This document shows, piece by piece, positions 1-64,000 of a stretch of 64,000 nt of DNA (within the stretch, counting starts at the first letter, position 1; each line of letters starts with the position of its first letter). The notes below the pieces were generated by a model. That model searched no databases and had not been told where the DNA came from. It was given only the letters and a program-made list of their open reading frames with translations. The stretch spans positions 9,877-73,876 of the forward strand of contig CASESH010000004.1 of NCBI GenBank assembly GCA_949290565.1, in the 5' to 3' direction. Source of the stretch: an uncultured Christensenella sp. (GTDB lineage: Bacteria > Bacillota > Clostridia > Christensenellales > UBA1242). A program made the translations under genes and the position numbers.

Positions 1-404
1 ACATTGCTAAATGGAGTGACGTTTTTAATTTATATGAGTATATGTTTAAAGGTATTGATAATAAAATTTTGAATGACTACGAATTTGATGAAAGACTTGA
101 AAAAAATGATATTTTAAAAATTTTACATTTATATAAAACTGTTTATAATATTAATGATGATAAACAAGTTTGGTTTGATAAGATTAAACAAATGTGTTCG
201 CTTGTTGGGTTTTGCGATAATATGAAAGAGTATAAAAATAATCCTTCAAAATATAAAGGTAGCGTAGCCGATTTAAGTTCTATAATTAGAGTTGGCGTTA
301 CATCTAAGAAAAATACACCTGATTTATATTATTTGTTGCAAATATTGGGGCAGGGTGAAGTTGAAAGAAGAATTAATAATACTATAAAATTAATGGAAGA
401 ATAA
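1..404 (+). CDS. gltX: Glutamate--tRNA ligase, C-terminal end (gene enters from the left edge; partial)
   Basis: The frame is open from nt 3 (IAKWSDVFNLYEY precedes the listed Met at 42) and stops at TAA 402-404. The tail IRVGVTSKKNTPDLYYLLQILGQGEVERRINNTIKLM follows the GltX C-terminal pattern, cf. E. coli [34 protein letters not shown] (recalled from memory). Confidence 0.65.
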   Translation, partial: IAKWSDVFNLYEYMFKGIDNKILNDYEFDERLEKNDILKILHLYKTVYNINDDKQVWFDKIKQMCSLVGFCDNMKEYKNNPSKYKGSVADLSSIIRVGVTSKKNTPDLYYLLQILGQGEVERRINNTIKLMEE

Positions 405-418
405 AGGGAGATGACTAA

Positions 419-706
419 ATGATAATTTTCAGTAGTTTTTCAAAATTTTTTAATATATTAGGTCAAATAATGGCTTTCTTAACCATTATTTTGCTTGGGC
501 TTATTTATTTAAATCAAATTGTTCCTGTTCAATTTTTACCTGAGGATTTTTATAATACTTTACTTAATATAAAAGAATACGCAGTTATTTTAACTATTAC
601 AGTTTGCGGACTATCTTTTGCTTGTAAAAGGTCAATCTTTATTTTTATTCCATTTTGCTTGCTTGCAATTTGTGCACTTGCTTGCTATTCAATTACTTTA
701 TTTTAA
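419..706 (+). CDS. Small hydrophobic membrane protein (about 3 predicted TM helices), unknown function
   Basis: 95-aa ORF preceded by GGGAG (408-412) about 7 nt upstream. It has strongly hydrophobic stretches and is followed directly by an intrinsic terminator. Confidence 0.5.
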   Translation: MIIFSSFSKFFNILGQIMAFLTIILLGLIYLNQIVPVQFLPEDFYNTLLNIKEYAVILTITVCGLSFACKRSIFIFIPFCLLAICALACYSITLF

Positions 707-711
707 ATTTT

Positions 712-745
712 AAACTCTATAAGTTTTATAGAGTTTTTTTATTTT
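712..745 (+). terminator. Rho-independent terminator
   Basis: Perfect 10-bp stem aaactctata (712-721) / tatagagttt (727-736) with a 5-nt loop, running into a T-rich tract (734-746). Confidence 0.65.
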
Positions 746-826
746 TTCATATCTTTTAAAGTCTTTTTAGCATATTCGAAGGACAAGTTTTCATACATAT
801 AATCAAAAGGTTATAGTAGGTGAAAA

Positions 827-2347
827 GTGGAAAGTGCTAAAAAGAAAAAGATAGTTAAAATTTCTATAATATCAATTGTTTCAATTTTATTGATAGTAGG
901 GATTATTTTTGTTTTTATCAGTTGTAATGACATTGTTGATAAAAAAAGCAAAGATTTTTCAAATTATTATCTTAATTTAACTTATGATAATAACTTTAAA
1001 AAACTTTCTGGGAATGAAAGATTGGAATATAAAAATAATGGAGAAAATGTTTTAGACTATATTTTATTACATTTATATCCAAATGCTTTTAGAAGTGATG
1101 CAACTTATAAACCTGTTAGTTTATCTTATAATCAAAAGGCGTATCCAAATGGTTTCTCAAATGGGGAGATTTCCATTCTTTCAGTTGTCGTCGATGGCGT
1201 AGAAAAAGAAGTTAACATTACAGGAAATGATAAAAATATGTTAAAAGTTGACTTTAATGAGAGTTTATTTCCCAACGATATAATAAATATAGATATTAGT
1301 TTTGAAGTTGTTTTGCCTAATTGTTTACATAGATTTGGATATGGAGATAATACTTATAATTTTGGCAACTTTTATCCTATTGCTAGTATTTATGAAGATG
1401 GAGAGTTTAGACAAGATAATTATGGAAGCAATGGCGACCCTTTTTATAGTGAAATGGCAAACTATTATGTTGAACTAACTTATAATAAAAATTTTGTACT
1501 AGCAAGTTCTGGTAAGCAATTAAACACCTTAACTAATGGAGAAAATAAGACTACTACAATTGAAGCAAAAAGTGTAAGAGATTTTGCTTTTGTTTTAAGT
1601 GAAAAATTTAATGTTTTAACTAAAAACGCTGGAAATACAAAAGTTTACTACTATTATTATGATGATGAAAACGCCTCAAAAAGTTTACAAGCAGGAGTTG
1701 ATGCAATTAATACTTTTAGTAGTTTGTTTGGTGAGTATCCTTATGAAACTTTTAGTATTTGCAAAACGAACTTTATTCACGGAGGAATGGAATATCCTAA
1801 TCTTGTTTACATATCTGATTCTGTGGAAGATTATGATGATTACTTAAATGTAATTATTCACGAAACTGCTCACCAATGGTGGTATAATTTAGTTGGAAGT
1901 GATGCTTGTAAAAATGCTTGGATGGATGAGGGGCTTACTGAATTTTCAACGTTATTATTTTATAGACACAATGGGAAAAATTACAATGTAAATGTTCAAG
2001 AAAGTTTAAATTCTTCACTTTCAAGTTATCTTTTGTTTAGCGAGATTTATGAAAGTGTTTATGGTGAGTTTAATAGCAGTATGAATAGAAATGTCAATGA
2101 TTATAAGGGTGATTTAGAATATGTTTATATTGCATATGTTAAGGGTGTTTTGTTTTTCGATAATCTAGAAGATGTGGTTGGCGAAAAGAATTTTTTAAAA
2201 GGGCTTAAATATTATTTCAAAGAGAATCAATTTGGAATTGCTAAACCTGAGGATATGATTGCTGCTTTTGAGGTTTCAAGTAAAAGAAGTTTAGAGAGTT
2301 TCTTTAACTCTTGGATAGAGGGAAAGGTTATACTTCAAAATTATTAA
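827..2347 (+). CDS. Membrane-anchored M1-family (gluzincin) metallopeptidase
   Basis: GTG start behind AGGTGA. N-terminal TM helix (IVKISIISIVSILLIVGIIFVFI). HExxH-18-E zinc motif: IIHETAHQWWYNLVGSDACKNAWMDEGLTEF. Confidence 0.85.
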   Translation: MESAKKKKIVKISIISIVSILLIVGIIFVFISCNDIVDKKSKDFSNYYLNLTYDNNFKKLSGNERLEYKNNGENVLDYILLHLYPNAFRSDATYKPVSLSYNQKAYPNGFSNGEISILSVVVDGVEKEVNITGNDKNMLKVDFNESLFPNDIINIDISFEVVLPNCLHRFGYGDNTYNFGNFYPIASIYEDGEFRQDNYGSNGDPFYSEMANYYVELTYNKNFVLASSGKQLNTLTNGENKTTTIEAKSVRDFAFVLSEKFNVLTKNAGNTKVYYYYYDDENASKSLQAGVDAINTFSSLFGEYPYETFSICKTNFIHGGMEYPNLVYISDSVEDYDDYLNVIIHETAHQWWYNLVGSDACKNAWMDEGLTEFSTLLFYRHNGKNYNVNVQESLNSSLSSYLLFSEIYESVYGEFNSSMNRNVNDYKGDLEYVYIAYVKGVLFFDNLEDVVGEKNFLKGLKYYFKENQFGIAKPEDMIAAFEVSSKRSLESFFNSWIEGKVILQNY

Positions 2348-2403
2348 AATTTTTATTCAAAAAAATTTTGTTATGTGATATAATCAAAAACACAAAAGAG
2401 GAC

Positions 2404-3198
2404 ATGATGAGAACAGTTAATTTAGCAAGTGGTAGTAAAGGTAATAGTACATATATAGAATCAAAACAAGCCAAAATTCTTATTGATGTGGGGCTTTGTC
2501 TAAAACAAATGGAGACAAGACTTAATCAAATTGAAGTAAGTGGTAATGAGATTGATGCAATTTTACTTACTCATGAACATATAGACCATTTACACGGGGC
2601 AAAGGCTTTTTTAAAAAAATATACTAATACAAAAATTTACATTCCTCTATTTGCAAAAAATTATTGCATTAAAGAGTTTGATGAATTGCCAAAGGAAAAT
2701 ATAGTTTATTTTACTTCAAGTCAATTTACTATTAAGGATATGAAGATTAATTGTTTTATTTTATCTCACGATAGTATGTTTTGTTTAGGTTATAGCGTAA
2801 AATTTGAAAATTGCAAAGTAAGTTATGCGACTGATTTAGGTTTTATTTCAAGGGATATTATAAATTATTTAGCAAATAGTGATGTCTTATTTATTGAGAG
2901 TAATCATGATGAAAATTTACTGTTTGAAAATCCAAAGTATCCTGCTAAAACTAAAAAAAGAATTGCAAGTAGGCAAGGCCATTTATCAAATAAAGATTGT
3001 GCCTATGCCTTAGTTCAACTTGCCGGCGCAGGAGTCAAACAAGTTGTCTTGTCCCATTTAAGTCATGAAAATAATTCTCCTAATTTGGCCTATAATACAG
3101 TTAGAGATATATTATTTAAGAATAACATAATCGAAGGGAAAAATATTTTTGTAGACGTTGCTTATCAAGACAAAGTTGGTACACTTTTTTATTTATAA
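2404..3198 (+). CDS. MBL-fold metallo-hydrolase, YycJ/WalJ-like
   Basis: MRTVNLASGSKGNSTYIES...ILIDVGL...LLTHEHIDHLHG is the beta-lactamase-fold HxHxDH motif and is closely similar to B. subtilis YycJ (from memory). I prefer ATG 2404 (RBS AAAGAGGA) over the listed 2311 start, which overlaps the upstream gene. Confidence 0.8.
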   Translation: MMRTVNLASGSKGNSTYIESKQAKILIDVGLCLKQMETRLNQIEVSGNEIDAILLTHEHIDHLHGAKAFLKKYTNTKIYIPLFAKNYCIKEFDELPKENIVYFTSSQFTIKDMKINCFILSHDSMFCLGYSVKFENCKVSYATDLGFISRDIINYLANSDVLFIESNHDENLLFENPKYPAKTKKRIASRQGHLSNKDCAYALVQLAGAGVKQVVLSHLSHENNSPNLAYNTVRDILFKNNIIEGKNIFVDVAYQDKVGTLFYL

Positions 3199-3251
3199 AA
3201 TCATTTTTTCTTATTGTTTATTTTATTTTTTTGTGTTAAAATTAAATCGTT

Positions 3252-4202
3252 ATGAAAAGAAATGATTTTAGTTATTTTGAGGGAAGTATAGGTTATATTT
3301 TTACATTAATTGCCGTTTTCTTGTTGAATATGCTAGTTATTGAGATTGCAAGTATTGCTGGAATCAATTCCTCAAATTTGTCCTCTAATAATTGGATAAT
3401 TTATTTATCTTTAATTCTTATTGAATTGTTTTATTTAATTATTATTCTTATTATATCTAAAAAGAATAAGATTAATTTTAAAAATGCTCTTAAATTAAAT
3501 TCTAAAATAAATTCAAAAATAATTTTATTGTCTATTTTACTTGCTATCACTGTCTTGTTTTCTAGTTTGAATGTAACAAATTTTTTTAATAGTTTATTTC
3601 CTGCTAGTGACAATTCAATGACAATAAATTCTTTTTTAGATTTTTTAATATGGACAGTTGTATATGCCCTAATTCCTTGTGTTTGTGAAGAATTGTTTTT
3701 TAGAGGTTTTATTTACAATAGTTTAAAGTCAAAATTAAATGCTATTTTATCTATTTTTCTAAGTTCATTAATATTTACTTTATTGCACTTATCTATTTTA
3801 CAAACATTTTATCAATTTATTATTGGAATTTTTCTCGCTACTTTGGTTTATTTAACAGGTAGTATTGTTTATTCTATTGTTTTTCATTTTATTAACAATT
3901 TCACTATTCTTTTAGTTTCTTATCTTTCAAAAGATTATCCTCTTTTCCAATTTACGCATATTAATTGGTTAACTATTTTGTTATCAATTTTAATTTTCAT
4001 TGTAGGTATGATTGCTTCATTTTTTATTGTGAAATTTATCAAGAAACAAAGCAACAATTTAAAAGATAAACAAATTAAGAACGAAGAAATGAACATTTTA
4101 GTCGAAAATCAAAATGAAGTTTTCTTGGGAAACATATTTTTTATTTTTACTACGGTAATATTTTTTGTTCTTTGGGCTTATAATTCATTTGGAGGTGCTT
4201 GA
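3252..4202 (+). CDS. CPBP-family intramembrane glutamic endopeptidase (CAAX protease-like), copy 1
   Basis: Polytopic membrane protein carrying the three CPBP motifs: CVCEELFFRGFIY, TLLHL and FHFINN. Confidence 0.8.
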   Translation: MKRNDFSYFEGSIGYIFTLIAVFLLNMLVIEIASIAGINSSNLSSNNWIIYLSLILIELFYLIIILIISKKNKINFKNALKLNSKINSKIILLSILLAITVLFSSLNVTNFFNSLFPASDNSMTINSFLDFLIWTVVYALIPCVCEELFFRGFIYNSLKSKLNAILSIFLSSLIFTLLHLSILQTFYQFIIGIFLATLVYLTGSIVYSIVFHFINNFTILLVSYLSKDYPLFQFTHINWLTILLSILIFIVGMIASFFIVKFIKKQSNNLKDKQIKNEEMNILVENQNEVFLGNIFFIFTTVIFFVLWAYNSFGGA

Positions 4203-5329
4203 TGAAAAGACCTTTGTCTTCTTTTCTTGCTTCAACAGTAACTTATTTTATTATGCTAGTTCTATTTGTTTTAGTTAGAATAATATTTCTTTATGTAAAT
4301 TTACCATTTTCACAAAATGTTAATGATTTTATTTCAACTGTAATTATTCAAGGTGGCATTATGCTATGCCTTGCAATGGTTCTTTATTCATTTTTTAAAA
4401 AACAAAATATAAAAACGACTTTAACAGATTTTAGATTTGAAAAGATTAGTTTTTACACTATAATCCTTTGCATTTTTATTGGAATTCTTTGCTATGTTTT
4501 AAATATTTTTGTGTCCTCGTTTTTTGGAACAATTATTTCTTTATTTGGTTTTGAATCTGCTCCTTCTTTTCCATCTTTTACAACTACTGATTATTCTGTT
4601 GGGGCGTTTATATTTCAAGTTATAACAGTCGCTATTTTACCGGGTATTTGTGAAGAAGTTGCTCATAGAGGTTTGCTTTTAAAAGGGTTAAGTAGTTTGG
4701 GAATTATGAGAGCAGCAGTTTTTTCTTCTGTACTATTTGGGCTTATGCACTTAAACATTAGTCAATTCTTTTATGCTACCGTTTTGGGCTATTTGATATC
4801 GTTGAGCGTTATAATTAGTAAAAGTATTTTTCCGGCTATGATTATACATTTTATGAACAACTTTTTGAGCATATATTTTACTTTTGCACAAGCGAATAAT
4901 TGGGCTTTGGGCGGGGGAATAAAAGATTTTTTAAATTCCTTACTTACAACCGATAATCCATTTTCATTTTTCTTAATTTGTACCCTTATTTTATCTTGTC
5001 TTTTAATGCTTCTTGTTTATCTATTTACTCTTTTACTAAAAGAAACCAGAATTAAAAAAGTAAGAAATATGTTACAGTATATTGTAAAGTTAAATAATAC
5101 GACTATTGATAAAACTACTTTTTCTAAAAATGATGAAAATTTACTTAATATGCAAATGATTAATAAACTTATGGGAGAATATAATATTAAAAGTTTAAAT
5201 AATATGGTTTTTACCGATATTGAAAGCAAGGGTACAAAGTTAGTTTATTTAGAGAAAGTATTTTTAATTGGTTGCGTTTTGCTTGGAAGTTTAGTTACAT
5301 TATCTACCTTTATTTGGGGGTTGATTTAG
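4199..5329 (+). CDS. CPBP-family intramembrane glutamic endopeptidase, copy 2
   Basis: Motifs ICEEVAHRGLLLKGL, GLMHL and IHFMNN. Its ATG overlaps the stop of copy 1 (ATGA at 4199-4202). Confidence 0.8.
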   Translation: MMKRPLSSFLASTVTYFIMLVLFVLVRIIFLYVNLPFSQNVNDFISTVIIQGGIMLCLAMVLYSFFKKQNIKTTLTDFRFEKISFYTIILCIFIGILCYVLNIFVSSFFGTIISLFGFESAPSFPSFTTTDYSVGAFIFQVITVAILPGICEEVAHRGLLLKGLSSLGIMRAAVFSSVLFGLMHLNISQFFYATVLGYLISLSVIISKSIFPAMIIHFMNNFLSIYFTFAQANNWALGGGIKDFLNSLLTTDNPFSFFLICTLILSCLLMLLVYLFTLLLKETRIKKVRNMLQYIVKLNNTTIDKTTFSKNDENLLNMQMINKLMGEYNIKSLNNMVFTDIESKGTKLVYLEKVFLIGCVLLGSLVTLSTFIWGLI

Positions 5330-5799
5330 TGTATAAAGTTAATATTGTTTGTGTGGGCTCTTTAAAGGAAAAATTTTTTTATCAGGCACAAGAGGAATAT
5401 TTAAAAAGACTGAAAAAATATTGTGAAGTTTGCGTTTTTGAGTTAGAAGAAGAAAAATTAAATCAAAATCCAACTGAAAAAGAAATTGAAAAAGCCCTTG
5501 ATAGAGAATACCAAAAAATAATACCTTATTTAAAAGGTAAAATAATTGTTTGTGCTGTTGAGGGTAAACAATATTCAAGTATAGATTTTTCAGATTATTT
5601 AATAAAATCTTTTAATGATTATAACTGCATTACTTTTATAATTGGTAGTTCTTATGGCCTTAGTCAAAAATTAAAAACAGATAATTTTTTGTTAAGTTTA
5701 TCTAAAATGACCTTTCCTCATCATCTTATGAGAATTTTTTTACAAGAGCAAATTTATAGGGCTTTTACTATAAAAAATAATAATACTTATCATAAATAA
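5329..5799 (+). CDS. rlmH: 23S rRNA (pseudouridine1915-N3)-methyltransferase RlmH
   Basis: VNIVCVGSLKEKF...IIGSSYGLS...LSLSKMTFPHHLMRIFLQEQIYRAFTI..NNTYHK matches the SPOUT RlmH family end to end. I prefer GTG 5329, which overlaps the upstream TAG (TAGTG) and gives about 156 aa, over the listed 5272 start. Confidence 0.8.
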   Translation: MYKVNIVCVGSLKEKFFYQAQEEYLKRLKKYCEVCVFELEEEKLNQNPTEKEIEKALDREYQKIIPYLKGKIIVCAVEGKQYSSIDFSDYLIKSFNDYNCITFIIGSSYGLSQKLKTDNFLLSLSKMTFPHHLMRIFLQEQIYRAFTIKNNNTYHK

Positions 5800-5883
5800 A
5801 TAGTGTAATCTGTTTAATTTTAATCATAATATATTTATACATTATTATACATTAAGTTTTTAAGGTTTATACAAGGTGTTTAT

Positions 5884-6723
5884 ATGAAAAATATATTTGA
5901 TAAACTAAAATTTGAAATTGAACAGTTAAAGCATAAAATAAAAAATTACGTTATTGGAAAAAGTGTTTTAGGCGAAGATATTATTTGTTTTGAAGTAGGT
6001 AGCAATGAAAAAAAATCTATACTAATTCACGGTGGAATTCATGCAAGGGAATATATAACTTGTTTTTTAGTTATCGAACTTATAAAATTTATTAGTAAAC
6101 AAAATATTGATGGTAAAATTTATTTTATTCCGTTACTAAATCCAGATGGAGTTAGAATTTGTTGTCAAGGATATTCTTTTATACAACAGGAGAAGCAACG
6201 TAATATCGTAAAAAATATTTTGAAAAATGTTGACAAAAGTTTGTATAAGGCAAACGCTAATGGAGTTGATTTGAATGTAAATTTTGATGTCGATTGGGGA
6301 AAGGGTATTCAGAATTCAAATGCTGGGCCAGATTATCAAAATTTTATTGGTTATACTCCTAACTCGGAAAGTGAGGTTGTTACGATAATTGATTTTACAA
6401 AAAAGATTAAGCCACTAATTACTTTGAGTTATCACAGCAAAGGCCAGGTTATTTATTATGGTTATAAAAATCAACCTAAAAATAATTTATTATTTCAGGA
6501 TAAGATTTTGAGCATTTTAACAAACACAACTCATTACGAGCCAATTTTTACAGTTAATAGTAGTGGAGGATATAAAGATTATTGTCTAATGAAACTTAAT
6601 ATTTTAGGGTTTACAATAGAAGTGGGAAATGATAAATTAAACCACCCCATTGGTTTAGAGTATTTAGATAGTATTTTTTATGAAAATAAAAATGTAATAA
6701 ACAATATTTTAACTATTTTATAA
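5884..6723 (+). CDS. M14-family zinc carboxypeptidase (gamma-D-glutamyl-meso-diaminopimelate peptidase-like)
   Basis: HGGIHAREYIT (HxxE zinc ligands), ANGVDLNVNF and SYHSKG are characteristic of M14 peptidoglycan peptidases. RBS AAGGTG. Confidence 0.75.
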   Translation: MKNIFDKLKFEIEQLKHKIKNYVIGKSVLGEDIICFEVGSNEKKSILIHGGIHAREYITCFLVIELIKFISKQNIDGKIYFIPLLNPDGVRICCQGYSFIQQEKQRNIVKNILKNVDKSLYKANANGVDLNVNFDVDWGKGIQNSNAGPDYQNFIGYTPNSESEVVTIIDFTKKIKPLITLSYHSKGQVIYYGYKNQPKNNLLFQDKILSILTNTTHYEPIFTVNSSGGYKDYCLMKLNILGFTIEVGNDKLNHPIGLEYLDSIFYENKNVINNILTIL

Positions 6724-6824
6724 AAATACTTTTTAAGTTTAGTTAAAAATAAAAAATTAAAATTTTTATTAAAGATTTTTTTAGTTTAAAAAATAAAATT
6801 CTTTAGATTTACAAAGGACTATTT

Positions 6825-7553
6825 ATGAATGATTTTTTTATGAAGAAAGCTATTAGTCAGGCTAAAAAAGCACAAAAACTAGGAGAAGTGCCTGTTGGTG
6901 CCATTATTGTTAAAAATAATATGATTATTGCTAGTGGCTATAACAAAAGAGAAAGTAAACAAAATCCAATTTTTCACGCTGAAATTTTGGCTATTTTAAA
7001 GGCTTGTAAAAAATTAAATTCTTTTAGACTCGATGGGTGTGAAATGTATGTTACTCTTGAACCTTGTCCTATGTGTGCAGGTGCCATTATTAATTCAAGA
7101 ATAAAAAAAGTTTATATAGGTGCGTTAGATAAGAATTACGGTTGTGCTGGTAGTAAATATAATCTATTAAACGACAAGTGTTTTGAACATACTGTACAGG
7201 TAGAAACAGGTATTTTAAAGGAAAAATGTGAAAATTTGTTAAATGATTTTTTTGTACAAATTAGAGAACAAGGAAAAATAAAAAAATACTTAGGGGAAAA
7301 ATTTAATTGTTGTAATAAAAATAAATTTTCAAATATTTCTAATATTAAATTATTATACTTAGATGCTAAAAATAAAGAGGAATATTATGTTGTTGCAGTC
7401 ATTAAGCAACTTAATTCTAATTTATTGTATTTGGTTTTGTCGTCTAAGTTAGATTTTATTTCTTACAGTGAAATTAAAAAAATTTTTAATGAAAAGTTTT
7501 TGAGTAAAAAATTAAAAATTACTACATTAGATAAAAATACATACATTTTTTAA
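6825..7553 (+). CDS. tadA: tRNA adenosine(34) deaminase TadA with an about 90-aa C-terminal extension
   Basis: The CDA-fold motifs HAEILAI and PCPMCAGAI lie in the first ~150 aa. Residues ~153-242 have no recognisable motif. Confidence 0.85.
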   Translation: MNDFFMKKAISQAKKAQKLGEVPVGAIIVKNNMIIASGYNKRESKQNPIFHAEILAILKACKKLNSFRLDGCEMYVTLEPCPMCAGAIINSRIKKVYIGALDKNYGCAGSKYNLLNDKCFEHTVQVETGILKEKCENLLNDFFVQIREQGKIKKYLGEKFNCCNKNKFSNISNIKLLYLDAKNKEEYYVVAVIKQLNSNLLYLVLSSKLDFISYSEIKKIFNEKFLSKKLKITTLDKNTYIF

Positions 7554-7603
7554 AGTCTTTTGTATATATTGACAAAATCATTTTACTTAATTAAAATTAA
7601 AAC

Positions 7604-8380
7604 ATGAATGAATTTATTATTTCAACTGATATTTTAAGTGAATTTGAATTAATACATACATTTGATTATAAAATTAGAGCAATTATACTGAAACCAGAAA
7701 ATTGTTTTTTTGATGCGGACATAATGGGTTTAGAAAGTATCAAATATGTGGAAAATGCTTTACAAAAGTATGAAATTACACAAGTAGAGTGTAAAAGAAA
7801 TTCAGTAATTACAGATGTTATATTGCCATATATTAAAGATGAAGATTATGTGATTGTATTGTATGCTAATACTCCTTTAATCACTGAAAACACTGTCTTA
7901 GATGCAATTGATTATGCAACAACAAAACAATTAGATTGTTGTAAACTTTTTTATGGTGTTATTTTTAAAGTTGCGGCACTCAAAAATCAAAAGTTTGAAA
8001 ATACGGCACAAGCAGATTTTCTAAGTAAAGAAGATTTTTTTGCTATTTTTGATTATAATTCTCTATCTAGCGCAAGAGATAAAATGAAGAAAAGAATTAT
8101 TGATAAGCATTTAAAAAACAATGTTGATTTTTTAGATGCTCAAAGTTGTTATATTGATTTTCAAGTAGTTATAAAAAGTGGAGTAAAAATTTACGCAAAT
8201 AATGTAATTAAATCAAATTCTGTTATTGAGGAAAATTGTGTCCTATTTGAAAACAATGTTATTGACAATTCTCATATTGGAAAAAATTGTACCTTGATTA
8301 GTAGTTTTGTTAAAAATAAAAAATTGAAAGATAATACATCTTTAAAACCATTTACCGTTTATGATGGAGAGAAAAAATGA
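7604..8380 (+). CDS. Truncated, apparently degenerate GlmU-like protein (nucleotidyltransferase fold plus a few left-handed beta-helix turns)
   Basis: VIVLYANTPLITENTVLDAIDYA aligns with GlmU LVICGDTPLITAETMEALL. The C-terminus has hexapeptide-like turns (IKSGVKIYANNVIKSNSVIEENCVLFENNVIDNSHIGKNCTLI). It is only 258 aa versus about 455 for GlmU, and the N-terminal LAAGKGTRM loop is replaced by AIILKPENC. Its position upstream of pth-mfd matches the Bacillus glmU-prs-ctc-pth-mfd order. Confidence 0.5.
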   Translation: MNEFIISTDILSEFELIHTFDYKIRAIILKPENCFFDADIMGLESIKYVENALQKYEITQVECKRNSVITDVILPYIKDEDYVIVLYANTPLITENTVLDAIDYATTKQLDCCKLFYGVIFKVAALKNQKFENTAQADFLSKEDFFAIFDYNSLSSARDKMKKRIIDKHLKNNVDFLDAQSCYIDFQVVIKSGVKIYANNVIKSNSVIEENCVLFENNVIDNSHIGKNCTLISSFVKNKKLKDNTSLKPFTVYDGEKK

Positions 8381-8907
8381 AATTAATTGTTGGGTTGGGT
8401 AATCCTGGAAAGGAGTTTGAAAATACTTATCACAATTTAGGTTTTTGTGCTATTGATATGCTTTCAAAAAAATTTGGTGTAAGCCTAAATAAATCTAAAT
8501 TTAATTCTTTATATGCTCAGTGCAAGTTTAATGATGAAATTGTTTTATTAATTAAACCTCTTACTTATATGAATTTAAGTGGACAGGCTGTTAAACAATT
8601 TGTCGATTATTACAAATTGCAACCTAGTGATGTCATTGTAATTTGTGATGATATTGATTTGCCTAAGGGGACAAACAAATTAAGAGAACATGGTAGTGGT
8701 GGTACTCATAATGGATTAAAAAATATAGTTTATAAATTAAATTCACAAGACTTTAAAAGATTAAAAATTGGTGCAGGTGACAACAATATAATTGACCTTA
8801 AAGACTATGTTTTAAGTAAAATTGATGAGCAAAGTCTTAATTTAATTCTTCCTAGTTTGCAAGACGGTTTAGATAAAGTATTAAATTTATTAAAAAATAA
8901 AGTTTAA
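8377..8907 (+). CDS. pth: Peptidyl-tRNA hydrolase
   Basis: MKLIVGLGNPGKEFENTYHNLGF...PLTYMNLSG...DDIDLP...GGTHNGLKNI is the canonical Pth signature. The ATG overlaps the upstream stop (ATGA). Confidence 0.95.
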   Translation: MKLIVGLGNPGKEFENTYHNLGFCAIDMLSKKFGVSLNKSKFNSLYAQCKFNDEIVLLIKPLTYMNLSGQAVKQFVDYYKLQPSDVIVICDDIDLPKGTNKLREHGSGGTHNGLKNIVYKLNSQDFKRLKIGAGDNNIIDLKDYVLSKIDEQSLNLILPSLQDGLDKVLNLLKNKV

Positions 8908-8924
8908 TATTTTTAAGGAAAAAT

Positions 8925-11900
8925 ATGAATAATTTTAATGACAAAATAAAGGAGATAGATAGTTATAAATCAACCATAATTAGTGGTTTAAATGAGGGAG
9001 AAAAAGCCTTTCTACCTTATTTTTTGTCAGGAAAAATTTTAATTGTTTGCCCTAATAAAGAAAATCTTTTAGTTTATAAAGAGACACTTGTTTCACTTGG
9101 AAAGAAGGTAATTTTTTTAGAAGATAAATTACCTTTATTAATAACTTTAAATCAAACTAAATCTAATGAATTTAGAGAATATATTAATTTTATTACGAGG
9201 TTAGTTAATAGAGATTATGATATTATATTAATCACAGCACAAGTTCTTTTTCAAAAGTTTCCTAGTTTTATATATTTTAAAAAAAATATAATCAATCTTG
9301 GTAAAGGAGAAAAATTAAATCAAAATATTTTAGTCCAAAACTTAATAGACTTGGGTTATGTTAGAAATGAAATTATTATTGATAAGGGAGAGTTTACTGT
9401 TAGAGGAGATGTTGTTGATGTTTTTCCAATTAATCATGATTTACCTATAAGAATAAATTTTTTTGATGATGAAATAGAAAGTATTAATTCTTTTGAATTA
9501 AATAGTTATAAACTTATTCAATATTTGGAAAAAATTCAAATCAGTTGTACCAATTTATTGAATTTAGAATATTTAAAAATTCAAAATATAAAAGAAAGTG
9601 TTAAAAGTGATTTGCAAAAATTAAAGTTAAGTGATGAGAGTATGATTAGAGTTAGTCAAATTTGCTCTCAGCAATTAGAATATTTAGAACAAAAGTCATC
9701 TCAAATTTCAACTACTTTTTTTCTTCCGTATTGTGATTACTATTCTTACTCAATTTTTGATTATTTAGAAAAGAACGATACTGTTATTTTTGATGAACCA
9801 AAGCCAATAAGTGATAAGATTAAACTTATATATGACGATAACATAAATTCTTTTTTGGATCTTTCGTTAAGTGGAGAGTTCTTACCAAGACATCAAGAAT
9901 TTTATATTGATAAAAAAGATGTATTTAAGAAAATAGATGATTTTAGATTAATTGCTTATTCTAGATTAATTTCACAAAATCCAATATTTAAAAGTCAAAA
10001 TCTAATTAATTTTATTTGTCCACATATTCCAAGATATATTAATCATTTTATTGAATTAACAGAAGATGTTAATAATTGGAAAAGAAATAAAAATACAATA
10101 TTAATAAGTTGTCCACAGCCAATTACTCAAAATAAATTAAAAAATTTTTTAAATGATAAAAACATATCTTTTGTTGAAATTAACAATATTGGGGATATTC
10201 AAAATGAAAATGTAAATATTGCTTCTTTTGAATTGCCTTATTCAAGTTGTTTTCAAATGGAAAAATTTATTTGCATAGGTTCTAAAAGTTTATCAAATCA
10301 ACTTGAATCAATAAAAAAGCAATCTAGTCAAAAACCTGTTTTTTTGCCTCAAATTGGAGATTATGTGGTTCACGAAATTCATGGTGTTGGCAAATGCGTT
10401 GGAATAAAAAATTTAAAATTGTCCTCCTCTTTTAGAGACTACATTATTATAGAATATAAAGATGGTGACTTATTATATTTACCAAGTGAAAATGTTGATA
10501 TGCTTACTAAATATAATCAATCAACGCAAGTAAAATTAAACAAAATTGGTGGCACTGAATTTTACAAAATTAAACAAAAAGTCAAAAATTCTATTAAACA
10601 AATGACTTTTGATTTGATGAAAGTTTATGCTAATAGATTGAATTCCAAGGGTTTTGTTTATTCAAAGGATAGTTATTTACAAAAAGAATTCGAGGCTTCT
10701 TTTCCTTATGAATACACAGTAGATCAAGTCAAGGCTTTAAAAGAGATAAAAGATGACATGGAAAGCCCTCGAATTATGGATAGATTATTATGTGGTGATG
10801 TCGGATTTGGAAAGACAGAAGTGGCTCTTGCGACTGCTTATAAGGCCATTCAAGATGGCAAACAGGTTGCCATAATTTGTCCAACTACAATTTTGTGTGA
10901 ACAACACTATTCAACTGCAATTTCAAGAATGAAAGATTTTATGGTTAATGTGGCTTGTTTAAACAGATTTAAAACTGAGAAAGAGAAAAATGAAATCTTA
11001 ATTGATTTAAAAGAAGGCAGAATTGATTTAATTTGTGGAACTCATAGTCTTTTAAGTAAAAACGTTGTTTTTAAAGATTTAGGGCTTTTAATTATTGATG
11101 AAGAACAAAGATTTGGAGTAGAAGATAAAGAAAAATTAAAAAATTTAAAGAGCAATGTTGATGTTCTTAGTCTTTCTGCTACTCCTATCCCAAGAACGTT
11201 AAGTATGGCTTTGTCAGGTATAAGAGATGTTAGTTTTTTACTTACTCCTCCAAAAGAAAGAAAAAAAATCAAAACTAATGTAATTGATTATTCAGATGGT
11301 TTGCTTACTCTTGCCTGTCAAAAAGAAATTGATAGAGGTGGGCAAGTTTTGATAATATACAATAGAGTAGATGGAATTACTAATTTTTATACTCATGTAA
11401 AGTCTTTAATAAATAATGTTGAAATCGATTATGTTCACGGACAAATGCCATCTAAAATTTTAGAACAAAAAATTTATAATTTATATTCTAGAAAAACTCA
11501 AATTTTAATTAGTACAGTTTTAATTGAACAGGGGATTGATTTGCCTTATGCAAATACTTTGTTTGTTATAGACGCCGATAAACTTGGATTAAGTCAACTT
11601 TATCAGTTAAGGGGTAGAATAGGTAGAAGCAATATTGAGGCATATGCTTATTTTAGTTTTTCAAAAGATAAAGTATTGACACAAGATTCATACAAAAGAC
11701 TTGATGCAATAATGGAATTCAATGATTTTGGTAGTGGTTATAAAATTGCACTTAGAGATTTAGAAATAAGAGGGGCCGGAGATGTTTTGGGTAGAGTTCA
11801 ACATGGACATATGCAACAGGTAGGCTATGATTTGTATGTAAAATTATTAAATGAAAGCCTTGCTCAAATGAGAGGTGAAAACGTCGAGGAAACAAGAGAA

Positions 11901-12341
11901 ATTAAGTTGGATATTCAAATTAATTCTTATTTGCCAAAAGAATACATTTCAATTAATGAAAATAGAATCGAATTTTACACAAAAGTTAGTAAAATTTACA
12001 ATTTAGAGGATTACGAGAATGTTATTTGTCAAACAAAGGAAGTTTATGGGGAGTTGCCTCAATGTGTTGTTAATTTGTGTAAAATAGGTTTAATTAAGAA
12101 TTTAGGACAAAAAATTAAAGCTAGTAAAATTGTCTTAAATGACTTTACTAGGAGAATTATATTTTATGAAAACGTAGTTGATACTAAAATTTTCGATTTT
12201 CTTGTAAAAAATAGTGTTGATTATGTTTTAAATAATGATAAAGTGCCTATAATTATTTTAAAGGATGAAGGAAATATTCAAAAACAAGTCGAAAAATTAA
12301 TAAAATTTCTTATTCAATGTGTAGAAATCCTGAATAAATAA
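8925..12341 (+). CDS. mfd: Transcription-repair coupling factor Mfd
   Basis: 1138 aa. It has a CarD/TRCF RNAP-interacting region (VHEIHGVGKCVGI), superfamily-2 helicase motifs (GDVGFGKTEVAL, DEEQRFGV, LSATPIPRT, QLRGRIGRS) and lies downstream of pth. Confidence 0.95.
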   Translation: MNNFNDKIKEIDSYKSTIISGLNEGEKAFLPYFLSGKILIVCPNKENLLVYKETLVSLGKKVIFLEDKLPLLITLNQTKSNEFREYINFITRLVNRDYDIILITAQVLFQKFPSFIYFKKNIINLGKGEKLNQNILVQNLIDLGYVRNEIIIDKGEFTVRGDVVDVFPINHDLPIRINFFDDEIESINSFELNSYKLIQYLEKIQISCTNLLNLEYLKIQNIKESVKSDLQKLKLSDESMIRVSQICSQQLEYLEQKSSQISTTFFLPYCDYYSYSIFDYLEKNDTVIFDEPKPISDKIKLIYDDNINSFLDLSLSGEFLPRHQEFYIDKKDVFKKIDDFRLIAYSRLISQNPIFKSQNLINFICPHIPRYINHFIELTEDVNNWKRNKNTILISCPQPITQNKLKNFLNDKNISFVEINNIGDIQNENVNIASFELPYSSCFQMEKFICIGSKSLSNQLESIKKQSSQKPVFLPQIGDYVVHEIHGVGKCVGIKNLKLSSSFRDYIIIEYKDGDLLYLPSENVDMLTKYNQSTQVKLNKIGGTEFYKIKQKVKNSIKQMTFDLMKVYANRLNSKGFVYSKDSYLQKEFEASFPYEYTVDQVKALKEIKDDMESPRIMDRLLCGDVGFGKTEVALATAYKAIQDGKQVAIICPTTILCEQHYSTAISRMKDFMVNVACLNRFKTEKEKNEILIDLKEGRIDLICGTHSLLSKNVVFKDLGLLIIDEEQRFGVEDKEKLKNLKSNVDVLSLSATPIPRTLSMALSGIRDVSFLLTPPKERKKIKTNVIDYSDGLLTLACQKEIDRGGQVLIIYNRVDGITNFYTHVKSLINNVEIDYVHGQMPSKILEQKIYNLYSRKTQILISTVLIEQGIDLPYANTLFVIDADKLGLSQLYQLRGRIGRSNIEAYAYFSFSKDKVLTQDSYKRLDAIMEFNDFGSGYKIALRDLEIRGAGDVLGRVQHGHMQQVGYDLYVKLLNESLAQMRGENVEETREIKLDIQINSYLPKEYISINENRIEFYTKVSKIYNLEDYENVICQTKEVYGELPQCVVNLCKIGLIKNLGQKIKASKIVLNDFTRRIIFYENVVDTKIFDFLVKNSVDYVLNNDKVPIIILKDEGNIQKQVEKLIKFLIQCVEILNK

Positions 12342-12370
12342 TTGATTTTATGACTTTTTTGGTGTATAAT
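12342..12370 (+). promoter_or_regulatory. Candidate sigma-A promoter for the PrsA-like gene
   Basis: TTGATT (12342-12347), a 17-nt spacer, then TATAAT (12365-12370), about 40 nt upstream of the GTG start. AT-rich background makes chance matches likely. Confidence 0.35.
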
Positions 12371-12409
12371 TCTCTTTGTGTAAAAAATTGCTAGAATGGA
12401 GAAAATGTA

Positions 12410-14125
12410 GTGAGAAAAAAGTTTGCTATTTTAATGATTTTTATATTTATGAGTTTGTCTGTTTTAACAGGCTGTAATCTTTTTAGTAAAAATAACTATG
12501 CTTCACTAAGTTCAATTGTTGCTACTAGTGGGGATATTTCTATTACAAGAGAGGAATTGATTAATGCCTACAATAGTAGTGGTTATTATTACTATTATGC
12601 TTATGGTTATACACAAGAAGGGGCTGTTAAACAAACTATTAATGATTTAATTGACCAACAATTTTTGTTAAACTATTTGAAAAATTCTACTGATAGTAAA
12701 TTAATGCTAAATGAAAAAGATTTTAATAATATAATTTCTCAAACTTGGGATTATGTGAATGAATCTATACTTACTTATGTTAATGAGGTAAGAAAAGAAC
12801 TTAAACTTCCTTTAATTGAAACTGAGGAATCTGAAACTGAGGAAGAAGAACCTGAGTTTGCTCCACAGGAACAATACAAAACTAAATTTGAACTAATTAA
12901 TGATAAGGTTTACCTTATTCAAGAAGATGAAGAAAGCGTAACTGTTGATTCAAAAGCAACTAGTCTTGAAACTGCATTTAATTATGCGTTAGAAAATTAT
13001 CCAACCCTTTTTACGAATTTTATAAAAAGTAATGACCAAAATTATAAAAATTTGATTTGGAAAAGATATCTTGCAGCATTAAAGACTTCTCAATCAAATT
13101 ACGGTTATAAAGATATGTCAGACGATGAAGTCTTTAAAAGAGAACTTCAAAGAATTTTTGATGCTGTTGTTGATAGCGTAAGAGTTACTAAATTCCAAAG
13201 TACTGTCGTTTATGGTTGCGAATATGATGAACAATTAAATAGATATTACTTAACTGATGTGACTTTGCAATCAATGGTTAATAAATATGTTGAATTATAT
13301 GAAAAAAATTATGAAGACTATCAAAACAATTCACAAGATTTTTATAAGAGTATAGCAAATTCATCAAATGCAAAGGATTATGTTTTTTATGGTGATTCAA
13401 GTAAAGAAACTTTTATTACTGTTTCTCATATTTTAGTTAAATTGAGCGATGAACAAATTGCACAAATAGAATCAATAGAAAATGATACAAATTTTTCACC
13501 TGAGGCCAAAGAAAAAAAGATTTATGAAATAAAGAAACAAACTCTTGTTTATGAAAGAGATTTAGAGACAGGTGAAGTAATTGATGAAGTTGGTATCACT
13601 ATTGGAGAAATGTATGAAAATTTATTAAGTGATTTAAAAAATGTTTACGATTTAAGTGAAAGAACAAAAATCTTTAATAATTATTTATATAGATATAATG
13701 TTGATACAGGTATTATTAATGCAACTAACGATTACGTTGTTGGTACAAAAAATAGTGCTATGGTTTCATCATTTACTGATGCAGCAAGACAGTTGTATAA
13801 CAATGGTAAAGTTGGAGATGTGTCTGGTTTAGAATATGAAGATAATGATGATTATACCGGTTATCATATAGTTTTCTATACCGGAACATTACAAAATATC
13901 TTTTCTAACAAAGACTCTCTTAGTACTTTAACAATTGATAACATTTATAACTTACTTTCTAAAAAATATACTTCACTTTCGTATAATCAAACTTTATTTG
14001 AGTTTATATTTGATAAAATAAATGATACAAATTATTACAATACTTATAGTGATAATTTGGTAAAAACTTTAAAAAATAATGTTGAAATAAAATATAATGT
14101 AGATAATTTTTCTGATTTATATTAA
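12410..14125 (+). CDS. Lipoprotein with a parvulin-type peptidyl-prolyl isomerase domain (PrsA/SurA-like foldase)
   Basis: Signal peptide with lipobox LSVLTGC. It has parvulin-like segments (VSHILVKL ... GYHIVFYTG). A PPIase lipoprotein downstream of mfd is common in Clostridia (from memory). Confidence 0.65.
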   Translation: MRKKFAILMIFIFMSLSVLTGCNLFSKNNYASLSSIVATSGDISITREELINAYNSSGYYYYYAYGYTQEGAVKQTINDLIDQQFLLNYLKNSTDSKLMLNEKDFNNIISQTWDYVNESILTYVNEVRKELKLPLIETEESETEEEEPEFAPQEQYKTKFELINDKVYLIQEDEESVTVDSKATSLETAFNYALENYPTLFTNFIKSNDQNYKNLIWKRYLAALKTSQSNYGYKDMSDDEVFKRELQRIFDAVVDSVRVTKFQSTVVYGCEYDEQLNRYYLTDVTLQSMVNKYVELYEKNYEDYQNNSQDFYKSIANSSNAKDYVFYGDSSKETFITVSHILVKLSDEQIAQIESIENDTNFSPEAKEKKIYEIKKQTLVYERDLETGEVIDEVGITIGEMYENLLSDLKNVYDLSERTKIFNNYLYRYNVDTGIINATNDYVVGTKNSAMVSSFTDAARQLYNNGKVGDVSGLEYEDNDDYTGYHIVFYTGTLQNIFSNKDSLSTLTIDNIYNLLSKKYTSLSYNQTLFEFIFDKINDTNYYNTYSDNLVKTLKNNVEIKYNVDNFSDLY

Positions 14126-14154
14126 TTTTTAAATAAATTTAAAAGGAGGAGATT

Positions 14155-15531
14155 ATGACTGAAAAATTAGATGTAAAGAATAAACCATATTCTCCTTTTT
14201 TGAAATCTTTAAAATTTAGAAAAAATAAATTAGTTAGATTTGTAAGTAATTATGGTGCAAATATTAGCGATGCAACAAAATTTTCTATTAAGCCTTTTAC
14301 TTGTTGTGAATTAATTGAAACAGCAAAAGATAAAGATGAAAAAATTTTAAAAGAAAAAAAGCAAAATTCAAAGAAAAGAAAAAAGTTACTTAATTTGCTT
14401 TATTTTGGTCTTAATATAATTGTTATTGCCATAGTTTTAGTTATTCAATTGTCTGGTGAGACAGACCCTAAGAATTCTATTTCAGAAATTTTAAATGCAA
14501 ATTGGTGGTTTATTCTTGCCGCCTTTGCCTGTTTTGCTTTTGGAATGTTTTTAGAACAAATTAGATTTGCAGTCTTAATACATAAAGCGACTAATGTTTT
14601 TAGAATTAATCTTTCTTATAAAACTGCTGCCGTGGGTAGATATTATGATATAATTACTCCTCTTAGTACAGGTGGACAGCCTTTTCAGGTAATTTACCTT
14701 AATAGATATGGTATTAGAGCGGGTGAGGGCATATCTATTGCAATGGCAAAATATATTTTTTATCAAATAATTTTCTTCTTAGGAGTAAGTTTTTTCATTT
14801 TTAGAGATTTATTCCTAAATCTTAATAATACTGCCACAAATACTGTAATTGCAAGTGCTACCGGTGGTGTTGCAACAGGTTTTGCTACTACTTTAAGTTG
14901 GATTGGTTATGTCGTTACTGCTGTTGTAATTTTAACTGTTACATTTATTTCTTTAAACAAAAGAGCAGGGGCCGGTTTTGTTGTAAGTATTTTGAAGTTA
15001 CTTAGCAAAATAAAAATAGGCAAATTTAGAGTGATTAAAGACTATAAAAAATCTTTCCAAAGTGTTATGAAGACAGTTAATATTTGGCAAAGAACCACAA
15101 AGAAATATAGTAAATCTCCGGGTGTTATTTTAGTTTGCTTATTTAGTTCAATAGCCTATTTTTTAATAAATTATAGTATTCCTTATTTCATTTATTGTGC
15201 ATTTGAAGGATGGGATTTTTCTATGTGGATGCAAATTGCAACTATTTCTATTATGGTTGACTTGGCTTCTGCTTTTAACCCTATACCTATGGGAACAGGT
15301 ACTGCCGACCTTTCATTTACTGCTTTTTTTGCAACAATTTTCTCTACAACAGGTGCTCAAATCTGGGCTTTAATTATTTGGAGAATTCTTGCTTACTATA
15401 TATATATATTGCAAGGATTTTTTGTATTATCATATGATTATTTTGTTGGCAATAAGAGATTAGAAAAAAATAAAGAATTTTGGATGTTGCCTATAAAAGA
15501 AAGAATTAAACTTTTTGGTAGAAAAAAATAG
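14155..15531 (+). CDS. Polytopic membrane protein, flippase-like / lysyl-phosphatidylglycerol-synthase TM-region family (UPF0104-like)
   Basis: Strong RBS AAGGAGG. It has multiple TM helices. RYYDIITPLSTGGQPFQVIYL resembles the conserved loop of the LPG_synthase_TM family (from memory). Confidence 0.55.
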   Translation: MTEKLDVKNKPYSPFLKSLKFRKNKLVRFVSNYGANISDATKFSIKPFTCCELIETAKDKDEKILKEKKQNSKKRKKLLNLLYFGLNIIVIAIVLVIQLSGETDPKNSISEILNANWWFILAAFACFAFGMFLEQIRFAVLIHKATNVFRINLSYKTAAVGRYYDIITPLSTGGQPFQVIYLNRYGIRAGEGISIAMAKYIFYQIIFFLGVSFFIFRDLFLNLNNTATNTVIASATGGVATGFATTLSWIGYVVTAVVILTVTFISLNKRAGAGFVVSILKLLSKIKIGKFRVIKDYKKSFQSVMKTVNIWQRTTKKYSKSPGVILVCLFSSIAYFLINYSIPYFIYCAFEGWDFSMWMQIATISIMVDLASAFNPIPMGTGTADLSFTAFFATIFSTTGAQIWALIIWRILAYYIYILQGFFVLSYDYFVGNKRLEKNKEFWMLPIKERIKLFGRKK

Positions 15532-15535
15532 TTAT

Positions 15536-15568
15536 AAAAAACTTGTCTAGTTTGGCAAGTTTTTTTGT
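15536..15568 (+). terminator. Rho-independent terminator
   Basis: Stem acttgtc (15541-15547) / ggcaagt (15554-15560) with one G-U pair, extended by flanking A/T pairing and followed by T7. Confidence 0.6.
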
Positions 15569-15601
15569 TTAAAATTATTTAATTAGTAAATAATTTTTTT
15601 G

Positions 15602-16063
15602 ATGAAAAAATTTTTAATTGTTTTTTGTTTATTATTTTTTATTTTTTGTACATATTTAAATTTAAATAATGATAAATTTTATCAATATTTTAAAAATTTT
15701 AATGTAAGTTCTTTTTGTTATATCGTTGATAGTCAATGTTTAGGTAATAATAACAGTTTAAATCAAGTAGTTTCAACTGCTGGATATGATTTTTTATATT
15801 TTAATTCCATTAACTCTAATATAAAAGCAAAATATAAACAAGTGGAAATGGTTTATTCAAAGGGTGTAATTAAAAAAATTATTGAAGATTTAAATTTGAG
15901 AATCGTTTTTGAAGAAGATGTTATTCAACTTCATATCATTTATGCCTATTCTCCTTTTTTTGATAAATTTGTTTTAGTAAAAAATAATAGAGTAAATTTC
16001 CAATTTGCTCTTTCAACTGATAAACTTACAATTGGTTATCCATTAATTTATACTTCATATTAA
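15602..16063 (+). CDS. Hypothetical protein with an N-terminal signal/anchor helix
   Basis: Open frame starting at ATG 15602 (the listed 15599 is TTG one codon earlier). Hydrophobic N-terminus KKFLIVFCLLFFIFC. No recognisable motif. Confidence 0.45.
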   Translation: MKKFLIVFCLLFFIFCTYLNLNNDKFYQYFKNFNVSSFCYIVDSQCLGNNNSLNQVVSTAGYDFLYFNSINSNIKAKYKQVEMVYSKGVIKKIIEDLNLRIVFEEDVIQLHIIYAYSPFFDKFVLVKNNRVNFQFALSTDKLTIGYPLIYTSY

Positions 16064-16120
16064 AAAAATGTTTAAAAATATTTTTTTAGTCAACAATTTG
16101 ACTAGGAGGATATTTTAAAT

Positions 16121-16702
16121 ATGAATTATAGAACACAAATTAAGGAATTTTTTTTAAGATACAAAAGAGTATTACTTATCAGTACTGCGTTAGTTCTAGC
16201 CATCGTTTTAATTTCAGTTGTTGCTAGTAAGTCAGTAAATTATAAGGCTGATGACAGTGTCCAAACATCTTCGCCAACAAATATAACTTTCATTATGCCT
16301 GTAAAAGATGGAGTTGTAATTAAGGATTTTTCAAACACTACTTTAAAGTACAATTCTACCTTAAAACAATGGGAAGCACATAAGGCTATTGATATTAAAG
16401 GTGCTGATGGTACCGATGTTCTTGCTTGTTATAAAGGTGAAGTTGTTAGTATCGAAAATGATTATTTAAGAGGCACGGTTGTAACTATAAAACACACTAA
16501 TAATTTACAAACTGTTTATGCTTCTTTAAGCGAAGATGTTACAGTTAAAGTAGGGGATAAAGTAAATACAGGTGATAAAATTGGAACAATTTCAACTAGT
16601 GCAAAAAGTGAATCTAATGATGGTCCACATCTTCACTTGGAAGTTTTGCTAGATAATGTTAAAACTGACCCAAATTTATATTTGGAAAATACTAACAAAT
16701 AA
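16121..16702 (+). CDS. Membrane-anchored M23 (LytM-domain) peptidase, SpoIIQ-like
   Basis: RBS AGGAGG. N-terminal TM helix. Intact LytM zinc motifs HKAIDI (HxxxD) and GPHLHLEV (HxH). A bitopic M23 protein next to spoIIID mirrors the spoIIQ-spoIIID adjacency I recall in Clostridioides difficile. Confidence 0.65.
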   Translation: MNYRTQIKEFFLRYKRVLLISTALVLAIVLISVVASKSVNYKADDSVQTSSPTNITFIMPVKDGVVIKDFSNTTLKYNSTLKQWEAHKAIDIKGADGTDVLACYKGEVVSIENDYLRGTVVTIKHTNNLQTVYASLSEDVTVKVGDKVNTGDKIGTISTSAKSESNDGPHLHLEVLLDNVKTDPNLYLENTNK

Positions 16703-16779
16703 AACATTATTTAATTTGCTTTACTAATATCTTTTTTTAGTGTATAATTCCTTAGCGTTATTTTAATGGAGGATTTAAA

Positions 16780-17016
16780 ATGTCATTAGAAAAAGTTAGA
16801 ACTATGTTAGCAAATCAACTTAATGTTCAAGTAGATAAGGTAAAGGAAGATTCGAGAATTGTAGAAGATTTGGGTGCTGATTCTCTTGATATGATTGAAA
16901 TGCTTATGGCTCTTGAAGAAGAATTTGGTATTACTGTTCCTGATGAAGATGCCGAAAGTTTAAAAACAGTTGGTGATATAGTTAAGTACATTGACAATGC
17001 AAAAAAAGAAAACTAA
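16780..17016 (+). CDS. acpP: Acyl carrier protein
   Basis: 78 aa. LGADSLDMIEMLMALEEEFG contains the phosphopantetheine attachment DSL motif. RBS GGAGG. Confidence 0.9.
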   Translation: MSLEKVRTMLANQLNVQVDKVKEDSRIVEDLGADSLDMIEMLMALEEEFGITVPDEDAESLKTVGDIVKYIDNAKKEN

Positions 17017-17021
17017 TAATT

Positions 17022-17057
17022 AAAACTATTTAAGTTAACCTTAAATAGTTTTTTTTC
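17022..17057 (+). terminator. Rho-independent terminator after acpP
   Basis: Perfect 11-bp stem aactatttaag (17024-17034) / cttaaatagtt (17040-17050) with a 5-nt loop, followed by a T-run to 17057. Confidence 0.7.
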
Positions 17058-17125
17058 TATAAAAATGTAATTTTTGACATATTTTGACAAGTACATCTCA
17101 TATGGATTAAAAAGAGGTGTGCTAT

Positions 17126-17395
17126 ATGAAAGTTTTTATTCAGGAGAGAGTACTTGCTGAGGCTTGTGAAATACTAGAAAAAAAGAGCACTGTTAGACAA
17201 ATTGCTAAATTGTTTAATGTGTCGAAAAGTACTGTTCATTTTGATTTAAGTAGAAGACTAAAAAAAATTAATTTAGATTTATTTAAAAAGGTTAGTGTTT
17301 TATTAAATTATAATCTATCTCAAAGGCATATTAGAGGTGGTATTGCTACTAAAAATAAATATTATTTTCAAAAATTAAACAAGAAAATCTCTTAA
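17126..17395 (+). CDS. spoIIID: Stage III sporulation transcriptional regulator SpoIIID
   Basis: IQERVLAEACEILEKKSTVRQIAKLFNVSKSTVHFDLSRRLKKINLDLFKKV...RHIRGGIATKNKY aligns along its length with B. subtilis SpoIIID (VSKSTVHKDLTERLPEINPDL...RHLRGGEATKLKY, from memory). I prefer ATG 17126 behind AGAGG over the listed GTG at 17117. Confidence 0.9.
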   Translation: MKVFIQERVLAEACEILEKKSTVRQIAKLFNVSKSTVHFDLSRRLKKINLDLFKKVSVLLNYNLSQRHIRGGIATKNKYYFQKLNKKIS

Positions 17396-17513
17396 AATAT
17401 TATAGAAAAATGTATTTTTTCTTGTATATTTTTACAATAATTTTTTTCCTTTTTTCTTTTAAAAATGAATAAATTTTTATATGGATATTTGACCTATAAA
17501 TTTTCTATTTTGT

Positions 17514-17543
17514 TTGACATTATATTATAAAATAAAATATAAT
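17514..17543 (+). promoter_or_regulatory. Candidate sigma-A promoter for the giant-gene pair
   Basis: Perfect TTGACA (17514-17519), an 18-nt spacer, then perfect TATAAT (17538-17543). It lies about 70 nt upstream of ATG 17615, within the 219-nt AT-rich intergenic region after spoIIID. Confidence 0.45.
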
Positions 17544-17614
17544 TATTTATATTAAAATGCTTGTATTATAATTTCTAACAAAAAATAACATACTAAGGAA
17601 TAGGTGAAAACATT

Positions 17615-17680
17615 ATGAAAAAATTTATTCTTTTTTTATCAGTTTTTATGATAACATTAGCTACTCTTTTAGTAGGGTGT
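17615..17680 (+). other. Lipoprotein signal peptide of giant protein 1 (lipobox L-V-G-C, Cys22)
   Basis: MKKFILFLSVFMITLATLLVG|C has a positively charged N-region, a hydrophobic core and a lipobox. The Cys codon is at 17678-17680. Confidence 0.8.
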
Positions 17681-20600
17681 GCTAAGGATAAGTATGGGGA
17701 TTTAAAAATAACGGTTACTTCTGTAATTAGTTCAGATGGAGATAGATTATCTCCTAATGAAGAAGATGGTTTTTACTATGTTGAGGTAGGACAAACATTT
17801 ACAATTTCGTGTGATGTTTCATCTTCTACGCCGATTACTAAATATTTGAATTTTGTTAGTGAAAATTCAAGTGTTTTACACTTTGAAAAAACTGCTGAAA
17901 ATTCAAGGAGTGCGGTTTTCACGGCTAACGCTTATACAGTTGATGAGCCGGTTGGTATAAAGATAAGTTCTAAGGAAACATTGACAAATGCTATTACATT
18001 AAATTTTATGATTGTTGCTCCTGTTACTGAAATTACTACTCCTGATAATTTAGTACTAGATTCAAAAAATCCTTTAAATATAAAAGAAAATGTTGTTTTT
18101 AAAAGTAGTTATTTACAAAATAATTCTTTACAAGTCAATAATTCTGAAAAGAAACTTACATACACTTTAAATTCAATTATTGTAAATAATCAAACTTATT
18201 CCTTAGTTTTGCGTGATGATAATTGGTATGACATAATTGGATTTGATGGGGCAACAGTTTTCCCAAATGGTAAAGAGAATGCTTTTACTATTCAAAACGA
18301 CACTTTAATAGTTGCTGATGATGTTTATGGCAATCTCTTATTAGATGTGAAATCTTATAGATATGTTGAAAATATTGAAGAAACTTTTGATGATAGTTTG
18401 ACTGAAATAGATAAAAATAATCTTATTCAAGCAAATAATAAGTTAATTAATAAGAATGTTTCAATAAATATTTTACAACCTCTTAAAATTACTGATTTTA
18501 CTATTTCTTCTGGGCAAATTTCATTTGAAAATATTGGGCAAGATGGTTTAGAAAAAATTAAACTCACATCTATTTTGTACGATAATAGGTCAACTGACAG
18601 TTATAATGTTTCAGGTACAAATTACAATTATAACCTAGAAACGCTTAATATTTTTATTAGTAATTTAGATAAAGATTTTTATACAATTAAGTTTTTTGAT
18701 ATTGATGGAAATCAAATTAAAGAAAATTCCACAGGAGTCTTAAAATTATCTGAAAATAATCCTACACAACTTAATGCAAATAAAGTTGGTACGGAATATG
18801 TTGATATAGTTGTAAGTTATAATACGGCAAATAATATTTCATATTCATTTAGTGAATTGTATAAAGAATATTTGCAAGATAATGGTCTCCAATTAGAGGA
18901 TAATTTAAATAGATTGCAATTTAATGTACAGTCTCTTGCAAATAACATTGAATTGTATATTGACGATAGTTTAACTAGTGTTGATTCAAATGGTGAAGTA
19001 GAAATTTTTGATAAATATGCTGAAACTAAAAATTTAGGTACAAAGTTTGAAATTAAATTTTCAAACATTACAGGTGTTGATAAAGAAAATAAAAAAGTAA
19101 AGGTATATTTGGAAAGTTCAAATGTATTAGATTTGACAAAATATTTGGAAATTTATGATGCTTCAAATGGTTCAACTATTAGCAGAATTACTATTGAAAG
19201 TGAAGTTACAGATGGTAAAACTTATTATTATTTCATAAGAGATTTGGATTTGAATCAGTCTGTGTTCTATATGAAAGCGACTGATGCTGATATTTTAAAT
19301 TCATTTAATATTAGAGTAGAAAATTTATTACAAACTAATATTTTAGATAGAAATAATGAATCAATTTTAAACAATTTAACTAATGCCGAAGACTCTTTTA
19401 GTATTGTTGTTAAAAAGGGAGTTTCCATAGTTGAGGCCAAAATTGTTAATGACCAAAATTTCTATAATATTGCCACTAATAAAGACGCTGGTCAAGATGA
19501 AAATGAACTGTTTTATAGTAAGTTAGTTCTTGATTTGTCTAATAATTCAACCTTAGTTGCTCTTATGTTTGATTATGGTTTGGAGGGAGAATTAAATCTT
19601 TCAAGTTATAATTCAAGTGCTATTAAGATTGAAAAAGTTGACAATGCAAATATTTATTTTAGCGAAAATGCTACTGCTTCTAATTTGTCAATTTCTGCTG
19701 TCTACAAAATTACAGGTTTAAAAGAAATTACTAATTCAAGAGTAACCTTTACTGCGGATAATGGTTATTCTATCAGTTTTATTGTTGATGTTGTAAAACA
19801 AGTTAAACAAGTTAACTACAATTTTTATGAATATTATGATGGTTCAATAACACAAAATTTATATGATGAAGAAAATTATGTCAGTATTAAAAAGGATCAA
19901 TCATTTAATTTTAACTTTATTCCTTCTACTTTAAATGTAACTGAAAGTGCAAGTTCCGGAATTATTAATTATAGTTATTCTGTTGAAAATGAGGAGATTG
20001 CTTATGTTGCTGATAATTCAATTGGTAAAATTACTGCAATAAGTGAAGGGATTTCTACTGTTTCATTATATGTAGAATATTATTCATTTAATTTAGTTAA
20101 TGGTTATAATCAGTGGACAAAAACAGCATTTACAGAATCTTTTGATTTGGAGGTCTTTGTTCCTGCAAAAGACATAAATGTCAATCAAAATACAATAACT
20201 TCTTTTAACTATAATGATTTGCCAAGTGAATATTCTTCAAATTCTCAAATTCAAATTAGCGTTAACATAGATAACAATGCTACAATTTCTAATTTGGAAA
20301 GATATGCTGATAAAATTTCTTTTAGGTTTAAGGACCAAGAAAATTTCTTAAATACTGTTAAAGAAAATAACGAAATTATTGCAAACACAGTTTTAAAAAG
20401 CGACCAGGAAAGTTTAGTTACTTATGTTTATGTTACTGTTGATGAATTTGGTATTGAACATAATTTTGAGTGTAAAATTGAGATTACTAGACCGGTTAAA
20501 ATAAATGAAATTGATTTGAGAATTATTGATGGATTTAATAAACAGGTTAAAATTGATGAAACTAACAATAATGTTGATGGAACTATTAGAGTTGGTAAAG

Positions 20601-23600
20601 ATGAGATTTTAAACGCTATTACTTTGATAAATCCAGAAAATCCTTTAATTGATGAATTTGTTGTTACTATTTATGACGAGTTGATTATTCCTGATGGGGC
20701 CGATTATGATATAATAGAGTTTAACTCAAAAAATGATAATTTAAGGTTTAATTTTAACGCTGATGAGCAAATTGCTGGTGAAGATGGAATCTTTTATGTA
20801 ATTGTAAATGCAAAAGATAGCCTTGAAATTTTCTATGATAGTGACAATCAACCTTATTATGAATTTACAAAGTCTTATGTTTTAAGAGTAATTATTGAAG
20901 ATGGTATAAAAAATTCATATGGTATTTCAAATCAAGAAGAACTTATCGCAATTAATCAAGACCCATCTAAAAATTATATTCTTGAAAATGATATTGTTCT
21001 TAGTGGAGATTTTACTCCTATTCAAAATTTTACAGGTGTTTTTAACGGAAATGGTTTTACTATTTCAAATTTAAATATTAGTTCAACTTCTGCTCATTTA
21101 ATGGACGATATTAATCAAACATATAATGTAGGTTTATTTGCTTCATTAAACAATAAGGCTGATACATATGGTGTTATATATGATTTGAATTTGCAAGTTA
21201 ATAATATTAATTTAACTTCAAATATAAATGCTTTGCAAGTAAATGTTGGTGGATTAGTCGGTAATAATAATGGCTTAATTATTAATAGTTCGGTCAATAT
21301 TAAAAATATTTATGTTAACCTACCAAATGCACAAGTAAATGTTGGTGGATTGGTTGGTTTAAATACAAATAATATTTTTAATTTTGCTTTTGATTCTCTT
21401 TATAATTATGAAACTGATGCCGATTTAATTAGTAAAGAATTTGTGATTTTAAATAATTCTAAGATTAATAATTTAATCTTGGGAAACACCTTATCAGATT
21501 CATCTATTGAGAATGCTATCAGCAAAAAATATGTTAAGGGAAATATTGCTGTTTATGATAGTTTGGCAAGCAGTGCTAATATAGGTGGTATTGTAGGTAG
21601 AAATGACTTTGTAGTTAATGGCTTTTATGGACTTTATGCTAGATATACTTCTACTAACAATAATTATATAGTTACTTACCAAAGTCAATATGTGGATAGT
21701 GATGTTTTAATTAATGTAAACAATGGAGAACTTGTAAATGAGAATTCAACTGTTGGTGGAATTGCAGGTTTGAATAATAAAAATTTGTTTAATCTTTCAT
21801 CTCAGGGTAAGATTGGTAATTTTGATTTTAATACTAATACTTTGGCTTCATCTACCTATAAAAACGTTGGTGGAATTGTTGGTTCTACCCTTGGTAATAT
21901 TCAAAATGTTTTATCTAGCGTTTATGTTAGGGGGCAAGAAAATATCGGTGGTATTGCTGGAAAAGTTGTTGGAAGTTCAAGTTTAGAAACAGTTCTTAAT
22001 AAGAGTAAAGTTGAGTCCTATGATTGTTCAAATGATTTAAGCAATACAATTATTGTTGGTAAAAACAATGTTGGCGGTATAGCAGGTTTTTCTTCATATG
22101 GTTATTTAACAGAAAGCTATTTCTATGGTTATTCAGATAAATTTGACACAAGTTACATAAATAATGGAGATATTTTTGTTGTTAATCAAGATGGCAATGA
22201 ATATGCTGGTGGACTCATTGGTTTTGCAGAACAGAGTAGTATTAACAATTCTTTTGCAATAGCAAATATTAAATCTATTGTTGATAGTTTAAATATTAGA
22301 GGTCTTTCTGGTAGCAGTGTAAAGGCTGGAAATGATGTTTTCTATTTTGGAGTTGTCAATATTAGTGGCAAAAATGATGTAGAAAATATTTTGGGTGCTT
22401 TAAGTTGCGATTATTACTTTGTATTTGATTATAATGATAGTTTTGATAACTTCGTTTTAGTAAAGTCTTATGGAGATACAACAAACGATATTGAAAATGC
22501 AAATATTACTTTTGAATATTTAGATGGCGACAATCTTGTATCTATTTATAAGTATAGTGATATTTTAAGAGATATGCCTGTTGATATTGTTGTTAGTGGA
22601 AATGGCTCTGGTGTCGAAAACGCTAATAATGAGATTGTTTTAGAGTTTAAAACGGGTGATATTAAAAATAATTTCTACGCTTATCAAATTAGCCAAGGTG
22701 AAGAAATTGTAAATGTTTTGTTAGTAAATTTAATCGAGAAAAATTCAATAATGAATATTGGCGATTTGTTTAATATTTCTTCTACGCCAAACTCGATTAG
22801 TCTAAATTTAATAGTTGAAAGTTCAAATAATAAAATTGTTTCTGTTAATGATGATGGTAGTTTGACCTTTAAAAACTATGGTGAAGTTATTTTAACTTTT
22901 ACTGTTAAAGAAAATTTACTTGTTTCTTCGCAGGTTAAAGTTATTATTAACGAAAGTTTTGACAATTTAATGTTGTCAAGTAATCATAATTTCGCAAATT
23001 CTTATTTTGATTCAACTGAGTCTAATGTTAGCAAGGTTAGAACAGGTTTTGAATTCAATATTATAAGCCAACTTTCAAAAAATGTTGGGGGAACTACTTT
23101 TGAAATTGAAAATGCTAATTTCTATGATATTGATTTTAATATAAGTTATAAATCTGATGCTATTGGAACTTATTCTGAGGCTGTTTTAGGTAGAGATTAT
23201 GAAATCGTAAATCAATATAATAATGTTCTTGTTGCAAAATTTATTGTAAATGGTTATTTCAAATTTGACGTTTCTATTTCTTTCCAAGATGAGGATGGAA
23301 ATATTTATAGAATTAAGGATAATTCTTGGGTATTCTATCTATTATCTTTTAGTGGTGCAGTAGATATTTCTTTTGCAGAATCTGAAATTTGGATAAAGAC
23401 AAATGAAACTTATGAGTCTTTAACTGTTAACCTTGGTGTAGATAATGGGGCAGAAAGACCTGAATTAACTATTCAATTACAACTTCCTTCAAATGAGAAA
23501 ATTATTTTAAATGCTACTGTTGCAGATGAAGTTTATACTTTTAATCATAATAATTCTCCATTTATTATTACTGTTTCAAATTTAAATAATTCTATTGAAA

Positions 23601-26600
23601 ATGTTTACTCATATAATCTAAGTATTTCAGTTAAGCAGGAATTTGAAAAAATTGATGAGGCACAAGAATACTTTTTAGTTGTGTATGATAAGGCAGAACT
23701 ATTAATTGATGATGGCGCTGGGGTTCAAATAAATTTAATTCCAGCATTGCTTGAAAAAATTGATTTAGTTCATTATGCTTATACTCAAAAATCTTCAACT
23801 TTAATTAATAATACTAACACTTCAATTGATGGAAATGAGGAAAGTACTTATTTTTACTCTTATTCCCAAAATTCTAGCGATATGATTTATGCCGGGATGG
23901 GTGGATTGCTTGTTATTCAACTTTATCCTTATTATAGTGATATAATCTCTGTCAATATTAAGTCTAGTTTGAATGGAACAGGTGGGGATATTTCCTTTAT
24001 TCAGTTGGCAAAAGTTAGAGATGCTAATAAAAATTCTAGTGGTGGTTATGATGAGTATTTTGTAGTTGCTCCTTCACCTATAAAGAATTTAGATGGAAGT
24101 TATAGTCTTAATTTAGTTTCATCTATGCCTAATACTAGAATAGTCTTTGATGGAAATAATAATGCTTCACTTGAAGGCGATGGTAAATATGCTTTTAATG
24201 AGGAACCTAATTATCCTAATTATGGTATGCTTTTCGTTCGAACTATTGCTCCTACGGATTTGTCTAAAAATGATTCCTTTACAATTACTGTTAGTGTTAC
24301 TTATTCTTCAATTAATGATAATAAACAAATTGTTGAGACTACTAAGGTTGAATCTAAGACTTTGGAAGTTAAAGATATTCCAGGTATGTCTATGACTTTA
24401 AGTCATAATGGGGTAGAAAGAAATGTAATTGCATATACAGGTTCAAACGGAGAATCTGCAAGTCAACCAGATTGGATTGATATTACAACACAAGTTGATA
24501 GCGGTATTAATAGTACTATTTCTTATACTTATCTTTCTAAAAATGATGGAAACGTACAAGGAAGTGACTATGTAAATATAGTTCAAAAAGATTCTAATAA
24601 TTATGAGCTTAGATTAGGTAGTAAAGCAGTTGTAGGTGACATTATTACTCTTACTATGGAAGTTCAATTAATATATGATGATAGAATTGTAATTCAAAAG
24701 GCAAGTACTCAAACTATTACAGTCGTTGATGTCGTTATAGAAAGTTTAAGTTTGTATGGAATAAATGAAAATAATCAATTAATCTTAGGCGTTTCTTCGG
24801 CAATGCAAATTAGGGCTAAGATTAATGGCTTTGGCTTGCAGTCTGCTATTGAAAGTGTGGAACAAGAAATTTCTAGAAGTGTTTATAATTCTAGTGGAAG
24901 CGCTTTATATTGGTTTGCCAAAGATGAAGATAGCCAAAATTACATTACTCTTAATTCTCAAAATATTGCTGATAAGTTGCCATTTAACGTAAAACAATTA
25001 CCAAATTCTATTGATGGTAATTTTGAAGTAAGTGTTAATGGTATTACTTATGTTTTAAATTATAATACTATTTATCTTGAAGGAATGATTAATTCAGGGA
25101 GTGCAAGTTTACTTTTAAATTGTTCTTATGAATATAGAAATGCTGAATTATATTTGATTCCTAATTATTCAAGTGAAACTGCCTTTTCAAATAGTTTTTA
25201 TTTTGACGTGCTTATTGTTAAGGGCGAAGGAGATGAAAACCTTACCGCTATTGAAAATGAAACTGATTTTAAGACAAAAATGTATGAGGGTGGAGATTAT
25301 ATTCTTATGAACGATATCACTCTTACAAATTATGTTCCTATTGAGGCTAATTTCAGTTCATTTGATGGTAATAATAAGATTATTACAATTAATAGTTTTT
25401 ACTACAATGTTCAACAAACGGGAAAAGATAAACAAATTAACTTAGGTTTATTTAGTACTGTTAGCGACCAAACAACAATTAAAAATGTAATTGTTGCTTT
25501 ACCTGATGATAAAAATAGTAATAATAATTATCCTTATATGGATTTATCTACTTATACTTCTATAACTTATGGTGGTATTGCTTCAATTAATAATGGTTTA
25601 ATCACAAATAGTGAAGTTATTACAATTGACAAAATTAAAGATAATAGTACAAATGTTGGGTATTCGTTTAATATAAAAACAAGTCCAACAGCAACTGTTA
25701 ACGTTGGTTTAGTGGTTGGTATTAATAATGGAATTATCACAAATTCGAGAGTAGGTAGAGAAACTGTTCAAGTTTTACAAAGTTTAGATAATGATTCTGC
25801 GATTGTCAATTTAAAAAATTTGGATTCAGTTTTAGATAAGACGGCAATTTATGTTAATGGAGCAGGCAATGTCGCAGGTTTTGTTGCTGTTAATAATGGA
25901 ACTATTTCATCAAGTTATGCTAAGAATATTCAGTTAGAAACTTTCATTGATGAAGGTGGTCATGAGAATTTAAAAACTGCTGGATTCGTAATTGAAAATA
26001 ATGGTTATATTTATGGTTCTTACGCCTCAGGCTGGGAGGAAAATACAAGAGATGCAGTTGTAAGTGACACTAGTTTGATAATTGATTCGGAAAATAGAAA
26101 ACTTGGCGGTGGTATATTTACAAATAGTACTATTGCAGGTTTTGTTCATCAGAATAATAATTATATAGAAGACAGTTATTCTAATATAAATATAAGTGGT
26201 TCATATGTTTTTGCTGCTAAAACTTCAAAAATTCTAAATGAAAACTCTCAAAATACCACAGGTTTCATAAGTAGTGCTGGTGGCGCAGGTTTTGTTTACA
26301 AGGCAAGTGAAAAATCCTATATTACAACTTCTTATTCTCTTTCCAAAATTAAAGCAGATAACACACTAGGTTTGTTTGCAGGTAATTTAAATTATTCTAG
26401 CGAAGATGATAATGAACTTGGAACAATGTCTGATTGTTACGCTCTTAAAGAAATTGGAGAATCTTTTGTCGTATATGATGTGGATGGTGTTACGGTTTTA
26501 TATGACCAATCTGAGAGTTCAGTAGAGGGTGATTACAATACTGACATCAATCAATTTGCAGATGAAAATAGTTTTAATAATTTTAGTTTTGATACTAATG

Positions 26601-29600
26601 TTGAAGATTTTTCATCGTTTGATGGTATTAGTTCTGGTGGCGTTTGGGCAATGTATAGAGGAGAAAACAATAGCGCTTATCCAGAATTAATTAGTGCAAA
26701 TACTATTGCTATTTCTTGTAGAGTTATTAACTTTGATAAAGATGGTAATGAATATTATACTTACGTTGATGGCTATGATTATGGTTCTATAAATAATCCT
26801 TATTTAATCTCAAATGCTAGTGAATATAATGATCTTTTCTCAGATTATAATTATGGAGAAGGCTTTAATCAAAATATTGCTTCTAAATTTACTAAGAGCA
26901 TAAGACTTATCAATCACATTAATTTTGCAAATCTTCCTGTGTATTCAACTTCGGTAGAATATACTTCAATAGTTGGGGAAGAAACTACAATTTTTGATGG
27001 AAATTATTTGTCAATGTATAATATTTTCCTAAGTGATTCTAATGAAGTTAAAGATTCGTTTGGTTTGTTTAGAAATGTTTATAATGCTGGAATTAAGAAT
27101 TTAAGTCTTGGAATTTCTAGCATTATTGCTGGTAACACAACTTCTGTTGGTGCTTTGGCCGGTGTTATTGTTGATAGTAATATTTCAAATATTTCACTCT
27201 TTGCTTGCTCAACCACGACTGATGTAAATGGAGAAATAAGAGGAAATAACTATGTCGGTGCTCTCGCTGGTATTATTACTTCTAGTGATAATGGTGAATT
27301 CTATTTTGTTTCTAGAATTAAGTCTAATCTCTTGGTTAAAGGTAGTACCTCTGATACGGGAATTTCTTCTTCAATTAAGAACTCATTTGATATTTGGGAA
27401 GATATAAAACCTATTACAGTTGCAAGTGGAACATCATATATTGGTGGAAATTTAAGACTTAATGAATTAAATAAATCAAACTACTATGCCGGTGGTATTG
27501 CTGGGGTAATTGATTTAAGACAAAGACAAGAACTTTCTGAAACTGTTATTATTTCTGATTACAATGTTTCAAATATTCACGTTGGTGCATTCTATCAAAA
27601 TACAAGTGTTAATACAACTTCAAATAGTTATGGCGATGTTGGGGTTATGTCTGTTTATGCTGGTGGCTTATTTGGTTATATCGGAGAGGAAACTTTCTTA
27701 ACTAAATCTCAGTTTATTGTTAGTCAAAACAGTTCAATATCTGCAAAAGAAATTGCTGGTGGTATTGCTGGGGTTAATTTTGGTATGATTTCTAAGAGTT
27801 ATGTTTCATATAACCCTAAAACAATGAGAGTTATTGATAGTGATTTTATTAATTATGTCAATGGTGCTAATTATGTTTCTCAGCCTAATACTTCGCTTTT
27901 CTCAAAAGATATTGAAAATTATCAACCAAAATACATTGGTGGTATCGTTGGTTTGAATTCAGGCGATGATACAACCGGTTCTGGTAGTATTATTGATTGT
28001 TACAATAGGGTAGATGTTAAGAACCCTTATTCTCTTGGTGTTGGCGGTATTGTTGGTGCTAGTTATATTGGTGAAATTTCTAACGTTTACACAACTGCAA
28101 GTTTGTATGGTAACTTTGAATTAAGAAAACTTTCTAATGGAACTACTGTTGAAGCAGATGACGTTTATGTTGGAGCAATTATTGGAAAGATAATGAAAGA
28201 TTCTGAAAACTATTTCTCATCTTCAATAACTGCTGAACAAAAAGAACTGAATTTATTTAATATTGTTGCTGTTAATCTTTGGGATATAAATGATTTTGAA
28301 AGTATTTTCAATTTTGTAAACACAAAAGATGGCTATGTCGGTGCTCTTTATGGTTTCTATGAAAATGGTGCAGATAGTACAGGTATTGTTAGAATTAGTC
28401 AAAGTTCAAATATATACGTTCAAAATTATATTTTGAATGGTTATACCAATCAGTATTTAAGTACTATTGATAGTAGTGAAGATTTTAACAAGTATGATTA
28501 TAATAGTTATGAAACATCTGGTAAAACTACGTATATTCAACTTTGGGGGTCTGCCTATGAAACAAGGACAGAGGGCTCAACTGCTCCTACTCCTAGCGAT
28601 GACCCTGACAATATTGATGATTATTTGTCTCAATATTTCTCTCAAAATAAAGATGCTAGAATTGAACCTCATGATTTTAGAATTACCTTTAAGGATAATG
28701 TTATTGAAACAGGTACTATTTCTGCTAGTGCTAGAATTTTAAAAGAAACTTATTTTAATGAATTAAATTGGTTACCTGTAACTTGGGACCATAGTATAGT
28801 AAATTTATTACCTTTACTTTCTTATGGTTATATGTCTTCTATTATTGAAATAAGAACTGCCGAAGATTTCTTTACTGAACTAAGTGCTAAGGATAATGGA
28901 GATAAAACATTTATTGTAATGAATGATATTGATTTTAGTGACTATCCAAGCATTGAACCAATTATGCAAGAATTTAACGGTACTTTATTAGGTATGGATA
29001 TTTCTTATGAGATAAATGGTATAAGATATACGAGAAAACCTATACTATTTAATCTTAACTTAGTAAACGATGCGGTTGATAAGAGTGGATATGCTATATT
29101 CAATAATGCTGTAAATGCTACTTTTGCAGATTTAAATTTTGTTATAAATAATTATGATGTTCAATTTACAAAAGATGATGCTACAACCCAGGCTGGAATC
29201 CTTGTTGCTTCTGCTGAAAGTACTACTTTTAGAAATATTAATATTTATAATTCATTGATAGATGAGGCTGTAATTCAGTCTTTAAGTACTACGAATTTAA
29301 GTGGTACATATTTAGTTGGAATGGGAATTCAATATGAAAATTTAGTTGCAGTTGGTTATAGTCCAAAGTCTTTCTTAGTTACTTCCGATAACTATGGTAA
29401 TACTTATAATTACGAATATTCAACTAATGAGAATGTTTATAATTTAGTTAAGGAAATTATTGTTGAAGGGTCATCAACTGCCGATAAAGTAATTTTAGTC
29501 ACTAGTGAAAACAACATTAAAACTAATGCAAGTATTTTTGGTGCAATTGTAGGTAATGTTAATGGTGAAGTTAATGTTGAAAATAGTAGTTCAAATATTG

Positions 29601-32600
29601 ATGTTGAAGTTACTTATGATAAGTATAAAAATACGGTTTATGTAGGTGGTTTGATTGGTAAGGGAACAGGCTCTATTATTAAATCAATAGTTCAGTCAAA
29701 TTTCTTAGTTAAATCTTCTTATCAAATTACAGGTGGTATAAATAGGCACGTAGATACTATTTATCTTGGTGGTATAGCAGGTTCTTTCCAAGGTAAAATG
29801 GAAGATATATATTCTACTAATTCTACTTTTGTACTTGGTACTAGTTCGGAAGATTTAATTGTTTCAAATAATACCTCAAATTCTTATTCAGATGTTGGTG
29901 TATATGTTGGAGGTATTGTTGGTAAGTTTGCTGAGTATAGAACTAGTTCAAATTCAACCATAGGTACTGCTGAAAATATTTATATCTCAGATATTTCTAT
30001 ATCGTTATATGTATCTGGACATGTTACAGTAGGAGCTTTTGTTGGAAAAAATCAAGGAATTGTTACAAATGTTTTTGTTAGACAATCAAAAAATCCAAAA
30101 GTATTAAATTCTGGACTTGCAACAAATACTGATATTATAAAAAATGTTATTTCATTAAAATTAGATAGTTTAAGTTCTAACTATTATATCGGTGGAGTAA
30201 TAGGTGAGGCTACAAGTGCTAATATAAGTTCAGTTTATTCAAACATTGCAATACAAATAAGTATGATTAAATTTAACAATTTAGCAATAGGTGGTATTAT
30301 TGGACAACTTTCTACTACGGCAATTTTAACTGATGTAGTTAGCGATAGTGAAATTATTAATATTGAAAGACTAGAAAATTATTCTTCTAGTAGCCTTTAT
30401 GCTGGTGGTATTGTTGGTAGAGCAACAAATTCTCTAAGTTTGGATGGTGTTATTTCTACGACTAATATCAAAACTTCTCAGGAAGAAAGAATGTACATCG
30501 GTGGTTTAGTTGGTTATGCTTATTCTGTTTCACTAAAAGATTGTATTACTTTGGGAGATATACAATTGAATCGAGGAATGGGAGATTCTAGTGATTCATA
30601 CTTCTATAAGGGGGCAATTCAAAATAACGAAAACGGTATTAGTGTTGGTGCTTATTATATTGGTGGTGCTGTTGGTATTATAGAGAATACATTTAGTGTT
30701 GTTTCCGATTCAAGTTTGAATAATGGTGTATTAGTTGGGACTTCAATAAAAGATTATGCAATCGCTCAAAAGATAAATGTTAATATTTCAAGTGTTCTAG
30801 GCGGGCAGTTAAGCGATGCAATTTTTGCAGGTAGTTTAGATAAAGTTTACTATAATGAAAATTTATCTCTTGTTTCTAATTATAATTTAAAGAATTCTAC
30901 TCAAAATTCTAATAATGAAAAAGATGGTAAGAGAGCATTTACTGCTGTTAATCAAAATTATTTGGAAAAAATCTTCTTTGATATAATTGACACGTTTAGC
31001 ATTAAGTCTTCTAATTTTGTTACTTATGTTGATGTTTTGAAATATGATAGTAATTATAAGTCTAATTTATTTGAAAATCTTGTCTTTTATTCAGTAGAAA
31101 AGGTAACTTCGGGTAGTTCTACACAGGAAAATGTTATTTTAACATTGTTTGATGGTAGTAAATTAAAACCTTATAACTTTACAGATTCAACAAATTTAAA
31201 ATCAAATAAATATTATATCTTAACACAAGAGGTTGTCATTAACTCTCCAATTGTAACTTCTGAAACAAATTGGTTTATTAATGCACAGGGATTCTCAATT
31301 AATTTAAGTAATCCAAATCAGGCAGTATTTGATACTATTACAGAAAATTCTGCTTTGGTTGGTATGATTTTAGTTGTTAATATTAAGAATGTAAATCGTT
31401 CAAATTATGCCACAATAGCAAATAATAACTATGGTTTTGTTTTTGCTTGTTCTGTTGGTGGTGAAGTAAGTATTTCTAAAACTTATGGAAATTCATCTAC
31501 ATTTATTAATTCAAATTACGGAGTTATAAATAAATGTTTAAGCGCAGTCAATATTTCTACTATGAGTGGCGTTGGGTTTGTATTCTATAATGGTAAAAGT
31601 ACAAATTCAAGTTATATTGGAAATATTTATGATTGTTCATTTACAGGTTCTGTAAATTCTCTTGCAGGTTCATCATCTTCAAATAAATTTTCAGGTTTCG
31701 TTTTTGAAACTGATTATGGTGTTATTTCAAATTCTTATACAATGGCAGATATTCAAAATGCCAATAGTTCAAATATTTATCCTATGGTCGTTTCAAGTCA
31801 AAAATCGGGTAAGAATTTTTATAGAGCATTTTATGATTATGTAGCTTATTTGGGAAATAATGATACCGTTAGTATAAAAGATGTAGTTGGTGAAGAGGGA
31901 TATATTTCAAGTCAAGGTATTTACGCTTGGACAACCGCTTTCACAGGAGATATTTCAATTTCACAAAACAGTTCTAATTTAAGTATTAAAATAGAAGTTA
32001 TTTCCGATTTGTTTAACACTTATTGGATTGGAATTAGTACAAAAACGGTTTTAGTTGACTTTATTTCAAGAATGAATATTGAAAATGTTAATGATTTACA
32101 ATATGTTGATACAACTTGGTTTAATTATGGCTATGCTTTAAAAGATTATAGAAATAATGTGCTTATAAAAGATGAAGAGATAGATCAACTTAACATAGAT
32201 TCAATTGTAAGCAAATTCTTTAATATGTTATACACAGGTAATGGTTTATCCTATGATCAAGATTTAGAAGATGAAACAAATATTCTAAAAACAGTTACCT
32301 TTATTGATATGCCTTATATGATTAAGCATGGAGGTATTTTAGAAAGTTTTGTTATTGAAAATTCTAATAGCGAACATGTAAGATATAGATTCTATAAATT
32401 TGTAAAAGACATTGACCTTAGAAAATATCAAGATGTTACTTATTGGTCTTTGAGTTGGGATTTAAAAAATACTTCATTTGTGGGACATCTAGATGGAAAT
32501 AATAAAACTGTAAAAAATATGTTTTCAACCAATGGACTTCTTAGAGTTCTTCCAGATTCTACAAAGATTTCTTTGAGTCCAGAAGTTAATTATACCACTT

Positions 32601-35600
32601 ATACCGATGAATATAACATAGTAACTGTTATTAGAAATAATGTGGTAAAAAATATAGTATTTGAAAATTGTATATCAAAAACAGGTTTGCTTGCTGGATA
32701 TGCTGTTAATTCTAATGTAAGTGCTATTTCAGTTGCAACGGGTGCAACAACTAATTATGTTTATAATGGCGATTTGTTTGATTTATATACAAAACAGCCT
32801 ATTGCTGTGTTTAACACTGATAGACCTGATGATAAAACTCTTCCTCATACGATTTTTGATTTAGATGTTATAAAAAATACTATTAATTCTATTGTGTATG
32901 AAACAATTATTGAAAATCAAGTTAGTGTTGGTTCTCAAAGTGAAAATGTTTTAGTTAGAGAAAGTCAAACAATTACTTTTAAAGGACTAAATGGTGTATC
33001 AGGTTCAAATTCTTCTTTTGCTGGTGGAATAATTGGTTATATGAATAGTGGATATTTACTTCTAGACAGTATTAATGGCGGACTTTCTGTTATGGTTAAG
33101 CAGAAAGGTTATATAGATGTAAGTGCCCAAAATGAAACAGATTACAAATTAGATACTTCAAATTCATTTGTTGGTGGGGTTGTTGGTATTTTACAAGAAG
33201 GTTATATTTCAAGAAATACTGTTAAAGATTATATTGTTATTGATAGTATTAATGTTTCTGCTTCACAAGATAAAAATGCAAGAATTCAATCTCATTCATA
33301 TGTTGGTGGTGTTGCTGGTTATGTTGGTAACAATGCTACAATTGAATATATTCAGATTAGTTCTGATGATACTTCATCTCAAAATGAACAGTTAAAATTA
33401 ATCTTAAATAGTGATTATGCTGTTGGTGGTATTGCTGGTTTAGTAAATGGTGGATGGATAGATTATTGCCAATATAATTATGCCGATGGAGATGGTTTAA
33501 GATTAGGCTATGCTTATTGGGATAAAAATGATAGTTCCGGAAATACTCAGGCAAATTTAATTTTTAATAATTTCAGTAGCGTATCAGACAATGAATATTC
33601 TTATGATTCTATTAATTTAGATGAAAAAATTTTTGGTTTTGAATTCTTTGTTGGTGGTATTGCTGGTATTGTTACAAAAGGAGACATAACAAATTGTTCG
33701 TTTACTTCGAGAGCAATGAATAGCATAAATATTGAAAATATCGTTGGTTTATTTACAATAGTTGGTGGTGGTATTATTGGAGATGCTTACGCATATTTAA
33801 ATAAAATTAGTAATAGTAGTAATAACGTAAAAGATGATATTATTATTGAGAATTGTAGTTTCTTAGGACAATTTTCTATTAAAGGATATCAAGAAATTGT
33901 TGTTGGTGGTATTGTTGGTAGAATGAGAGGCGGAGAAATTATAAATTGTAATTCTGGTAAAAATACTAATAGTAATGGTGATCAAAATATTGATGTAGAC
34001 AAAAATAGTAAAATTAGTGCTCATACAAAAAGCATAGAAAGTTCTGGTGGAGCGACTTTAAATATTCTAAATAATTATTTTGCAACATCAGGAAGCAATA
34101 GAAATTTATTTTTAAGAATTTTAGATTCTTATGCTACATTTATTTCTTCATCAACTTTCGCTGATTTTAAATCTAATAGATATAATAAAGTAATGGGTCA
34201 AATAAATTCAACAGATAATACATTTAATTTTGATTTTGAAAAATTAGTAGGTATGTATGGACAGGGATATACTGTTGCAGGTGGAATTATTGGAAGACTC
34301 ATCAATGGTGAAGTTGGAGTAATTAATGTTAATTTAGATAACCAAAATAATAATGATGAAAATAATTTACAAAACAAAGTTACAAATAATGCTGTGATAA
34401 ATGTATATGGAGATAGTGGTGGTGGAATTGCTGGTGAAATATTTGTAACTCGTACTGATGAACTAACTGCTTTGGCTAATGTACACATTAAAAATGCTTA
34501 TAATTATGGACATGTCGAAGTTTATGGAACTCCTGCATTAAGTGTTAATGGTGAAGGTGACTTAGATTATGATGATTGCTTAGAAGATTTGTGGAATGGA
34601 GAAGTCCTTGACGGAAATTCAATTTTTGGACTTTCATTGCCGGAAGTTTCAGCAGGTACTAATTTTGATTTTGCCGTTGGCTTTGAATCTATGTTTAAGT
34701 TCTCTGTTATGATGAATGATGCTTCTGCTGGTGGAATTGTTGGTAACATTGTTGTAACAGGTACTTCTTCAAAAGATAAAAATCATGTATTGATAGAAGA
34801 TTGTTTAAGCGGAGATGTTCACGTAGGTTCTTTACTTGCAACTTTCTCAGGAGGTATTGTTGGAATTTCTAGTGGAGAGTATAGCAAATTAAATAACTCA
34901 GTTATTGTTCAAAATTGTAATTCTAGTTCAACTAATAGAGGCTTTATTCTTCGTTCATTTGCAGGAGGTATTGTTGGTTATTTAAAAAATACTACTGTAA
35001 AATATTGTACTTATGAAAGTAGAATGATGGATACCTTATTTTCTGTAATTGAGGAAGGCGATGATGGAAAGTCTTTTGTTGATAACTTAAAATCAACGTT
35101 TAGTGATTTTGCATCTCTTGAAAGTTATGTTTCTGTTCCTTATATTCATGGTGGTATAGTTGGATATATGGAAAGTGGTTTTGTAAATACCTGTAATACT
35201 GAATTATTATCAACAATTCTTGCTGTAAGGATTGCAGGAGGTATTGTTGGCGTAGCAGGTGGAGGAATCATTAAGTCGGATTCTGTAATGTACAATGGCG
35301 CCTTAGTTATTACCTTATTTAATGGAGTTGCAGGAGGTATTGTTGCAGTACTTGATGGTGCTGAACTTATTACAATAGGCGAAAATCTTAGTATTTCGGC
35401 AATTGTTAAAAATATTGTTACTAATATGCCAGATATTATAGAAACTTGTGGAAAGGTTGATAGTATTGAAGATTTCTTTGATGCTTTCTTAACAGTTATT
35501 TTAGATGCTTGTAATAATTCAACTGACAAAGATAAGATGAAAGGATTTATGATTAATTTACCTACTATTGTTAGTGGATATGTTTCAGGTGGAATTGTAG

Positions 35601-38600
35601 GTTATTATCAATCTTCTGTTAACACTCAAATTTCAGGCATGATTAACTTGTCATCGGTTGTAAGTTCGTTGTTCTCATACTTTGATTCTTCATTCTTTAT
35701 GGGCTTATATACAAAATTGGAAAATGAATTAAAAGATATTTATAATAGAATAGAAACTGGAATTAAAGAAGATATTTGGCCAAAATTATTAGAAGTGTGG
35801 TCAACTGTCTCAAATTATGTAACAAATGAATCTTTCTTAAAATATATTTTAGGTAGTGATTATGATTTTGAGGCTGGATTTGAAATTGGAGGACAAAAAT
35901 ATCCAATACTTGATGTCTTTGCAGGATTATCAATAAAGTCACTTGCTACGCTATTAAAATTGGTTGCTGATTTTGATATTGATGGTTATAGTTTTTCTGA
36001 ATATTTCACAGGGATTATTATTAATAAGTATGAGTGGGTGAATAGTTATGATAGTGATCTTGGAGGAAATGTAAGTCAATTAAAATATCAAAAAAATATT
36101 AGAATTATAGAGAATGAACAATCAAATTCTTATTCAACAGATATTAGATTAAATGATTTAGTAGAGAAATCTGATAGTTTTAATCCAGAAGATTTTGCAA
36201 CAACTTCTTCAGATGCAGTTGGTATGATGGGTTCATCTGGTGGTATTATTGGATTTATTAATTCAAAAAATTCTTCAACACTTGTTATTAGTTCAACTGT
36301 TAATTATGGCTTTAACTTAACAACAAATTGGACTGGTCTTGATAAAGTATTAGATTACTTAAATACTAGAATTTCTTCCTCAGGATTTGCAGGTGGATTA
36401 GTAGGTTGTATTTATGATGAAAGTAATCAAGTTGATATAACTTTTAGTTCAAATATGGCAATTGTTTATGGAAAATCTGCTGGTGGGATTTTAGGATATG
36501 GTGGGCCTAATGCTCAGATAACTTCCGTAAGAGATGAAGGAGATATTTTAGTAGATGTTGTTGTAAATATGGTTGCTGGAAATGAGTTGTATGGAGCAGT
36601 TTCAAATAATGGAGAAATTTATGGTACCTTATTTGCAGGTGGCATTGCTGGTTATGCAGATGGATTGCAAATTAATTCTCAAAAAATTGATAATTTGTTT
36701 GCACCTAATTCAATAGGTGTGTATGCTGAGTGGAGCAGAACATATAAACCAGGTATTGAAATTAATCCAAATTATGAAACAATTGAATCAGATAAAATTA
36801 AAGGAAATTGGTCACAGGGAATAGGAGATATTAATTTCTTATCTGGAATATTTAGTATTGTAAATTCTGGTACAGTAAGGGGTACAATGTTTACAGGCGG
36901 AATAGTCGGTTTTATGGGTGGGAATACCGGTATATATATGGCTAATGTCTCTAAAAACGTTTTTTCAAGTATAATGCAATCGTTTACTTTAAATTTTGAT
37001 TTTACTTTTGCCTTAGAAGGTGTTTATGTTGGTGGTATTGCTGGATATATGCAAAGTGGTAAAATATCAAGCACTTGTTATGTCGGAACAAATAGTAAGT
37101 TGAATAATTTACACCTTGTTTCATTGCCTGCTAACCAATATGTTCCTAGTCAATCTAAAATACAATCTCAAACTCTTTCGCAATCTTTACTTGCGATACA
37201 AGATTCAAGAAATGCTTATTTGAGTGCTTCAACATCAAGAAGTGCACAACAGATAATTGATGCAAATAATATGTTTGGAGGTTATGCTGGTGGAGTTGTA
37301 GGATTTTATGTAAATGGAGAAGTTGGAGGAGATTACATTAAAGTTAAAGGGGAGACTCAAACTGAAATAGTTGGGGTTGTTAATGTTAATCAAGGCGTTA
37401 AATTTGGTTTAACAGACAATGCTATATCTCCATTTAGCGGTGGTGTAATAGGATACTATAATTATACTGCGACTGAAAGGGCTCCTGTTTATGCACAAAT
37501 TAATTCAAGTGTTTCTAACGCATACTTTGTAGGCGGTTTGATGGGACAAACAAAAGAAGGTGCAACACTAGACTTTAATATGGATGCAAATAAAAACAAT
37601 AAAGAAAATCAAAATGCGCAAGATGGTTCTAACATACCTACTCCATATTATTCTTCTATTTCCGTATCAGTAGCAAATGGACAACAATCAAGCGATGAAG
37701 ATGAAACCATAAAAGGTGCCGAAGGTTCATTTGTTGGCGGGATTATTGGCTATGCTAAAAATTGCAAAATATCAAATATTTTTATGTCTGGAAATATAAC
37801 TTCGGAAGGTGCAAAAAATACTATCGGTGGTATTGTCGGGCTTATGGATGGTGGTACTATTACAAACGCTTATGTTGGTAGATTGGATAGCAATGGAGCC
37901 GTTTACACGAATTCAGAATATCCGGTTATTAAAATTACCGAAGAAAAGAATAAAGATGATGAAAAAGTTAATATTTGGCAGACATATGATGACATTGAAA
38001 TGATAAATACAAGATATGCTCTTGGTGTTGTTGGTGGTATTGTTGGAATGATAGTTTCTACAAGTGACAATACGCTTGATACAAAAATTTCTAATGTAAC
38101 AATGTTTGGTGGTATTCAGGGTGGAGTTTTCTCAGGTGGTATTGTTGGATGGTTAGGTAATAATGCTGTTGTTGAAAATGTAACAAATTTAGGAAGTGTA
38201 GAAGATGCTTTATATTCAGGTGGTATTGTAGGTAGGCTTGATGGTGGTGAATTAATTAGTGGTTATGTTTCTCACAATTCTGAAAATGAACATATTGTTT
38301 ATGGAGACAATAATAAATTTAAGTTAGTCAATGGAGATACTTCTGAAAATTATAAATTAACTATTAGTGGTAAATATGGTGCAGGTGGACTTGTTGGAGT
38401 ATTAAGTGATATTATAGTTACTGATAGTAAATCTATTTTAAGTGGTGGAGATGCTTCTAGCGAGTACATAACATTAACATCTTCTTTGGAGCAAGATGAC
38501 AATAAAAATAACAATAATGAAAGTGAAGAAGAAGAGGAAACCCCTGTACAAGAGGAAACTAGAATTGGTATTGGTGGAATTGTAGGTGCTATGCTTGGTG

Positions 38601-41518
38601 GAGAAATTAAAGGAAATACAAATAAAGATGAAAATGAAAATAATTCACAGGATGAAGATGTAGAAATTAAGGAAAGTTATCCAAAAGCAGCAAATGTACA
38701 AGGTGAAGTTGTAGGTGGCCTTGTAGGTTATATGGAAGCAGGTACTATAAATGATGGATATGTACAAAATGTTACTTTACTTGAAAATGGTAAGTATGCC
38801 GGTGGAATTGTGGGTACATTTAAAGGTGGTACAATTAATAAGGTTAGAAGTAAACAAGATGAAGAAGGAAATATAACTGCTAAGGTTAGTGCAACTAAAA
38901 ATACTTATGGTGCGATGGGTGGAGTGATTGGAAATCTTGAAATAGATACAACTTTAACTCCTGTATATATTGCAAATACAATAACTGGTTTGCCTGTTGA
39001 AAATGGTTTATATGCAGGTGGTTTAATTGGACACGCTAATACAAAAGTAGCAATAACTAACGATAATATGAAAGCAAAAGTTACAACAATTTCAGGTTCT
39101 TATTATGCTGGTGGTATATTTGGCTGGGTTTCAAATGGAACAATAGAAGTTAGTTTAAATAGTAATACTAATATTGAATCTGCAACTTATGGTGGAGGTA
39201 TTATCGGTTATATTGGTAGAGGTACAAATGATGAGCAATCATCTTCAAGTGTAATAATTAATTCACCTACAAATGTTACAGAAGTTAGCGTTCCACTTTC
39301 ACAATATCAACTTTCTATTAATGCTGGAACAATTGGTGGTTATGTTGGTTTTGTTGATAACACAGAGGTTCAATTTGATAATAATCAATATATTATAAGA
39401 GGTACATTTAAGAACTGTATAGTGTTTGGTGGTATTGTTGGAGAAACTAGTTATAGTTGTATTCAAAGTAAAGCAAATGGTTTAACTACTACTTCTACAA
39501 ATATTGAAAAGAGAAATGTTTATTTTGTTATAGAAATTGATTCAAGTAGAATGAATACTTTTGGTGGAATTGTTGGTTATTCTGAAAAGTCATTAATTGA
39601 AGGATTTAAAATAACATTTAGCAATTTATCTGACCCTATACTTCCTGGTGGAGATAATCCGTTATATTCAATTATTAATTTTGTAAATATTGCAAATGAT
39701 ATAGTAGTTGGTGGAATAGTTGCTACGGCAAATTACTCAACAATTAATAGTTGTGAAAGTGCACTCTCTTTTAGTTCGTATATAACTTCCGCATCTGCCC
39801 TTGCAAGAGTTGATATGGGTGGAATTGTTGGTTTTGCAAAATCATCTTCAATTATAGACAGTATAAATAAAGTACCAATTTACAGTACGAATATGAAATC
39901 TAATGTAGGTGGAATAGTGGGTGTTATCAATACAGGTTACATTCTAGATTGTAGTAATGAAGGTGATATAAAATTATTACAAAATATAGTTGCAGATGGA
40001 GAAAATGTTAGTGCAACATTAAATGTTGTAAAAGCTTGGGCAATGTCTGATGGTAGTAAAAACTTTGTATTTAGTGGAACTGTTGTGGAAGAAGGTGGAG
40101 AAAATGATTCTCCAACAACTACTGCTGAGACTAATGATAATGTTTCTAATCCAAATGATAATTATCTTTTCTTCTCTCAAAATTATACTGGTGGCGTTGG
40201 TGGTATTGCTGGTTATGCCTATTCTGATATTGATTTTGAAGGTGTTATTGTCGAAAAAGAAGATGAGCCTGACGATGAGCCTGCTCAAATTATAAATGAT
40301 TCGCAACTTCCAGATGGAGGAGACGATTCACAAACTGATAACCTACAATTTGTAAAAATTAGAGCAGGTAATACAGGTACTATTTATGGATATTATTTCT
40401 ATGGTAGGTCAGAAACAGATGGTAAATATGATTATAATAAAGAATTAAGTTATATTGACCCTAATGATGATTCAAAAAGTGATTATTCATATTTTGAAAA
40501 TGCTTTTGACCATAGAGGTTTGATTTTAGGTTATGCAGGAGGAGATATTCTTTCAACTGATAATTCTAAAATTACAATTCAAGATACTACTAATTATCAA
40601 TCTTCTTCAGGTACGACAAATTATCTTTCAAGTTATGATACAAATGACCATATTCAACTTGTAGATAATACTACTGATACCGGTGATGATAGTGGAGAGG
40701 GAGAAGATGGACAAGATAGCGATACTCCTGGAACTGTAACTATTAATTGGGCTGAGAGACATGATGTATTAACTAACCAATATTCTTATATTTATGAATT
40801 AAGTTACGTTGTTACCAACTTTACTTGTCAAGAGGAATCAGGTCAATATGTAGAAACTTCTCAACCAGAAGTTAAAAAGTATAAATATGTTGCTGAAAGT
40901 GAAGAAACTGTAAAACAATTAACATTAAATTCATATGAAGAATTTGAAAATTATAAGACTAAAATTAATGGTATTTTAAATCTTCCTGATTCAGAGAGTA
41001 AAAATCATTCAGTTCATAGTTTAGAGTTTAATTATGAAGAAGAACATACAAGTCAAGAAGACTATTCTACAACTAGTATCACTTTGAAAGTTTATGAGTT
41101 ACATAGAACCTATATTGCTATTTCACTTGTAGATGATTATAAGCAGGTTTATGGATTTAGTTTTACTGGTAGTAGAGTTGCAAATAATGTTGATACTTAC
41201 ATGTCTGAACTTTCCTTTAAAGCAAATTTAGTTTTAATTAATCTAACTGAAAAATATATTGGAGAAGTGGTTGATGATAAGACAACTTTAATTCCTAACA
41301 AATTACCTCCTGAACCTGTTGAAGAAGATGATACAGGTTCCGGAAGTGGGTCATCTACTACAAGTTTAAATTTGAATAAGCATAATTTAGTGGAAAAGTT
41401 AAACAATATTACTACTCCACTTAAAGAGTCCAAAGGTTTGTTAGATTCTACTAACGTTTTAAACAATAATTTATTCTTAGTTGAAAATCAATTATTTGGA
41501 AAGTTTTATCACTTTTAA
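17615..41518 (+). CDS. Giant surface lipoprotein (7,967 aa): Ig-like regions alternating with at least six GLUG-type parallel beta-helix modules
   Basis: Uninterrupted 23,904-nt ORF in AT-rich DNA. RBS TAGGTGA sits 7 nt before the ATG. Lipobox LLVGC. Big_2-like segments are present. By eye there are more than 60 rungs of the form GG[ILV][VAI]Gx(3)Gx[IL]x[NDS][SC][YF]. Module N-caps recur (..EEL..I......YIL.NDI.L......PI..F.G.F.GNG.TI.NL.I), as do C-caps (W......YP.L). Confidence 0.9.
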   Translation: MKKFILFLSVFMITLATLLVGCAKDKYGDLKITVTSVISSDGDRLSPNEEDGFYYVEVGQTFTISCDVSSSTPITKYLNFVSENSSVLHFEKTAENSRSAVFTANAYTVDEPVGIKISSKETLTNAITLNFMIVAPVTEITTPDNLVLDSKNPLNIKENVVFKSSYLQNNSLQVNNSEKKLTYTLNSIIVNNQTYSLVLRDDNWYDIIGFDGATVFPNGKENAFTIQNDTLIVADDVYGNLLLDVKSYRYVENIEETFDDSLTEIDKNNLIQANNKLINKNVSINILQPLKITDFTISSGQISFENIGQDGLEKIKLTSILYDNRSTDSYNVSGTNYNYNLETLNIFISNLDKDFYTIKFFDIDGNQIKENSTGVLKLSENNPTQLNANKVGTEYVDIVVSYNTANNISYSFSELYKEYLQDNGLQLEDNLNRLQFNVQSLANNIELYIDDSLTSVDSNGEVEIFDKYAETKNLGTKFEIKFSNITGVDKENKKVKVYLESSNVLDLTKYLEIYDASNGSTISRITIESEVTDGKTYYYFIRDLDLNQSVFYMKATDADILNSFNIRVENLLQTNILDRNNESILNNLTNAEDSFSIVVKKGVSIVEAKIVNDQNFYNIATNKDAGQDENELFYSKLVLDLSNNSTLVALMFDYGLEGELNLSSYNSSAIKIEKVDNANIYFSENATASNLSISAVYKITGLKEITNSRVTFTADNGYSISFIVDVVKQVKQVNYNFYEYYDGSITQNLYDEENYVSIKKDQSFNFNFIPSTLNVTESASSGIINYSYSVENEEIAYVADNSIGKITAISEGISTVSLYVEYYSFNLVNGYNQWTKTAFTESFDLEVFVPAKDINVNQNTITSFNYNDLPSEYSSNSQIQISVNIDNNATISNLERYADKISFRFKDQENFLNTVKENNEIIANTVLKSDQESLVTYVYVTVDEFGIEHNFECKIEITRPVKINEIDLRIIDGFNKQVKIDETNNNVDGTIRVGKDEILNAITLINPENPLIDEFVVTIYDELIIPDGADYDIIEFNSKNDNLRFNFNADEQIAGEDGIFYVIVNAKDSLEIFYDSDNQPYYEFTKSYVLRVIIEDGIKNSYGISNQEELIAINQDPSKNYILENDIVLSGDFTPIQNFTGVFNGNGFTISNLNISSTSAHLMDDINQTYNVGLFASLNNKADTYGVIYDLNLQVNNINLTSNINALQVNVGGLVGNNNGLIINSSVNIKNIYVNLPNAQVNVGGLVGLNTNNIFNFAFDSLYNYETDADLISKEFVILNNSKINNLILGNTLSDSSIENAISKKYVKGNIAVYDSLASSANIGGIVGRNDFVVNGFYGLYARYTSTNNNYIVTYQSQYVDSDVLINVNNGELVNENSTVGGIAGLNNKNLFNLSSQGKIGNFDFNTNTLASSTYKNVGGIVGSTLGNIQNVLSSVYVRGQENIGGIAGKVVGSSSLETVLNKSKVESYDCSNDLSNTIIVGKNNVGGIAGFSSYGYLTESYFYGYSDKFDTSYINNGDIFVVNQDGNEYAGGLIGFAEQSSINNSFAIANIKSIVDSLNIRGLSGSSVKAGNDVFYFGVVNISGKNDVENILGALSCDYYFVFDYNDSFDNFVLVKSYGDTTNDIENANITFEYLDGDNLVSIYKYSDILRDMPVDIVVSGNGSGVENANNEIVLEFKTGDIKNNFYAYQISQGEEIVNVLLVNLIEKNSIMNIGDLFNISSTPNSISLNLIVESSNNKIVSVNDDGSLTFKNYGEVILTFTVKENLLVSSQVKVIINESFDNLMLSSNHNFANSYFDSTESNVSKVRTGFEFNIISQLSKNVGGTTFEIENANFYDIDFNISYKSDAIGTYSEAVLGRDYEIVNQYNNVLVAKFIVNGYFKFDVSISFQDEDGNIYRIKDNSWVFYLLSFSGAVDISFAESEIWIKTNETYESLTVNLGVDNGAERPELTIQLQLPSNEKIILNATVADEVYTFNHNNSPFIITVSNLNNSIENVYSYNLSISVKQEFEKIDEAQEYFLVVYDKAELLIDDGAGVQINLIPALLEKIDLVHYAYTQKSSTLINNTNTSIDGNEESTYFYSYSQNSSDMIYAGMGGLLVIQLYPYYSDIISVNIKSSLNGTGGDISFIQLAKVRDANKNSSGGYDEYFVVAPSPIKNLDGSYSLNLVSSMPNTRIVFDGNNNASLEGDGKYAFNEEPNYPNYGMLFVRTIAPTDLSKNDSFTITVSVTYSSINDNKQIVETTKVESKTLEVKDIPGMSMTLSHNGVERNVIAYTGSNGESASQPDWIDITTQVDSGINSTISYTYLSKNDGNVQGSDYVNIVQKDSNNYELRLGSKAVVGDIITLTMEVQLIYDDRIVIQKASTQTITVVDVVIESLSLYGINENNQLILGVSSAMQIRAKINGFGLQSAIESVEQEISRSVYNSSGSALYWFAKDEDSQNYITLNSQNIADKLPFNVKQLPNSIDGNFEVSVNGITYVLNYNTIYLEGMINSGSASLLLNCSYEYRNAELYLIPNYSSETAFSNSFYFDVLIVKGEGDENLTAIENETDFKTKMYEGGDYILMNDITLTNYVPIEANFSSFDGNNKIITINSFYYNVQQTGKDKQINLGLFSTVSDQTTIKNVIVALPDDKNSNNNYPYMDLSTYTSITYGGIASINNGLITNSEVITIDKIKDNSTNVGYSFNIKTSPTATVNVGLVVGINNGIITNSRVGRETVQVLQSLDNDSAIVNLKNLDSVLDKTAIYVNGAGNVAGFVAVNNGTISSSYAKNIQLETFIDEGGHENLKTAGFVIENNGYIYGSYASGWEENTRDAVVSDTSLIIDSENRKLGGGIFTNSTIAGFVHQNNNYIEDSYSNINISGSYVFAAKTSKILNENSQNTTGFISSAGGAGFVYKASEKSYITTSYSLSKIKADNTLGLFAGNLNYSSEDDNELGTMSDCYALKEIGESFVVYDVDGVTVLYDQSESSVEGDYNTDINQFADENSFNNFSFDTNVEDFSSFDGISSGGVWAMYRGENNSAYPELISANTIAISCRVINFDKDGNEYYTYVDGYDYGSINNPYLISNASEYNDLFSDYNYGEGFNQNIASKFTKSIRLINHINFANLPVYSTSVEYTSIVGEETTIFDGNYLSMYNIFLSDSNEVKDSFGLFRNVYNAGIKNLSLGISSIIAGNTTSVGALAGVIVDSNISNISLFACSTTTDVNGEIRGNNYVGALAGIITSSDNGEFYFVSRIKSNLLVKGSTSDTGISSSIKNSFDIWEDIKPITVASGTSYIGGNLRLNELNKSNYYAGGIAGVIDLRQRQELSETVIISDYNVSNIHVGAFYQNTSVNTTSNSYGDVGVMSVYAGGLFGYIGEETFLTKSQFIVSQNSSISAKEIAGGIAGVNFGMISKSYVSYNPKTMRVIDSDFINYVNGANYVSQPNTSLFSKDIENYQPKYIGGIVGLNSGDDTTGSGSIIDCYNRVDVKNPYSLGVGGIVGASYIGEISNVYTTASLYGNFELRKLSNGTTVEADDVYVGAIIGKIMKDSENYFSSSITAEQKELNLFNIVAVNLWDINDFESIFNFVNTKDGYVGALYGFYENGADSTGIVRISQSSNIYVQNYILNGYTNQYLSTIDSSEDFNKYDYNSYETSGKTTYIQLWGSAYETRTEGSTAPTPSDDPDNIDDYLSQYFSQNKDARIEPHDFRITFKDNVIETGTISASARILKETYFNELNWLPVTWDHSIVNLLPLLSYGYMSSIIEIRTAEDFFTELSAKDNGDKTFIVMNDIDFSDYPSIEPIMQEFNGTLLGMDISYEINGIRYTRKPILFNLNLVNDAVDKSGYAIFNNAVNATFADLNFVINNYDVQFTKDDATTQAGILVASAESTTFRNINIYNSLIDEAVIQSLSTTNLSGTYLVGMGIQYENLVAVGYSPKSFLVTSDNYGNTYNYEYSTNENVYNLVKEIIVEGSSTADKVILVTSENNIKTNASIFGAIVGNVNGEVNVENSSSNIDVEVTYDKYKNTVYVGGLIGKGTGSIIKSIVQSNFLVKSSYQITGGINRHVDTIYLGGIAGSFQGKMEDIYSTNSTFVLGTSSEDLIVSNNTSNSYSDVGVYVGGIVGKFAEYRTSSNSTIGTAENIYISDISISLYVSGHVTVGAFVGKNQGIVTNVFVRQSKNPKVLNSGLATNTDIIKNVISLKLDSLSSNYYIGGVIGEATSANISSVYSNIAIQISMIKFNNLAIGGIIGQLSTTAILTDVVSDSEIINIERLENYSSSSLYAGGIVGRATNSLSLDGVISTTNIKTSQEERMYIGGLVGYAYSVSLKDCITLGDIQLNRGMGDSSDSYFYKGAIQNNENGISVGAYYIGGAVGIIENTFSVVSDSSLNNGVLVGTSIKDYAIAQKINVNISSVLGGQLSDAIFAGSLDKVYYNENLSLVSNYNLKNSTQNSNNEKDGKRAFTAVNQNYLEKIFFDIIDTFSIKSSNFVTYVDVLKYDSNYKSNLFENLVFYSVEKVTSGSSTQENVILTLFDGSKLKPYNFTDSTNLKSNKYYILTQEVVINSPIVTSETNWFINAQGFSINLSNPNQAVFDTITENSALVGMILVVNIKNVNRSNYATIANNNYGFVFACSVGGEVSISKTYGNSSTFINSNYGVINKCLSAVNISTMSGVGFVFYNGKSTNSSYIGNIYDCSFTGSVNSLAGSSSSNKFSGFVFETDYGVISNSYTMADIQNANSSNIYPMVVSSQKSGKNFYRAFYDYVAYLGNNDTVSIKDVVGEEGYISSQGIYAWTTAFTGDISISQNSSNLSIKIEVISDLFNTYWIGISTKTVLVDFISRMNIENVNDLQYVDTTWFNYGYALKDYRNNVLIKDEEIDQLNIDSIVSKFFNMLYTGNGLSYDQDLEDETNILKTVTFIDMPYMIKHGGILESFVIENSNSEHVRYRFYKFVKDIDLRKYQDVTYWSLSWDLKNTSFVGHLDGNNKTVKNMFSTNGLLRVLPDSTKISLSPEVNYTTYTDEYNIVTVIRNNVVKNIVFENCISKTGLLAGYAVNSNVSAISVATGATTNYVYNGDLFDLYTKQPIAVFNTDRPDDKTLPHTIFDLDVIKNTINSIVYETIIENQVSVGSQSENVLVRESQTITFKGLNGVSGSNSSFAGGIIGYMNSGYLLLDSINGGLSVMVKQKGYIDVSAQNETDYKLDTSNSFVGGVVGILQEGYISRNTVKDYIVIDSINVSASQDKNARIQSHSYVGGVAGYVGNNATIEYIQISSDDTSSQNEQLKLILNSDYAVGGIAGLVNGGWIDYCQYNYADGDGLRLGYAYWDKNDSSGNTQANLIFNNFSSVSDNEYSYDSINLDEKIFGFEFFVGGIAGIVTKGDITNCSFTSRAMNSINIENIVGLFTIVGGGIIGDAYAYLNKISNSSNNVKDDIIIENCSFLGQFSIKGYQEIVVGGIVGRMRGGEIINCNSGKNTNSNGDQNIDVDKNSKISAHTKSIESSGGATLNILNNYFATSGSNRNLFLRILDSYATFISSSTFADFKSNRYNKVMGQINSTDNTFNFDFEKLVGMYGQGYTVAGGIIGRLINGEVGVINVNLDNQNNNDENNLQNKVTNNAVINVYGDSGGGIAGEIFVTRTDELTALANVHIKNAYNYGHVEVYGTPALSVNGEGDLDYDDCLEDLWNGEVLDGNSIFGLSLPEVSAGTNFDFAVGFESMFKFSVMMNDASAGGIVGNIVVTGTSSKDKNHVLIEDCLSGDVHVGSLLATFSGGIVGISSGEYSKLNNSVIVQNCNSSSTNRGFILRSFAGGIVGYLKNTTVKYCTYESRMMDTLFSVIEEGDDGKSFVDNLKSTFSDFASLESYVSVPYIHGGIVGYMESGFVNTCNTELLSTILAVRIAGGIVGVAGGGIIKSDSVMYNGALVITLFNGVAGGIVAVLDGAELITIGENLSISAIVKNIVTNMPDIIETCGKVDSIEDFFDAFLTVILDACNNSTDKDKMKGFMINLPTIVSGYVSGGIVGYYQSSVNTQISGMINLSSVVSSLFSYFDSSFFMGLYTKLENELKDIYNRIETGIKEDIWPKLLEVWSTVSNYVTNESFLKYILGSDYDFEAGFEIGGQKYPILDVFAGLSIKSLATLLKLVADFDIDGYSFSEYFTGIIINKYEWVNSYDSDLGGNVSQLKYQKNIRIIENEQSNSYSTDIRLNDLVEKSDSFNPEDFATTSSDAVGMMGSSGGIIGFINSKNSSTLVISSTVNYGFNLTTNWTGLDKVLDYLNTRISSSGFAGGLVGCIYDESNQVDITFSSNMAIVYGKSAGGILGYGGPNAQITSVRDEGDILVDVVVNMVAGNELYGAVSNNGEIYGTLFAGGIAGYADGLQINSQKIDNLFAPNSIGVYAEWSRTYKPGIEINPNYETIESDKIKGNWSQGIGDINFLSGIFSIVNSGTVRGTMFTGGIVGFMGGNTGIYMANVSKNVFSSIMQSFTLNFDFTFALEGVYVGGIAGYMQSGKISSTCYVGTNSKLNNLHLVSLPANQYVPSQSKIQSQTLSQSLLAIQDSRNAYLSASTSRSAQQIIDANNMFGGYAGGVVGFYVNGEVGGDYIKVKGETQTEIVGVVNVNQGVKFGLTDNAISPFSGGVIGYYNYTATERAPVYAQINSSVSNAYFVGGLMGQTKEGATLDFNMDANKNNKENQNAQDGSNIPTPYYSSISVSVANGQQSSDEDETIKGAEGSFVGGIIGYAKNCKISNIFMSGNITSEGAKNTIGGIVGLMDGGTITNAYVGRLDSNGAVYTNSEYPVIKITEEKNKDDEKVNIWQTYDDIEMINTRYALGVVGGIVGMIVSTSDNTLDTKISNVTMFGGIQGGVFSGGIVGWLGNNAVVENVTNLGSVEDALYSGGIVGRLDGGELISGYVSHNSENEHIVYGDNNKFKLVNGDTSENYKLTISGKYGAGGLVGVLSDIIVTDSKSILSGGDASSEYITLTSSLEQDDNKNNNNESEEEEETPVQEETRIGIGGIVGAMLGGEIKGNTNKDENENNSQDEDVEIKESYPKAANVQGEVVGGLVGYMEAGTINDGYVQNVTLLENGKYAGGIVGTFKGGTINKVRSKQDEEGNITAKVSATKNTYGAMGGVIGNLEIDTTLTPVYIANTITGLPVENGLYAGGLIGHANTKVAITNDNMKAKVTTISGSYYAGGIFGWVSNGTIEVSLNSNTNIESATYGGGIIGYIGRGTNDEQSSSSVIINSPTNVTEVSVPLSQYQLSINAGTIGGYVGFVDNTEVQFDNNQYIIRGTFKNCIVFGGIVGETSYSCIQSKANGLTTTSTNIEKRNVYFVIEIDSSRMNTFGGIVGYSEKSLIEGFKITFSNLSDPILPGGDNPLYSIINFVNIANDIVVGGIVATANYSTINSCESALSFSSYITSASALARVDMGGIVGFAKSSSIIDSINKVPIYSTNMKSNVGGIVGVINTGYILDCSNEGDIKLLQNIVADGENVSATLNVVKAWAMSDGSKNFVFSGTVVEEGGENDSPTTTAETNDNVSNPNDNYLFFSQNYTGGVGGIAGYAYSDIDFEGVIVEKEDEPDDEPAQIINDSQLPDGGDDSQTDNLQFVKIRAGNTGTIYGYYFYGRSETDGKYDYNKELSYIDPNDDSKSDYSYFENAFDHRGLILGYAGGDILSTDNSKITIQDTTNYQSSSGTTNYLSSYDTNDHIQLVDNTTDTGDDSGEGEDGQDSDTPGTVTINWAERHDVLTNQYSYIYELSYVVTNFTCQEESGQYVETSQPEVKKYKYVAESEETVKQLTLNSYEEFENYKTKINGILNLPDSESKNHSVHSLEFNYEEEHTSQEDYSTTSITLKVYELHRTYIAISLVDDYKQVYGFSFTGSRVANNVDTYMSELSFKANLVLINLTEKYIGEVVDDKTTLIPNKLPPEPVEEDDTGSGSGSSTTSLNLNKHNLVEKLNNITTPLKESKGLLDSTNVLNNNLFLVENQLFGKFYHF
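20921..22330 (+). repeat. Giant 1 beta-helix module 1a (GLUG-type rungs)
   Basis: N-cap ISNQEELIAINQDPSKNYILENDIVLSGDFTPIQNFTGVFNGNGFTISNLNI. The rungs are NVGGLVGNNNG, NVGGLVGLNTN, NIGGIVGRNDF, TVGGIAGLNNK, NVGGIVGSTLG, NIGGIAGKVVG, NVGGIAGFSSY and YAGGLIGFAEQ. Boundaries are approximate. Confidence 0.6.
22800..22950 (+). other. Example Big_2-like Ig domain segment in a giant 1 spacer
   Basis: LNLIVESSNNKIVSVNDDGSLTFKNYGEVILTFTVKENLLVSSQVKVII follows the bacterial Ig-like group 2 pattern (S.N..IA.V...G.vta...G.a.ItA). Confidence 0.5.
25247..26700 (+). repeat. Giant 1 beta-helix module 1b (variant [AG]GFV..NNG rungs)
   Basis: N-cap IENETDFKTKMYEGGDYILMNDITLTNYVPIEANFSSFDGNNKIITI. The rungs are YGGIASINNGLITNS, VGLVVGINNGIITNS, VAGFVAVNNGTISSSY, TAGFVIENNGYIYGSY, IAGFVHQNNNYIEDSY and GAGFVYKASEKSYITTSY. 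C-cap GGVWAMYRGENNSAYPELI. Confidence 0.6.
26798..28830 (+). repeat. Giant 1 beta-helix module 1c
   Basis: N-cap PYLISNASEYNDLFSD...IFDGNYLSMYNIFL. Rungs include VGALAGVIVDS, YVGALAGIITS, YAGGIAGVIDL, YAGGLFGYIGE, IAGGIAGVNFG, YIGGIVGLNSG and VGGIVGASYIG. C-cap NWLPVTWDHSIVNLLPLL. Confidence 0.55.
28847..30870 (+). repeat. Giant 1 beta-helix module 1d
   Basis: N-cap IRTAEDFFTELSAKDNGDKTFIVMNDIDFSDYPSIEPIMQEFNGTLLG. The rungs are YVGGLIGKGTG, YLGGIAGSFQG, YVGGIVGKFAE, YIGGVIGEATS, AIGGIIGQLST, YAGGIVGRATN, YIGGLVGYAYS and YIGGAVGIIEN. Confidence 0.55.
31205..32140 (+). repeat. Giant 1 short beta-helix module (GFV-variant rungs)
   Basis: KYYILTQEVVINSPIVTSETNWFINAQGFSINLSN, then YGFVFACSVGGEVS, SGVGFVFYNGKS and FSGFVFETDYGVISNSY. 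The C-cap-like sequence is VDTTWFNYGYAL. Confidence 0.45.
32398..40250 (+). repeat. Giant 1 mega beta-helix module 1e (about 2,600 aa of near-continuous GLUG-type rungs)
   Basis: N-cap-like FVKDIDLRKYQDVTYWSLSWDLKNTSFVGHLDGNNKTVKNMFS. More than 40 rungs follow, from SFAGGIIGYMNS (about 33010) to TGGVGGIAGYAYS (about 40200). They are interrupted only by short loops, acidic patches and one non-repeat insert of about 280 aa (35380-36230). Confidence 0.6.
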
Positions 41519-41572
41519 AAGGAATTTGGGTGGATTCCTTAAAATGGTGGAAAATAAAAAGGGTATTGAAAA

Positions 41573-41641
41573 ATGAAGAAAATTATAAATTTTATTTTAT
41601 TTATTTCTTTGTCTATTTTAACTTTTGTTTTTGTAGGCTGT
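41573..41641 (+). other. Lipoprotein signal peptide of giant protein 2 (lipobox F-V-G-C, Cys23)
   Basis: MKKIINFILFISLSILTFVFVG|C. The Cys codon TGT is at 41639-41641. Confidence 0.8.
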
Positions 41642-44600
41642 AATAATAGATACAATAATGTTTACGTGTATCTTGCTTTTTCGTACTCTCAAAATGAGGT
41701 GGTTGAAGTCTTAGATAATGGAAATACCAGAGTTAAGACTTCAACTAGCACCTTTGATATTAGACCGGATGGTAGTTATATTGTATATATTCAAGATGGT
41801 AAAGAGTCTAAGGTGGACTTAAAAGTTACTTTTGAAAATGAACCAAAAGATTTTACATATAAAGCAAATGTTTCATCTTCGGTTGAAATTGTTAATGTAA
41901 GTAATTCTAATTTAAAAATAGAAAACGGGGTTATTTACTCTTTATCTTTTTATAAAGAAGGCGAAACTCAAATTACGGCATTAAACTATGATTCGGGCAA
42001 ATCAAACTCTATTTTTGTTGAAGTTGTAAATGTTGAAAGCAATTTTAACTTTATAAATTCTAATATTGCCTTAGCAAAAATAGATGGTTTATCTATTAAT
42101 TTTAACAACGAGATTGATATTTCAAGCGATTTAGTTACCTTTGATTTTGGTAGTTTTAATGATGTTAATGATTTTGTTCTATTTACAAATGAACTTATTG
42201 AAAACGGATTAAACTATAATACTCAAACTAATACTTTAACCTTATTAAATTCTAATATTTTGAATTTAGATAATATTGTTGTTAGGGCAACTTATATTAA
42301 TCCAATAGGAGATAATATTGTAAAATATGTAACAATAGATATTATACCTACTATTGAAAATATTGAGGTTTATAACGGTTCTTCTTATACAGATGCAAAA
42401 AATTCTCTTAATAGAATTGATTCAAGTTTAGATTTTGTTGTTACAATTTCGGGAAATAATTATGATTATAGAGATATTGTTTTAAAAGTTGAATCTAATG
42501 GAGAGAACATAGTTTTTGATTTCGTTGAAGATACTCTTTTCCCATTTGAAGTTTTACAACCTAATAAAGAAGTTGTTTATGAAAGTGAAGACAACGTGGT
42601 TGTTGATAATTATCAGAATGCAAAATATACCTATGTTTTTTATAGATTAAAAAGTATAAAGAGTACAACTACTGATGAATATGTAAATAATTTATATACA
42701 CTTAAAATTTCTTGTAATTACCAAGATTATGAGGTTCCCACATATCCAATTTACAAGGAAATTCAAACAAAATGTTATGCTTTAATTAAGAATTTTTGGA
42801 TTAATGACAATGGAAACAGTAATGTTTATTTAACTTTTGACAAAAATAATTTCTCAAATTTTTTAAATAGTTACAGTGATTATTTTTTAAATGAAAACGT
42901 TTATACAAGAACTAGTGATGAACTTAATGGAAAATCTTTTAAGATTGATGTGAAAGATAATAGTGTTTTAGAAGAAAACACTAGTTTTACTATTGAGTTT
43001 TATAAAGATAATTCTATTTTAGTTAATCCTACTTATTATTTTGATATTCATTATACAGATAATGAGGGAAATGTTTTAAAAATAAACAATGATAACGAAC
43101 TGTCAACAAAAATTTTTAATAAAGGCACAACTTTATATTTAAAAACTACATATGATAATGTTGATTCAACAAATAATGTTTTTTATATGATTGTTAGGGC
43201 AACTAAACCAGATAATATTTCAAGGCAAGCCGTTACAGTTGTTAAACTAAATGTTGTAGAAGGTTTAGAGAGTATTGACAATTTTAATTATTCATATTTT
43301 AGTTACAAACAAGATGGAAATGGAGATTATGAAGTTGGTGAAGATGATCAATTTATAGTAGAAGAAAATATTTCTCAAAATATTTCTTTTAATAATTTTA
43401 TTGCTCAGGAAGAAATTGAACTTAATTATGAATTACATAAAAATAAGTATTCAATAGTTAATTTTAGTTATACTCCACAACAAGCGAGTTTAGAAAATGT
43501 AAAAGTTTTTTCTTCAAATGATGAAATCTTTGAAGTTGATGATAGTTCTCTTGAAAGTGGGAAAATTGGTATTATTGTTAGGTCTTCTGGTAAAGCAGAT
43601 CTTATAATAAAAATAGATAGTATTTTATATGAATATGTTTTACCAATAAATATTTATACTCCTGTTCAAGAGTTTAATTTATATTTAATGGAAGATAGTT
43701 ATGAAGACGGCGTAGGACAAATTGTTACAGAAGAATTTAATACAATAAATGCTATTGTTCAGAATATGAAAGTATTCAATTTGCAAACATATATTTTCCC
43801 ATATAATGCTAATAATTTTGAAACACAGTATAATCTTTATCGCGTTGAAGGAGAAAATTTAATTAATATTGGTTCTTATTCTTTAAATTCAAATCAAAAT
43901 TATGAAATTTATGATAATGATTTTTATTTAAATTGTATTTCAAAATCCTTCCGTTTTTTAAATGATGAAAATGTAGATAGAAAGTATATTATTGAAGTAA
44001 TTCTTATTAATTTAAATGGGAGTCAAATAAAACGACAAATTGAAATTTCATCTTATAATCGTATTGAAAGTTTAAATATATTCACTAATAAGGTTGAAAT
44101 TAATAATCCTAATAATATTTACTATTTAGATAAGGTCCAAAGTATAGACGATATTATAAATAATAGTATTGATGACCCAAGCGTATTTAATATTTCAGTG
44201 CAAGACTTTGGAAATCCAACTTTTAGTTTCGAAGATTTTGCAACACTAGAAATTTGGATGCAAAATATTAAACTTAGTGAGTATTCATTACAAGATGGAA
44301 GACTTAATCAAGTTTATTCAATTGAAAATAATTGTATCTCGGCATTAAGTCTAGATAGTTTCAATAACGCTTATTGGTTTAGACTTAATGAAAATTATTC
44401 ATTACAGGGTGCAAGTATTGTAATTAAAGTTTATATTAATGAATTTAATGAAATTATTCAATCACAAGCAACTATTTCAGTTAGTGATTTGGTTGAAGTT
44501 TCATCTATTAAGTCTAATTCTGATGAAATTATTCATTTAAAGCAAGGTATAAATACATCTCAAACAATTAATTTGACTGTCAATAATGAAGAAGCCTATA

Positions 44601-47600
44601 ACAAATCTATTTTAACAAAAGATTTGTTTATGATGAATATTGATGGAAACTACTACTATGTACTAGAAGATGAAAGTTCAAATAATTATATAAATTCTTT
44701 AATTACGAATAATAATATAAACTATACATTTAATGTTGAAATCGCAGGTTTATTTTTTGGACAAATAGTTACAATTTTTATGCCGGAAGATAAAATTAAT
44801 TCACTTAACGATTATCAAGATTGGAACAATTATAGTTATACACAAGTTGATATTACACAAGATGATTTTATAAGCGGTTTATTTTATTATAATGATAATG
44901 ATAAATTTGTTCTAGAAGATGAATTTAATGTAAATGCTCAATATTTTGTTAGAAGTGTTGATTTTGATAAAATTATTAATTTATTTAAGGAAACATTTTT
45001 TATACAGTTTGTCATTTCAGATGGCGAGAATATTCCTTTTTATGTAACTTCTTTTAGTGACTTACAAGAGATTAATACAAATTCTAATCTTGCAAATAAA
45101 AATTTTATTTTAGCAAAAGATATTTCTTTGCAAGATATTAATTGGCAACCAATAGGAAATTATTATGTTGTTCAATTAGACCAAACAAGTTTTGAACCAG
45201 ATGTTTATTATATTAAACAAGACAGTAACTATGTAATTGCTAACGAGTATGATAGTGAAGAAGTTTATTATTCTTATGGATTTAATGGTTCTCTTTCTGG
45301 CAAATATTCTATACTAAGTGCTGATGGTAGTGTTATAGAAAATTATTATAAAATTACTAATATTAAATCAAATCTTACTATTAACAATACTTATGTAGGT
45401 TTGTTTACCAACTTAGGACAAGACTGTGTAATTAGTGATTTAATTCTTGAATTTGATGCTTTCCAATTAAGCGATAAACAACTTACAAGAGATTTGATTT
45501 TTGGTGGAATTGCTGCTGTTAATTATGGTAAATTAGAAAACGTTGAAATTAAATTTAATGAACTTAGATTAACCTCAAATTACAACATCACTTTTGGAGG
45601 AGTGGTTGGTCTTAATTATGGTTATATTTTAAATGTAAATAGTAACAAATCTCATATTTTAGATGGAAGTATTTATGTTACTTCTAATAATGCTGATGCT
45701 AGTGTTATCGTTGGTGGTTATGTTGGTAGAAATTATGGAACTATACAGGGTATATATACAGATGAAAACGATATACAATTCTCATTTGTTGACCAAACAA
45801 GTAACTTAAATTTAAATATAAATGTTGAAACTAAAAATATTGGTGACAATCCAACTGACAAACAAATGATAGGTGGTGTTGCAGGCTTTTCTACCGGAAT
45901 TATTAAAGGTATGGTAGTTGAAGGTAATATTGTTGCATCTAATACAAATAATGTCGGTGGACTTGTTGGATTTTTAACAACTTCTAATCAAGATGAACAA
46001 AATTTAAATTATTCAATTCAAAATAGTTATTCGTCCCTTTATGTTACAGGTTACTCATATGTTGGTGGAGCAATTGGCAGAGTTGAGGGGTTTGAATTAA
46101 ACAATGTCAATATATATAACATTTCGAGTGAAAATTACGTTACTTTGTATCAATCAAGAACCTACATTAAAGGAAATAATTTTGTAGGTGGGCTGATTGG
46201 TTATTCAAATTATGCTAAAATTGAATATAGTTATGTCGTGAGTTATTATGATTGTAATTTATTAGATTTAAATTCAAATAAAGAAAGTGTAAACTATGAT
46301 ATTGTTGGCAATGAATACGTTTCTAGTTTTATTGCTTATAGTTTGAATAATATTATTAATAAGAGTGCTTCTTATATAAATATTTTTGGAAAGGCTTATA
46401 CTAGTGCTTTTATTTCGTTTAATTCGGATTCTCAAATTGATAGTATTTTCTATATAGGTTCTATATATTGTTCAACTATTCAAGGAGAAGAATCATTTAA
46501 TAACAATTCTTATTATGTTATTTATGACATAGATAAAAATAGCATAAGTCAGTCTTATTCAAAAGATGTTGTTGGCGATTTTTGGGCTGTAAATGATGAT
46601 ATAAATAATGGGTTACCATATTTAGTGTTCAAAGATAGCAAAAAAATTCTTTTTGCTACCGGTAAAATTAAAGTTGATGCTTTTGTAAAAGAAGTTGAGT
46701 TGTCATATACAAATTACATAAAAGTTAATGACCACACCTTGTTCTTGTTTTATAATTATGATAGCACTAACGAATATACAATAGATGTTTTGGATTTACT
46801 TAATACAATTCATATACAAGATTTTATTGATATTGATGTTAATATTTTAACAGACAAAACTTCAAGGTTTAATTTGTCTAGCACTAATGATAAAGTTATT
46901 TCAATTTTAGATAATGGTTATTTAAAGATTAATGGTATTGGTAGGGTTACTTTAACAATCTCATCAAAATTAAATTCTAATTATAGTGTTTCATTGGAAG
47001 TTAATGTCATATATGGTATTAGTGATATTGAATTATACGCCGATACAATGTTACTTGATTATGAAAAAGAACAAGAAGTTTTAATATTGAAGAAATCTGT
47101 TAATCAAAATTTAGATTTAGATATTTCTTATAATAGAAATATACAAAATAATGATTATAATTTACAACCAAACAATAATCAAATTGGTGTAAGATTTATT
47201 ATTAAAAATGATGATAATTTAAAGAATATTTTAAACCAAGTTTCCCAAACATCAGGAAGCGTTGATATTAATAGTCTGCTTAAAATGAATGCCGATAATT
47301 TATGGATTTTGGACCAAGATTATTATTATGTAGATATTACAAATTTCAATTTGTATATAAATCCAACTTTAAGTTTTGAAGGCGAGTTATCTATTTATTA
47401 TATTCCTTATATTGTTGAAAGTTACAATAATAAAAATTTTCTAACTTTGATTAGTAGTTTTGAAAATCCTAAATACTTTAATATTCAAATTATTGATGGT
47501 GCAAAAGAAATTATTTTTGAAAACAGTGTAGGTTCAACTGTTCAAATAAACCAAATACAAAATTTTGTTTTAACAGTTACAATAATGACAGACTATGAAG

Positions 47601-50600
47601 ATGAGGAAATTGTAACTAATTTGGAAATTCTAAAAGCCCAAGATGAAAACTTTGGATGTAGAGAAGGCAATTTAGTTAAAAATTATAATGTTGATGGAAA
47701 TATTATTTCTGTTTCAAAAACTTATACTTTTTGGTACCAAGACAAAGTTAATTCCATTTTGGAAGCAAAAGAATATAAAATTAGTTTTTGGTCAAATTCA
47801 AGATTTTCGGAAACAACTAAAAAAGAACTTGTTTTGAGAATTGAGGGGTATGATAAATTAGATTATATTAGTGCTCAAATTTATTCTGATGGAGAAAGTG
47901 ATTTTCCTCACGAACAAAGTATAAATAAAATAGTTTATAATAATGGTAAAAGCGCAATCTTAGCCTTAGAAGTTTATCCTTATTTTGTTGATTATTCTAA
48001 AATTAGGATTTCTTATACAACAAGTTCTGCAATGTCTTTATCTATTACTCAGTTAAAATATAACATACAGGGTACGGGAGATAAGTTTACTATTAATACT
48101 GATTCAGGAGCATATATTGACCAAAATAATAATTTGATTATTGAAAAATCTTCAGCACAAGATACATATCAATTTAATACTAATGGAATTTATTCTTATA
48201 GTAAATCATATTTCTTTGCTTTGTTAGTTTCAAGTTCGGTGCCTAATAATACAGTTTATAATTTAAAGTTTGAGTTTATAAATAGATTAGGACAAATAAT
48301 TAAGGAACAATCAATTTCTTTCTCTACAATGACTAAATCGTTGTTAAACCTTTCGTTCAATCAAGAACTTAAACAAAACAATTCTTTATATGTAAATTCA
48401 AATAATGAATATTACTATTTACCTTTTAATACAAAACATGAGATATTTGTAGATACAATAGTAAAGTATGACTATATTAATTGGGAAGTTTCTTCAACTG
48501 ATTATGACTTGAATGCGGTTGAAAAAGAGGCTTTGACACCTGTATTTGAAAATAATAAGTGGTATGTTAATGTTATGAACTTTGGAACATCTGCTGTTAA
48601 GACTAATACTGATTTAATTGGAAAGACTATTAATTTAACTGCAACCATTGATGATAGTTATCCTGTTGACCCTTGTACTATAACTTTTGTTGTAACTCTT
48701 TTTACTATTACTGATATTAGCGTTTTGTATGAAGAAGATGGTTATTTATTATTAGAAAATAATACTACTAATCCTCTTAAAGTTAATGTTGATGTCGAGT
48801 ATGATTTAGGATTAACAAGTAGTTCTAATAATTGGTACACAACTTGGTATAATACTAATAAAGATAATAAAGAAGATAGTTTATACAACAATATTGTTAA
48901 TGCTGGTTACAATGTAGAGCAATCAATTTTAGATTATATTAGTTTCATAGAAGAAAAAATAGCAAAAACTAATTATAGACCGATAGAGAGCGGTAATAAA
49001 CAATCTGGTATATTTATTTATAAAAGTAACTTAGATGGAAACGATGAGTATTTAACAGCCGGGAAATTGTATAATAATGGTGCGTTTGAAGTCGAAAATT
49101 ATAACAATTTTATTGCTTTAAGTGGACTAAAAGATAATGTAAATACAAATCTTAAATTGTTAGTTTATTTAAGTTATTCTGTGAATTCAGATAATGCAAC
49201 ATCAAGTGGACTTGCTAACGTGGAAAATTATAACGTAACTTTCTCACAAAATAGAAATCCTTTTGTTTTTGAAAAAGATTTTACTGTAAACTTTTATAAC
49301 TCTATTAATTATCAAAACTCAATTCCTGTTTCAAATGCAGAAGAATTTTTGGGTATGGCTGATGCAAATAATGATGAGTCTTATAGATTAATTTGTGATA
49401 TTTATTTGGAAAATTATTCTCCAATAAATGCTAATATGTATAATTTTGATGGTAATGGATTTACAATTTACATAACTAGTTTTGATACAGTCTTAGAAGA
49501 AGATGAAACACTAGTTCTTGGTTTGTTTAATAATATTAGTGAAGATACGTTAATTTCAAATTTAAATGTTTACTATACTAGAAATGTAAATATACAAAAT
49601 AATACCATTACAAATGAAACTAATATCAAACCTGTGGGAGATGAAATAAAAGTTAACATTAATACTCCAAATACAATTTATTTTGGTGGAATGGCAAGAA
49701 TAAATAATGGTATAATCACAAATTGTAAGCTTAGTGGGAATATAAATGTTTCAGTTTTAGAAAACTATTATGCTAATGTAAACGTAGGTGGCTTTGTTTA
49801 TTCTAATAGTGAAACAGGTTACATTACTTACTCAAAAGTTGAAGGTTTTAATATCACTTGTTATGGTTCCTCAGGAGGATTTGTTGCAGAAAATAGAGGA
49901 AAAATAGTTTCTTGTTCTTTTAGTCAAAGTAGTTTAAAAAATCTTTCGGTTGGTAATGTCGGTGCATTTGTTCTAAATAACTACGCAGAAATTTATGAGT
50001 CATTTACTGAGGGCAGTAGATTAGAAAGCGATGTTGATATTAGAAATAAGGGGCAAGGGATTTCTTCAAATGGTGGTAAAGTTGGAGGATTTGCATATTA
50101 TAATAATTCTATTATAAATGATTGTTACTCTAATATTTCTCTTTCTTCTTCTCTTGATACGGCAGGTTTTGTTTACCTGGATTCTGCTTCTAGCGTAATT
50201 TCTAGATGTTATTCAATTTGCTATAATGAGGTTAGTTTAACTTCTTCTGGTGGATATTCTTCTAATGCTTTTCCATTTGTTGGACCTGCAAGTGAGTTCT
50301 TACCAAAAGTAGTTGTAAATGGGAATTTAATAAACTGTTATTATCTAATTGGAAATGAGTCTGATTGGAGAAGTCAAATTTTCTATGATAGTCAAACTAG
50401 TGAGGTGGCAACAACAAATCCAAATAAAAAAGCTACCGGTTTATCTTTTGATGATTTCGCAACTCATAAGAGTTTTATTAATTATGATTTGTCCTTAGTT
50501 TACTCGACTGATTTATATCCTAATACTATTTCCTTTAATTATGTTGATGGTTACACTTGGGTTATTATTGAAGGTAAACCTGTTTTGGCTTCAAGTCTTG

Positions 50601-53600
50601 TGGAGACTTTTAGTCAACAAAGGTATATTGGAAAAGTAAAAAACTATTCTGCTAATGAACTAAGATTTTATTCTTCAAATGACTACAATCTTGTAATTGG
50701 TACTCCTTCTCAAATTGGAGTTGGACAAAATGCAATAACTAGAGTTAATTATTATGCTGACCAGTCCCAACAAGATTTAGTTTTTACAACTCATACTAGT
50801 GATTACTTTAAAACTATTACATTTACTTTCTATTCTAGAAATAATTTTGAAGAATTATCTATTGTTTGCGATATAAAATTTGATGAAGAAAATCAGAAGA
50901 ATTATTTGTCAGCCAGGAACGCTGAGTATGGGAATGAAGTTAAGAAAATTCTTGATGTGATGGTTGAAGAAAATGGCGTCATTACAAATGTGGATTCTAA
51001 TTTTAGAGCAAATGATACCATAGTAATTTCATTTAATCAGGATAAAATGTTAATTGAAAACATTAATTATAAGGAATTGTTAAGTGCTTCATATAATTAT
51101 GCTAATTATATTCCTAATATTTCAAATTTACCTGGAAGTAGAACAAATCCTGAGATAATTTATGATTTGACTTCTTTTGAAAGTAAATTATCTTCAAATA
51201 CCGAAGGTAAATTTTATAGATTAGTTAGCGATATTGATTTGGAAAAAAAGTTTGTTTCTACAATTGGGACGAGTTTTAAAGGAGTTTTACAGGGCAACTA
51301 TATGGAAATAGATAACTTATCTATACCATATTTAAGTAATGTTGTAACAGATAATGTTGATAAACAATCCTTTGGTCTTTTTGCTGAAATTTCGGTTGCA
51401 AATGAAAGGTCTTTTAATACTGTAATTTCAAACTTACAACTTAACATAAATGAAGTGATTTCATCTATTCATAACTATGTTGGCGGACTTGCCGGAAAGA
51501 TAGATTCAAGACAGGAAAATGGAATAAGTAATTCTACTCAAAGAATATTCTTAAACAACATTACCATTAATGGTGTTGAAGGTAGTAATAAAATTGTTCA
51601 GGGTAGAAATGCAGTTGGCGGACTCGCTGGTATTGCAATAGGGAATGTTATTATAAAAAATATAACCTCAAATATTAATGTAAATTCAAGTTATGATGAG
51701 TCAAAAAATTCCGTTAAAAATATGTTGTACATTTCCTATTCAATGCAGACAAACGACCAAGTTCAAGAACAAGAAAAATCTCAAAATTACAAAAATATTT
51801 CTTACGCCGGTGGCGTAATTGGTATTTTTGATGCAGTCAAGGTTGTTGACCCTGCAACTCAAAGAAATTATAATGCTTCTAACATTTATGTAATGGGAAA
51901 TAATAAATATACCGGAAATATTGTTGGTATGGCTTTTGGACTTGTTGGTTCTCAGTCAATAGTTAATTATGTTAATGTTGAGGTTTATAGTAGTGATTCT
52001 ACTAAGATTAATGCTTCAAGTTATGGTGGTGGAATAATTGGGGAAAATAGAGGAGTAGTTATATCATCATCAGTATTCTATGCTGATGAGAATAATGAAA
52101 ATAACAATATTGCCATTTCAACATATCAAAGTTACAACTTATTTAATTCCCAGTACAACTCAATGGCTATTGGTGGTTTAGTTGGTTTAAATAATGGCGG
52201 TATCATATACAATTCAATTTCAAGCATTTTTGTTAGAAATATTAACTCTACTGTTGCAGGTGGTGCAGTTGGTAGAATGATTGAAGGTGTTTTACAAAAT
52301 GTTATTGCTACCGGTTCTGTTATAGGTAAATCTATTATTGGTGGTTTAATTGGGACATTGAATGATATTGATATTTTAGTTGATAACAACTATAATTCTT
52401 TATCTCTTATAAATATTAATGATTTAATTTATGAAGAAATAACAGGAAGTAGTCTAGGTTTGAAGACAAAGGCTTTAATTGCAAATTGTGTTGCTGGAAA
52501 TAATTGGCTTTCCTATGATTATAATTATTATGAAAATTTGTTAGTTATAGACAAAACTGCTGTAAGTGGATTCATAGGCTTAATTTCGATGTATTCATCA
52601 ACAGATGATTTTAATGAAAGTAGTTTAGATAAAATTGAATTTAGGTCACATAGTTACTATTCTAATACCCTATATTCAAATTATAATAGTTATACAAACG
52701 CTGATAAATATTTAAAGGCAAGTTATGTTTCTAAGGATTTAGATTATGTAAATACTAATATGATATACAAGCCTCTTATATTGAAAGATAGTTCGGGTTT
52801 ACAAACTGTATTTCCTTATTCAACTAGTGAATTTTATTATGATAGTATTTCAACTAATGTTTATTATGAAATAAAGGGTGAAAAGAATCCGAATTATAAA
52901 ATTTCTACTACTGTTGAGGGTGATTATTATGCTAGAAAAATTTATTCTATAAAAGTTGTAAATCCTGTATCATTACAAAATCAAGATAGTTTTTATAAAT
53001 TAATTGATATGTCTCTATGGAATACTGAATATCAATATAGAGATTATACTTGGTTTATAAATAGATTTGGTAAGATTTACAAAAATATAGAAGGTCAATA
53101 TGTTGAAATTAAAAACGAAAAAGAGTTTAATGATTTCTATGTAGCAAATGATGATATTTATCCAAATGTTTACTTCATTTCAAACATTAATCTAGATAAA
53201 CTTTCTTTTGAACAGGAATATTTATATTCTACAAACGATATTATCTTGTATGGTGAAAGCGATGAAGTTTTAATTGAATTTGATACACTTGAACAACTAA
53301 AAGCACAAACAAATGTTTATCTTAATGGAATTAATTTTGAGATAGATTTCACTAATGCAAGTGCATCCGATGAAAGTTTTGTTGAAGATAGTGTTTGTGA
53401 ATATGTTTTTGACATTAAGTTTAATTTACCAAATTTAGGATATGTAAGCAATATTAGTATCAAAGTAAGAAGAAATGTTGGCGTGGGTTATGAATATTAC
53501 ACCATTGATAGCGTGAAACTTACAAATGTTTATGAAAATATTGATGAAATTTCTTCTATTTCAATGGATGCCCAAGATGATGGTAATGTGATAAATCAAT

Positions 53601-56600
53601 ATTATGGATTTGTTTCAAATACTGATAATATTTATACTGAATTTGTATTTAAAATTTTAACAAAAAAATTAATTTACTCTGCTTATAATAACAATTATTG
53701 GATTTTTGGTGATAATTTCTTGTCAAGTAGTTCTATGACAATGGATAAATATCCGGTGAATATTGAACTTGCTGAAAATTATATTTGGACTGATTTTAGA
53801 AGTAATAAAAATTTGGTGGATGATGATATTGATGATGATGGAGAATTAGAAAAAGTATATTCTATTACTAGTGCCGAAGATTTATCTCAACTAGCATATC
53901 TTGTTAATGAAACAGATTGGATAAATAGTGACATTTTAAATGGTACAATAAATATAGAAGACGTTGTTATTACTTTAAATGCAGACATTGATTTAAGTGG
54001 AAAATATTGGGTGCCTATTGGAACCGAAGATAGTCCATTTAGATACAAATTTGAAGGAAATGGCTATACAATAAAATATATTTCAGTAAATAAAAATTCT
54101 TTTGCTTCTAATGGAAATGTAAATTATGCCGGATTATTTGGAGTAATTCAAGATGCTGAGATTTGTAACCTAACAATTCAGGGCGGAGAAATTAATTGGT
54201 TAAATGCTGGTGGACTTGTTGGTAAAGCAATAGATAGTAATATTTACAATATTATTAATAGAAATAATGTTAATGGTATTGCTATTGCAGGGGGAATAAT
54301 TGGAGAAAGTCAAAATTCTAGTATTTTTAATTGTATAAATTATGCTGATGTTTCAATCTCCCAACAAATTGGTATAAATAGTTCATATATAGGTGGTTTA
54401 GTTGGTAAGGCCAATATGGGTAATTTTGGTTACAGTGAGGGGTTAGATGGCGAACAAACTAATTTTGTAAATACAAATTATGGGAATTTAAATATTAGTA
54501 ATAATTTAAATAACTATGTGGTAAATGATTTATATGATATTTATGCTGGCGGTTTGATTGGGTTAGCAACTGATGTCAAAGTTGGAATTTTAGATTCGGC
54601 AATAGAAACAAATAACAACACTAATAATTATCATACTAACTATGGTTCTATAAATGTAAATTCTAATAGCCATACTTTATATGTTGGTGGAGTAATAGGT
54701 TATTTCGCTAACCAAAATAATTTAGGTGAAAAGATTTCTCTTTATAAATTAAGAAATAATGGAGATATTAATGTAGTTTATTCTAATATTGATAGTGATG
54801 TTTCTTCTGAGAATGTTATTGATAATGTTGTATCTATTTCAGCAATAGGTGGTGTGCTTGGTGGGAGTGAAGTAGATTTTAATAAACTAGCAAATTTAGG
54901 TAATATCAATCTTGATATGATTACTATTAGTGATGGAATTTTAGGAGTTGGTGGAGTTGCTGGTAAGATAAATAATTTAAAAGGGCAGTTGTTGACTTTT
55001 ACTGAAAACTACAATAGTGCTAATGTTAATGTCTCTTCAACGGGAAATACAACTTTTGGTGTTGGAGGTATTATTGGAAGTATTGATTTAAGTTTGTACG
55101 ATAATTCACAAGTTTTCGAACAAAATATAATTGCTTATGTTAAGGATAGTTATAATATAGGAAATATTACTTCAAATAATAACAGTCAAACTTCGTTAGG
55201 CGGAATTATTGGTAATGTTTTAACTGATGATGAATATTCTAAAACTATAATTCAAAATACTTTAAATATTGGTTATGCTACCATTTACAATATTGATAGT
55301 AAACAAGAAGCAAACTCTCTTGGAGCAATTATTGGTAATGACAATTCTATACTTTTATCAAATCCATATGCTAATGAAAATCCAGAAAATCCAGGAGATT
55401 ATGTAAGTAAAGACTTAAATAACTTTTATTTAAGAGGTTCAGCATACAGTGGGAATGTTCTTTATACAGCACTATGTGCCTTTAATAATGGTAGATATGA
55501 ATTGGTTGAAGATATTTCAACTTTTGCAATGACTAGAATTTCAGACAACTTAAAAAATTTAACTACTTTTATTTCATCCGTTAGTAGTGAAGATGGAGAA
55601 GTTGAATATGTTTGGGATTTTGACAATGTTTGGACTCAAATGTATGATACTTGGTATCCAACACTAATTGATAATAATTCGACCTCTTATTGGGAAGATA
55701 AATTAGAGCAAGTTTATTCTTCTACTAATTATTATCAAATTAATAGTGCTATGGAACTTTCATATATAGCAAACCAAATTAATACAGGTAAATTAGATTC
55801 TTATGGAAAAGTTTTTGAGTTAACTAACTATATTGACTTGTCAAATAACTATTGGACTCCTATTGGAAATGAAAAATATCCTTTCGAGGGAACTTTCAAT
55901 GGAAACAATTATACTATAAAAAATTTAACCATTGATGGCAGTATAATGTCTAATAATATTTATGGTGGTTTGTTTGGTTATGTAGAAAACGCTGTAATTC
56001 AAAATATAAATTTAGTTTCTCCTATAATTAAAAATGTTTCATATGCTGGTGCTCTTGCTTATAGCGTTGTAAATAGTAAAATTTCTTATGTTTATACTGA
56101 AAAGGGTGAAAGTAATAATTCTATTATTCAAGGCAATTTAGGTGCTGGTGGATTAATTTACTTACTCAAAGATTCTAATTATACTGTTAATAATTTAGTT
56201 GTTAATAAGGGGCTATATTTATCTTATAATAACGTTCCTGTTAGTAGAAATACTTCTATTGATACAACTTGTATTGTTGGTGGATTAGTTGGTAGTTTAG
56301 AGAATTCACTTATAAGCAACAGTTATAATAGTTATGAAGCAGTTGTGACTATAAAAAATGTTTCAGGTAATGTTACCCTTGAAGGTGTTACAATTGCTGG
56401 TTCAATAGATCAATCTAGTGATATTGAAAATGTATTCAATATTTCTACAATGGTTAATCAACAAACCGAAAGTGGTGAAACTAATAATATTACTCCTGCG
56501 ATTTTTGAAATGAAAGAGAACGATAAGGGGGTAAAACAATTAAAAATTAAAGAAACAAATTACGAACCAATTTTTGATAATTTATTAGATTCTACACAAG

Positions 56601-58507
56601 GAATACCAGAAGATTTGTGGACTAAGGAATATTCATTAAATAATGATGTTAATTCAAAATACCCTACTATTCGTGGATTAGGCAATGATTGGAAAAATAC
56701 TGAAAGTGAGGCTCTTGTAAGATTTACTGTGGGCAATGATTTTACAAAAGTAAGAAATGAAATTCAAGATTATGTATCTAACACATATCTTCTTGTCGAG
56801 GATGAACAAGGTCAAGTTGTTCAAAGTAAGATTAAAACTTATTTAAGTTTCGCATATGAAAATTTACCTTATAACAAAGATGATGCTTTGAGCAAAGTTA
56901 AAATAAATACTATTTATTTAATAAGTACAGCAGAAGAACTTGCTTGGCTTGGCAACAATGTTAATAATGGAAATATTAATACTTCTAATTGTGAGTTTAT
57001 TTTGCTTAACGATATTGACTTGTCAGGTAAGTATTGGACTCCGATTGGTCTTAGTAGAATTAATTCGTTTAAAGGTATATTTAACTTTAATGGACATGTC
57101 ATCAGTGGTTTGATTATAGATTCTAGTCAATACAATTATGCAGGTTTATTTGGATATACTTCAAATGCTTATATTATTAACGGATACTTAGATGGCGCTT
57201 ATATAATGTCTAGAAATACAAATTCTGATTTGTATGTGGGTGGAATAGTTGGATATTCATCTCAGACAGATTTTAGAAATATTTATGTTTCGACTTCAAT
57301 TTATGCTTATTCACAAAGAAATGTTTATGTTGGTGGACTTGCAGGTTATGTGTTAGGTAATGGTAATACTATTAGTAACATTAATATTAGTAACTATAAG
57401 GGAATTGACTTGGGTAATTATACTGATGAAATTGTCGAGGTTGACTCTAATGGGACAATTATAAGTAGTCAAATGCAATCAACTGATATAAGCATTGGGG
57501 CTTTCAGTGATGGAGGGGAAGTTTATTTAGGTGGTGCTATTGGTTATGTTGTTGGAACTCAAAATCAAACAGGTAATAGTGACTTGTTAGAATATTTGAC
57601 AACTGACATTGATATTGCAGCAGTATCCCTATCTAACGCAAACAATGTTTATGCAGGAGGAGTTGTTGGATATGTTGATAATTTAGTTAACATTAATGCT
57701 TCAAAAACTCTTGGTGTGATAAAAACTTTCTCTGCAAAATTTGATATAATTGGAGGTATTGTTGGATACTTAAATTTAGGAAGTATTAATAATTGTTCAT
57801 TTGAGGGTTATGTCGAATCAAGACAAAGACAAAGTAGTGATTCTCAAAGTATTAGGTCTTATTTAGGAGGTATTGTTGGAGTAACTGAACAAGGTCTAAT
57901 AAATTATAGTAATTCAAGTCTTGGTAGTACAATTCCTAATATTTTAACTACTGATATTGATTTTGGTGCAATTGTGGGTTATGTAATTAATAGTAATACT
58001 ATTAATAGTTATTCAATTAATGTTTATCTTGATTCAAGCAATGGATTTAGCAGTCCTCTTGGAAAATATGACAATTCTATTGTAGATGAAACTTTATTAA
58101 AGAGTAAGTTTACAACTGAAAATACAGTTATTACAGAAGAAAATGGATTTGAAACGTTGTATTGGAATAATAAAAATCTTTTATCAAAGAAGACTTTTGT
58201 AATTGGTTGTGGAAAGCAATCATTCATTGCTAGCATTAATGGTAAGTTAGAAGAATTATTACCATCGGATTCAGACCCTAATCCGGGCTTACTTGTCAGT
58301 GATTTAAAAGAAATGATTTTATCGTGTGAAAGTATTTCAGGTCAAAGTAAGAAAAGTAAGATAGGAATTGCTACCGTAGTAAGTGATGGCGGAATTTTGA
58401 GATATGAATATGTAGAAAAAGAATTAACTCAAAATACAAATATTTTACTTTCATCATTTATCGATTTAGATGTTGACTTAATTACTTGCTATATCACACT
58501 ATTGTAA
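41573..58507 (+). CDS. Giant surface lipoprotein (5,644 aa), paralogous in architecture to the upstream giant: Ig-like regions plus six GLUG-type beta-helix modules
   Basis: Uninterrupted 16,935-nt ORF starting 54 nt after the previous stop. Lipobox FVFVGC. Big_2-like segments are present. There are six N-cap/rung/C-cap modules and about 30 canonical GG[ILV][VAI]G rungs by eye. Confidence 0.9.
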   Translation: MKKIINFILFISLSILTFVFVGCNNRYNNVYVYLAFSYSQNEVVEVLDNGNTRVKTSTSTFDIRPDGSYIVYIQDGKESKVDLKVTFENEPKDFTYKANVSSSVEIVNVSNSNLKIENGVIYSLSFYKEGETQITALNYDSGKSNSIFVEVVNVESNFNFINSNIALAKIDGLSINFNNEIDISSDLVTFDFGSFNDVNDFVLFTNELIENGLNYNTQTNTLTLLNSNILNLDNIVVRATYINPIGDNIVKYVTIDIIPTIENIEVYNGSSYTDAKNSLNRIDSSLDFVVTISGNNYDYRDIVLKVESNGENIVFDFVEDTLFPFEVLQPNKEVVYESEDNVVVDNYQNAKYTYVFYRLKSIKSTTTDEYVNNLYTLKISCNYQDYEVPTYPIYKEIQTKCYALIKNFWINDNGNSNVYLTFDKNNFSNFLNSYSDYFLNENVYTRTSDELNGKSFKIDVKDNSVLEENTSFTIEFYKDNSILVNPTYYFDIHYTDNEGNVLKINNDNELSTKIFNKGTTLYLKTTYDNVDSTNNVFYMIVRATKPDNISRQAVTVVKLNVVEGLESIDNFNYSYFSYKQDGNGDYEVGEDDQFIVEENISQNISFNNFIAQEEIELNYELHKNKYSIVNFSYTPQQASLENVKVFSSNDEIFEVDDSSLESGKIGIIVRSSGKADLIIKIDSILYEYVLPINIYTPVQEFNLYLMEDSYEDGVGQIVTEEFNTINAIVQNMKVFNLQTYIFPYNANNFETQYNLYRVEGENLINIGSYSLNSNQNYEIYDNDFYLNCISKSFRFLNDENVDRKYIIEVILINLNGSQIKRQIEISSYNRIESLNIFTNKVEINNPNNIYYLDKVQSIDDIINNSIDDPSVFNISVQDFGNPTFSFEDFATLEIWMQNIKLSEYSLQDGRLNQVYSIENNCISALSLDSFNNAYWFRLNENYSLQGASIVIKVYINEFNEIIQSQATISVSDLVEVSSIKSNSDEIIHLKQGINTSQTINLTVNNEEAYNKSILTKDLFMMNIDGNYYYVLEDESSNNYINSLITNNNINYTFNVEIAGLFFGQIVTIFMPEDKINSLNDYQDWNNYSYTQVDITQDDFISGLFYYNDNDKFVLEDEFNVNAQYFVRSVDFDKIINLFKETFFIQFVISDGENIPFYVTSFSDLQEINTNSNLANKNFILAKDISLQDINWQPIGNYYVVQLDQTSFEPDVYYIKQDSNYVIANEYDSEEVYYSYGFNGSLSGKYSILSADGSVIENYYKITNIKSNLTINNTYVGLFTNLGQDCVISDLILEFDAFQLSDKQLTRDLIFGGIAAVNYGKLENVEIKFNELRLTSNYNITFGGVVGLNYGYILNVNSNKSHILDGSIYVTSNNADASVIVGGYVGRNYGTIQGIYTDENDIQFSFVDQTSNLNLNINVETKNIGDNPTDKQMIGGVAGFSTGIIKGMVVEGNIVASNTNNVGGLVGFLTTSNQDEQNLNYSIQNSYSSLYVTGYSYVGGAIGRVEGFELNNVNIYNISSENYVTLYQSRTYIKGNNFVGGLIGYSNYAKIEYSYVVSYYDCNLLDLNSNKESVNYDIVGNEYVSSFIAYSLNNIINKSASYINIFGKAYTSAFISFNSDSQIDSIFYIGSIYCSTIQGEESFNNNSYYVIYDIDKNSISQSYSKDVVGDFWAVNDDINNGLPYLVFKDSKKILFATGKIKVDAFVKEVELSYTNYIKVNDHTLFLFYNYDSTNEYTIDVLDLLNTIHIQDFIDIDVNILTDKTSRFNLSSTNDKVISILDNGYLKINGIGRVTLTISSKLNSNYSVSLEVNVIYGISDIELYADTMLLDYEKEQEVLILKKSVNQNLDLDISYNRNIQNNDYNLQPNNNQIGVRFIIKNDDNLKNILNQVSQTSGSVDINSLLKMNADNLWILDQDYYYVDITNFNLYINPTLSFEGELSIYYIPYIVESYNNKNFLTLISSFENPKYFNIQIIDGAKEIIFENSVGSTVQINQIQNFVLTVTIMTDYEDEEIVTNLEILKAQDENFGCREGNLVKNYNVDGNIISVSKTYTFWYQDKVNSILEAKEYKISFWSNSRFSETTKKELVLRIEGYDKLDYISAQIYSDGESDFPHEQSINKIVYNNGKSAILALEVYPYFVDYSKIRISYTTSSAMSLSITQLKYNIQGTGDKFTINTDSGAYIDQNNNLIIEKSSAQDTYQFNTNGIYSYSKSYFFALLVSSSVPNNTVYNLKFEFINRLGQIIKEQSISFSTMTKSLLNLSFNQELKQNNSLYVNSNNEYYYLPFNTKHEIFVDTIVKYDYINWEVSSTDYDLNAVEKEALTPVFENNKWYVNVMNFGTSAVKTNTDLIGKTINLTATIDDSYPVDPCTITFVVTLFTITDISVLYEEDGYLLLENNTTNPLKVNVDVEYDLGLTSSSNNWYTTWYNTNKDNKEDSLYNNIVNAGYNVEQSILDYISFIEEKIAKTNYRPIESGNKQSGIFIYKSNLDGNDEYLTAGKLYNNGAFEVENYNNFIALSGLKDNVNTNLKLLVYLSYSVNSDNATSSGLANVENYNVTFSQNRNPFVFEKDFTVNFYNSINYQNSIPVSNAEEFLGMADANNDESYRLICDIYLENYSPINANMYNFDGNGFTIYITSFDTVLEEDETLVLGLFNNISEDTLISNLNVYYTRNVNIQNNTITNETNIKPVGDEIKVNINTPNTIYFGGMARINNGIITNCKLSGNINVSVLENYYANVNVGGFVYSNSETGYITYSKVEGFNITCYGSSGGFVAENRGKIVSCSFSQSSLKNLSVGNVGAFVLNNYAEIYESFTEGSRLESDVDIRNKGQGISSNGGKVGGFAYYNNSIINDCYSNISLSSSLDTAGFVYLDSASSVISRCYSICYNEVSLTSSGGYSSNAFPFVGPASEFLPKVVVNGNLINCYYLIGNESDWRSQIFYDSQTSEVATTNPNKKATGLSFDDFATHKSFINYDLSLVYSTDLYPNTISFNYVDGYTWVIIEGKPVLASSLVETFSQQRYIGKVKNYSANELRFYSSNDYNLVIGTPSQIGVGQNAITRVNYYADQSQQDLVFTTHTSDYFKTITFTFYSRNNFEELSIVCDIKFDEENQKNYLSARNAEYGNEVKKILDVMVEENGVITNVDSNFRANDTIVISFNQDKMLIENINYKELLSASYNYANYIPNISNLPGSRTNPEIIYDLTSFESKLSSNTEGKFYRLVSDIDLEKKFVSTIGTSFKGVLQGNYMEIDNLSIPYLSNVVTDNVDKQSFGLFAEISVANERSFNTVISNLQLNINEVISSIHNYVGGLAGKIDSRQENGISNSTQRIFLNNITINGVEGSNKIVQGRNAVGGLAGIAIGNVIIKNITSNINVNSSYDESKNSVKNMLYISYSMQTNDQVQEQEKSQNYKNISYAGGVIGIFDAVKVVDPATQRNYNASNIYVMGNNKYTGNIVGMAFGLVGSQSIVNYVNVEVYSSDSTKINASSYGGGIIGENRGVVISSSVFYADENNENNNIAISTYQSYNLFNSQYNSMAIGGLVGLNNGGIIYNSISSIFVRNINSTVAGGAVGRMIEGVLQNVIATGSVIGKSIIGGLIGTLNDIDILVDNNYNSLSLININDLIYEEITGSSLGLKTKALIANCVAGNNWLSYDYNYYENLLVIDKTAVSGFIGLISMYSSTDDFNESSLDKIEFRSHSYYSNTLYSNYNSYTNADKYLKASYVSKDLDYVNTNMIYKPLILKDSSGLQTVFPYSTSEFYYDSISTNVYYEIKGEKNPNYKISTTVEGDYYARKIYSIKVVNPVSLQNQDSFYKLIDMSLWNTEYQYRDYTWFINRFGKIYKNIEGQYVEIKNEKEFNDFYVANDDIYPNVYFISNINLDKLSFEQEYLYSTNDIILYGESDEVLIEFDTLEQLKAQTNVYLNGINFEIDFTNASASDESFVEDSVCEYVFDIKFNLPNLGYVSNISIKVRRNVGVGYEYYTIDSVKLTNVYENIDEISSISMDAQDDGNVINQYYGFVSNTDNIYTEFVFKILTKKLIYSAYNNNYWIFGDNFLSSSSMTMDKYPVNIELAENYIWTDFRSNKNLVDDDIDDDGELEKVYSITSAEDLSQLAYLVNETDWINSDILNGTINIEDVVITLNADIDLSGKYWVPIGTEDSPFRYKFEGNGYTIKYISVNKNSFASNGNVNYAGLFGVIQDAEICNLTIQGGEINWLNAGGLVGKAIDSNIYNIINRNNVNGIAIAGGIIGESQNSSIFNCINYADVSISQQIGINSSYIGGLVGKANMGNFGYSEGLDGEQTNFVNTNYGNLNISNNLNNYVVNDLYDIYAGGLIGLATDVKVGILDSAIETNNNTNNYHTNYGSINVNSNSHTLYVGGVIGYFANQNNLGEKISLYKLRNNGDINVVYSNIDSDVSSENVIDNVVSISAIGGVLGGSEVDFNKLANLGNINLDMITISDGILGVGGVAGKINNLKGQLLTFTENYNSANVNVSSTGNTTFGVGGIIGSIDLSLYDNSQVFEQNIIAYVKDSYNIGNITSNNNSQTSLGGIIGNVLTDDEYSKTIIQNTLNIGYATIYNIDSKQEANSLGAIIGNDNSILLSNPYANENPENPGDYVSKDLNNFYLRGSAYSGNVLYTALCAFNNGRYELVEDISTFAMTRISDNLKNLTTFISSVSSEDGEVEYVWDFDNVWTQMYDTWYPTLIDNNSTSYWEDKLEQVYSSTNYYQINSAMELSYIANQINTGKLDSYGKVFELTNYIDLSNNYWTPIGNEKYPFEGTFNGNNYTIKNLTIDGSIMSNNIYGGLFGYVENAVIQNINLVSPIIKNVSYAGALAYSVVNSKISYVYTEKGESNNSIIQGNLGAGGLIYLLKDSNYTVNNLVVNKGLYLSYNNVPVSRNTSIDTTCIVGGLVGSLENSLISNSYNSYEAVVTIKNVSGNVTLEGVTIAGSIDQSSDIENVFNISTMVNQQTESGETNNITPAIFEMKENDKGVKQLKIKETNYEPIFDNLLDSTQGIPEDLWTKEYSLNNDVNSKYPTIRGLGNDWKNTESEALVRFTVGNDFTKVRNEIQDYVSNTYLLVEDEQGQVVQSKIKTYLSFAYENLPYNKDDALSKVKINTIYLISTAEELAWLGNNVNNGNINTSNCEFILLNDIDLSGKYWTPIGLSRINSFKGIFNFNGHVISGLIIDSSQYNYAGLFGYTSNAYIINGYLDGAYIMSRNTNSDLYVGGIVGYSSQTDFRNIYVSTSIYAYSQRNVYVGGLAGYVLGNGNTISNINISNYKGIDLGNYTDEIVEVDSNGTIISSQMQSTDISIGAFSDGGEVYLGGAIGYVVGTQNQTGNSDLLEYLTTDIDIAAVSLSNANNVYAGGVVGYVDNLVNINASKTLGVIKTFSAKFDIIGGIVGYLNLGSINNCSFEGYVESRQRQSSDSQSIRSYLGGIVGVTEQGLINYSNSSLGSTIPNILTTDIDFGAIVGYVINSNTINSYSINVYLDSSNGFSSPLGKYDNSIVDETLLKSKFTTENTVITEENGFETLYWNNKNLLSKKTFVIGCGKQSFIASINGKLEELLPSDSDPNPGLLVSDLKEMILSCESISGQSKKSKIGIATVVSDGGILRYEYVEKELTQNTNILLSSFIDLDVDLITCYITLL
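45041..46635 (+). repeat. Giant 2 beta-helix module 2a
   Basis: N-cap YVTSFSDLQEINTNSNLANKNFILAKDISLQDINWQPIGN. The rungs are IFGGIAAVNYG, TFGGVVGLNYG, IVGGYVGRNYG, MIGGVAGFSTG, NVGGLVGFLTT, YVGGAIGRVEG and FVGGLIGYSNY. C-cap FWAVNDDINNGLPYLVF. Confidence 0.6.
46865..47013 (+). other. Example Big_2-like Ig domain segment in a giant 2 spacer
   Basis: RFNLSSTNDKVISILDNGYLKINGIGRVTLTISSKLNSNYSVSLEVNVIY fits the Big_2 pattern. Confidence 0.5.
49322..50600 (+). repeat. Giant 2 beta-helix module 2b (variant GFV rungs, counterpart of 1b)
   Basis: N-cap IPVSNAEEFLGMADANNDESYRLICDIYLENYSPINANMYNFDGNGFTIYI. The rungs are YFGGMARINNGIITNC, VGGFVYSNSETGYITYS, SGGFVAENRGKIVSCSF, VGAFVLNNYAEIYESF, VGGFAYYNNSIINDCY and TAGFVYLDSASSVISRCY. 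C-cap GYTWVIIEGKPVLA. Confidence 0.6.
51151..52600 (+). repeat. Giant 2 beta-helix module 2c
   Basis: N-cap PEIIYDLTSFESKLSSNTEGKFYRLVSDIDLEKKFVSTIGTSFKGVLQGNYMEIDNLSI. The rungs are YVGGLAGKIDS, AVGGLAGIAIG, YAGGVIGIFDA, YGGGIIGENRG, AIGGLVGLNNG, VAGGAVGRMIE and IIGGLIGTLND. Confidence 0.55.
53861..55680 (+). repeat. Giant 2 beta-helix module 2d
   Basis: N-cap SITSAEDLSQLAYLVNE...ITLNADIDLSGKYWVPIGTEDSPFRYKFEGNGYTIKYISV. The rungs run NAGGLVGKAID, IAGGIIGESQN, YIGGLVGKANM, YAGGLIGLATD, YVGGVIGYFAN and so on. C-cap VWDFDNVWTQMYDTWYPTLI. Confidence 0.6.
55735..56685 (+). repeat. Giant 2 beta-helix module 2e (short)
   Basis: N-cap YQINSAMELSYIANQINTGKLDSYGKVFELTNYIDLSNNYWTPIGNEKYPFEGTFNGNNYTIKNLTI. 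The rungs are IYGGLFGYVEN, GAGGLIYLLKD and IVGGLVGSLEN. C-cap LWTKEYSLNNDVNSKYPTI. Confidence 0.6.
56911..58200 (+). repeat. Giant 2 beta-helix module 2f
   Basis: N-cap IYLISTAEELAWLGNNVNNGNINTSNCEFILLNDIDLSGKYWTPIGLSRINSFKGIFNFNGHVISGLII. The rungs are YVGGIVGYSSQ, YVGGLAGYVLG, YLGGAIGYVVG, YAGGVVGYVDN, IIGGIVGYLNL and YLGGIVGVTEQ. The C-cap-like sequence is FETLYWNNKNLL. Confidence 0.6.
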
Positions 58508-58511
58508 AATA

Positions 58512-58546
58512 AAAGAGTTCAGTATTTTAACTGAACTCTTTTTTTA
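58512..58546 (+). terminator. Rho-independent terminator closing the giant-gene pair
   Basis: It begins 7 nt after the stop at 58507. Perfect 9-bp stem agagttcag (58514-58522) / ctgaactct (58531-58539) with an 8-nt loop, followed by T7 (58540-58546). Confidence 0.75.
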
Positions 58547-58818
58547 ATTTAATTTTTAGATAAAAAAACAAGAAAAACTACAATAATTTTCATTTTAAAT
58601 TTTTTATAAAATAATAAAATATAGTTTAAAAATTTACTTTGTTTTATATTGGAGTTTAAAAATTCTTTTTGTCTATTTAAACTTTATCTTTTTTGTAGAA
58701 AAATGACTTTATTTAAATTATTTTTTTATTATTTTTAAATGTCAATGATATTAGAAAATATCTATTAATTTATATTTTATAAACTTATGCAAATTTACTA
58801 AATTTTTACAAAAATCTA

Positions 58819-58847
58819 TTGACTAAAATTTTTTGTTGTGCTAATAT
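58819..58847 (+). promoter_or_regulatory. Candidate sigma-A promoter for rpoBC (extended -10)
   Basis: TTGACT (58819-58824), a 17-nt spacer, then TGcTAATAT (58839-58847). It would give a leader of about 205 nt before rpoB ATG 59059. Confidence 0.45.
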
Positions 58848-59058
58848 CTAAAATGCTTTATGCTGTAAGTATTATGCAGTTATTTTTTTAGTGAATTAAA
58901 AGGGCTATTTTATAGGGGGTAAAAAAGGAAAAATTATGTAAATTTTTATGTTAAGTGTTAACTTTTTATCGTAAATTATTACATAATTTTTTCTTATTTT
59001 CACTTGAAATTTATTGTGTAACATTTAATATTAATAGAATTTTATTTGAGGAGTAAAA

Positions 59059-62000
59059 ATGGGACAATCTAATCCAGCAATTAAAAAAACTAAGTATGGA
59101 AAAGTCGAAAGGTATAATTTTTCGAAGATTGAAGAACCTATTGAGATGCCTTATCTCATCGCCATTCAAAAAGATGCCTATAAAAATTTTTTGGAACATG
59201 GTATTGCAGAAATTTTAGAAGAATTTTCTCCAATTACTGATTATAGTGGAAAGGCTGAAATTTATTTTGTAAATTATTCGCTTGATCCTACTAGTAAATA
59301 CTCTAAACAAGAGGCTAGAAGAAAGGGTGTCACTTATTCTGTCGCTTTAAAAGCAAGAGTAAGACTCGTTAGAAAAGAAGATGGCGAAGTTATTGAACAA
59401 GAAGTTTTCTTAGGAGATATTCCTCTTATGACAGAAGAAGGCTCTTTCATTCTAAATGGTATTGAAAGGGTTGTTGTTAGCCAAATTGTTAGATCTCCTA
59501 GCGCTTACTTTGCTAAAGAGCAAGATAAAACGGGTAAATATTTATTTAATGGTACAATTATTCCTACTCGTGGTACTTGGATTGAAATTGAACAAAATGC
59601 AAATGATATTTTAAAAGTTGTCATTGATAGAAGTAGTAAAGTTACACTAGGTGTTTTCTTAAAGTGTTTTGGATTTACAAAAAATCAAATTATAGATATT
59701 TTTGGTAATAATCCTATCATTGCAAATACTCTTGATAAAGAAACCCAGGAAACCCAAGAGGATTCCTTAATTGAATTAAGTAGAAAGATGAGACCTAGTG
59801 AAATTCCTAGTGCTGAGGCTACTTATAATTTTATTAATTCTCTTTTCTTTACTCATCAATATTACAACTTAGCAAGAGTTGGTAGATATAAACTTAATAA
59901 AAAACTTAGTATTGCAACTCGTATTACAGGACAAACTGCCTATGGAGATATTAAATTAGGTAATAAAATCTTTGTTAAAGATGGGGAAATTATTGATAGA
60001 GAAGTTGCTAAGAAAATTCAAAATGCTGGTATAAATGAAGTTTGGCTTAGAGCAAAGACTTTAAGAGGCGAGTTTAAGATGGAAAATAATAAATTCGTTC
60101 CTCATAAAGTTATTGGTAATAATAGAGTAGATTTATCTGCTATCTTCCCTTGTGATGAAAAAGAACTAGGTATTTTAGAAAAAGTTCACTATCCTACACT
60201 CCAAAAAATCTTAAAAGAATTTAAGACGGAAGAAGAAAGAATCGATGCAATAAGAGAAAATGCAAAACAACTTATGAATTTCCAACTCACTATGGATGAT
60301 ATTATTGCTACAATTAGTTATCACTTGGACCTTAACGATGGTATTGGTGAGATTGATAATATTGACCATTTGGCAAATCGTAGAATTGCAACTGTTGGCG
60401 AACTTATGTCTAATGCTTTCAGAAGCGGTGTAAATAAACTTGCTAGTGTTGTAAAAGAAACTTTACAAGCACAGGATTTGTCAACTGTTAATCCTGCTTC
60501 GGTTATTAATGCTAGACCGATAAATAAAGCACTAAAAGATTTCCTTGCAAGTTCACAACTTTCTCAACTTATGGACCAAGTTAACCCAATTAGTGAGTTA
60601 ACTCAAAAAAGAAAAATTTCTGCTGTTGGTCCTGGTGGTGTTAAAAAAGAGAGAGCAACTTCCGAAGTTCGTGATATTCACTATTCTCATTATGGTAGAA
60701 TATGTGCTATTGAGACTCCTGAGGGACAAGGTATTGGTCTTATAAACTCACTTGCAACATATGCAAAGGTTAACGAGTATGGTTTCTTACTTTCTCCACT
60801 TAAAGTAGTTGACAAGCAAAAGGGAATTGTTACTAATGAAGTTGTTTATTTAATGGCTGATGAAGAAGAAAATTGTTGCGTTGCACAAGCAGTTGAACCT
60901 CTAACTCCTGAGGGTAAATTTGTAAACTCTCGTGTCGTTGTTAGAAAAAAAGAGTCTGTTCTTGAAGTTCCTGCTAGTGAAGTTGATTATGTTGACGTTT
61001 CTCCAAGACAATTAATTTCTGCTGCAACTGCTCTTATTCCTTTCCTTGCAAACGATGATACTGCTCGTGCATTAATGGGCTCTAACATGCAAAGACAGGC
61101 TGTTCCTTTGTTAACAAATGAGGCTCCTATTGTTGGAACAGGTATTGAGCATAAAATTGCTGTTGATAGTGGGGCGATGGTCCATGCTAAAAATGGTGGT
61201 TATGTAAGTTATGTTTCTGCTACTGAAATTAGAGTAAAGAATGATGATGGAGAAATAGATTGTTACAATTTAATTAAGTTTACAAAGACTAATAAAGATA
61301 CTTGTATAAATCAAAAACCATGCGTAATTAAAAATCAAAGAGTAGAAGCAGGAGATGTTCTTGCAGACGGATTCTCAACAAAAGATGGAGAACTCGCTCT
61401 TGGTAAAAATATGACAATCGCTTACATGAATTGGGAAGGTTATAACTATGAAGATGCTATTCTTATTTCAGAAAGACTTGTAAGAGATGATTTGTTCACT
61501 TCAATTACTTTAAAAGTAGAAGAAAGTAAGGCTCGTAGTACTAAATTGGGTGATGAAGAAATTACCAGAGATATTCCTAATCTTGGAGAGGAGGCTCTTA
61601 AAAACTTAGACGAAAATGGTATTGTTAGAATAGGTGCAGAAGTTAGAACAGGTGATATTCTTGTTGGTAAGGTTACCCCTAAGGGTGAAACAGAATTAAC
61701 TCCTGAGGAAAGGCTTTTAAGGGCTATTTTTGGCGAGAAGGCAAGAGAGGTTAGAGATACTTCTCTTAGAGTTCAGCATGGTTGTGGTGGTATTGTTGTT
61801 GATGTCCAAGTATTTACTAGAAAGAACAAAGATGAACTTGAACCTGGTGTTAACACTATGGTTAAAGTTTATGTTGCTCAAAAAAGAAAACTTTCAGTTG
61901 GAGATAAAATGGCTGGAAGACATGGAAATAAAGGTGTTGTAAGTAGAATACTTCCACTTTCCGATTTGCCTTATATGGAAGATGGCACTCCTGTTGATAT

Positions 62001-62793
62001 CGTTTTAAATCCACTTGGTATTCCAAGTCGTATGAATGTTGGTCAGGTTCTAGAAGTTTTATTGGGCAAAGTTGCAAAAGTACTTGATTGGAAAGTCGCT
62101 GTTCCTGTTTTTGATTGTATTAATGAGCATGATATATTCAAGTTGATGACCGATAATGGTCTTGAAGAAGATGGGAAAATGGTTCTTTATGATGGCAGAA
62201 CAGGTGAAAAGTTTGAAAATAGAGTTACTGTTGGAACAATGTATATGCTTAAACTTGACCACATGGTTGATAGTAAAATGCACGCTCGTTCGACCGGACC
62301 TTATTCTCTTGTTACTCAACAACCTCTTGGTGGTAAAGCAATGTTCGGTGGACAAAGATTTGGTGAGATGGAAGTTTGGGCTCTTGAAGCATATGGCGTT
62401 TCTCATTTACTTCAAGAGATGCTTACTGTAAAATCAGATGATGTTGTTGGTAGAAATAAAACTTATGAGGCAATTGTTAAGGGTTTCCCTATAACCGAGC
62501 CAGGTATTCCTGAATCATTTAAAGTTATGATTAAAGAATTCCAAAGTTTAGGACTTGATATTAAGATTTTGACAGAAGAAAAACAAGAAGTTTCTATTAA
62601 TGAACTTTCTAACGATGAAATGGAACCTGCTCCATTTACAGTTAAACAAAAAGAACCTACCCAAGATATTGAACTTAATCTTGATGAACAAGTTACTACG
62701 TCAGATATTATTTCAGAACAAGAAGCAAGTACTGCTAATAACCTCTTTGAAGGTTTTGATGAAGATTCACTTCTTCTTGATGATTTTGATTAG
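59059..62793 (+). CDS. rpoB: DNA-directed RNA polymerase subunit beta
   Basis: 1244 aa. RBS GAGGAG. It carries conserved RpoB blocks ([24 protein letters not shown]-like [83 protein letters not shown]). Confidence 0.97.
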
Positions 62794-62798
62794 GATAA

Positions 62799-64000
<1,202 letters not shown>

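Follow-up and report, generated by a model that had tools for sequence, protein, structure and literature searches.

Two very long genes, here called A and B, stand in tandem on the forward strand between spoIIID and rpoB in the window (the whole stretch of DNA that was analysed, 64,000 nt). Both reading frames contain terminal stops only and together take up 40,893 of the 64,000 nt (63.9%), just as the original prediction of two giant unbroken frames filling 64% of the window had stated. The G+C content across the region is about 28%. Directly upstream of A lie spoIIID (17117-17395) and the gene for an M23 peptidase, in an adjacency that is conserved. The features of the locus are as follows.

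17514..17543, + strand: candidate sigma-70-type promoter, TTGACA-18 nt-TATAAT, 12/12 matches, about 70 nt 5' of the A start codon
17615..41518, + strand: gene A, 7,967 aa, predicted giant lipoprotein; mature form 868 kDa, pI 4.4
17615..17680, + strand: A signal peptide and lipobox, MKKFILFLSVFMITLATLLVG followed by Cys22 (LLVG/C); matches PS00013
41519..41572, + strand: A-B spacer, 54 nt, with a 7-bp hairpin and the weak Shine-Dalgarno site of B; A and B are in the same frame
41573..58507, + strand: gene B, 5,644 aa, predicted giant lipoprotein; mature form 631 kDa, pI 4.3
41573..41641, + strand: B signal peptide and lipobox, …LTFVFVG followed by Cys23; matches PS00013
58511..58542, + strand: intrinsic terminator, 13-bp stem, 6-nt loop and T-run, 3 nt past the B stop; 0.0 expected in shuffles

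Integrity of the reading frames and signals for expression

Given the base composition of the region, 9.0% of random codons are stops and the mean open run is 11 codons. The chance of meeting no stop is about 1e-328 over the 7,967 codons of A and about 1e-232 over the 5,644 codons of B, and the longest open run in the remaining five frames is 151 codons. A is exactly 7,967 aa long in three independent assemblies, which differ by 12-14 substitutions and zero indels, while B has 5,644, 5,646 or 5,637 aa across three assemblies, with in-frame indels only. Independent contigs match 20.6 kb of the window (11.5 kb of left flank and the first 9.1 kb of A) at 99.8-99.9% without gaps. Within-species SNPs give a dN/dS of about 0.26-0.39, from very small counts.

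Mis-assembly of a repeat region, or decay of the genes, was also considered, and it can point to the origin of the sequences in short-read metagenome assemblies and to one relative (P0097, 4,289 aa) that ends oddly within a scaffold. Against it stand the vanishing chances of accidentally open frames given above, the concordant lengths in three assemblies, and full-length collinear orthologues that are open for >7,600 codons despite 35% identity. Collapse of repeats is also unlikely, because near-identical DNA repeats and meaningful tandem arrays are absent; the rungs described below are 60-74% identical over about 57 nt. An artefact or pseudogene has effectively been refuted already, and we attach next to no probability to it. 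A and B are real genes that have been kept open.

An alternative genetic code was rejected, since the neighbouring genes are all clean in table 11 with TGG as the only Trp codon. A mobile element or phage origin was rejected on account of the housekeeping flanks in conserved synteny, and recent tandem amplification because DNA repeats are at most 74% identical. Rfam gave zero matches in the whole window, and no tRNAs were found in it. The only hint of habitat comes from record names with 'TONG22-1…METAG' and from rumen-type neighbours, which suggest an animal gut.

The promoter candidate starts about 120 nt past the end of spoIIID and is the sole perfect match; promoter-like sites taken together show no enrichment in DNA this rich in AT. 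No terminator was found in the 54-nt spacer between A and B. The perfect promoter ahead of A, the strong terminator behind B and the lack of a terminator in between suggest a single operon. Each gene also has the Shine-Dalgarno-like site that had been claimed for it, AGGTGA at 7 nt ahead of the ATG of A and the weaker AAGGGT at 8 nt ahead of that of B.

Lipoprotein signal peptides had been proposed for both proteins, and both N-termini match PROSITE PS00013 (K/R within the first 7 residues, then {DERK}6-[LIVMFWSTAG]2-[LIVMFYSTAGCQ]-[AGS]-C, with the Cys at position 15-35) at Cys22 in A and Cys23 in B. Cys22 is kept in 8 of the 11 relatives of A; a ninth, whose called start lies further upstream, has this lipobox at Cys58, and one of the 11 is an internal fragment. 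A conserved xxDKYADL motif follows the lipobox Cys in A and its orthologues. Neither protein contains LPXTG, HExxH, any other catalytic motif or a second TM segment, which fits an N-terminally tethered fibre. Neither lgt nor lspA lies in the 64-kb window. Lipidation and surface exposure of A and B are predictions from their N-terminal sequences.

Domain layout of A and B

The regions of the two proteins are listed below, with N-caps scored by a purpose-built HMM (cap HMM) and rungs of the GLUG type by Pfam.

17681..20914, + strand: A aa 23-1100, beta-sandwich (Ig-like) array according to AF2 and Foldseek, proposed membrane-proximal stalk
20918..22414, + strand: A module M1, aa 1102-1600, N-cap and GLUG rungs, right-handed beta-helix in the AF2 model; cap HMM E 1e-22, GLUG 24.4 bits
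22775..25234, + strand: A spacer 1, aa 1721-2540, non-GLUG; no Pfam match at E <= 5; 38% identity to orthologues with 2% gaps
25244..28294, + strand: A modules M2 (aa 2544-3040, 'AGFV'-type rungs) and M3 (aa 3063-3560); cap HMM E 4e-20 at 2544, weak at 3063
28841..32341, + strand: A module M4 (aa 3743-4330), then a degenerate module or spacer (aa 4331-4909); cap HMM E 1e-19; GLUG 44.9 bits in the M4 tile, weak GLUG in 4331-4909
32342..40294, + strand: A aa 4910-7560, GLUG-type rungs in a nearly unbroken run of about 2,650 aa, interrupted by a few inserts; 39 HMM rungs
40295..41515, + strand: A C-terminal region, aa 7561-7967, acidic linker and non-GLUG tail; no Pfam match, no LPXTG or TM
41642..45043, + strand: B N-terminal region, aa 24-1157; no Pfam match, no PDB sequence match, no homology to the A N-terminal profile
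45044..46672, + strand: module B1 of B (aa 1158-1700), which has a C-cap, W…LPYL, around aa 1671; cap HMM E 1e-7, GLUG 16.3 bits
49322..52492, + strand: B module B2, aa 2584-3010, rungs of 'GGFV' type, cap HMM E 2e-23; B module B3, aa 3196-3640, cap HMM E 2e-20, GLUG 14.5 bits
53855..58012, + strand: B modules B4 (aa 4095-4705), B5 (aa 4721-5040) and B6 (aa 5114-5480); cap HMM E 4e-25, 5e-27 and 9e-27; GLUG 9-19 bits

There are 58 copies of the pattern GG[ILV][VAI]G in A and 24 in B, and a purpose-built HMM finds about 59 and about 27 rungs respectively. The corresponding HMM for N-caps places them at aa 1158, 2584, 3196, 4095, 4721 and 5114 in B and at 1102, 2544, 3743 and 4910 in A, with a very weak one at 3063; a degenerate one can be seen by eye near 4500. 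Six or more modules per protein had been predicted, which is fair for B with its six N-caps and holds only approximately for A, where four are clear, one is very weak and one is degenerate.

Assignment of the modules to the Pfam GLUG family (PF07581, gathering cut-off 20.5 bits) is borne out directly for A, where scores of 44.9, 24.4 and 24.4 bits were obtained in three different tiles or modules. B stays below the cut-off, with a best score of 19.0 bits (B6), others of 9-16 and no match in B2, yet when five B modules are compared by HHalign with 17 GLUG-positive proteins, the N-cap and the rungs next to it align with a probability of 99.3% (E 1.6e-20). A profile built from the modules and their database relatives matches the IgA1 proteases 7uvl_P and 3n6z_A in the PDB at about 1e-19. 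PDB sequence searches with M1, the B N-terminus and a B spacer returned nothing meaningful.

One A module was modelled by AF2 (aa 1090-1720), with a pLDDT of 85-98 in the rungs, a pTM of 0.69 and a mean pLDDT of 64.5. The Foldseek matches of this M1 model are nearly all right-handed beta-helices, with probabilities of 0.97-1.0 for IgA1 proteases, although all E-values are >0.01. The top match is the L. reuteri SRRP, whose binding region (5NXK) is a beta-solenoid. The first capped module of A thus models, with partial confidence, as a right-handed beta-helix nearest to the IgA1-protease beta-helix domain, and the HMM and structure prediction agree here with the beta-helix content that had been expected. 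Membership of the capped modules in the GLUG/IgA1-protease beta-helix superfamily is supported by the Pfam matches in A, the HHalign result for B, the profile matches to IgA1 proteases and the AF2 and Foldseek results.

An Ig-like character had also been proposed, and it stands for A aa 23-1100 through structure modelling only. AF2 with a 12-sequence alignment gives an all-beta string of beads (mean pLDDT 70), and Foldseek with this model returns 228 matches with E no higher than 0.001, the foremost being arrays of Ig, cadherin and S-layer type, with E down to 2e-18. The model resembles titin, cadherins, Nup210 and the Ig arrays of Bacillus S-layers. Big_2 (PF02368) and the other Pfam Ig families have no match in 20 non-GLUG segments of A and B, even at E <= 5, where Pfam returned nothing above noise. 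Of the 13,611 residues in A and B, about 60% have no Pfam match, and the remainder that does match is the GLUG motif, which no more than four papers in the literature searched mention.

From the alignment of its modules (about 27% identity), B is a distant paralogue of A. B1 and M1 are 28% identical (BLASTP, E 2e-12), and A 3126-3499 can be aligned with B 3238-3585. The clearest N-caps (…DIDLSGKYW.PIG…F.G.F.GNG.TI) are those of B4-B6, which have C-caps W…YPTL. The claim that both proteins have the same architecture applies to the series of modules and not to the N-terminus of B, which has no detectable homology to that of A (HHalign of the A N-terminal profile, probability 0.3%). No BLASTP match was obtained when all the non-GLUG segments of the two proteins were compared with one another.

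Orthologues, synteny and rates of change

An exhaustive search among 1.84 billion representatives found only 11 relatives of the A N-terminal region. No relative was found in a GTDB genome scan with the A N-terminus, and with Mfd the scan gave only chance 8-mer matches of 33-45% identity that carry no taxonomic information. The sole match of a JGI metagenome scan with a 4-sequence alignment was an unrelated GLUG module on a sediment contig. Orthologues of A with 7,689 and 7,808 aa in other species are collinear over 7,479-7,639 aa at 35-37% identity, and one orthologue cluster contains six full-length variants (7,805-7,817 aa) from separate assemblies. Orthologues of B (5,503-5,709 aa) lie upstream of rpoB in four species. 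In species with 78-89% identical RpoB, A orthologues follow spoIIID and B orthologues precede rpoB, while the tandem A-B junction itself has been observed only in the source species. The order of spoIIID then A is seen in a species with 57% identical Mfd. An outgroup with 68% identical RpoB has no giant gene at the locus.

RpoB identities of 89, 87 and 78% correspond to 42, 36 and about 30% for B, a contrast of the kind that is typical of exposed proteins; A and B evolve 3-5 times faster in sequence than the neighbouring housekeeping genes. Conservation of A declines towards the free C-terminus. Its best-conserved part is M2/M3 (aa 2540-3560), with 49-57% identity to orthologues, followed along aa 4910-7560 by a drop from 32% to 26%; the C-terminal region is least conserved, at 19% identity with 26% gaps. 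What is new here is the set of operon signals and the spoIIID/rpoB synteny of the pair.

Proposed role, rival readings and known systems

A and B are best read as N-terminally lipid-anchored, fast-evolving surface fibres, and as an unannotated family assembled from known domain types. We lean towards the view that they arose by an ancient duplication, are transcribed together and serve a monoderm Clostridia lineage as giant surface lipoproteins in the form of ligand-binding fibres. Transcription would start at the consensus promoter (17514-17543) and end at the terminator (58511-58542). Each protein would be exported by Sec, receive diacylglyceryl on Cys22 (A) or Cys23 (B) and be cleaved by signal peptidase II, and would then be tethered to the outside of the cytoplasmic membrane through the N-terminus only. 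The string of Ig-like beta-sandwiches near the membrane may act as a stalk through and past the wall. Distal to it would come the GLUG beta-helices, five to six separate right-handed modules with caps and with spacers between them, whose rigid lateral faces would bind ligands, with host or partner-cell glycans or proteins as candidates. The fastest-evolving part would be the free C-terminal end. If extended, such fibres may reach about 0.1-0.2 micrometres, and they could function as adhesins or as a coat scaffold. Binding by the modules is proposed by analogy with the sole solved GLUG-region beta-helix, that of IgA1 protease, which is non-catalytic and contacts its ligand, the IgA1 Fab, in this way (PMC7695701). 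An adhesion role has also been proposed for GLUG proteins of a gut archaeon (PMC9723798).

Adhesins are more often strain-variable. Strict core-genome synteny beside rpoB is unusual for them and fits a structural role at least as well, in which A and B would be the main blocks of an S-layer-like coat or spacer layer needed by every cell of the clade rather than ligand-specific adhesins. Size and core-genome position (spoIIID-rpoB) conserved across species with RpoB 78-89% identical, the perfect consensus promoter, the acidity of both proteins (pI 4.3-4.4, like many S-layer proteins) and the S-layer proteins EA1, Sap, SbsB and SbsC as best bacterial Foldseek matches of the A N-terminal model are all consistent with such a coat. 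These S-layer matches are generic, however, and rank alongside titin and cadherins; a domain for S-layer anchoring (SLH, CWB2 or another) was not found by Pfam, monomers of megadalton size are not known to form lattices, and orthologue identities of 19-40% speak against tight lattice contacts. We regard a structural coat as unlikely, though worth keeping in mind. The beta-helices could instead be serial catalytic lyase or hydrolase domains of tailspike, PL6 lyase or polygalacturonase type, in a machine that degrades polysaccharides, since Foldseek matches of M1 include phage tailspike depolymerases, a fucoidan lyase, PL6 alginate lyases, AlgE4 and polygalacturonases, and a GLUG domain is mentioned in connection with a study of Bacillus cellulosilyticus carbohydrases. 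Yet those matches have E > 0.01 and probabilities of 0.02-0.6, against 0.97-1.0 for the non-catalytic IgA1P beta-helix, CAZy-type Pfam families are absent from all tiles, and no carbohydrate-binding module was found. The rungs are rich in Gly, Ile, Val and Asn, no catalytic pattern of acidic or basic residues is conserved from module to module, and we judge an enzymatic role improbable.

The conserved adjacency of spoIIID and the M23 peptidase directly upstream might suggest fibres of the spore coat or exosporium, with the mother cell as a possible place of expression. However, a consensus promoter of sigma-70/sigma-A type serves A separately, 120 nt past spoIIID, a lipobox implies that the cell making the protein exports it across its own cytoplasmic membrane, and collagen-like or known coat domains were not found; a link with sporulation is very improbable. 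Returning to surface lipoproteins, a bolder version, which we consider speculative and unlikely, would make the pair an envelope structure that is essential and defines the clade, and not an accessory adhesin. As the largest lipoproteins predicted in bacteria (0.87 and 0.63 MDa), A and B would then form a dense coat of fibres about 0.1-0.2 micrometres long or an intercellular tether. Their place between spoIIID and rpoB would date back to the origin of a Christensenellales-like family, with a shared function for the central modules (A aa 2540-3560) and variable distal ends adapting to host or partner.

Genes of such size in bacteria are usually regarded as rare and particular to single strains, and their metagenome assemblies as hard to trust. 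The present pair assembles reproducibly, with length, order and position conserved across several species of a poorly referenced uncultured Clostridia clade. The locus alone opens no long-standing question. It does offer a natural set of 11-12 diverged GLUG beta-helix modules for structural and functional work, a pair of proteins that may be a major surface antigen or adhesin of these bacteria, and a test case of a monoderm cell that would export and anchor a 0.9 MDa protein by a single lipid.

Most bacterial proteins >5,000 aa are NRPS/PKS or surface proteins for attachment and recognition (PMC11573180). A and B fit the giant surface-protein class, with intact ORFs, a secretion signal, repetitive domains of extracellular type and no NRPS/PKS. 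The Gram-positive M26 IgA1 proteases (S. pneumoniae ZmpA/IgA1P, 6XJB; Gemella haemolysans, 7UVK/7UVL) have the GLUG repeat family (PF07581/PF05342 region) in common with them and, as their N-terminal domain, a right-handed beta-helix like that modelled for M1, with a best Foldseek probability of 0.97-1.0. Only the beta-helix is shared, as no A or B tile has an M26 Pfam match, and the catalytic domain, HExxH, LPXTG anchor and G5 domains of these proteases are all missing from A and B. The proteases have a single small beta-helix of about 270 aa, whereas A and B have 5-6 modules each, plus the 2,650-aa run of rungs in A, would be anchored through a lipobox and are 4-6 times larger.

Also related are single-module GLUG proteins of about 1,000 aa from Clostridia and other MAGs (P0001-P0074), with the same N-cap (…EDL…L.NDI.LS….PI..F.G.FDGNG.TISN…GLF) and GGI[VA]G rungs and 25-39% identity to M1 (best E-value only 4.5e-13). 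They have one module each, and none is like A or B outside it. These relatives carry PF07581, some also PF05342 and one an SLH domain, as expected of surface proteins that associate with the wall.

The Ig arrays of Bacillus and Geobacillus S-layers (EA1 8OPR, Sap 6QX4, SbsB 4AQ1, SbsC 4UJ6) are matched by the model of A aa 23-1100 with E-values near 1e-10. A has no sequence similarity to them and no SLH anchor, and neither SLH nor CWB2 was found by Pfam in any A or B tile. The resemblance is generic, as the same model fits titin, cadherins and Nup210 equally well or better. S. aureus Ebh and the serine-rich repeat proteins are, like A and B, megadalton, acidic, modular and extended surface proteins. 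Unlike these giant Gram-positive fibres, A and B lack LPXTG, a C-terminal TM anchor, serine-rich repeats and an accessory-Sec signal; their repeats are ancient and diverged rather than near-identical tandem copies, and their genes are core and syntenic rather than strain-specific.

Authenticity of the two giant reading frames

Two adjacent genes, A and B, encode giant predicted lipoproteins and together fill 63.9% of the window, as the original prediction had stated; its description of the locus as a whole proved essentially right.

17615-41518, forward strand: gene A, a 7,967-aa open reading frame
41573-58507, forward strand: gene B, a 5,644-aa open reading frame

The G+C content of this region is ~28%. 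From base composition, stops are expected at 9.0% of random codons, and the chance of such frames being open by accident is ~1e-328 (A) and ~1e-232 (B). The other five frames are indeed closed, with open runs of at most 151 codons, and the Shine-Dalgarno-like sites reported for both genes are present, that of A being good (AGGTGA, 7-nt spacing) and that of B weaker.

The public protein collection contains both sequences exactly. A is represented there by three variants from three assemblies, all of 7,967 aa, with 12-14 substitutions and no indel, and B by proteins of 5,644, 5,646 and 5,637 aa with in-frame changes only. Independent contigs match 20.6 kb (the left 11.5 kb flank and the first 9.1 kb of A) ungapped at 99.8-99.9% identity, and no near-identical DNA repeats prone to assembly collapse were found. 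SNPs between strains lean towards purifying selection (dN/dS ~0.26-0.39, from tiny SNP counts).

We consider the strongest evidence for real reading frames to come from HMMER: when 1.84 billion representatives were searched exhaustively with A aa 23-1100, only 11 relatives turned up. Two are full-length, collinear orthologues of A, one of 7,689 aa (37% identity over 7,639 residues) and one of 7,808 aa (35% over 7,479 residues), and a third, P0097, is truncated (51% over 4,280 residues). One orthologue cluster comprises six variants, each from its own assembly and all full-length at 7,805-7,817 aa. With over half of the residues replaced and the frame still open across >7,600 codons, a pseudogene or chimera is impossible, and the claim that the giant frames are intact was thus upheld by the three assemblies, the ungapped contig matches and the orthologues.

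The closest A orthologue, P0097 (4,289 aa; positions 640-13509 of contig L031, ENA ERZ16268200 scaffold_3298), breaks off within its scaffold, with genes on the opposite strand coming next, probably owing to a scaffolding join or truncation. A word-indexed protein search with A-derived queries returned neither the 7,967-aa protein itself nor its orthologues, which the exhaustive search did find; indexed searches may systematically miss giant, compositionally biased proteins.

Domain architecture and variation

The PROSITE lipoprotein rule PS00013 matches both N-termini, at Cys22 of A (LLVG|C) and Cys23 of B (FVFVG|C), in agreement with the signal peptides originally proposed. No HExxH, LPXTG or hydrophobic segment beyond the signal peptide is present in A or B. 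The mature proteins (868 kDa for A, 631 kDa for B) are both acidic, with a pI of ~4.3-4.4.

The GLUG motif (PF07581, cut-off 20.5 bits) is the only Pfam match. It exceeds the threshold at three places in A (44.9, 24.4 and 24.4 bits) and stays below it in B, at 9-19 bits in five of the six modules. However, HHalign matched a profile of five B modules to one of 17 GLUG-positive proteins with a probability of 99.3%, and the alignment of A with B shows 27-28% identity (E 2e-12). The B modules are thus homologous to GLUG modules despite their sub-threshold scores; the predicted GLUG identity holds for A by threshold and for B through profile-profile homology. Rungs of the form GG[ILV][VAI]G number 58 in A and 24 in B. 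An HMM built from N-cap examples found six caps in B and four to six in A, so the proposed minimum of six modules per protein stands for B and is roughly right for A. After its caps A continues as ~2,650 aa of nearly unbroken rungs. Within A aa 5600-6200 (about 34412-36214) the long rung run is broken by helix-rich, Gly-poor inserts without a family match, for example around aa 5895-6100 (…LYTKLENELKDIYNRIETGIKEDIWPKLLEVW…).

Searched against the PDB, a profile of the modules and their database relatives hit two entries at about 1e-19, 7UVL (Gemella IgA1 protease) and 3N6Z ('putative immunoglobulin A1 protease'). When A aa 1090-1720 was modelled with AlphaFold2 (pTM 0.69), the rungs reached pLDDT 85-98, the loops were disordered and the C-terminal part was of low confidence. 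Right-handed beta-helix proteins make up nearly all of the model's Foldseek matches, every E-value being >0.01, with the IgA1 proteases of S. pneumoniae and G. haemolysans at the top probabilities (0.97-1.0).

Outside the modules (~60% of the sequence) Pfam gave no family even at E ≤ 5, and BLASTP found no similarity among these segments. The AlphaFold2 model of A aa 23-1100, built on a 12-sequence family alignment, is all-beta (mean pLDDT 70). Foldseek gave 228 matches to it at E ≤ 0.001, the leading ones being Nup210, titin, cadherins and four Bacillus S-layer proteins (EA1, Sap, SbsB and SbsC). As modelled, this region consists of Ig-like beta-sandwich domains strung one after another. The suggested Ig-like N-terminus of ~1,100 aa is therefore backed for A by fold matches and not by Pfam; the B N-terminus has no homology to that of A.

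Measured against its two full-length orthologues (7.7-7.8k aa), A is 31% identical in the N-terminal Ig array, peaks at 49-57% in modules M2-M3 (aa 2540-3560, window 25232-28294), which may form a functional core, and falls to 19% with 26% gaps in the C-terminal tail (aa 7561-7967, 40295-41515). This pattern, in which the core is conserved and the free end varies, fits an N-terminally tethered, exposed molecule. Strain variants of A differ by single scattered substitutions only. Those of B (P0079 and P0080) carry a 2-aa insertion, an alternative last 12 residues and two substitution clusters, suggesting local recombination or diversifying hotspots:

about 52874-52903: B substitution cluster, aa 3768-3777
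about 57995-58051: B substitution cluster, aa 5475-5493

Operon signals and gene order

Upstream of A: pth, mfd, 571-aa protein, LPG-synthase-like membrane protein, DUF1779-like protein, M23 peptidase, acyl carrier protein (ACP), spoIIID
Downstream of B: rpoB, rpoC

A perfect TTGACA-18-TATAAT promoter match lies ~70 nt upstream of A, the 54-nt A-B gap contains no terminator, and an intrinsic terminator with a 13-bp stem begins 3 nt past the B stop codon; from these signals the pair reads as a predicted bicistronic operon. A and B share one reading frame, separated by TAA and 18 codons (41516-41572). The gap holds a 7-bp hairpin (AAGGAAT-TTGGGTGG-ATTCCTT) which lacks a T-run and is therefore no terminator; it might serve in RNA processing or stability, or be left over from the duplication junction.

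Among the clusters, about 35 relatives of RpoB are 76-89% identical to it, one of them labelled 'MAG: Clostridia bacterium' (86%) and another 'MAG: Christensenellaceae bacterium' (78%), and the next tier follows at 68%. On this basis the host belongs to an uncultured Clostridia lineage, possibly Christensenellales. Four relatives (RpoB 89, 87, 86 and 78%) have a giant gene directly or almost directly upstream of rpoB (5,672, 5,709, 5,620 and 5,503 aa), and the three that were translated are collinear B orthologues (42%, 36% and ~30% identity). A species with Mfd 57% identical has pth-mfd-…-M23-ACP-spoIIID followed by an A orthologue (27%). In an outgroup (RpoB 68%) rpsL-rpsG-fusA precede rpoB, and the giant gene is absent there. 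Orthologues at matching positions and none in the outgroup thus mark the pair as a syntenic core locus of a single clade, conserved and evolving fast; the junction between A and B was seen only in this species.

Several neighbouring features were also observed. In the window rpoB is not preceded by rplJ-rplL; in this clade B takes that position (contigs L034-L036, L038 and L039 compared), and rpsL-rpsG-fusA lie downstream of rpoC. The 516-nt non-coding gap before rpoB (58543-59058) has no Rfam match. The 571-aa protein (12410-14125), with no Pfam domain beyond a sub-threshold SurA_N_3 hint, occupies the same place in a distant relative (L032, 42% identity), flanked there too by mfd and the LPG-synthase-like gene. 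Two adjoining Rce1-like CAAX-protease family membrane proteins (316 and 376 aa, 4-nt overlap) lie at 3252-5329.

Proposed function and comparison with known systems

The reading we favour, by a little over even chances, is a lipid-tethered Ig-like stalk bearing serial beta-helix binding modules and a variable tip. A and B would be exported by Sec and lipid-modified at Cys22 or Cys23, the N-terminus forming the tether; the stalk would carry a row of rigid, capped beta-helix modules presenting binding faces, and the chain would end in the variable distal tip. Taking ~4 nm for each Ig domain and 0.48 nm for each turn of the helix, we estimate a fibre of about 0.1-0.2 micrometres. The sole solved relative of the modules, the IgA1-protease beta-helix, contacts the IgA1 Fab and gates the active site (PMC7695701), and an adhesion role has been proposed for GLUG proteins that a gut archaeon has acquired (PMC9723798).

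An S-layer-like structural coat would suit the core-genome synteny and strong promoter match, but A and B are without anchoring or lattice domains, and we regard it as rather unlikely. Polysaccharide-active beta-helix enzymes arranged in series are still less probable, given that the fold matches are weak and no catalytic family was found. We give little credence to a sporulation-linked surface protein, and practically none to an artefact.

The preferred tethered fibre would resemble in function the giant surface adhesins and fibres, the second-largest class among bacterial proteins >5,000 aa (PMC11573180). By Pfam's own threshold A is a GLUG-motif protein, and B is one through profile-profile homology only. 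Neither is an M26 IgA1 protease, the catalytic domain having been looked for and found absent, and neither belongs to the SLH-anchored S-layer, LPXTG or serine-rich repeat proteins. They depart from known examples in having a lipobox as the sole predicted anchor of a megadalton protein, and in being an ancient tandem paralogue pair. Whereas GLUG relatives of ~1,000 aa have one capped module each, each chain of A and B has five to six separate GLUG beta-helices with caps. Giant bacterial genes are usually reported as strain-specific (summarised in PMC11573180); in contrast, A and B are strictly syntenic in a core genome.

What the first reader, a model, noticed from the sequence alone, without database searches (positions are those of the whole stretch)
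17615..52600. The two giants are collinear module by module, implying duplication of an already giant ancestor
Seen in the sequence, the equivalent landmarks fall at nearly the same residue numbers.

| Landmark | Giant 1 | Giant 2 |
|---|---|---|
| Lipobox Cys | Cys22 | Cys23 |
| First module N-cap | aa ~1,103 (nt 20921) | aa ~1,157 (nt 45041) |
| Second module | aa ~2,545 (nt 25247) | aa ~2,584 (nt 49322) |
| Third module | aa ~3,062 (nt 26798) | aa ~3,194 (nt 51151) |

The second module in both proteins is the unusual GFV-variant type, which is a shared derived character. After the third module the two proteins diverge: giant 1 has the mega-module, whereas giant 2 has three short, well-capped modules.

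Inference: an already giant gene underwent tandem duplication, followed by differential expansion of the distal part. Despite this, protein identity appears low by eye, so the pair is old and both copies have stayed open.
Basis: partly seen in the sequence, partly recalled or inferred. Interest (0 to 1): 0.65.

Follow-up and report, generated by a model that had tools for sequence, protein, structure and literature searches.

The report
Ancient duplicated giant surface lipoprotein pair
Two adjacent genes encode giant membrane-anchored surface proteins (7,967 and 5,644 residues) that are old copies of one already-giant ancestor, and the pair sits in the same place next to rpoB in at least a dozen related gut Clostridia species.

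Summary
G1 (17615-41518) and G2 (41573-58507) both start with a lipobox. Their first ~3,650 residues are collinear: N region, module a, a ~900-aa spacer, module b (GFV type), then module c. The spacer also aligns on the diagonal, not only the repeat modules (z=8; hhalign 85-97%). Modules a, b and c are reciprocal best matches by position.

After ~aa 3,650 the diagonal is lost. G2 modules d, e and f are each other's closest relatives, which indicates internal amplification. G1 has six modules, not "three plus a mega-module".

An exhaustive HMMER search found full-length orthologues of each copy: about 7,700-7,960 aa and about 5,580-5,810 aa. They form two clades (bootstrap 100 and 97). They are 36-57% identical within a clade and ~20% between clades.

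In 12 species-representative genomes (Christensenellales-like Clostridia MAGs) a G1-type C-terminus lies directly upstream of the G2-type gene. rpoB follows in nine of these and in two further loci whose upstream flank is too short to read. The duplication is therefore ancient. G2-type orthologues are under purifying selection (omega 0.11-0.14).

Structure models show capped right-handed beta-helices separated by strings of Ig-like domains. The likely function, inferred only, is a pair of long surface fibrils or adhesins. This is an unnamed family of a known kind. Interest is moderate.

The parts
17514..17543 (+). Sigma-70-type promoter-like site upstream of G1 (TTGACA, 18-nt spacer, TATAAT; 12 of 12 matches)
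17615..41518 (+). G1, a giant lipoprotein gene of 7,967 aa (G1-type, 'T1')
   Evidence: The ORF is. Full-length orthologues P0002, P0005, P0008 and P0011 are 30-37% identical, each as a single HSP or a few collinear HSPs over the length.
17615..17680 (+). G1 signal peptide with lipobox LLVGC (Cys22)
   Evidence: Sequence. The C-x(1-3)-[KR]-Y-x-[DN]-[LM] motif after the Cys is shared with G2 and relatives.
17681..20908 (+). G1 N region (aa 23-1098), non-helix and weakly homologous to the G2 N region
   Evidence: SW z=5.1 local and 2.6 global. hhalign probability is 97 for slice 1 and 88 for slice 751, with none for slices 251-750.
20909..22534 (+). G1 module a, a capped GLUG beta-helix (aa 1099-1640)
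   Evidence: Cap HMM; Pfam GLUG motif at aa 1527-1552; reciprocal best match to G2 module a.
22535..25234 (+). G1 spacer I1 (aa 1641-2540), a string of Ig-like beta-sandwich domains
   Evidence: z=8.0 against G2 I1. AF2 model has pLDDT 75 and is all-beta. Foldseek matches cadherin, PrgB Ig-like, RTX adhesin extender and SbsC arrays.
25235..26674 (+). G1 module b, the 'GFV-variant' beta-helix (aa 2541-3020)
   Evidence: Sequence. SW 268 against G2 module b. hhalign probability 100. AF2 pTM 0.81 with beta-helix hits including IgA1 protease domains.
26792..28534 (+). G1 module c (aa 3060-3640), with a GNY-type cap
28835..30814 (+). G1 module d (aa ~3741-4400), with no unique partner in G2
31172..31924 (+).
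   Evidence: hhalign probability 93 to the G2 module b slice; sequence.
32357..40294 (+). G1 'mega-module' (aa ~4915-7560), with about 42 turn motifs and an interruption near aa 6000-6250
40295..41515 (+). G1 C-terminal region (aa 7561-7967), non-helix, with no counterpart in G2
   Evidence: The homologous C-termini lie upstream of G2-type genes in relatives.
41573..58507 (+). G2, a giant lipoprotein gene of 5,644 aa (G2-type, 'T2'), starting 54 nt after the G1 stop
   Evidence: The ORF is. Full-length orthologues P0003, P0004, P0007, P0010 and P0012-14 are 32-39% identical.
41573..41641 (+). G2 signal peptide with lipobox VFVGC (Cys23)
45020..46522 (+). G2 module a (aa 1150-1650), whose cap carries a ~40-aa insertion
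46523..49312 (+). G2 spacer I1 (aa 1651-2580), homologous to G1 I1
49313..50452 (+). G2 module b, the 'GFV-variant' (aa 2581-2960)
51146..52522 (+). G2 module c (aa 3192-3650), marking the end of the collinear core
52523..53848 (+). G2-specific non-helix segment I3 (aa 3651-4092), with no counterpart in G1
53849..58012 (+). G2 distal modules d (cap at aa 4093), e (4711) and f (5111), which are mutually closest relatives
   Evidence: The caps are conserved in orthologues P0004 and P0014.
58511..58542 (+). Intrinsic-terminator-like hairpin (13 pairs plus a T run) directly after the G2 stop; none lies between G1 and G2

Best explanation
G1 and G2 are ancient paralogues. They descend from a single lipoprotein gene that was already giant, with at least an N region, beta-helix module a, a ~900-aa Ig-like spacer, module b (GFV type) and module c, totalling about 3,300-3,650 aa.

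**Shown.**
- The duplication predates the divergence of a whole group of Christensenellales-like gut Clostridia.
- Each copy has its own orthologous lineage with a conserved length and module map.
- The order G1-type then G2-type is kept in 12 species representatives, with rpoB visible downstream in 9 of them.
- The distal halves are not alignable between the two copies. G2 carries three short modules that arose by internal duplication before the G2-type lineages diverged. G1 carries module d, a small b-type module and a ~2,650-aa beta-helix region.

**Inferred.**
- The two genes form one transcription unit of about 41 kb. There is a consensus promoter before G1, a 54-nt gap without a terminator, and a terminator after G2.
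- The products are lipid-anchored at Cys22 and Cys23 to the outer face of the cytoplasmic membrane.
- They project as long fibrils in which rigid capped beta-helix modules (candidate ligand or glycan binding surfaces) alternate with Ig-like stalk segments. They would act as a complementary pair of surface adhesin or coat proteins.
For: **Collinearity that includes non-repeat sequence.**

**Positional reciprocal best matches for modules a, b and c, and within-protein clustering of G2 d, e and f.**

**Two orthologous groups.**
- 81 HMMER hits were found. The top 15 include 12 full-length giants in two length classes, with the match at the same residue range.
- The two groups align over their full length, 30-39% identical to G1 or G2 respectively and ~26% to the other copy.
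- The neighbour-joining tree gives clade bootstraps of 100 and 97. Identity is 36-57% within a clade and 18-23% between clades.

**Conserved synteny.**
- In L006-L011, L013 and L015-L019 the ORF ending 130-440 nt (up to ~750 nt in L018) upstream of the G2-type gene matches the extreme C-terminus of G1-type proteins: 99% in L006, 97% in L008, 70% in L010, and 22-38% in the others.
- rpoB follows the G2-type gene at 82-88% identity in 11 loci.

**The core is shared by all relatives.**
- Module b is directly followed by module c in every locus.
- Cap positions are conserved across types.

**Purifying selection.**
- Among G2-type orthologues, omega is 0.11-0.14 at dS 0.2-1.2.
- For G1 strain comparisons, omega is 0.26-0.39, based on 5-10 SNPs.

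**No recent DNA repeats.**

**Operon signals.**

**Folds.**
- The spacer model has pLDDT 75 and Foldseek matches tandem Ig or cadherin-like arrays at E down to 8e-12.
- The module b model has pTM 0.81, and all top hits are right-handed beta-helices. These include IgA1-protease-associated domains 3n6z (probability 0.99) and 7uvl (0.97).
- Pfam finds the GLUG motif in G1.
Against: - The N region gives only partial signal. Slices 251-750 are undetectable and global z is only 2.6.
- Deep nodes of the family tree are unresolved, with bootstrap 20-37. The order of duplication and distal gain or loss is therefore open.
- A third group (L023, L030, L040) clusters with G2-type at 100% but occupies the first position after M23-ACP-SpoIIID, where G1 sits in the window. 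The history therefore involves more than one simple tandem duplication.
- For several loci the upstream ORF matches G1-type C-termini only weakly (22-29% identity, 46-76 bits).
- Foldseek E-values for the beta-helix model are weak (0.01-0.1).
- Lipidation, surface exposure, co-transcription and any binding function are untested.
- Trees are neighbour-joining on distances, not maximum likelihood.
Confidence: 0.8

Rival explanations
1. Convergent architecture. The two giants were assembled independently from a shared toolkit of beta-helix modules and Ig-like domains, and the similar landmark positions are coincidental.
For: Plain BLAST between G1 and G2 finds only beta-helix module matches, many of them off-diagonal. 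N-region slices 251-750 show no similarity.
Against: - Non-repeat spacer chunks find their best match in all of G2 on the diagonal.
- Spacer against spacer gives z=8, while non-corresponding segments give z~0.
- Spacer slices have unique hhalign diagonals.
- Module matches are reciprocal by position.
- The N-terminal motif directly after the lipobox is shared.
Confidence: 0.03
2. A recent duplication followed by very fast divergence, or relaxed selection with one copy decaying, so that the low identity does not reflect age.
For: Surface proteins evolve fast. Identity between the copies is only ~20% in the spacer-plus-b region. dS in the G2-type gene exceeds that of the neighbouring rpoB.
Against: - Each copy has its own orthologues in many species, with conserved lengths.
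- The tandem arrangement is conserved.
- Omega is 0.11-0.14.
- Both ORFs are intact over 24 and 17 kb in a 25-30% GC genome.
- No DNA-level repeats remain.
Confidence: 0.03
3. The second copy is a xenologue or the product of a more complex history. Possibilities include insertion of a divergent homologue from another Clostridia lineage next to the resident gene, or several rounds of duplication, loss and reordering, rather than one in-situ tandem duplication.
For: - L023, L030 and L040 group with G2-type (bootstrap 100) yet sit in the G1 position behind M23-ACP-SpoIIID, and are themselves followed by another giant lipoprotein gene.
- In L030 the two neighbours share a 99% identical 5' end of ~392 aa. 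This shows ongoing recombination between tandem copies.
- Deep nodes of the tree are unresolved.
Against: - Adjacency, the same strand and the shared flanks (SpoIIID side and rpoB side) are most simply explained by tandem duplication.
- GC content and codon composition of G1 and G2 are alike.
- No mobile-element genes were seen in the window flanks that were scanned.
Confidence: 0.14

Closest known systems
Giant1-5 gene cluster of Apilactobacillus kunkeei (PMC12863079)
   Same: Both have consecutive chromosomal genes for extracellular proteins of 3,000-8,000 aa with signal peptides, beta-solenoid domains and long repetitive stalks. Both show paralogy among neighbours and recombination between them. 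In both cases the genes take up a large share of a small genome.
   Different: [quoted passage not shown] Here there are 6 capped GLUG-type beta-helix modules per protein, interleaved with Ig-like spacers, and an N-terminal lipobox anchor.
- No sequence relationship was tested or seen.
- Here the pair is conserved across many species-level lineages at a fixed locus next to rpoB.
GLUG-motif beta-helix domains, as in IgA1 proteases of Streptococcus/Gemella (PDB 6xjb, 7uvl, 7uvk) and BACOVA_03286 (3n6z); Pfam PF07581
   Same: The turn motif is the same (xGG[LIV][VA]G...N.G.I.n). The Pfam GLUG hit in G1 is above the gathering score. The predicted right-handed beta-helix has these structures among its best matches.
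   Different: No M26 or other peptidase domain was detected. Modules are repeated six times per protein and have their own N-cap. The module b variant replaces GGL/GGI with (A/G)GFV. G2 does not reach Pfam's GLUG threshold.
Fibrillar adhesins of Gram-positive and Gram-negative bacteria (RTX adhesins such as MpIBP and the Aeromonas extender regions, PrgB, antigen I/II)
   Same: The spacers are long strings of Ig-like domains that match these stalks by fold. The proteins are very long and rich in N, S, T and G.
   Different: - The anchor is a lipobox, not LPXTG/sortase or type 1 secretion retention.
- The stalk domains are highly diverged from each other, not near-identical tandem repeats.
- The putative binding modules are distributed along the protein rather than placed at the tip.
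Giant genes surveyed by West-Roberts et al. (bioRxiv 10.1101/2023.11.21.568195)
   Same: Both are giant bacterial ORFs from metagenomes with beta-helix-rich regions and a surmised surface or attachment role. That paper mentions Clostridia giants from mammalian guts.
   Different: The Clostridia giants described there are 10,000-30,000 aa with RCC1, Listeria-Bacteroides repeat, YG-repeat or dockerin content. The Omnitrophota giants have many TM segments and SecA-like domains. None of these features is present here.

Membership tests
   Spacer I1 gives z=8.0. Chunk hits fall on the diagonal. hhalign probability is 85-97 for slices 1, 751, 1751 and 2001, with no off-diagonal hits.
   Modules a, b and c are reciprocal best matches across the two proteins. 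G2 modules d, e and f cluster within G2. G1 modules d and e are ambiguous. The criterion is therefore met for the proximal three modules only.
   Two clades with bootstrap 100 and 97. Alignments run over the full length.
   A G1-type C-terminus lies directly upstream of the G2-type gene in 12 species-representative loci. rpoB lies downstream in 11 G2-type loci, 9 of which are among those 12.
   Short complete relatives end after module c, but the deep tree nodes are unresolved. P0015 (3,782 aa) may be a truncated fragment.
Bacterial lipoprotein (Lgt/LspA substrate) | N-terminal basic n-region, hydrophobic h-region, and a lipobox [LVIF][ASTVI][GAS]C | tested here: met
   G1 reads MKKFILFLSVFMITLATLLVGC and G2 reads MKKIINFILFISLSILTFVFVGC. 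The lipobox is conserved in all orthologues and relatives.
Bacterial lipoprotein (Lgt/LspA substrate) | Actual diacylglycerol modification and signal peptidase II cleavage | not testable with these tools
   This needs biochemistry.
GLUG-motif beta-helix domain (Pfam PF07581) | Pfam GLUG model above the gathering score | tested here: met
   G1 scores 26.2 bits against a cut-off of 20.5. G2 has no hit at E<=0.01, although the same turn motif is present 38 times by regular expression.
GLUG-motif beta-helix domain (Pfam PF07581) | Right-handed parallel beta-helix fold | tested here: met
   The AF2 model of module b has pTM 0.81. All top Foldseek hits are beta-helices, including 3n6z (probability 0.99) and 7uvl (0.97), but E-values are only 0.01-0.1.
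IgA1 protease / ZmpA-type M26 metallopeptidase | M26 catalytic domain | tested here: not met
   No peptidase family was found in Pfam or NCBIfam scans of G1, or in the Pfam scan of G2. The PDB sequence searches of G1 aa 1-4990 and G2 aa 1-5000 gave no hit either.
Fibrillar adhesin | Stalk of tandem Ig-like domains | tested here: met
   The AF2 model of G1 aa 1660-2300 is all-beta and multi-domain, with pLDDT 75. Foldseek matches cadherin, PrgB, RTX extender and SbsC arrays.
Fibrillar adhesin | Demonstrated adhesive domain and ligand | not testable with these tools
   There is no experimental data, and no known adhesin domain was found by Pfam.
Fibrillar adhesin | Cell-wall (LPXTG) or T1SS-type anchoring | tested here: not met
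   The anchor is an N-terminal lipobox. The C-termini show no LPXTG followed by a hydrophobic tail, and Pfam finds nothing there.

The most novel reading that the evidence does not exclude
The G1-type/G2-type pair may not be an accessory adhesin locus. It could be a core, order-wide envelope structure of Christensenellales-like gut bacteria. In this reading, two co-transcribed lipid-anchored fibrils with strictly conserved lengths (about 7,700-7,970 and 5,580-5,810 aa) and module maps act together, for example as a two-tier surface coat or a spacer that sets a defined distance to partner cells or host mucus. That would explain why both giant copies have been kept intact at the rpoB locus since before these lineages diverged.
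Probability: 0.25. Interest if true: 0.7.

Novelty: new member of a known kind. Interest (0 to 1): 0.5.

Why it matters
Giant bacterial surface proteins are usually seen as fast-changing accessory genes. Here a 41-kb two-gene unit is a stable, syntenic, purifying-selected feature across many species of a gut lineage allied to Christensenellaceae, a family linked to host health.

The family has no name in the source databases, no Pfam or NCBIfam model beyond the GLUG motif, and no match to any PDB chain sequence (PDB searches covered G1 aa 1-4990 and G2 aa 1-5000). The result gives three things:

- A clear, dated example of duplication of an already giant gene (at least 3,300 aa), followed by independent remodelling of the distal half.
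- A domain map that makes the proteins tractable: capped beta-helix modules a to f and Ig-like spacers.
- Orthologue sets for building family models.

It also flags a practical point for annotation pipelines. Word-index homology search missed the whole family.

Tried and rejected
- **Whole-protein BLASTP of G1 against G2** found only beta-helix modules, many off-diagonal, and could not settle collinearity. Self-BLAST of whole proteins returns only the identity HSP, so sequences had to be chunked.
- **The search for homologous proteins** failed on size or time. It then returned nothing for G1 aa 1-1100 and for the spacer. The proteins are nevertheless in the collection.
- **The first search of protein representatives** was rejected because the profile exceeded 1,200 positions.
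- **PDB sequence searches** gave no hits. **NCBIfam** gave none for G1. **Pfam on the spacers and termini at E<=1** gave nothing meaningful.
The pattern finally used cannot match the G1-type module b cap, so G1-type genes were seen only through their C-termini.
- **dN/dS between G1 and G2** was not attempted. At ~20-30% amino-acid identity, synonymous sites are saturated, so orthologue and strain comparisons were used instead.
- **A cap-only comparison** did not recover the 1a-2a pairing, because the G2 module a cap carries an insertion.
- **Literature searches** for GLUG, giant proteins and Christensenella adhesins found nothing on this family.
- **Considered and rejected:** Mollicutes origin (the ORFs are open under table 11, and SpoIIID is present) and a mobile-element or phage context (the flanks are housekeeping genes).

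Full report
**1. What is in the window**

All long ORFs are on the + strand, and GC content is 24-35%. Two giant ORFs lie side by side:

| Gene | Coordinates | Length |
|---|---|---|
| G1 | 17615..41518 | 7,967 aa |
| G2 | 41573..58507 | 5,644 aa |

Upstream are housekeeping genes: peptidyl-tRNA hydrolase, Mfd, a lysyl-phosphatidylglycerol-synthase-like protein, an M23 peptidase, an acyl carrier protein and SpoIIID. Downstream is rpoB. The locus is therefore chromosomal and from a Firmicutes-type organism.

The same locus occurs at 99.8-99.9% DNA identity in a few ENA and Logan metagenome assemblies.

The scans suggest a bicistronic unit of about 41 kb (inference from consensus scans only):
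- A 12/12 sigma-70 consensus site lies at 17514-17543.
- No terminator-like hairpin lies in the 54-nt G1-G2 gap.
- A 13-bp hairpin with a T run lies at 58511-58542, directly after G2.

**2. Check of the observation**

- Both proteins begin with a lipoprotein signal peptide: LLVGC22 in G1 and VFVGC23 in G2.
A cap HMM places module starts at G1 1099, 2541 and 3060 and at G2 1150, 2581 and 3192.
- The second module in both proteins uses (A/G)GFV turns instead of GG(L/I)(V/A)G.
- The third module in both proteins has a GNY rather than a GNG cap motif.
- Turn motifs are confined to the modules: 69 in G1, 38 in G2, and none in the intervening regions.

**3. Is the collinearity more than shared repeats?**

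Plain BLAST sees only module-to-module hits. More sensitive tests show a true diagonal:

- *Chunk search.* For 200-aa chunks of G1 searched against the whole of G2, the best local alignment lies within -22 to +134 residues of the diagonal. This holds for chunks starting at 1, 401, 1201-1401, 1601, 2001, 2101, 2201, 2401-2701 and 3101-3501. Several of these lie in the non-repetitive spacer. No chunk beyond ~3630 does so.
- *Semi-global alignment.* The first ~3,700 residues score 1117, against 300-352 for shuffled or reversed G2.
- *Segment comparison.* The spacer I1 (G1 1641-2540 against G2 1675-2580) gives z=8.0. The N regions give z=2.6 globally and 5.1 locally. All non-corresponding segment pairs give z between -1.5 and 2.7.
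- *Profile-profile dot plot.* With orthologue alignments (see section 5), hhalign gives unique diagonal hits for non-helix slices: slice 1 (97%), 751 (88%), 1751 (85%) and 2001 (93%). Module b slices reach 100% (scores 210 and 157) and module c slices reach 96-97%. Slices 251 and 501 are undetectable, and slice 2251 is weak.
- *After ~aa 3,500-3,650.* Only generic helix-to-helix cross-hits remain. G2 3651-4092, the G2 C-terminus, and G1 4751-5000, ~6001-6250 and 7501-7967 have no counterpart.

**4. Module relationships**

Full-module Smith-Waterman scores give reciprocal best pairs by position:

| Pair | Score | Next-best partner |
|---|---|---|
| 1a-2a | 297 | 226 |
| 1b-2b | 268 | 200 |
| 1c-2c | 298 | 216 |

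- G2 modules d, e and f are each other's best matches (207-274; caps 175-190, 30-42% identical). They therefore arose by internal duplication.
  - a capped module d (cap ~3745);
  - a small b-type module at ~4520-4770 (hhalign 93% to G2 module b);
  - the mega-module (cap ~4921, extending to ~7560), which is interrupted near aa 6000-6250.
- G1 modules d and e have no unique partner in G2.
- No DNA-level repeats longer than ~57 nt remain. All of these duplications are old.

**5. Relatives**

*Protein search.* An exhaustive HMMER search used a G1+G2 profile of the spacer plus module b. It found 81 proteins. The top 15 include 12 full-length giants in two length classes, the rest being fragments or ambiguous:
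- 7,689-7,963 aa;
- 5,583-5,805 aa.

In the full-length hits the match lies at the same residue range, ~1,840-3,000.

*Full-length BLAST.*
- P0002, P0005, P0008 and P0011 align with G1 over their length at 30-37% identity (P0002 and P0005 as a single HSP), and with G2 at ~26%, modules only.
- P0003, P0004, P0007, P0010 and P0012-14 align with G2 as a single HSP over the whole length at 32-39% identity.

*Tree.* A neighbour-joining tree of the spacer-plus-b region gives two clades with bootstrap 100 and 97. Identity is 36-57% within clades and 18-23% between them. Cap positions are conserved within each type, including the d, e and f caps of G2-type proteins.

*Genome scan.* A scan of GTDB species representatives with the G2-type module b returned 48 loci. 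They come from MAGs labelled Clostridia, Christensenella sp., Christensenellales or Eubacteriales, mostly from gut samples.

In 16 of these loci the gene is G2-type:
- 12 have complete ORFs of 5,591-5,812 codons.
- In 12 loci, the ORF that ends just upstream matches the extreme C-terminus of G1-type proteins. The match is 99%, 97% and 70% identity where the same or a near species was in the protein set, and 22-38% otherwise.
- In 11 loci the next gene is rpoB.

The tandem order G1-type, G2-type, rpoB is therefore ancestral to this group.

*Naming.* None of the cluster members carries a name in the source databases.

**6. Wider family**

Other loci hold more distant members, all with module b directly followed by module c:

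| Group | Loci | Length (aa) |
|---|---|---|
| T3b | L021 and others | at least 5,600-6,070 |
| T3a | L023, L030, L040 | 5,505-5,861 |
| T4 | L032, L039, L048 | 3,327-3,655 |

- **T4** genes are complete. They end 110-270 residues after module c and sit directly upstream of rpoB-rpoC.
- **T3a** groups with G2-type (bootstrap 100). However, it lies behind M23-ACP-SpoIIID, where G1 lies in the window, and is followed by another giant lipoprotein gene.
- **L030**: the two neighbours share a 99% identical first ~392 residues and then diverge. This points to gene conversion or an assembly artefact.
- Deep nodes are unresolved, with bootstrap 20-37.

All members share the N-a-spacer-b-c core. The common ancestor therefore already had at least ~3,300 aa. 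Whether the distal parts were gained independently or lost in T4 is open. The family history includes more than one duplication.

**7. Selection**

- Nei-Gojobori estimates between G2-type orthologues give omega 0.11-0.14 at dS 0.2-1.2, and 0.25 at saturation. The adjacent rpoB gives 0.04-0.06.
- Strain-level SNPs in the first 9 kb of G1 are few (5-10), with omega 0.26-0.39.
- Both genes are therefore maintained by purifying selection.
- dN/dS between G1 and G2 themselves is not meaningful, because synonymous sites are saturated.

**8. What the proteins are**

- Pfam recognises only the GLUG motif, in G1 module a. NCBIfam (run on G1) and the PDB sequence searches (G1 aa 1-4990, G2 aa 1-5000) find nothing.
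- *Spacer.* An AF2 model of G1 1660-2300, built with five orthologues, has mean pLDDT 75. It is all-beta with about six sandwich domains. Foldseek matches tandem Ig or cadherin-like arrays: protocadherins, PrgB Ig-like domains, RTX-adhesin extenders, S-layer SbsC and antigen I/II, with E down to 8e-12.
- *Module b.* An AF2 model with 11 sequences has pTM 0.81 and the strand pattern of a parallel beta-helix. All top Foldseek hits are right-handed beta-helices: pectate lyases, tailspikes, and the beta-helix domains of IgA1 proteases and BACOVA_03286 (probability 0.97-0.99). E-values are weak, at 0.01-0.1.
- No catalytic domain was detected.

**9. Mechanism (inference)**

Each protein is probably exported by Sec and lipidated on Cys22 or Cys23. 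It would be held on the outer face of the cytoplasmic membrane and extend outward as a fibril. In that fibril, rigid capped beta-helices alternate with Ig-like stalk segments. The helices are the likely interaction surfaces, by analogy with beta-solenoid binding domains of SRRPs and the A. kunkeei giants (PMC12863079).

Co-transcription, conserved pairing and conserved lengths suggest that the two act together. None of this is tested.

**10. Comparison and novelty**

| Closest analogue | Main differences |
|---|---|
| Tandem Giant1-5 genes of A. kunkeei (PMC12863079) | anchor type, multiple interleaved helices, deep conservation of the pair here |
| GLUG beta-helix domains of IgA1 proteases | no peptidase domain here |
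| Fibrillar adhesins | lipobox anchor, diverged stalk domains, binding modules spread along the protein |

The giant Clostridia proteins mentioned by West-Roberts et al. have a different domain content.

The finding is a new, unnamed family within a known kind of protein. It is also a clean, well-supported case of ancient duplication of an already giant gene.

Noticed in passing
window 31172-31924 (G1 aa ~4520-4770): A small sixth beta-helix module of the b ('GFV') type lies between module d and the mega-module. hhalign gives 93% probability to G2 module b.
   Followed up: partly
window ~35600-36360 (G1 aa ~6000-6250): The 'mega-module' is not continuous. One 250-aa slice has almost no turn motifs and no profile match to any G2 slice, so the region is at least bipartite.
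   Followed up: no
L030:2690-3865 and L030:19554-20729: Two consecutive giant lipoprotein genes in a relative (CAKVNM010000003.1) share a 99% identical first ~392 residues and then diverge abruptly. This is either gene conversion between tandem paralogues or an assembly artefact.
   Followed up: partly
L032:2324-13288, L039:2681-13219, L048:2867-12847: These are complete short family members (3,327-3,655 aa) that end just after module c and lie directly upstream of rpoB-rpoC. They are candidates for the ancestral core architecture. Each is preceded by a 770-889-aa ORF with no similarity to the giants.
   Followed up: partly
L023, L030, L040 (first 3 kb) compared with window 16121-17395: The M23 peptidase-ACP-SpoIIID upstream synteny of G1 is shared by loci whose giant clusters with G2-type rather than G1-type. 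Gene order or copy history therefore differs between lineages.
   Followed up: partly
L016/L019 and L009/L011 (G2-type gene compared with adjacent rpoB): Synonymous divergence of the giant gene is about 4-fold (0.215 vs 0.053) and 2-fold (1.11 vs 0.54) that of the neighbouring rpoB fragment. Possible causes are codon-usage constraint on rpoB or recombination in the giant gene.
   Followed up: no
window 17615-25234 (queries): The word-indexed homology search returned no hit for two G1 segments. G1, G2 and their orthologues are nevertheless in the same collection, and an exhaustive HMMER search found 81 relatives. The N/S/I-rich composition probably saturates the candidate list.
   Followed up: partly
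window 3252-5329 and 12410-14125: Two tandem Rce1-like CAAX protease genes lie upstream, next to M1 and M14 peptidase genes. A 571-aa ORF between mfd and the LPG-synthase-like gene has no Pfam match.
   Followed up: no
window 32000-40000: GC content rises from ~0.25 to ~0.33 along G1, and GC skew reaches 0.37 in the mega-module. This is consistent with the glycine-rich (GGN) turn motifs.
   Followed up: no

What the first reader, a model, noticed from the sequence alone, without database searches (positions are those of the whole stretch)
32398..40250. A single uninterrupted beta-helix module of about 2,600 residues
Seen in the sequence: modules elsewhere in both proteins span about 300-680 aa between an N-cap and a W...YP.L C-cap. 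After the N-cap-like FVKDIDLRKY...GHLDGNNKTVKNMF at about 32398, rungs of the GG[ILV][VAI]G type continue to about 40250 without a recognisable C-cap. I count more than 40 clear rungs plus many degenerate ones.

Inference: if each turn of about 22-25 aa rises about 0.48 nm, as in known right-handed parallel beta-helices, this one module alone could be a rod roughly 50 nm long. That would be well beyond typical beta-helix domains.

The rungs are diverged at the nucleotide level, with no long exact DNA repeats visible. This argues for an old, selectively maintained array rather than recent slippage or an assembly artefact.
Basis: partly seen in the sequence, partly recalled or inferred. Interest (0 to 1): 0.8.

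Follow-up and report, generated by a model that had tools for sequence, protein, structure and literature searches.

The report
Very long GLUG-type beta-helix stalk module
The last ~2,600 residues of repeats in a 7,967-residue bacterial surface lipoprotein are a real, ancient and conserved single beta-helix-type module, probably a rigid stalk of about 30 nm decorated with inserted loops; this is an extreme example of a known kind of structure, not a new kind.

Summary
In ORF 17615..41518 (7,967 aa, lipoprotein signal) the last profile-detectable N-cap is at aa 4888-5023. After it come 41 strict GG[ILV]xG motifs (46 by HMM) up to aa 7546, against 0.35 expected by shuffling. There is no further N-cap and no W..YP.L cap. 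DNA repeats are similar only at motif level (60-80%).

The interpretation needs corrections:
- The base rung is 27-29 aa, not 22-25.
- Motif rungs account for only about half of the residues. The rest are degenerate rungs and excursions, including a conserved ~200-aa insert (aa ~6010-6203).
- I estimate 57-91 coils, or 27-44 nm, most likely near 30 nm, rather than 50 nm.

Nine further family members, five of them full-length at 7,689-7,993 aa, keep the same module (2,470-2,945 aa). Nearly every rung aligns in all 10 sequences at ~26-34% identity. Three independent assemblies give the identical 7,967-aa length. So the array is old and selected, not an artefact.

AlphaFold across the largest insert gave confident rungs on both sides and pTM 0.68, which favours one continuous stack. 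Coordinates were not visible, and about half of the module was not modelled well.

Other metagenomic GLUG proteins have 40-46 rungs, and FHA and CdiA reach 30-50 nm. This is therefore an extreme variant of a known kind.

The parts
17615..41518 (+). Giant ORF p1 (7,967 aa) that contains the module. Its N-terminus, MKKFILFLSVFMITLATLLVGC, is a lipoprotein signal with an L-V-G-C lipobox.
   Evidence: There is no LPxTG, no HExxH and no TM-like stretch.
32276..32683 (+). N-cap of the long module (aa 4888-5023). It includes the conserved DMPYMIKH anchor and FVGHLDGNNKTVKNMF.
   Evidence: N-cap profile hit of 23.4 bits, the last one in the protein. The segment is conserved in all homologues.
32684..33007 (+). 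Degenerate first coils (aa 5024-5131), for example KTGLLAGYAV and NYVYNGDL. No canonical GG..G motif.
   Evidence: Conserved columns in the four-sequence N-cap alignment. An AGY rung column is conserved in 10 of 10 sequences.
33008..40252 (+). GLUG-like rung array (aa 5132-7546). It has 46 HMM-detected rungs with the consensus y.GGIvGy..gG.I.n. The base period is 27-29 aa.
   Evidence: Pfam Glug PF07581 scores 23.5 bits (cut-off 20.5) in the first tile and falls below the cut-off elsewhere.
35024..35131 (+). Predicted helical excursion (aa ~5804-5839) between rungs 5784 and 5846.
   Evidence: AF2 DSSP shows helices at tile positions 70-105, pLDDT ~50. In the alignment this interval is 59-71 aa in nine family members and 27 aa in P0003.
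35390..35539 (+). Predicted two-helix excursion (aa ~5926-5975) between rungs 5907 and 5992.
   Evidence: AF2 DSSP shows helices at tile positions 192-241, pLDDT 57-65. In the alignment this interval is 66-86 aa in nine family members and 32 aa in P0003.
35642..36223 (+). Large conserved inserted subdomain (aa ~6010-6203). It is predicted as a long helix plus beta-hairpins. Conserved motifs are G.INLG, DG.K.P(I/L) and Y..I..KY.W.
   Evidence: The interval is 176-283 aa in nine family members. P0003 has no rung spacing above 114 aa in its array.
40253..40747 (+). Array terminus and linker (aa 7547-7711). It contains an acidic low-complexity stretch, the conserved GYY(F/Y)YG and D(R/K/H)RG..(V/L/A)G motifs, and no canonical W..YP.L C-cap.
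   Evidence: Ten-sequence alignment; regex search.
40748..41518 (+). Conserved C-terminal domain (aa 7712-7967, starting at WAER). It has no family assignment.
   Evidence: No Pfam or NCBIfam hit.
41573..58507 (+). Adjacent second giant lipoprotein p2 (5,644 aa). It has six ordinary-sized capped GLUG-type modules.
   Evidence: The same gene pair occurs in the homologous locus L001.

Best explanation
The region is one capped module of a divergent GLUG-type parallel beta-helix.

Anatomy. An N-cap (aa 4888-5023) is followed by a few degenerate coils and then about 46 canonical rungs, one per y.GGIvGy..gG.I.n motif, with a base length of 27-29 aa. I estimate about 57 coils in total, and at most about 90. 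Extra sequence sits between rungs as excursions: two short helical ones, a conserved ~200-aa subdomain, and acidic loops. The array ends in a conserved GYYYYG...DRRG segment followed by a ~250-aa C-terminal domain.

Proposed function (inferred). The protein is tethered to the membrane by an N-terminal lipid. The module acts as a rigid stalk of about 30 nm, at the distal end of a chain of five or six shorter beta-helix modules. It holds the C-terminal domain and the inserted subdomain through or beyond the cell wall, for adhesion or action on a surface polymer.

Shown: the motif array, the cap positions, conservation across homologues, and independence from assembly.

Inferred: the beta-helix fold, continuity of stacking, the rise per coil, and the stalk or adhesin role.
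For: Array and caps. Rung period of 27-29 aa.

Family. The profile search of 1.84 billion representatives finds only nine proteins at E<1e-30. Five are full-length, 7,689-7,993 aa, and match the tile at the same position, ~5350-6640. All five carry lipoprotein-type N-termini.

Conservation. Module length is 2,470-2,945 aa. The rung columns are conserved in 10 of 10 members. BLASTP of p1 against P0001 is collinear over 4,335 columns.

Not an artefact. An intact ORF is present in an independent MAG, L006. Three assemblies at 99.8% identity give the same 7,967-aa length.

Fold.
- AF2 tile aa 5735-6440 shows rung blocks on both sides of the big insert at pLDDT 72-92 with short-strand triplets. pTM is 0.68 although 30% of residues are below pLDDT 50.
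- The top Foldseek hits are all parallel beta-helices, including IgA1 protease and the Bacteroides putative IgA1 protease 3n6z, but none is significant.
- Pfam Glug scores above its cut-off in part of the module.
- The tile profile hits GLUG and M26_N-annotated proteins.

Inserts are dispensable for the backbone. P0003 has a ~2,000-aa array with a median spacing of 33 aa and no spacing above 114 aa.

The S. pneumoniae IgA1 protease N-terminal domain is a solved beta-helix, and other beta-helices have domains that emanate from the core and return to it (PMC7695701). One homologue carries a CHAP domain at the distal C-terminus.
Against: - No coordinates or PAE were available, so stacking across the inserts is inferred from pTM and pLDDT only.
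- The 1,200-aa tile gave a mean pLDDT of 44, and its C-terminal half was not modelled.
- aa 4929-5419 and 6620-7545 were never modelled.
- All structure-library hits are non-significant, or have low TM-scores.
- No sequence relative has a solved structure.
- Three of the four module tiles are below the Pfam Glug cut-off.
- The register of the P0003 alignment inside the array is ambiguous.
- No evidence bears directly on function.
Confidence: 0.6

Rival explanations
1. Segmented helix. The module has a single N-cap, but it is physically several shorter beta-helical segments joined by hinges at the large excursions (aa ~5449-5550, ~5619-5700, ~6010-6203). It would then be a jointed or bent fibre rather than one rigid rod.
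For: Three or more rung-free intervals longer than 100 aa are conserved in nine of ten family members. The inserts are predicted as helical at low confidence. The Foldseek alignments that span the tile have low TM-scores and high RMSD, which would fit a bent or poorly packed model.
Against: pTM is 0.68 for a tile in which the largest insert separates two confident rung blocks. There is no N-cap signature after any insert. P0003 has a regular array without these inserts. Excursions that leave the beta-helix core and return to it are well known (PMC7695701).
Confidence: 0.25
2. Enzymatic beta-helix. The module, or its inserted subdomain, is a polysaccharide-binding or polysaccharide-degrading beta-helix like the tailspike depolymerases and lyases, rather than a passive spacer.
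For: The top structural neighbours include capsule depolymerases, tailspikes and fucoidan lyase, although none is significant. One homologue carries a CHAP cell-wall hydrolase domain at its C-terminus.
Against: There is no hit to any catalytic family in Pfam or NCBIfam and no HExxH. The conserved residues are almost all structural Gly, Ile and Val of the rungs. The CHAP domain is an add-on in one lineage only.
Confidence: 0.12
3. Artefact. The length comes from an assembly expansion or from recent slippage of a short repeat.
For: None was found. The homologues in some MAGs are split by frameshifts or N-runs, which shows that such loci are hard to assemble.
Against: There are no long or tandem DNA repeats. 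Three assemblies give the identical length. Orthologues at ~26-34% identity keep the same rungs and the same length.
Confidence: 0.01

Closest known systems
GLUG-motif beta-helix (Pfam PF07581 / Peptidase_M26_N), as in the N-terminal domain of S. pneumoniae IgA1 protease (PDB 6XJA/7JGJ; PMC7695701) and the Bacteroides ovatus putative IgA1 protease 3n6z
   Same: The same GG(I/L)(V/A)G-centred repeat of ~28 aa. Pfam Glug scores above its cut-off in part of the module. These structures are among the top, though non-significant, fold hits. The N-cap type is the same.
   Different: The solved helix is ~270-290 aa and is described as small and without protrusions (PMC7695701). Here there are about 46 or more rungs over ~2,600 aa, with conserved excursions. 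There is no protease domain, no HExxH and no LPxTG. There is no sequence hit to any PDB chain.
TpsA filaments: Bordetella FHA/FhaB and the CdiA FHA-1 region
   Same: A single-chain parallel beta-helix rod tens of nanometres long that presents a distal functional domain. FHA is 50 nm. The CdiA FHA-1 region is predicted to be 30-35 nm at 4.8 A per repeat (PMC6070651, PMC5371414).
   Different: The TpsA repeats are 19-20 aa. They have a TPS secretion domain and are exported by an outer-membrane partner in diderm bacteria. Here the rungs are 27-29 aa and GLUG-type, there is an N-terminal lipoprotein signal, and no TPS or haemagglutinin family is hit.
Autotransporter passenger beta-helices (Hbp, EspC, H. 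influenzae IgA1 protease)
   Same: A long beta-helix with domains that emanate from the core and return to it (PMC7695701). Hbp and EspC appear among the fold hits.
   Different: No C-terminal beta-barrel translocator family was detected. The repeat type is different. The anchor is a lipid at the N-terminus.
Other uncharacterised metagenomic GLUG giants (P0040, P0051 and P0033 with prepilin-like N-termini; the lipoproteins P0068 and P0081)
   Same: Arrays of 40-46 GG..G motifs spanning 1,500-1,950 aa with no recognisable internal caps, and the same 27-29 aa base spacing.
   Different: They have fewer residues per array and fewer or no large inserts. They are not orthologous (E of 1e-6 to 1e-11 against 0 to 1e-97 for the family). 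P0081 shows a recent tandem-duplication pattern, whereas this array is anciently diverged.
Beta-helix filaments in giant proteins of Omnitrophota and giant Clostridia proteins (bioRxiv 10.1101/2023.11.21.568195)
   Same: Giant surface proteins known only from metagenomes, with long predicted beta-helical filaments and proposed roles in cell-cell contact or cell-wall attack.
   Different: Those are antiparallel beta-helices with many transmembrane regions and SecA-like domains, and are 10-85 thousand aa long. No relationship was tested here.

Membership tests
GLUG motif repeats (Pfam PF07581) | Match to the Pfam Glug HMM at or above the gathering score (20.5 bits) | tested here: met
   23.5 bits in the module tile aa 4899-5562. 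24.6 bits in the N-terminal half of p1. The other three module tiles score 10.8 bits or less, so the rungs are a divergent version.
GLUG motif repeats (Pfam PF07581) | Repeated unit of ~28 aa centred on G-G-hydrophobic-hydrophobic-G | tested here: met
   The spacing histogram has its mode at 27-29 aa and a sharp lower edge at 26-27 aa across ten family members. The seed alignment of 41 rungs is.
Capped parallel beta-helix module of the GLUG / pectate-lyase-like type | N-terminal cap (...DIDL...F.G.fdGNg.tI.N...) preceding the coils | tested here: met
   A profile built from 51 unrelated N-caps hits aa 4888-5023 at 23.4 bits and nothing afterwards.
Capped parallel beta-helix module of the GLUG / pectate-lyase-like type | C-terminal cap of the W...YP.L type | tested here: not met
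   No regex match in aa 4929-7967. The C-cap profile, built from 11 seeds, was too weak to be informative. The family instead ends in a conserved GYYYYG...DRRG segment.
Capped parallel beta-helix module of the GLUG / pectate-lyase-like type | Stacked coils of three short beta-strands around one axis | tested here: inconclusive
   AF2 DSSP shows triplets or quadruplets of 3-5-residue strands per rung at pLDDT 72-92, with pTM 0.68. No coordinates or PAE were visible. Foldseek hits to beta-helices were non-significant.
TpsA / FHA-type beta-helix exoproteins | N-terminal TPS secretion domain and 19-20-aa FHA repeats | tested here: not met
   No such Pfam or NCBIfam families were hit. The period is 27-29 aa. 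The N-terminus is a lipoprotein signal.
Autotransporter passenger domains | C-terminal beta-barrel translocator domain | tested here: not met
   The C-terminal 405 aa have no Pfam or NCBIfam hit.
M26 IgA1-specific metalloproteases | HExxH catalytic motif / Peptidase_M26 domains and an LPxTG anchor | tested here: not met
   No HExxH and no LPxTG in p1 or p2. No M26 Pfam hit in p1.
Bacterial lipoproteins | Signal peptide ending in a lipobox L-[ASV]-[GA]-C | tested here: met
   MKKFILFLSVFMITLATLLVG-C read directly from the sequence. All five full-length orthologues have equivalent N-termini ending LVAC or LFAC. Lipidation itself cannot be tested here.

The most novel reading that the evidence does not exclude
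The family could be a monoderm counterpart of TpsA/CdiA filaments. In this reading a lipid-anchored, single-chain beta-helix rod of 30 nm or more carries a receptor-binding inserted subdomain (aa ~6010-6203) and an exchangeable distal C-terminal effector. One lineage has a CHAP peptidoglycan hydrolase at that position. The rod would be used for contact-dependent attack on, or attachment to, neighbouring cells. It would also be the longest continuous GLUG-type beta-helix known.
Probability: 0.12. Interest if true: 0.75.

Novelty: new variant of a known kind. Interest (0 to 1): 0.45.

Why it matters
If the module is one continuous helix, it is a natural single-chain beta-solenoid of roughly 57 or more coils. 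That is about five to six times the only solved GLUG-type helix, and it was built without recent duplication.

This would make it a useful test case for three things:
- how very long beta-helices fold and stay in register;
- how excursions are tolerated in such a helix;
- how monoderm bacteria project functional domains tens of nanometres from a lipid anchor.

It also defines a small, unannotated family of ~8,000-aa lipoproteins in uncultured Clostridia-like bacteria. That family currently has no name and no family model except a weak Glug hit.

Tried and rejected
- The homologue search with the full 5,471-column alignment timed out.
- The word-indexed homologue searches missed the five full-length orthologues. 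Only the exhaustive HMMER search found them.
- PDB sequence searches with a tile, with a profile and with a bridging protein found nothing. The hhalign match to P0010 lies outside its Peptidase_M26_N region, so it does not link the rungs directly to the solved helix.
- The 1,200-aa AlphaFold tile with six sequences was too weak to use (mean pLDDT 44).
- Foldseek against the PDB and BFVD gave only non-significant or low-TM hits.
- The C-cap profile was uninformative.
- NCBIfam gave no hit for any part of p1.
- A first HMM-based census of array lengths was distorted by thresholds and an over-permissive cap regex. I replaced it with a motif-based census.
- I considered L005 as a short-module variant and rejected it, because the ORF is cut by a run of N.
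- The exact-protein contig look-up for p1 found no record, so the source organism is inferred only from the titles of relatives' records.
- Literature searches for 'GLUG' found no structural or functional study.
Full report
**Context.** The window is low in G+C (about 24-35%) and all large ORFs are on the + strand. Two adjacent giant ORFs dominate it: p1 (17615..41518, 7,967 aa) and p2 (41573..58507, 5,644 aa). Both start with a lipoprotein-type signal ending in a lipobox (p1 ...LLVG-C, p2 ...VFVG-C). The flanking genes are ordinary housekeeping genes: Mfd/TRCF, a lysyl-phosphatidylglycerol synthase-like protein, an M23 peptidase and rpoB. The finding concerns p1 aa ~4929-7545.

**Checking the observation.**
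- FVKDIDLRKY begins at aa 4929 (nt 32399). The last rung ends at aa 7546 (nt 40252).
- The region holds 41 strict GG[ILV][VAILM]G motifs. Residue shuffles give a mean of 0.35 and a maximum of 3, and the non-helical parts of p1 have none.
- A rung HMM iterated from these motifs finds 46 rungs from aa 5132 to 7546.
- I built an N-cap profile from 51 N-caps of unrelated GLUG proteins, with no family member in the seed. It recovers the module starts of p1 (aa 1085, 2529, 3057, 3729, 4888) and of p2 (six caps). It finds nothing after aa 5023 in p1, and the same holds for the orthologues whose hits were inspected, P0025 and P0027.
- The W..YP.L regex finds no cap in the region. A C-cap profile was too weak to add anything.
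- At DNA level there are only short motif-level similarities (23-57 nt, 60-92% identity) and no tandem arrays.

**Rung period and rod length.**
- Across ten family members the spacing between consecutive motifs has a sharp lower edge at 26-27 aa and a mode at 27-29 aa. There are secondary humps near 36-38 and 45-49 aa, and essentially nothing at 22-25 aa.
- At 28 aa per rung, the 46 motif rungs account for about 49% of the 2,617 residues.
- Taking the shortest family length of every inter-rung interval as the helix core gives about 57 coils. Assuming that every residue of p1 is in coils gives 91.
- The established rise is ~0.48 nm per coil (as used for FHA and CdiA, PMC5371414). That gives 27-44 nm. 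Since a large part of the extra sequence is predicted to be helical or loop-like, about 30 nm is the best estimate. This step is inference.

**Homologues.**
- The word-indexed search found only three relatives (P0001-P0003).
- An exhaustive HMMER search of 1.84 billion representatives with a 1,200-aa tile profile found nine proteins at E<1e-30. Among them are five full-length orthologues of 7,689-7,993 aa, and in each the tile matches at the same place, ~5350-6640. All five start with a lipoprotein signal.
- The distance from the conserved N-anchor (DMPYxIKH) to the start of the C-terminal domain (WxERN) is 2,814 aa in p1 and 2,469-2,945 aa in eight others.
- p1 aligns collinearly with P0001 over 4,335 columns at 29% identity.
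- In a ten-sequence MAFFT alignment, about 44 of p1's GG..G rungs fall in columns that are G-G in all ten sequences, at ~26-34% overall identity.
- An intact ORF of 6,058 aa or more with the same module is present in an independent MAG, 'Clostridia bacterium INTA.CYC.065'. Other carriers are MAGs labelled 'uncultured Christensenella sp.'. One of these has 42-45% G+C, so the family is not confined to low-GC genomes.
- p1 itself is in the public collection. Two further assemblies carry proteins that are 99.8% identical and exactly 7,967 aa long, with one substitution each in the module and no indel.

The array is therefore ancient, orthologous rung by rung, and maintained in length. Assembly expansion and recent slippage are excluded for practical purposes.

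**Is it uninterrupted?** There are no caps inside it, but it is not a bare stack.
- p1 has rung-free intervals of 125, 103, 85 and 217 aa (aa 5431-5556, 5603-5706, 5907-5992, 5992-6209) and several of 60-97 aa.
- These intervals are present in nine of ten family members, with variable lengths.
- The largest interval (176-283 aa) has conserved motifs of its own (G.INLG, DG.K.P(I/L), Y..I..KY.W), so it is an inserted subdomain rather than a linker.
- The divergent member P0003 has a ~2,000-aa array with a median spacing of 33 aa and no spacing above 114 aa. The helix backbone therefore does not need these inserts. The exact rung-to-rung register of P0003 against p1 is ambiguous, so I rely only on statements that do not depend on the alignment.

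**Structure prediction.**
- A 1,200-aa tile (aa 5420-6619, six sequences) gave a mean pLDDT of 44. The rung blocks reached 70-89 with short-strand patterns, the gaps were helical at low confidence, and the C-terminal half was not modelled.
- A 706-aa tile centred on the largest insert (aa 5735-6440, nine sequences) gave a mean pLDDT of 63 and pTM of 0.68.
- In that tile the rung blocks are confident on both sides of the insert (pLDDT 73-92 before it, 72-90 after it). Each rung shows three to four strands of 3-5 residues.
- Its excursions at aa ~5804-5839 and ~5926-5975 are helical. The insert itself has low confidence and is predicted as a ~50-residue helix plus hairpins.
- About 30% of the residues are below pLDDT 50 and the larger rung half is about 41% of the tile. 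A pTM of 0.68 is hard to reach unless both halves are placed in one frame, which indirectly supports continuous stacking. I could not see coordinates or PAE.
- Foldseek hits for both models are non-significant. They are almost exclusively parallel beta-helices: capsule depolymerases, tailspikes, Hbp and EspC passengers, S. pneumoniae IgA1 protease, and the B. ovatus putative IgA1 protease 3n6z. One BFVD hit reached E=5.6e-4 over the whole tile, but with a low TM-score.

**Family assignment.**
- Pfam Glug (PF07581) passes its cut-off in the first module tile (23.5 bits) and in an upstream module (24.6 bits), but not in the other three tiles.
- The tile profile retrieves many PF07581-annotated proteins and a few PF05342-annotated ones at E of 1e-7 to 1e-17.
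- The hhalign match to one of those proteins lies in its GLUG-like rungs, not in its M26_N region.
- The S. pneumoniae IgA1 protease N-terminal domain is a solved beta-helix of ~270-290 aa, described as small and without protrusions. Other beta-helices are known to have domains that emanate from the core and return to it (PMC7695701).
- There is no sequence relative in the PDB and no NCBIfam model.
- Membership tests for TpsA/FHA, autotransporters and M26 proteases fail.

**How unusual is it?**
- Among the 150 best hits of the profile search, unrelated proteins carry GG..G arrays of 40-46 motifs over 1,500-1,950 aa with no recognisable internal caps. Examples are P0040, P0051 and P0033, which have prepilin-like N-termini, and the lipoproteins P0068 and P0081.
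- The family studied here has the longest arrays in residues (2,200-2,600 aa from first to last motif), but a similar number of motif rungs. This sample is biased and my cap detection is crude, so it is not a census.
- Outside the GLUG type, FHA is a 50-nm beta-helical rod and the CdiA FHA-1 region is predicted at 30-35 nm (PMC6070651, PMC5371414). Long beta-helix filaments have also been predicted in giant metagenomic proteins (bioRxiv 10.1101/2023.11.21.568195).
- The module is thus an extreme, decorated variant of a known architectural principle, in an uncharacterised protein family.

**Function (inferred).**
- p1 is N-terminally lipid-anchored, with no LPxTG, no transmembrane-like stretch and no recognisable catalytic domain.
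- The conserved positions of the module are overwhelmingly the structural Gly, Ile and Val of the rungs.
- The module sits distal to five or six shorter beta-helix modules and proximal to a conserved ~250-aa C-terminal domain. In one homologue a CHAP peptidoglycan-hydrolase domain follows that domain (34 bits).

The most economical reading is a rigid stalk that projects the inserted subdomain and the C-terminal domain through or beyond the cell wall, for adhesion or action on a surface polymer. A jointed fibre (confidence ~0.25) and an enzymatic beta-helix (~0.12) remain open.

**Limits.** Only about 45% of the module was modelled with any confidence. aa 4929-5419 and 6620-7545 were not modelled at all. 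Handedness, the axis and the rise are assumed from the fold class. The organism is known only from the MAG titles of relatives.

Noticed in passing
window 41573-58507 (+): A second giant lipoprotein, p2 (5,644 aa), lies directly downstream. It has six ordinary-sized capped GLUG-type modules, with N-cap profile hits at aa 1145, 2565, 3178, 4077, 4702 and 5100. The same p1-p2 gene pair is present in the homologous locus L001, where the second gene encodes 5,638 aa.
   Followed up: partly
window 35642-36223 (p1 aa ~6010-6203): A conserved ~180-280-aa inserted subdomain sits inside the rung array. It has its own motifs (G.INLG, DG.K.P(I/L), Y..I..KY.W) and a hydrophobic helix-like start. It is present in nine of ten family members and has no family or structure match. 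It may be the functional site or a hinge.
   Followed up: partly
L003 18548-19735 (P0003 C-terminus): One divergent family member ends in a CHAP peptidoglycan-hydrolase domain (PF05257, 34 bits), added after the shared C-terminal domain. This hints that the distal end of these proteins deals with cell walls.
   Followed up: partly
L001 58-18073; L002 ~9890-10001; L003 ~9994-10001; L005 ~11350-11455: The orthologous genes in several MAGs are split by frameshifts. In L001 two ORFs in different frames overlap. In L003 a TAA is followed by an ATG 5 nt later in another frame. In L005 the gene is cut by an N-run. The database 'proteins' P0001-P0003 are therefore fragments of ~8,000-aa genes.
   Followed up: partly
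proteins P0040, P0051, P0033: Three unrelated proteins of 6,000-6,700 aa combine a prepilin-like N-terminus (e.g. KKGFTLMEVVIVIAIIG) with ~1,900-aa GLUG arrays of ~40 motifs. That would be a pilin-anchored beta-helix fibre, and it seems undescribed.
   Followed up: no
window ~38462-38555, ~38627-38698, ~40022-40174, ~40253-40414 (p1 aa ~6950-6980, 7005-7028, 7470-7520, 7547-7600): Acidic or Asn-rich low-complexity loops lie between rungs in the C-terminal third of the array and just after it. Their lengths vary strongly among the orthologues.
   Followed up: no
window 3252-5329 and 16121-16702: Two tandem CAAX/Rce1-like membrane protease genes and an M23 peptidase gene lie upstream of the giant genes. 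Any link to processing of the giant lipoproteins is untested.
   Followed up: no
whole window: There is no tRNA and no Rfam family at gathering threshold in 64 kb. All ORFs of 150 aa or more are on the + strand, and GC skew is uniformly positive.
   Followed up: yes
L005 (CAYJEF010000004.1): This family member sits in a genome region of 42-45% G+C, against ~27% in the window. The family therefore spans lineages of very different base composition while keeping its rung pattern.
   Followed up: no
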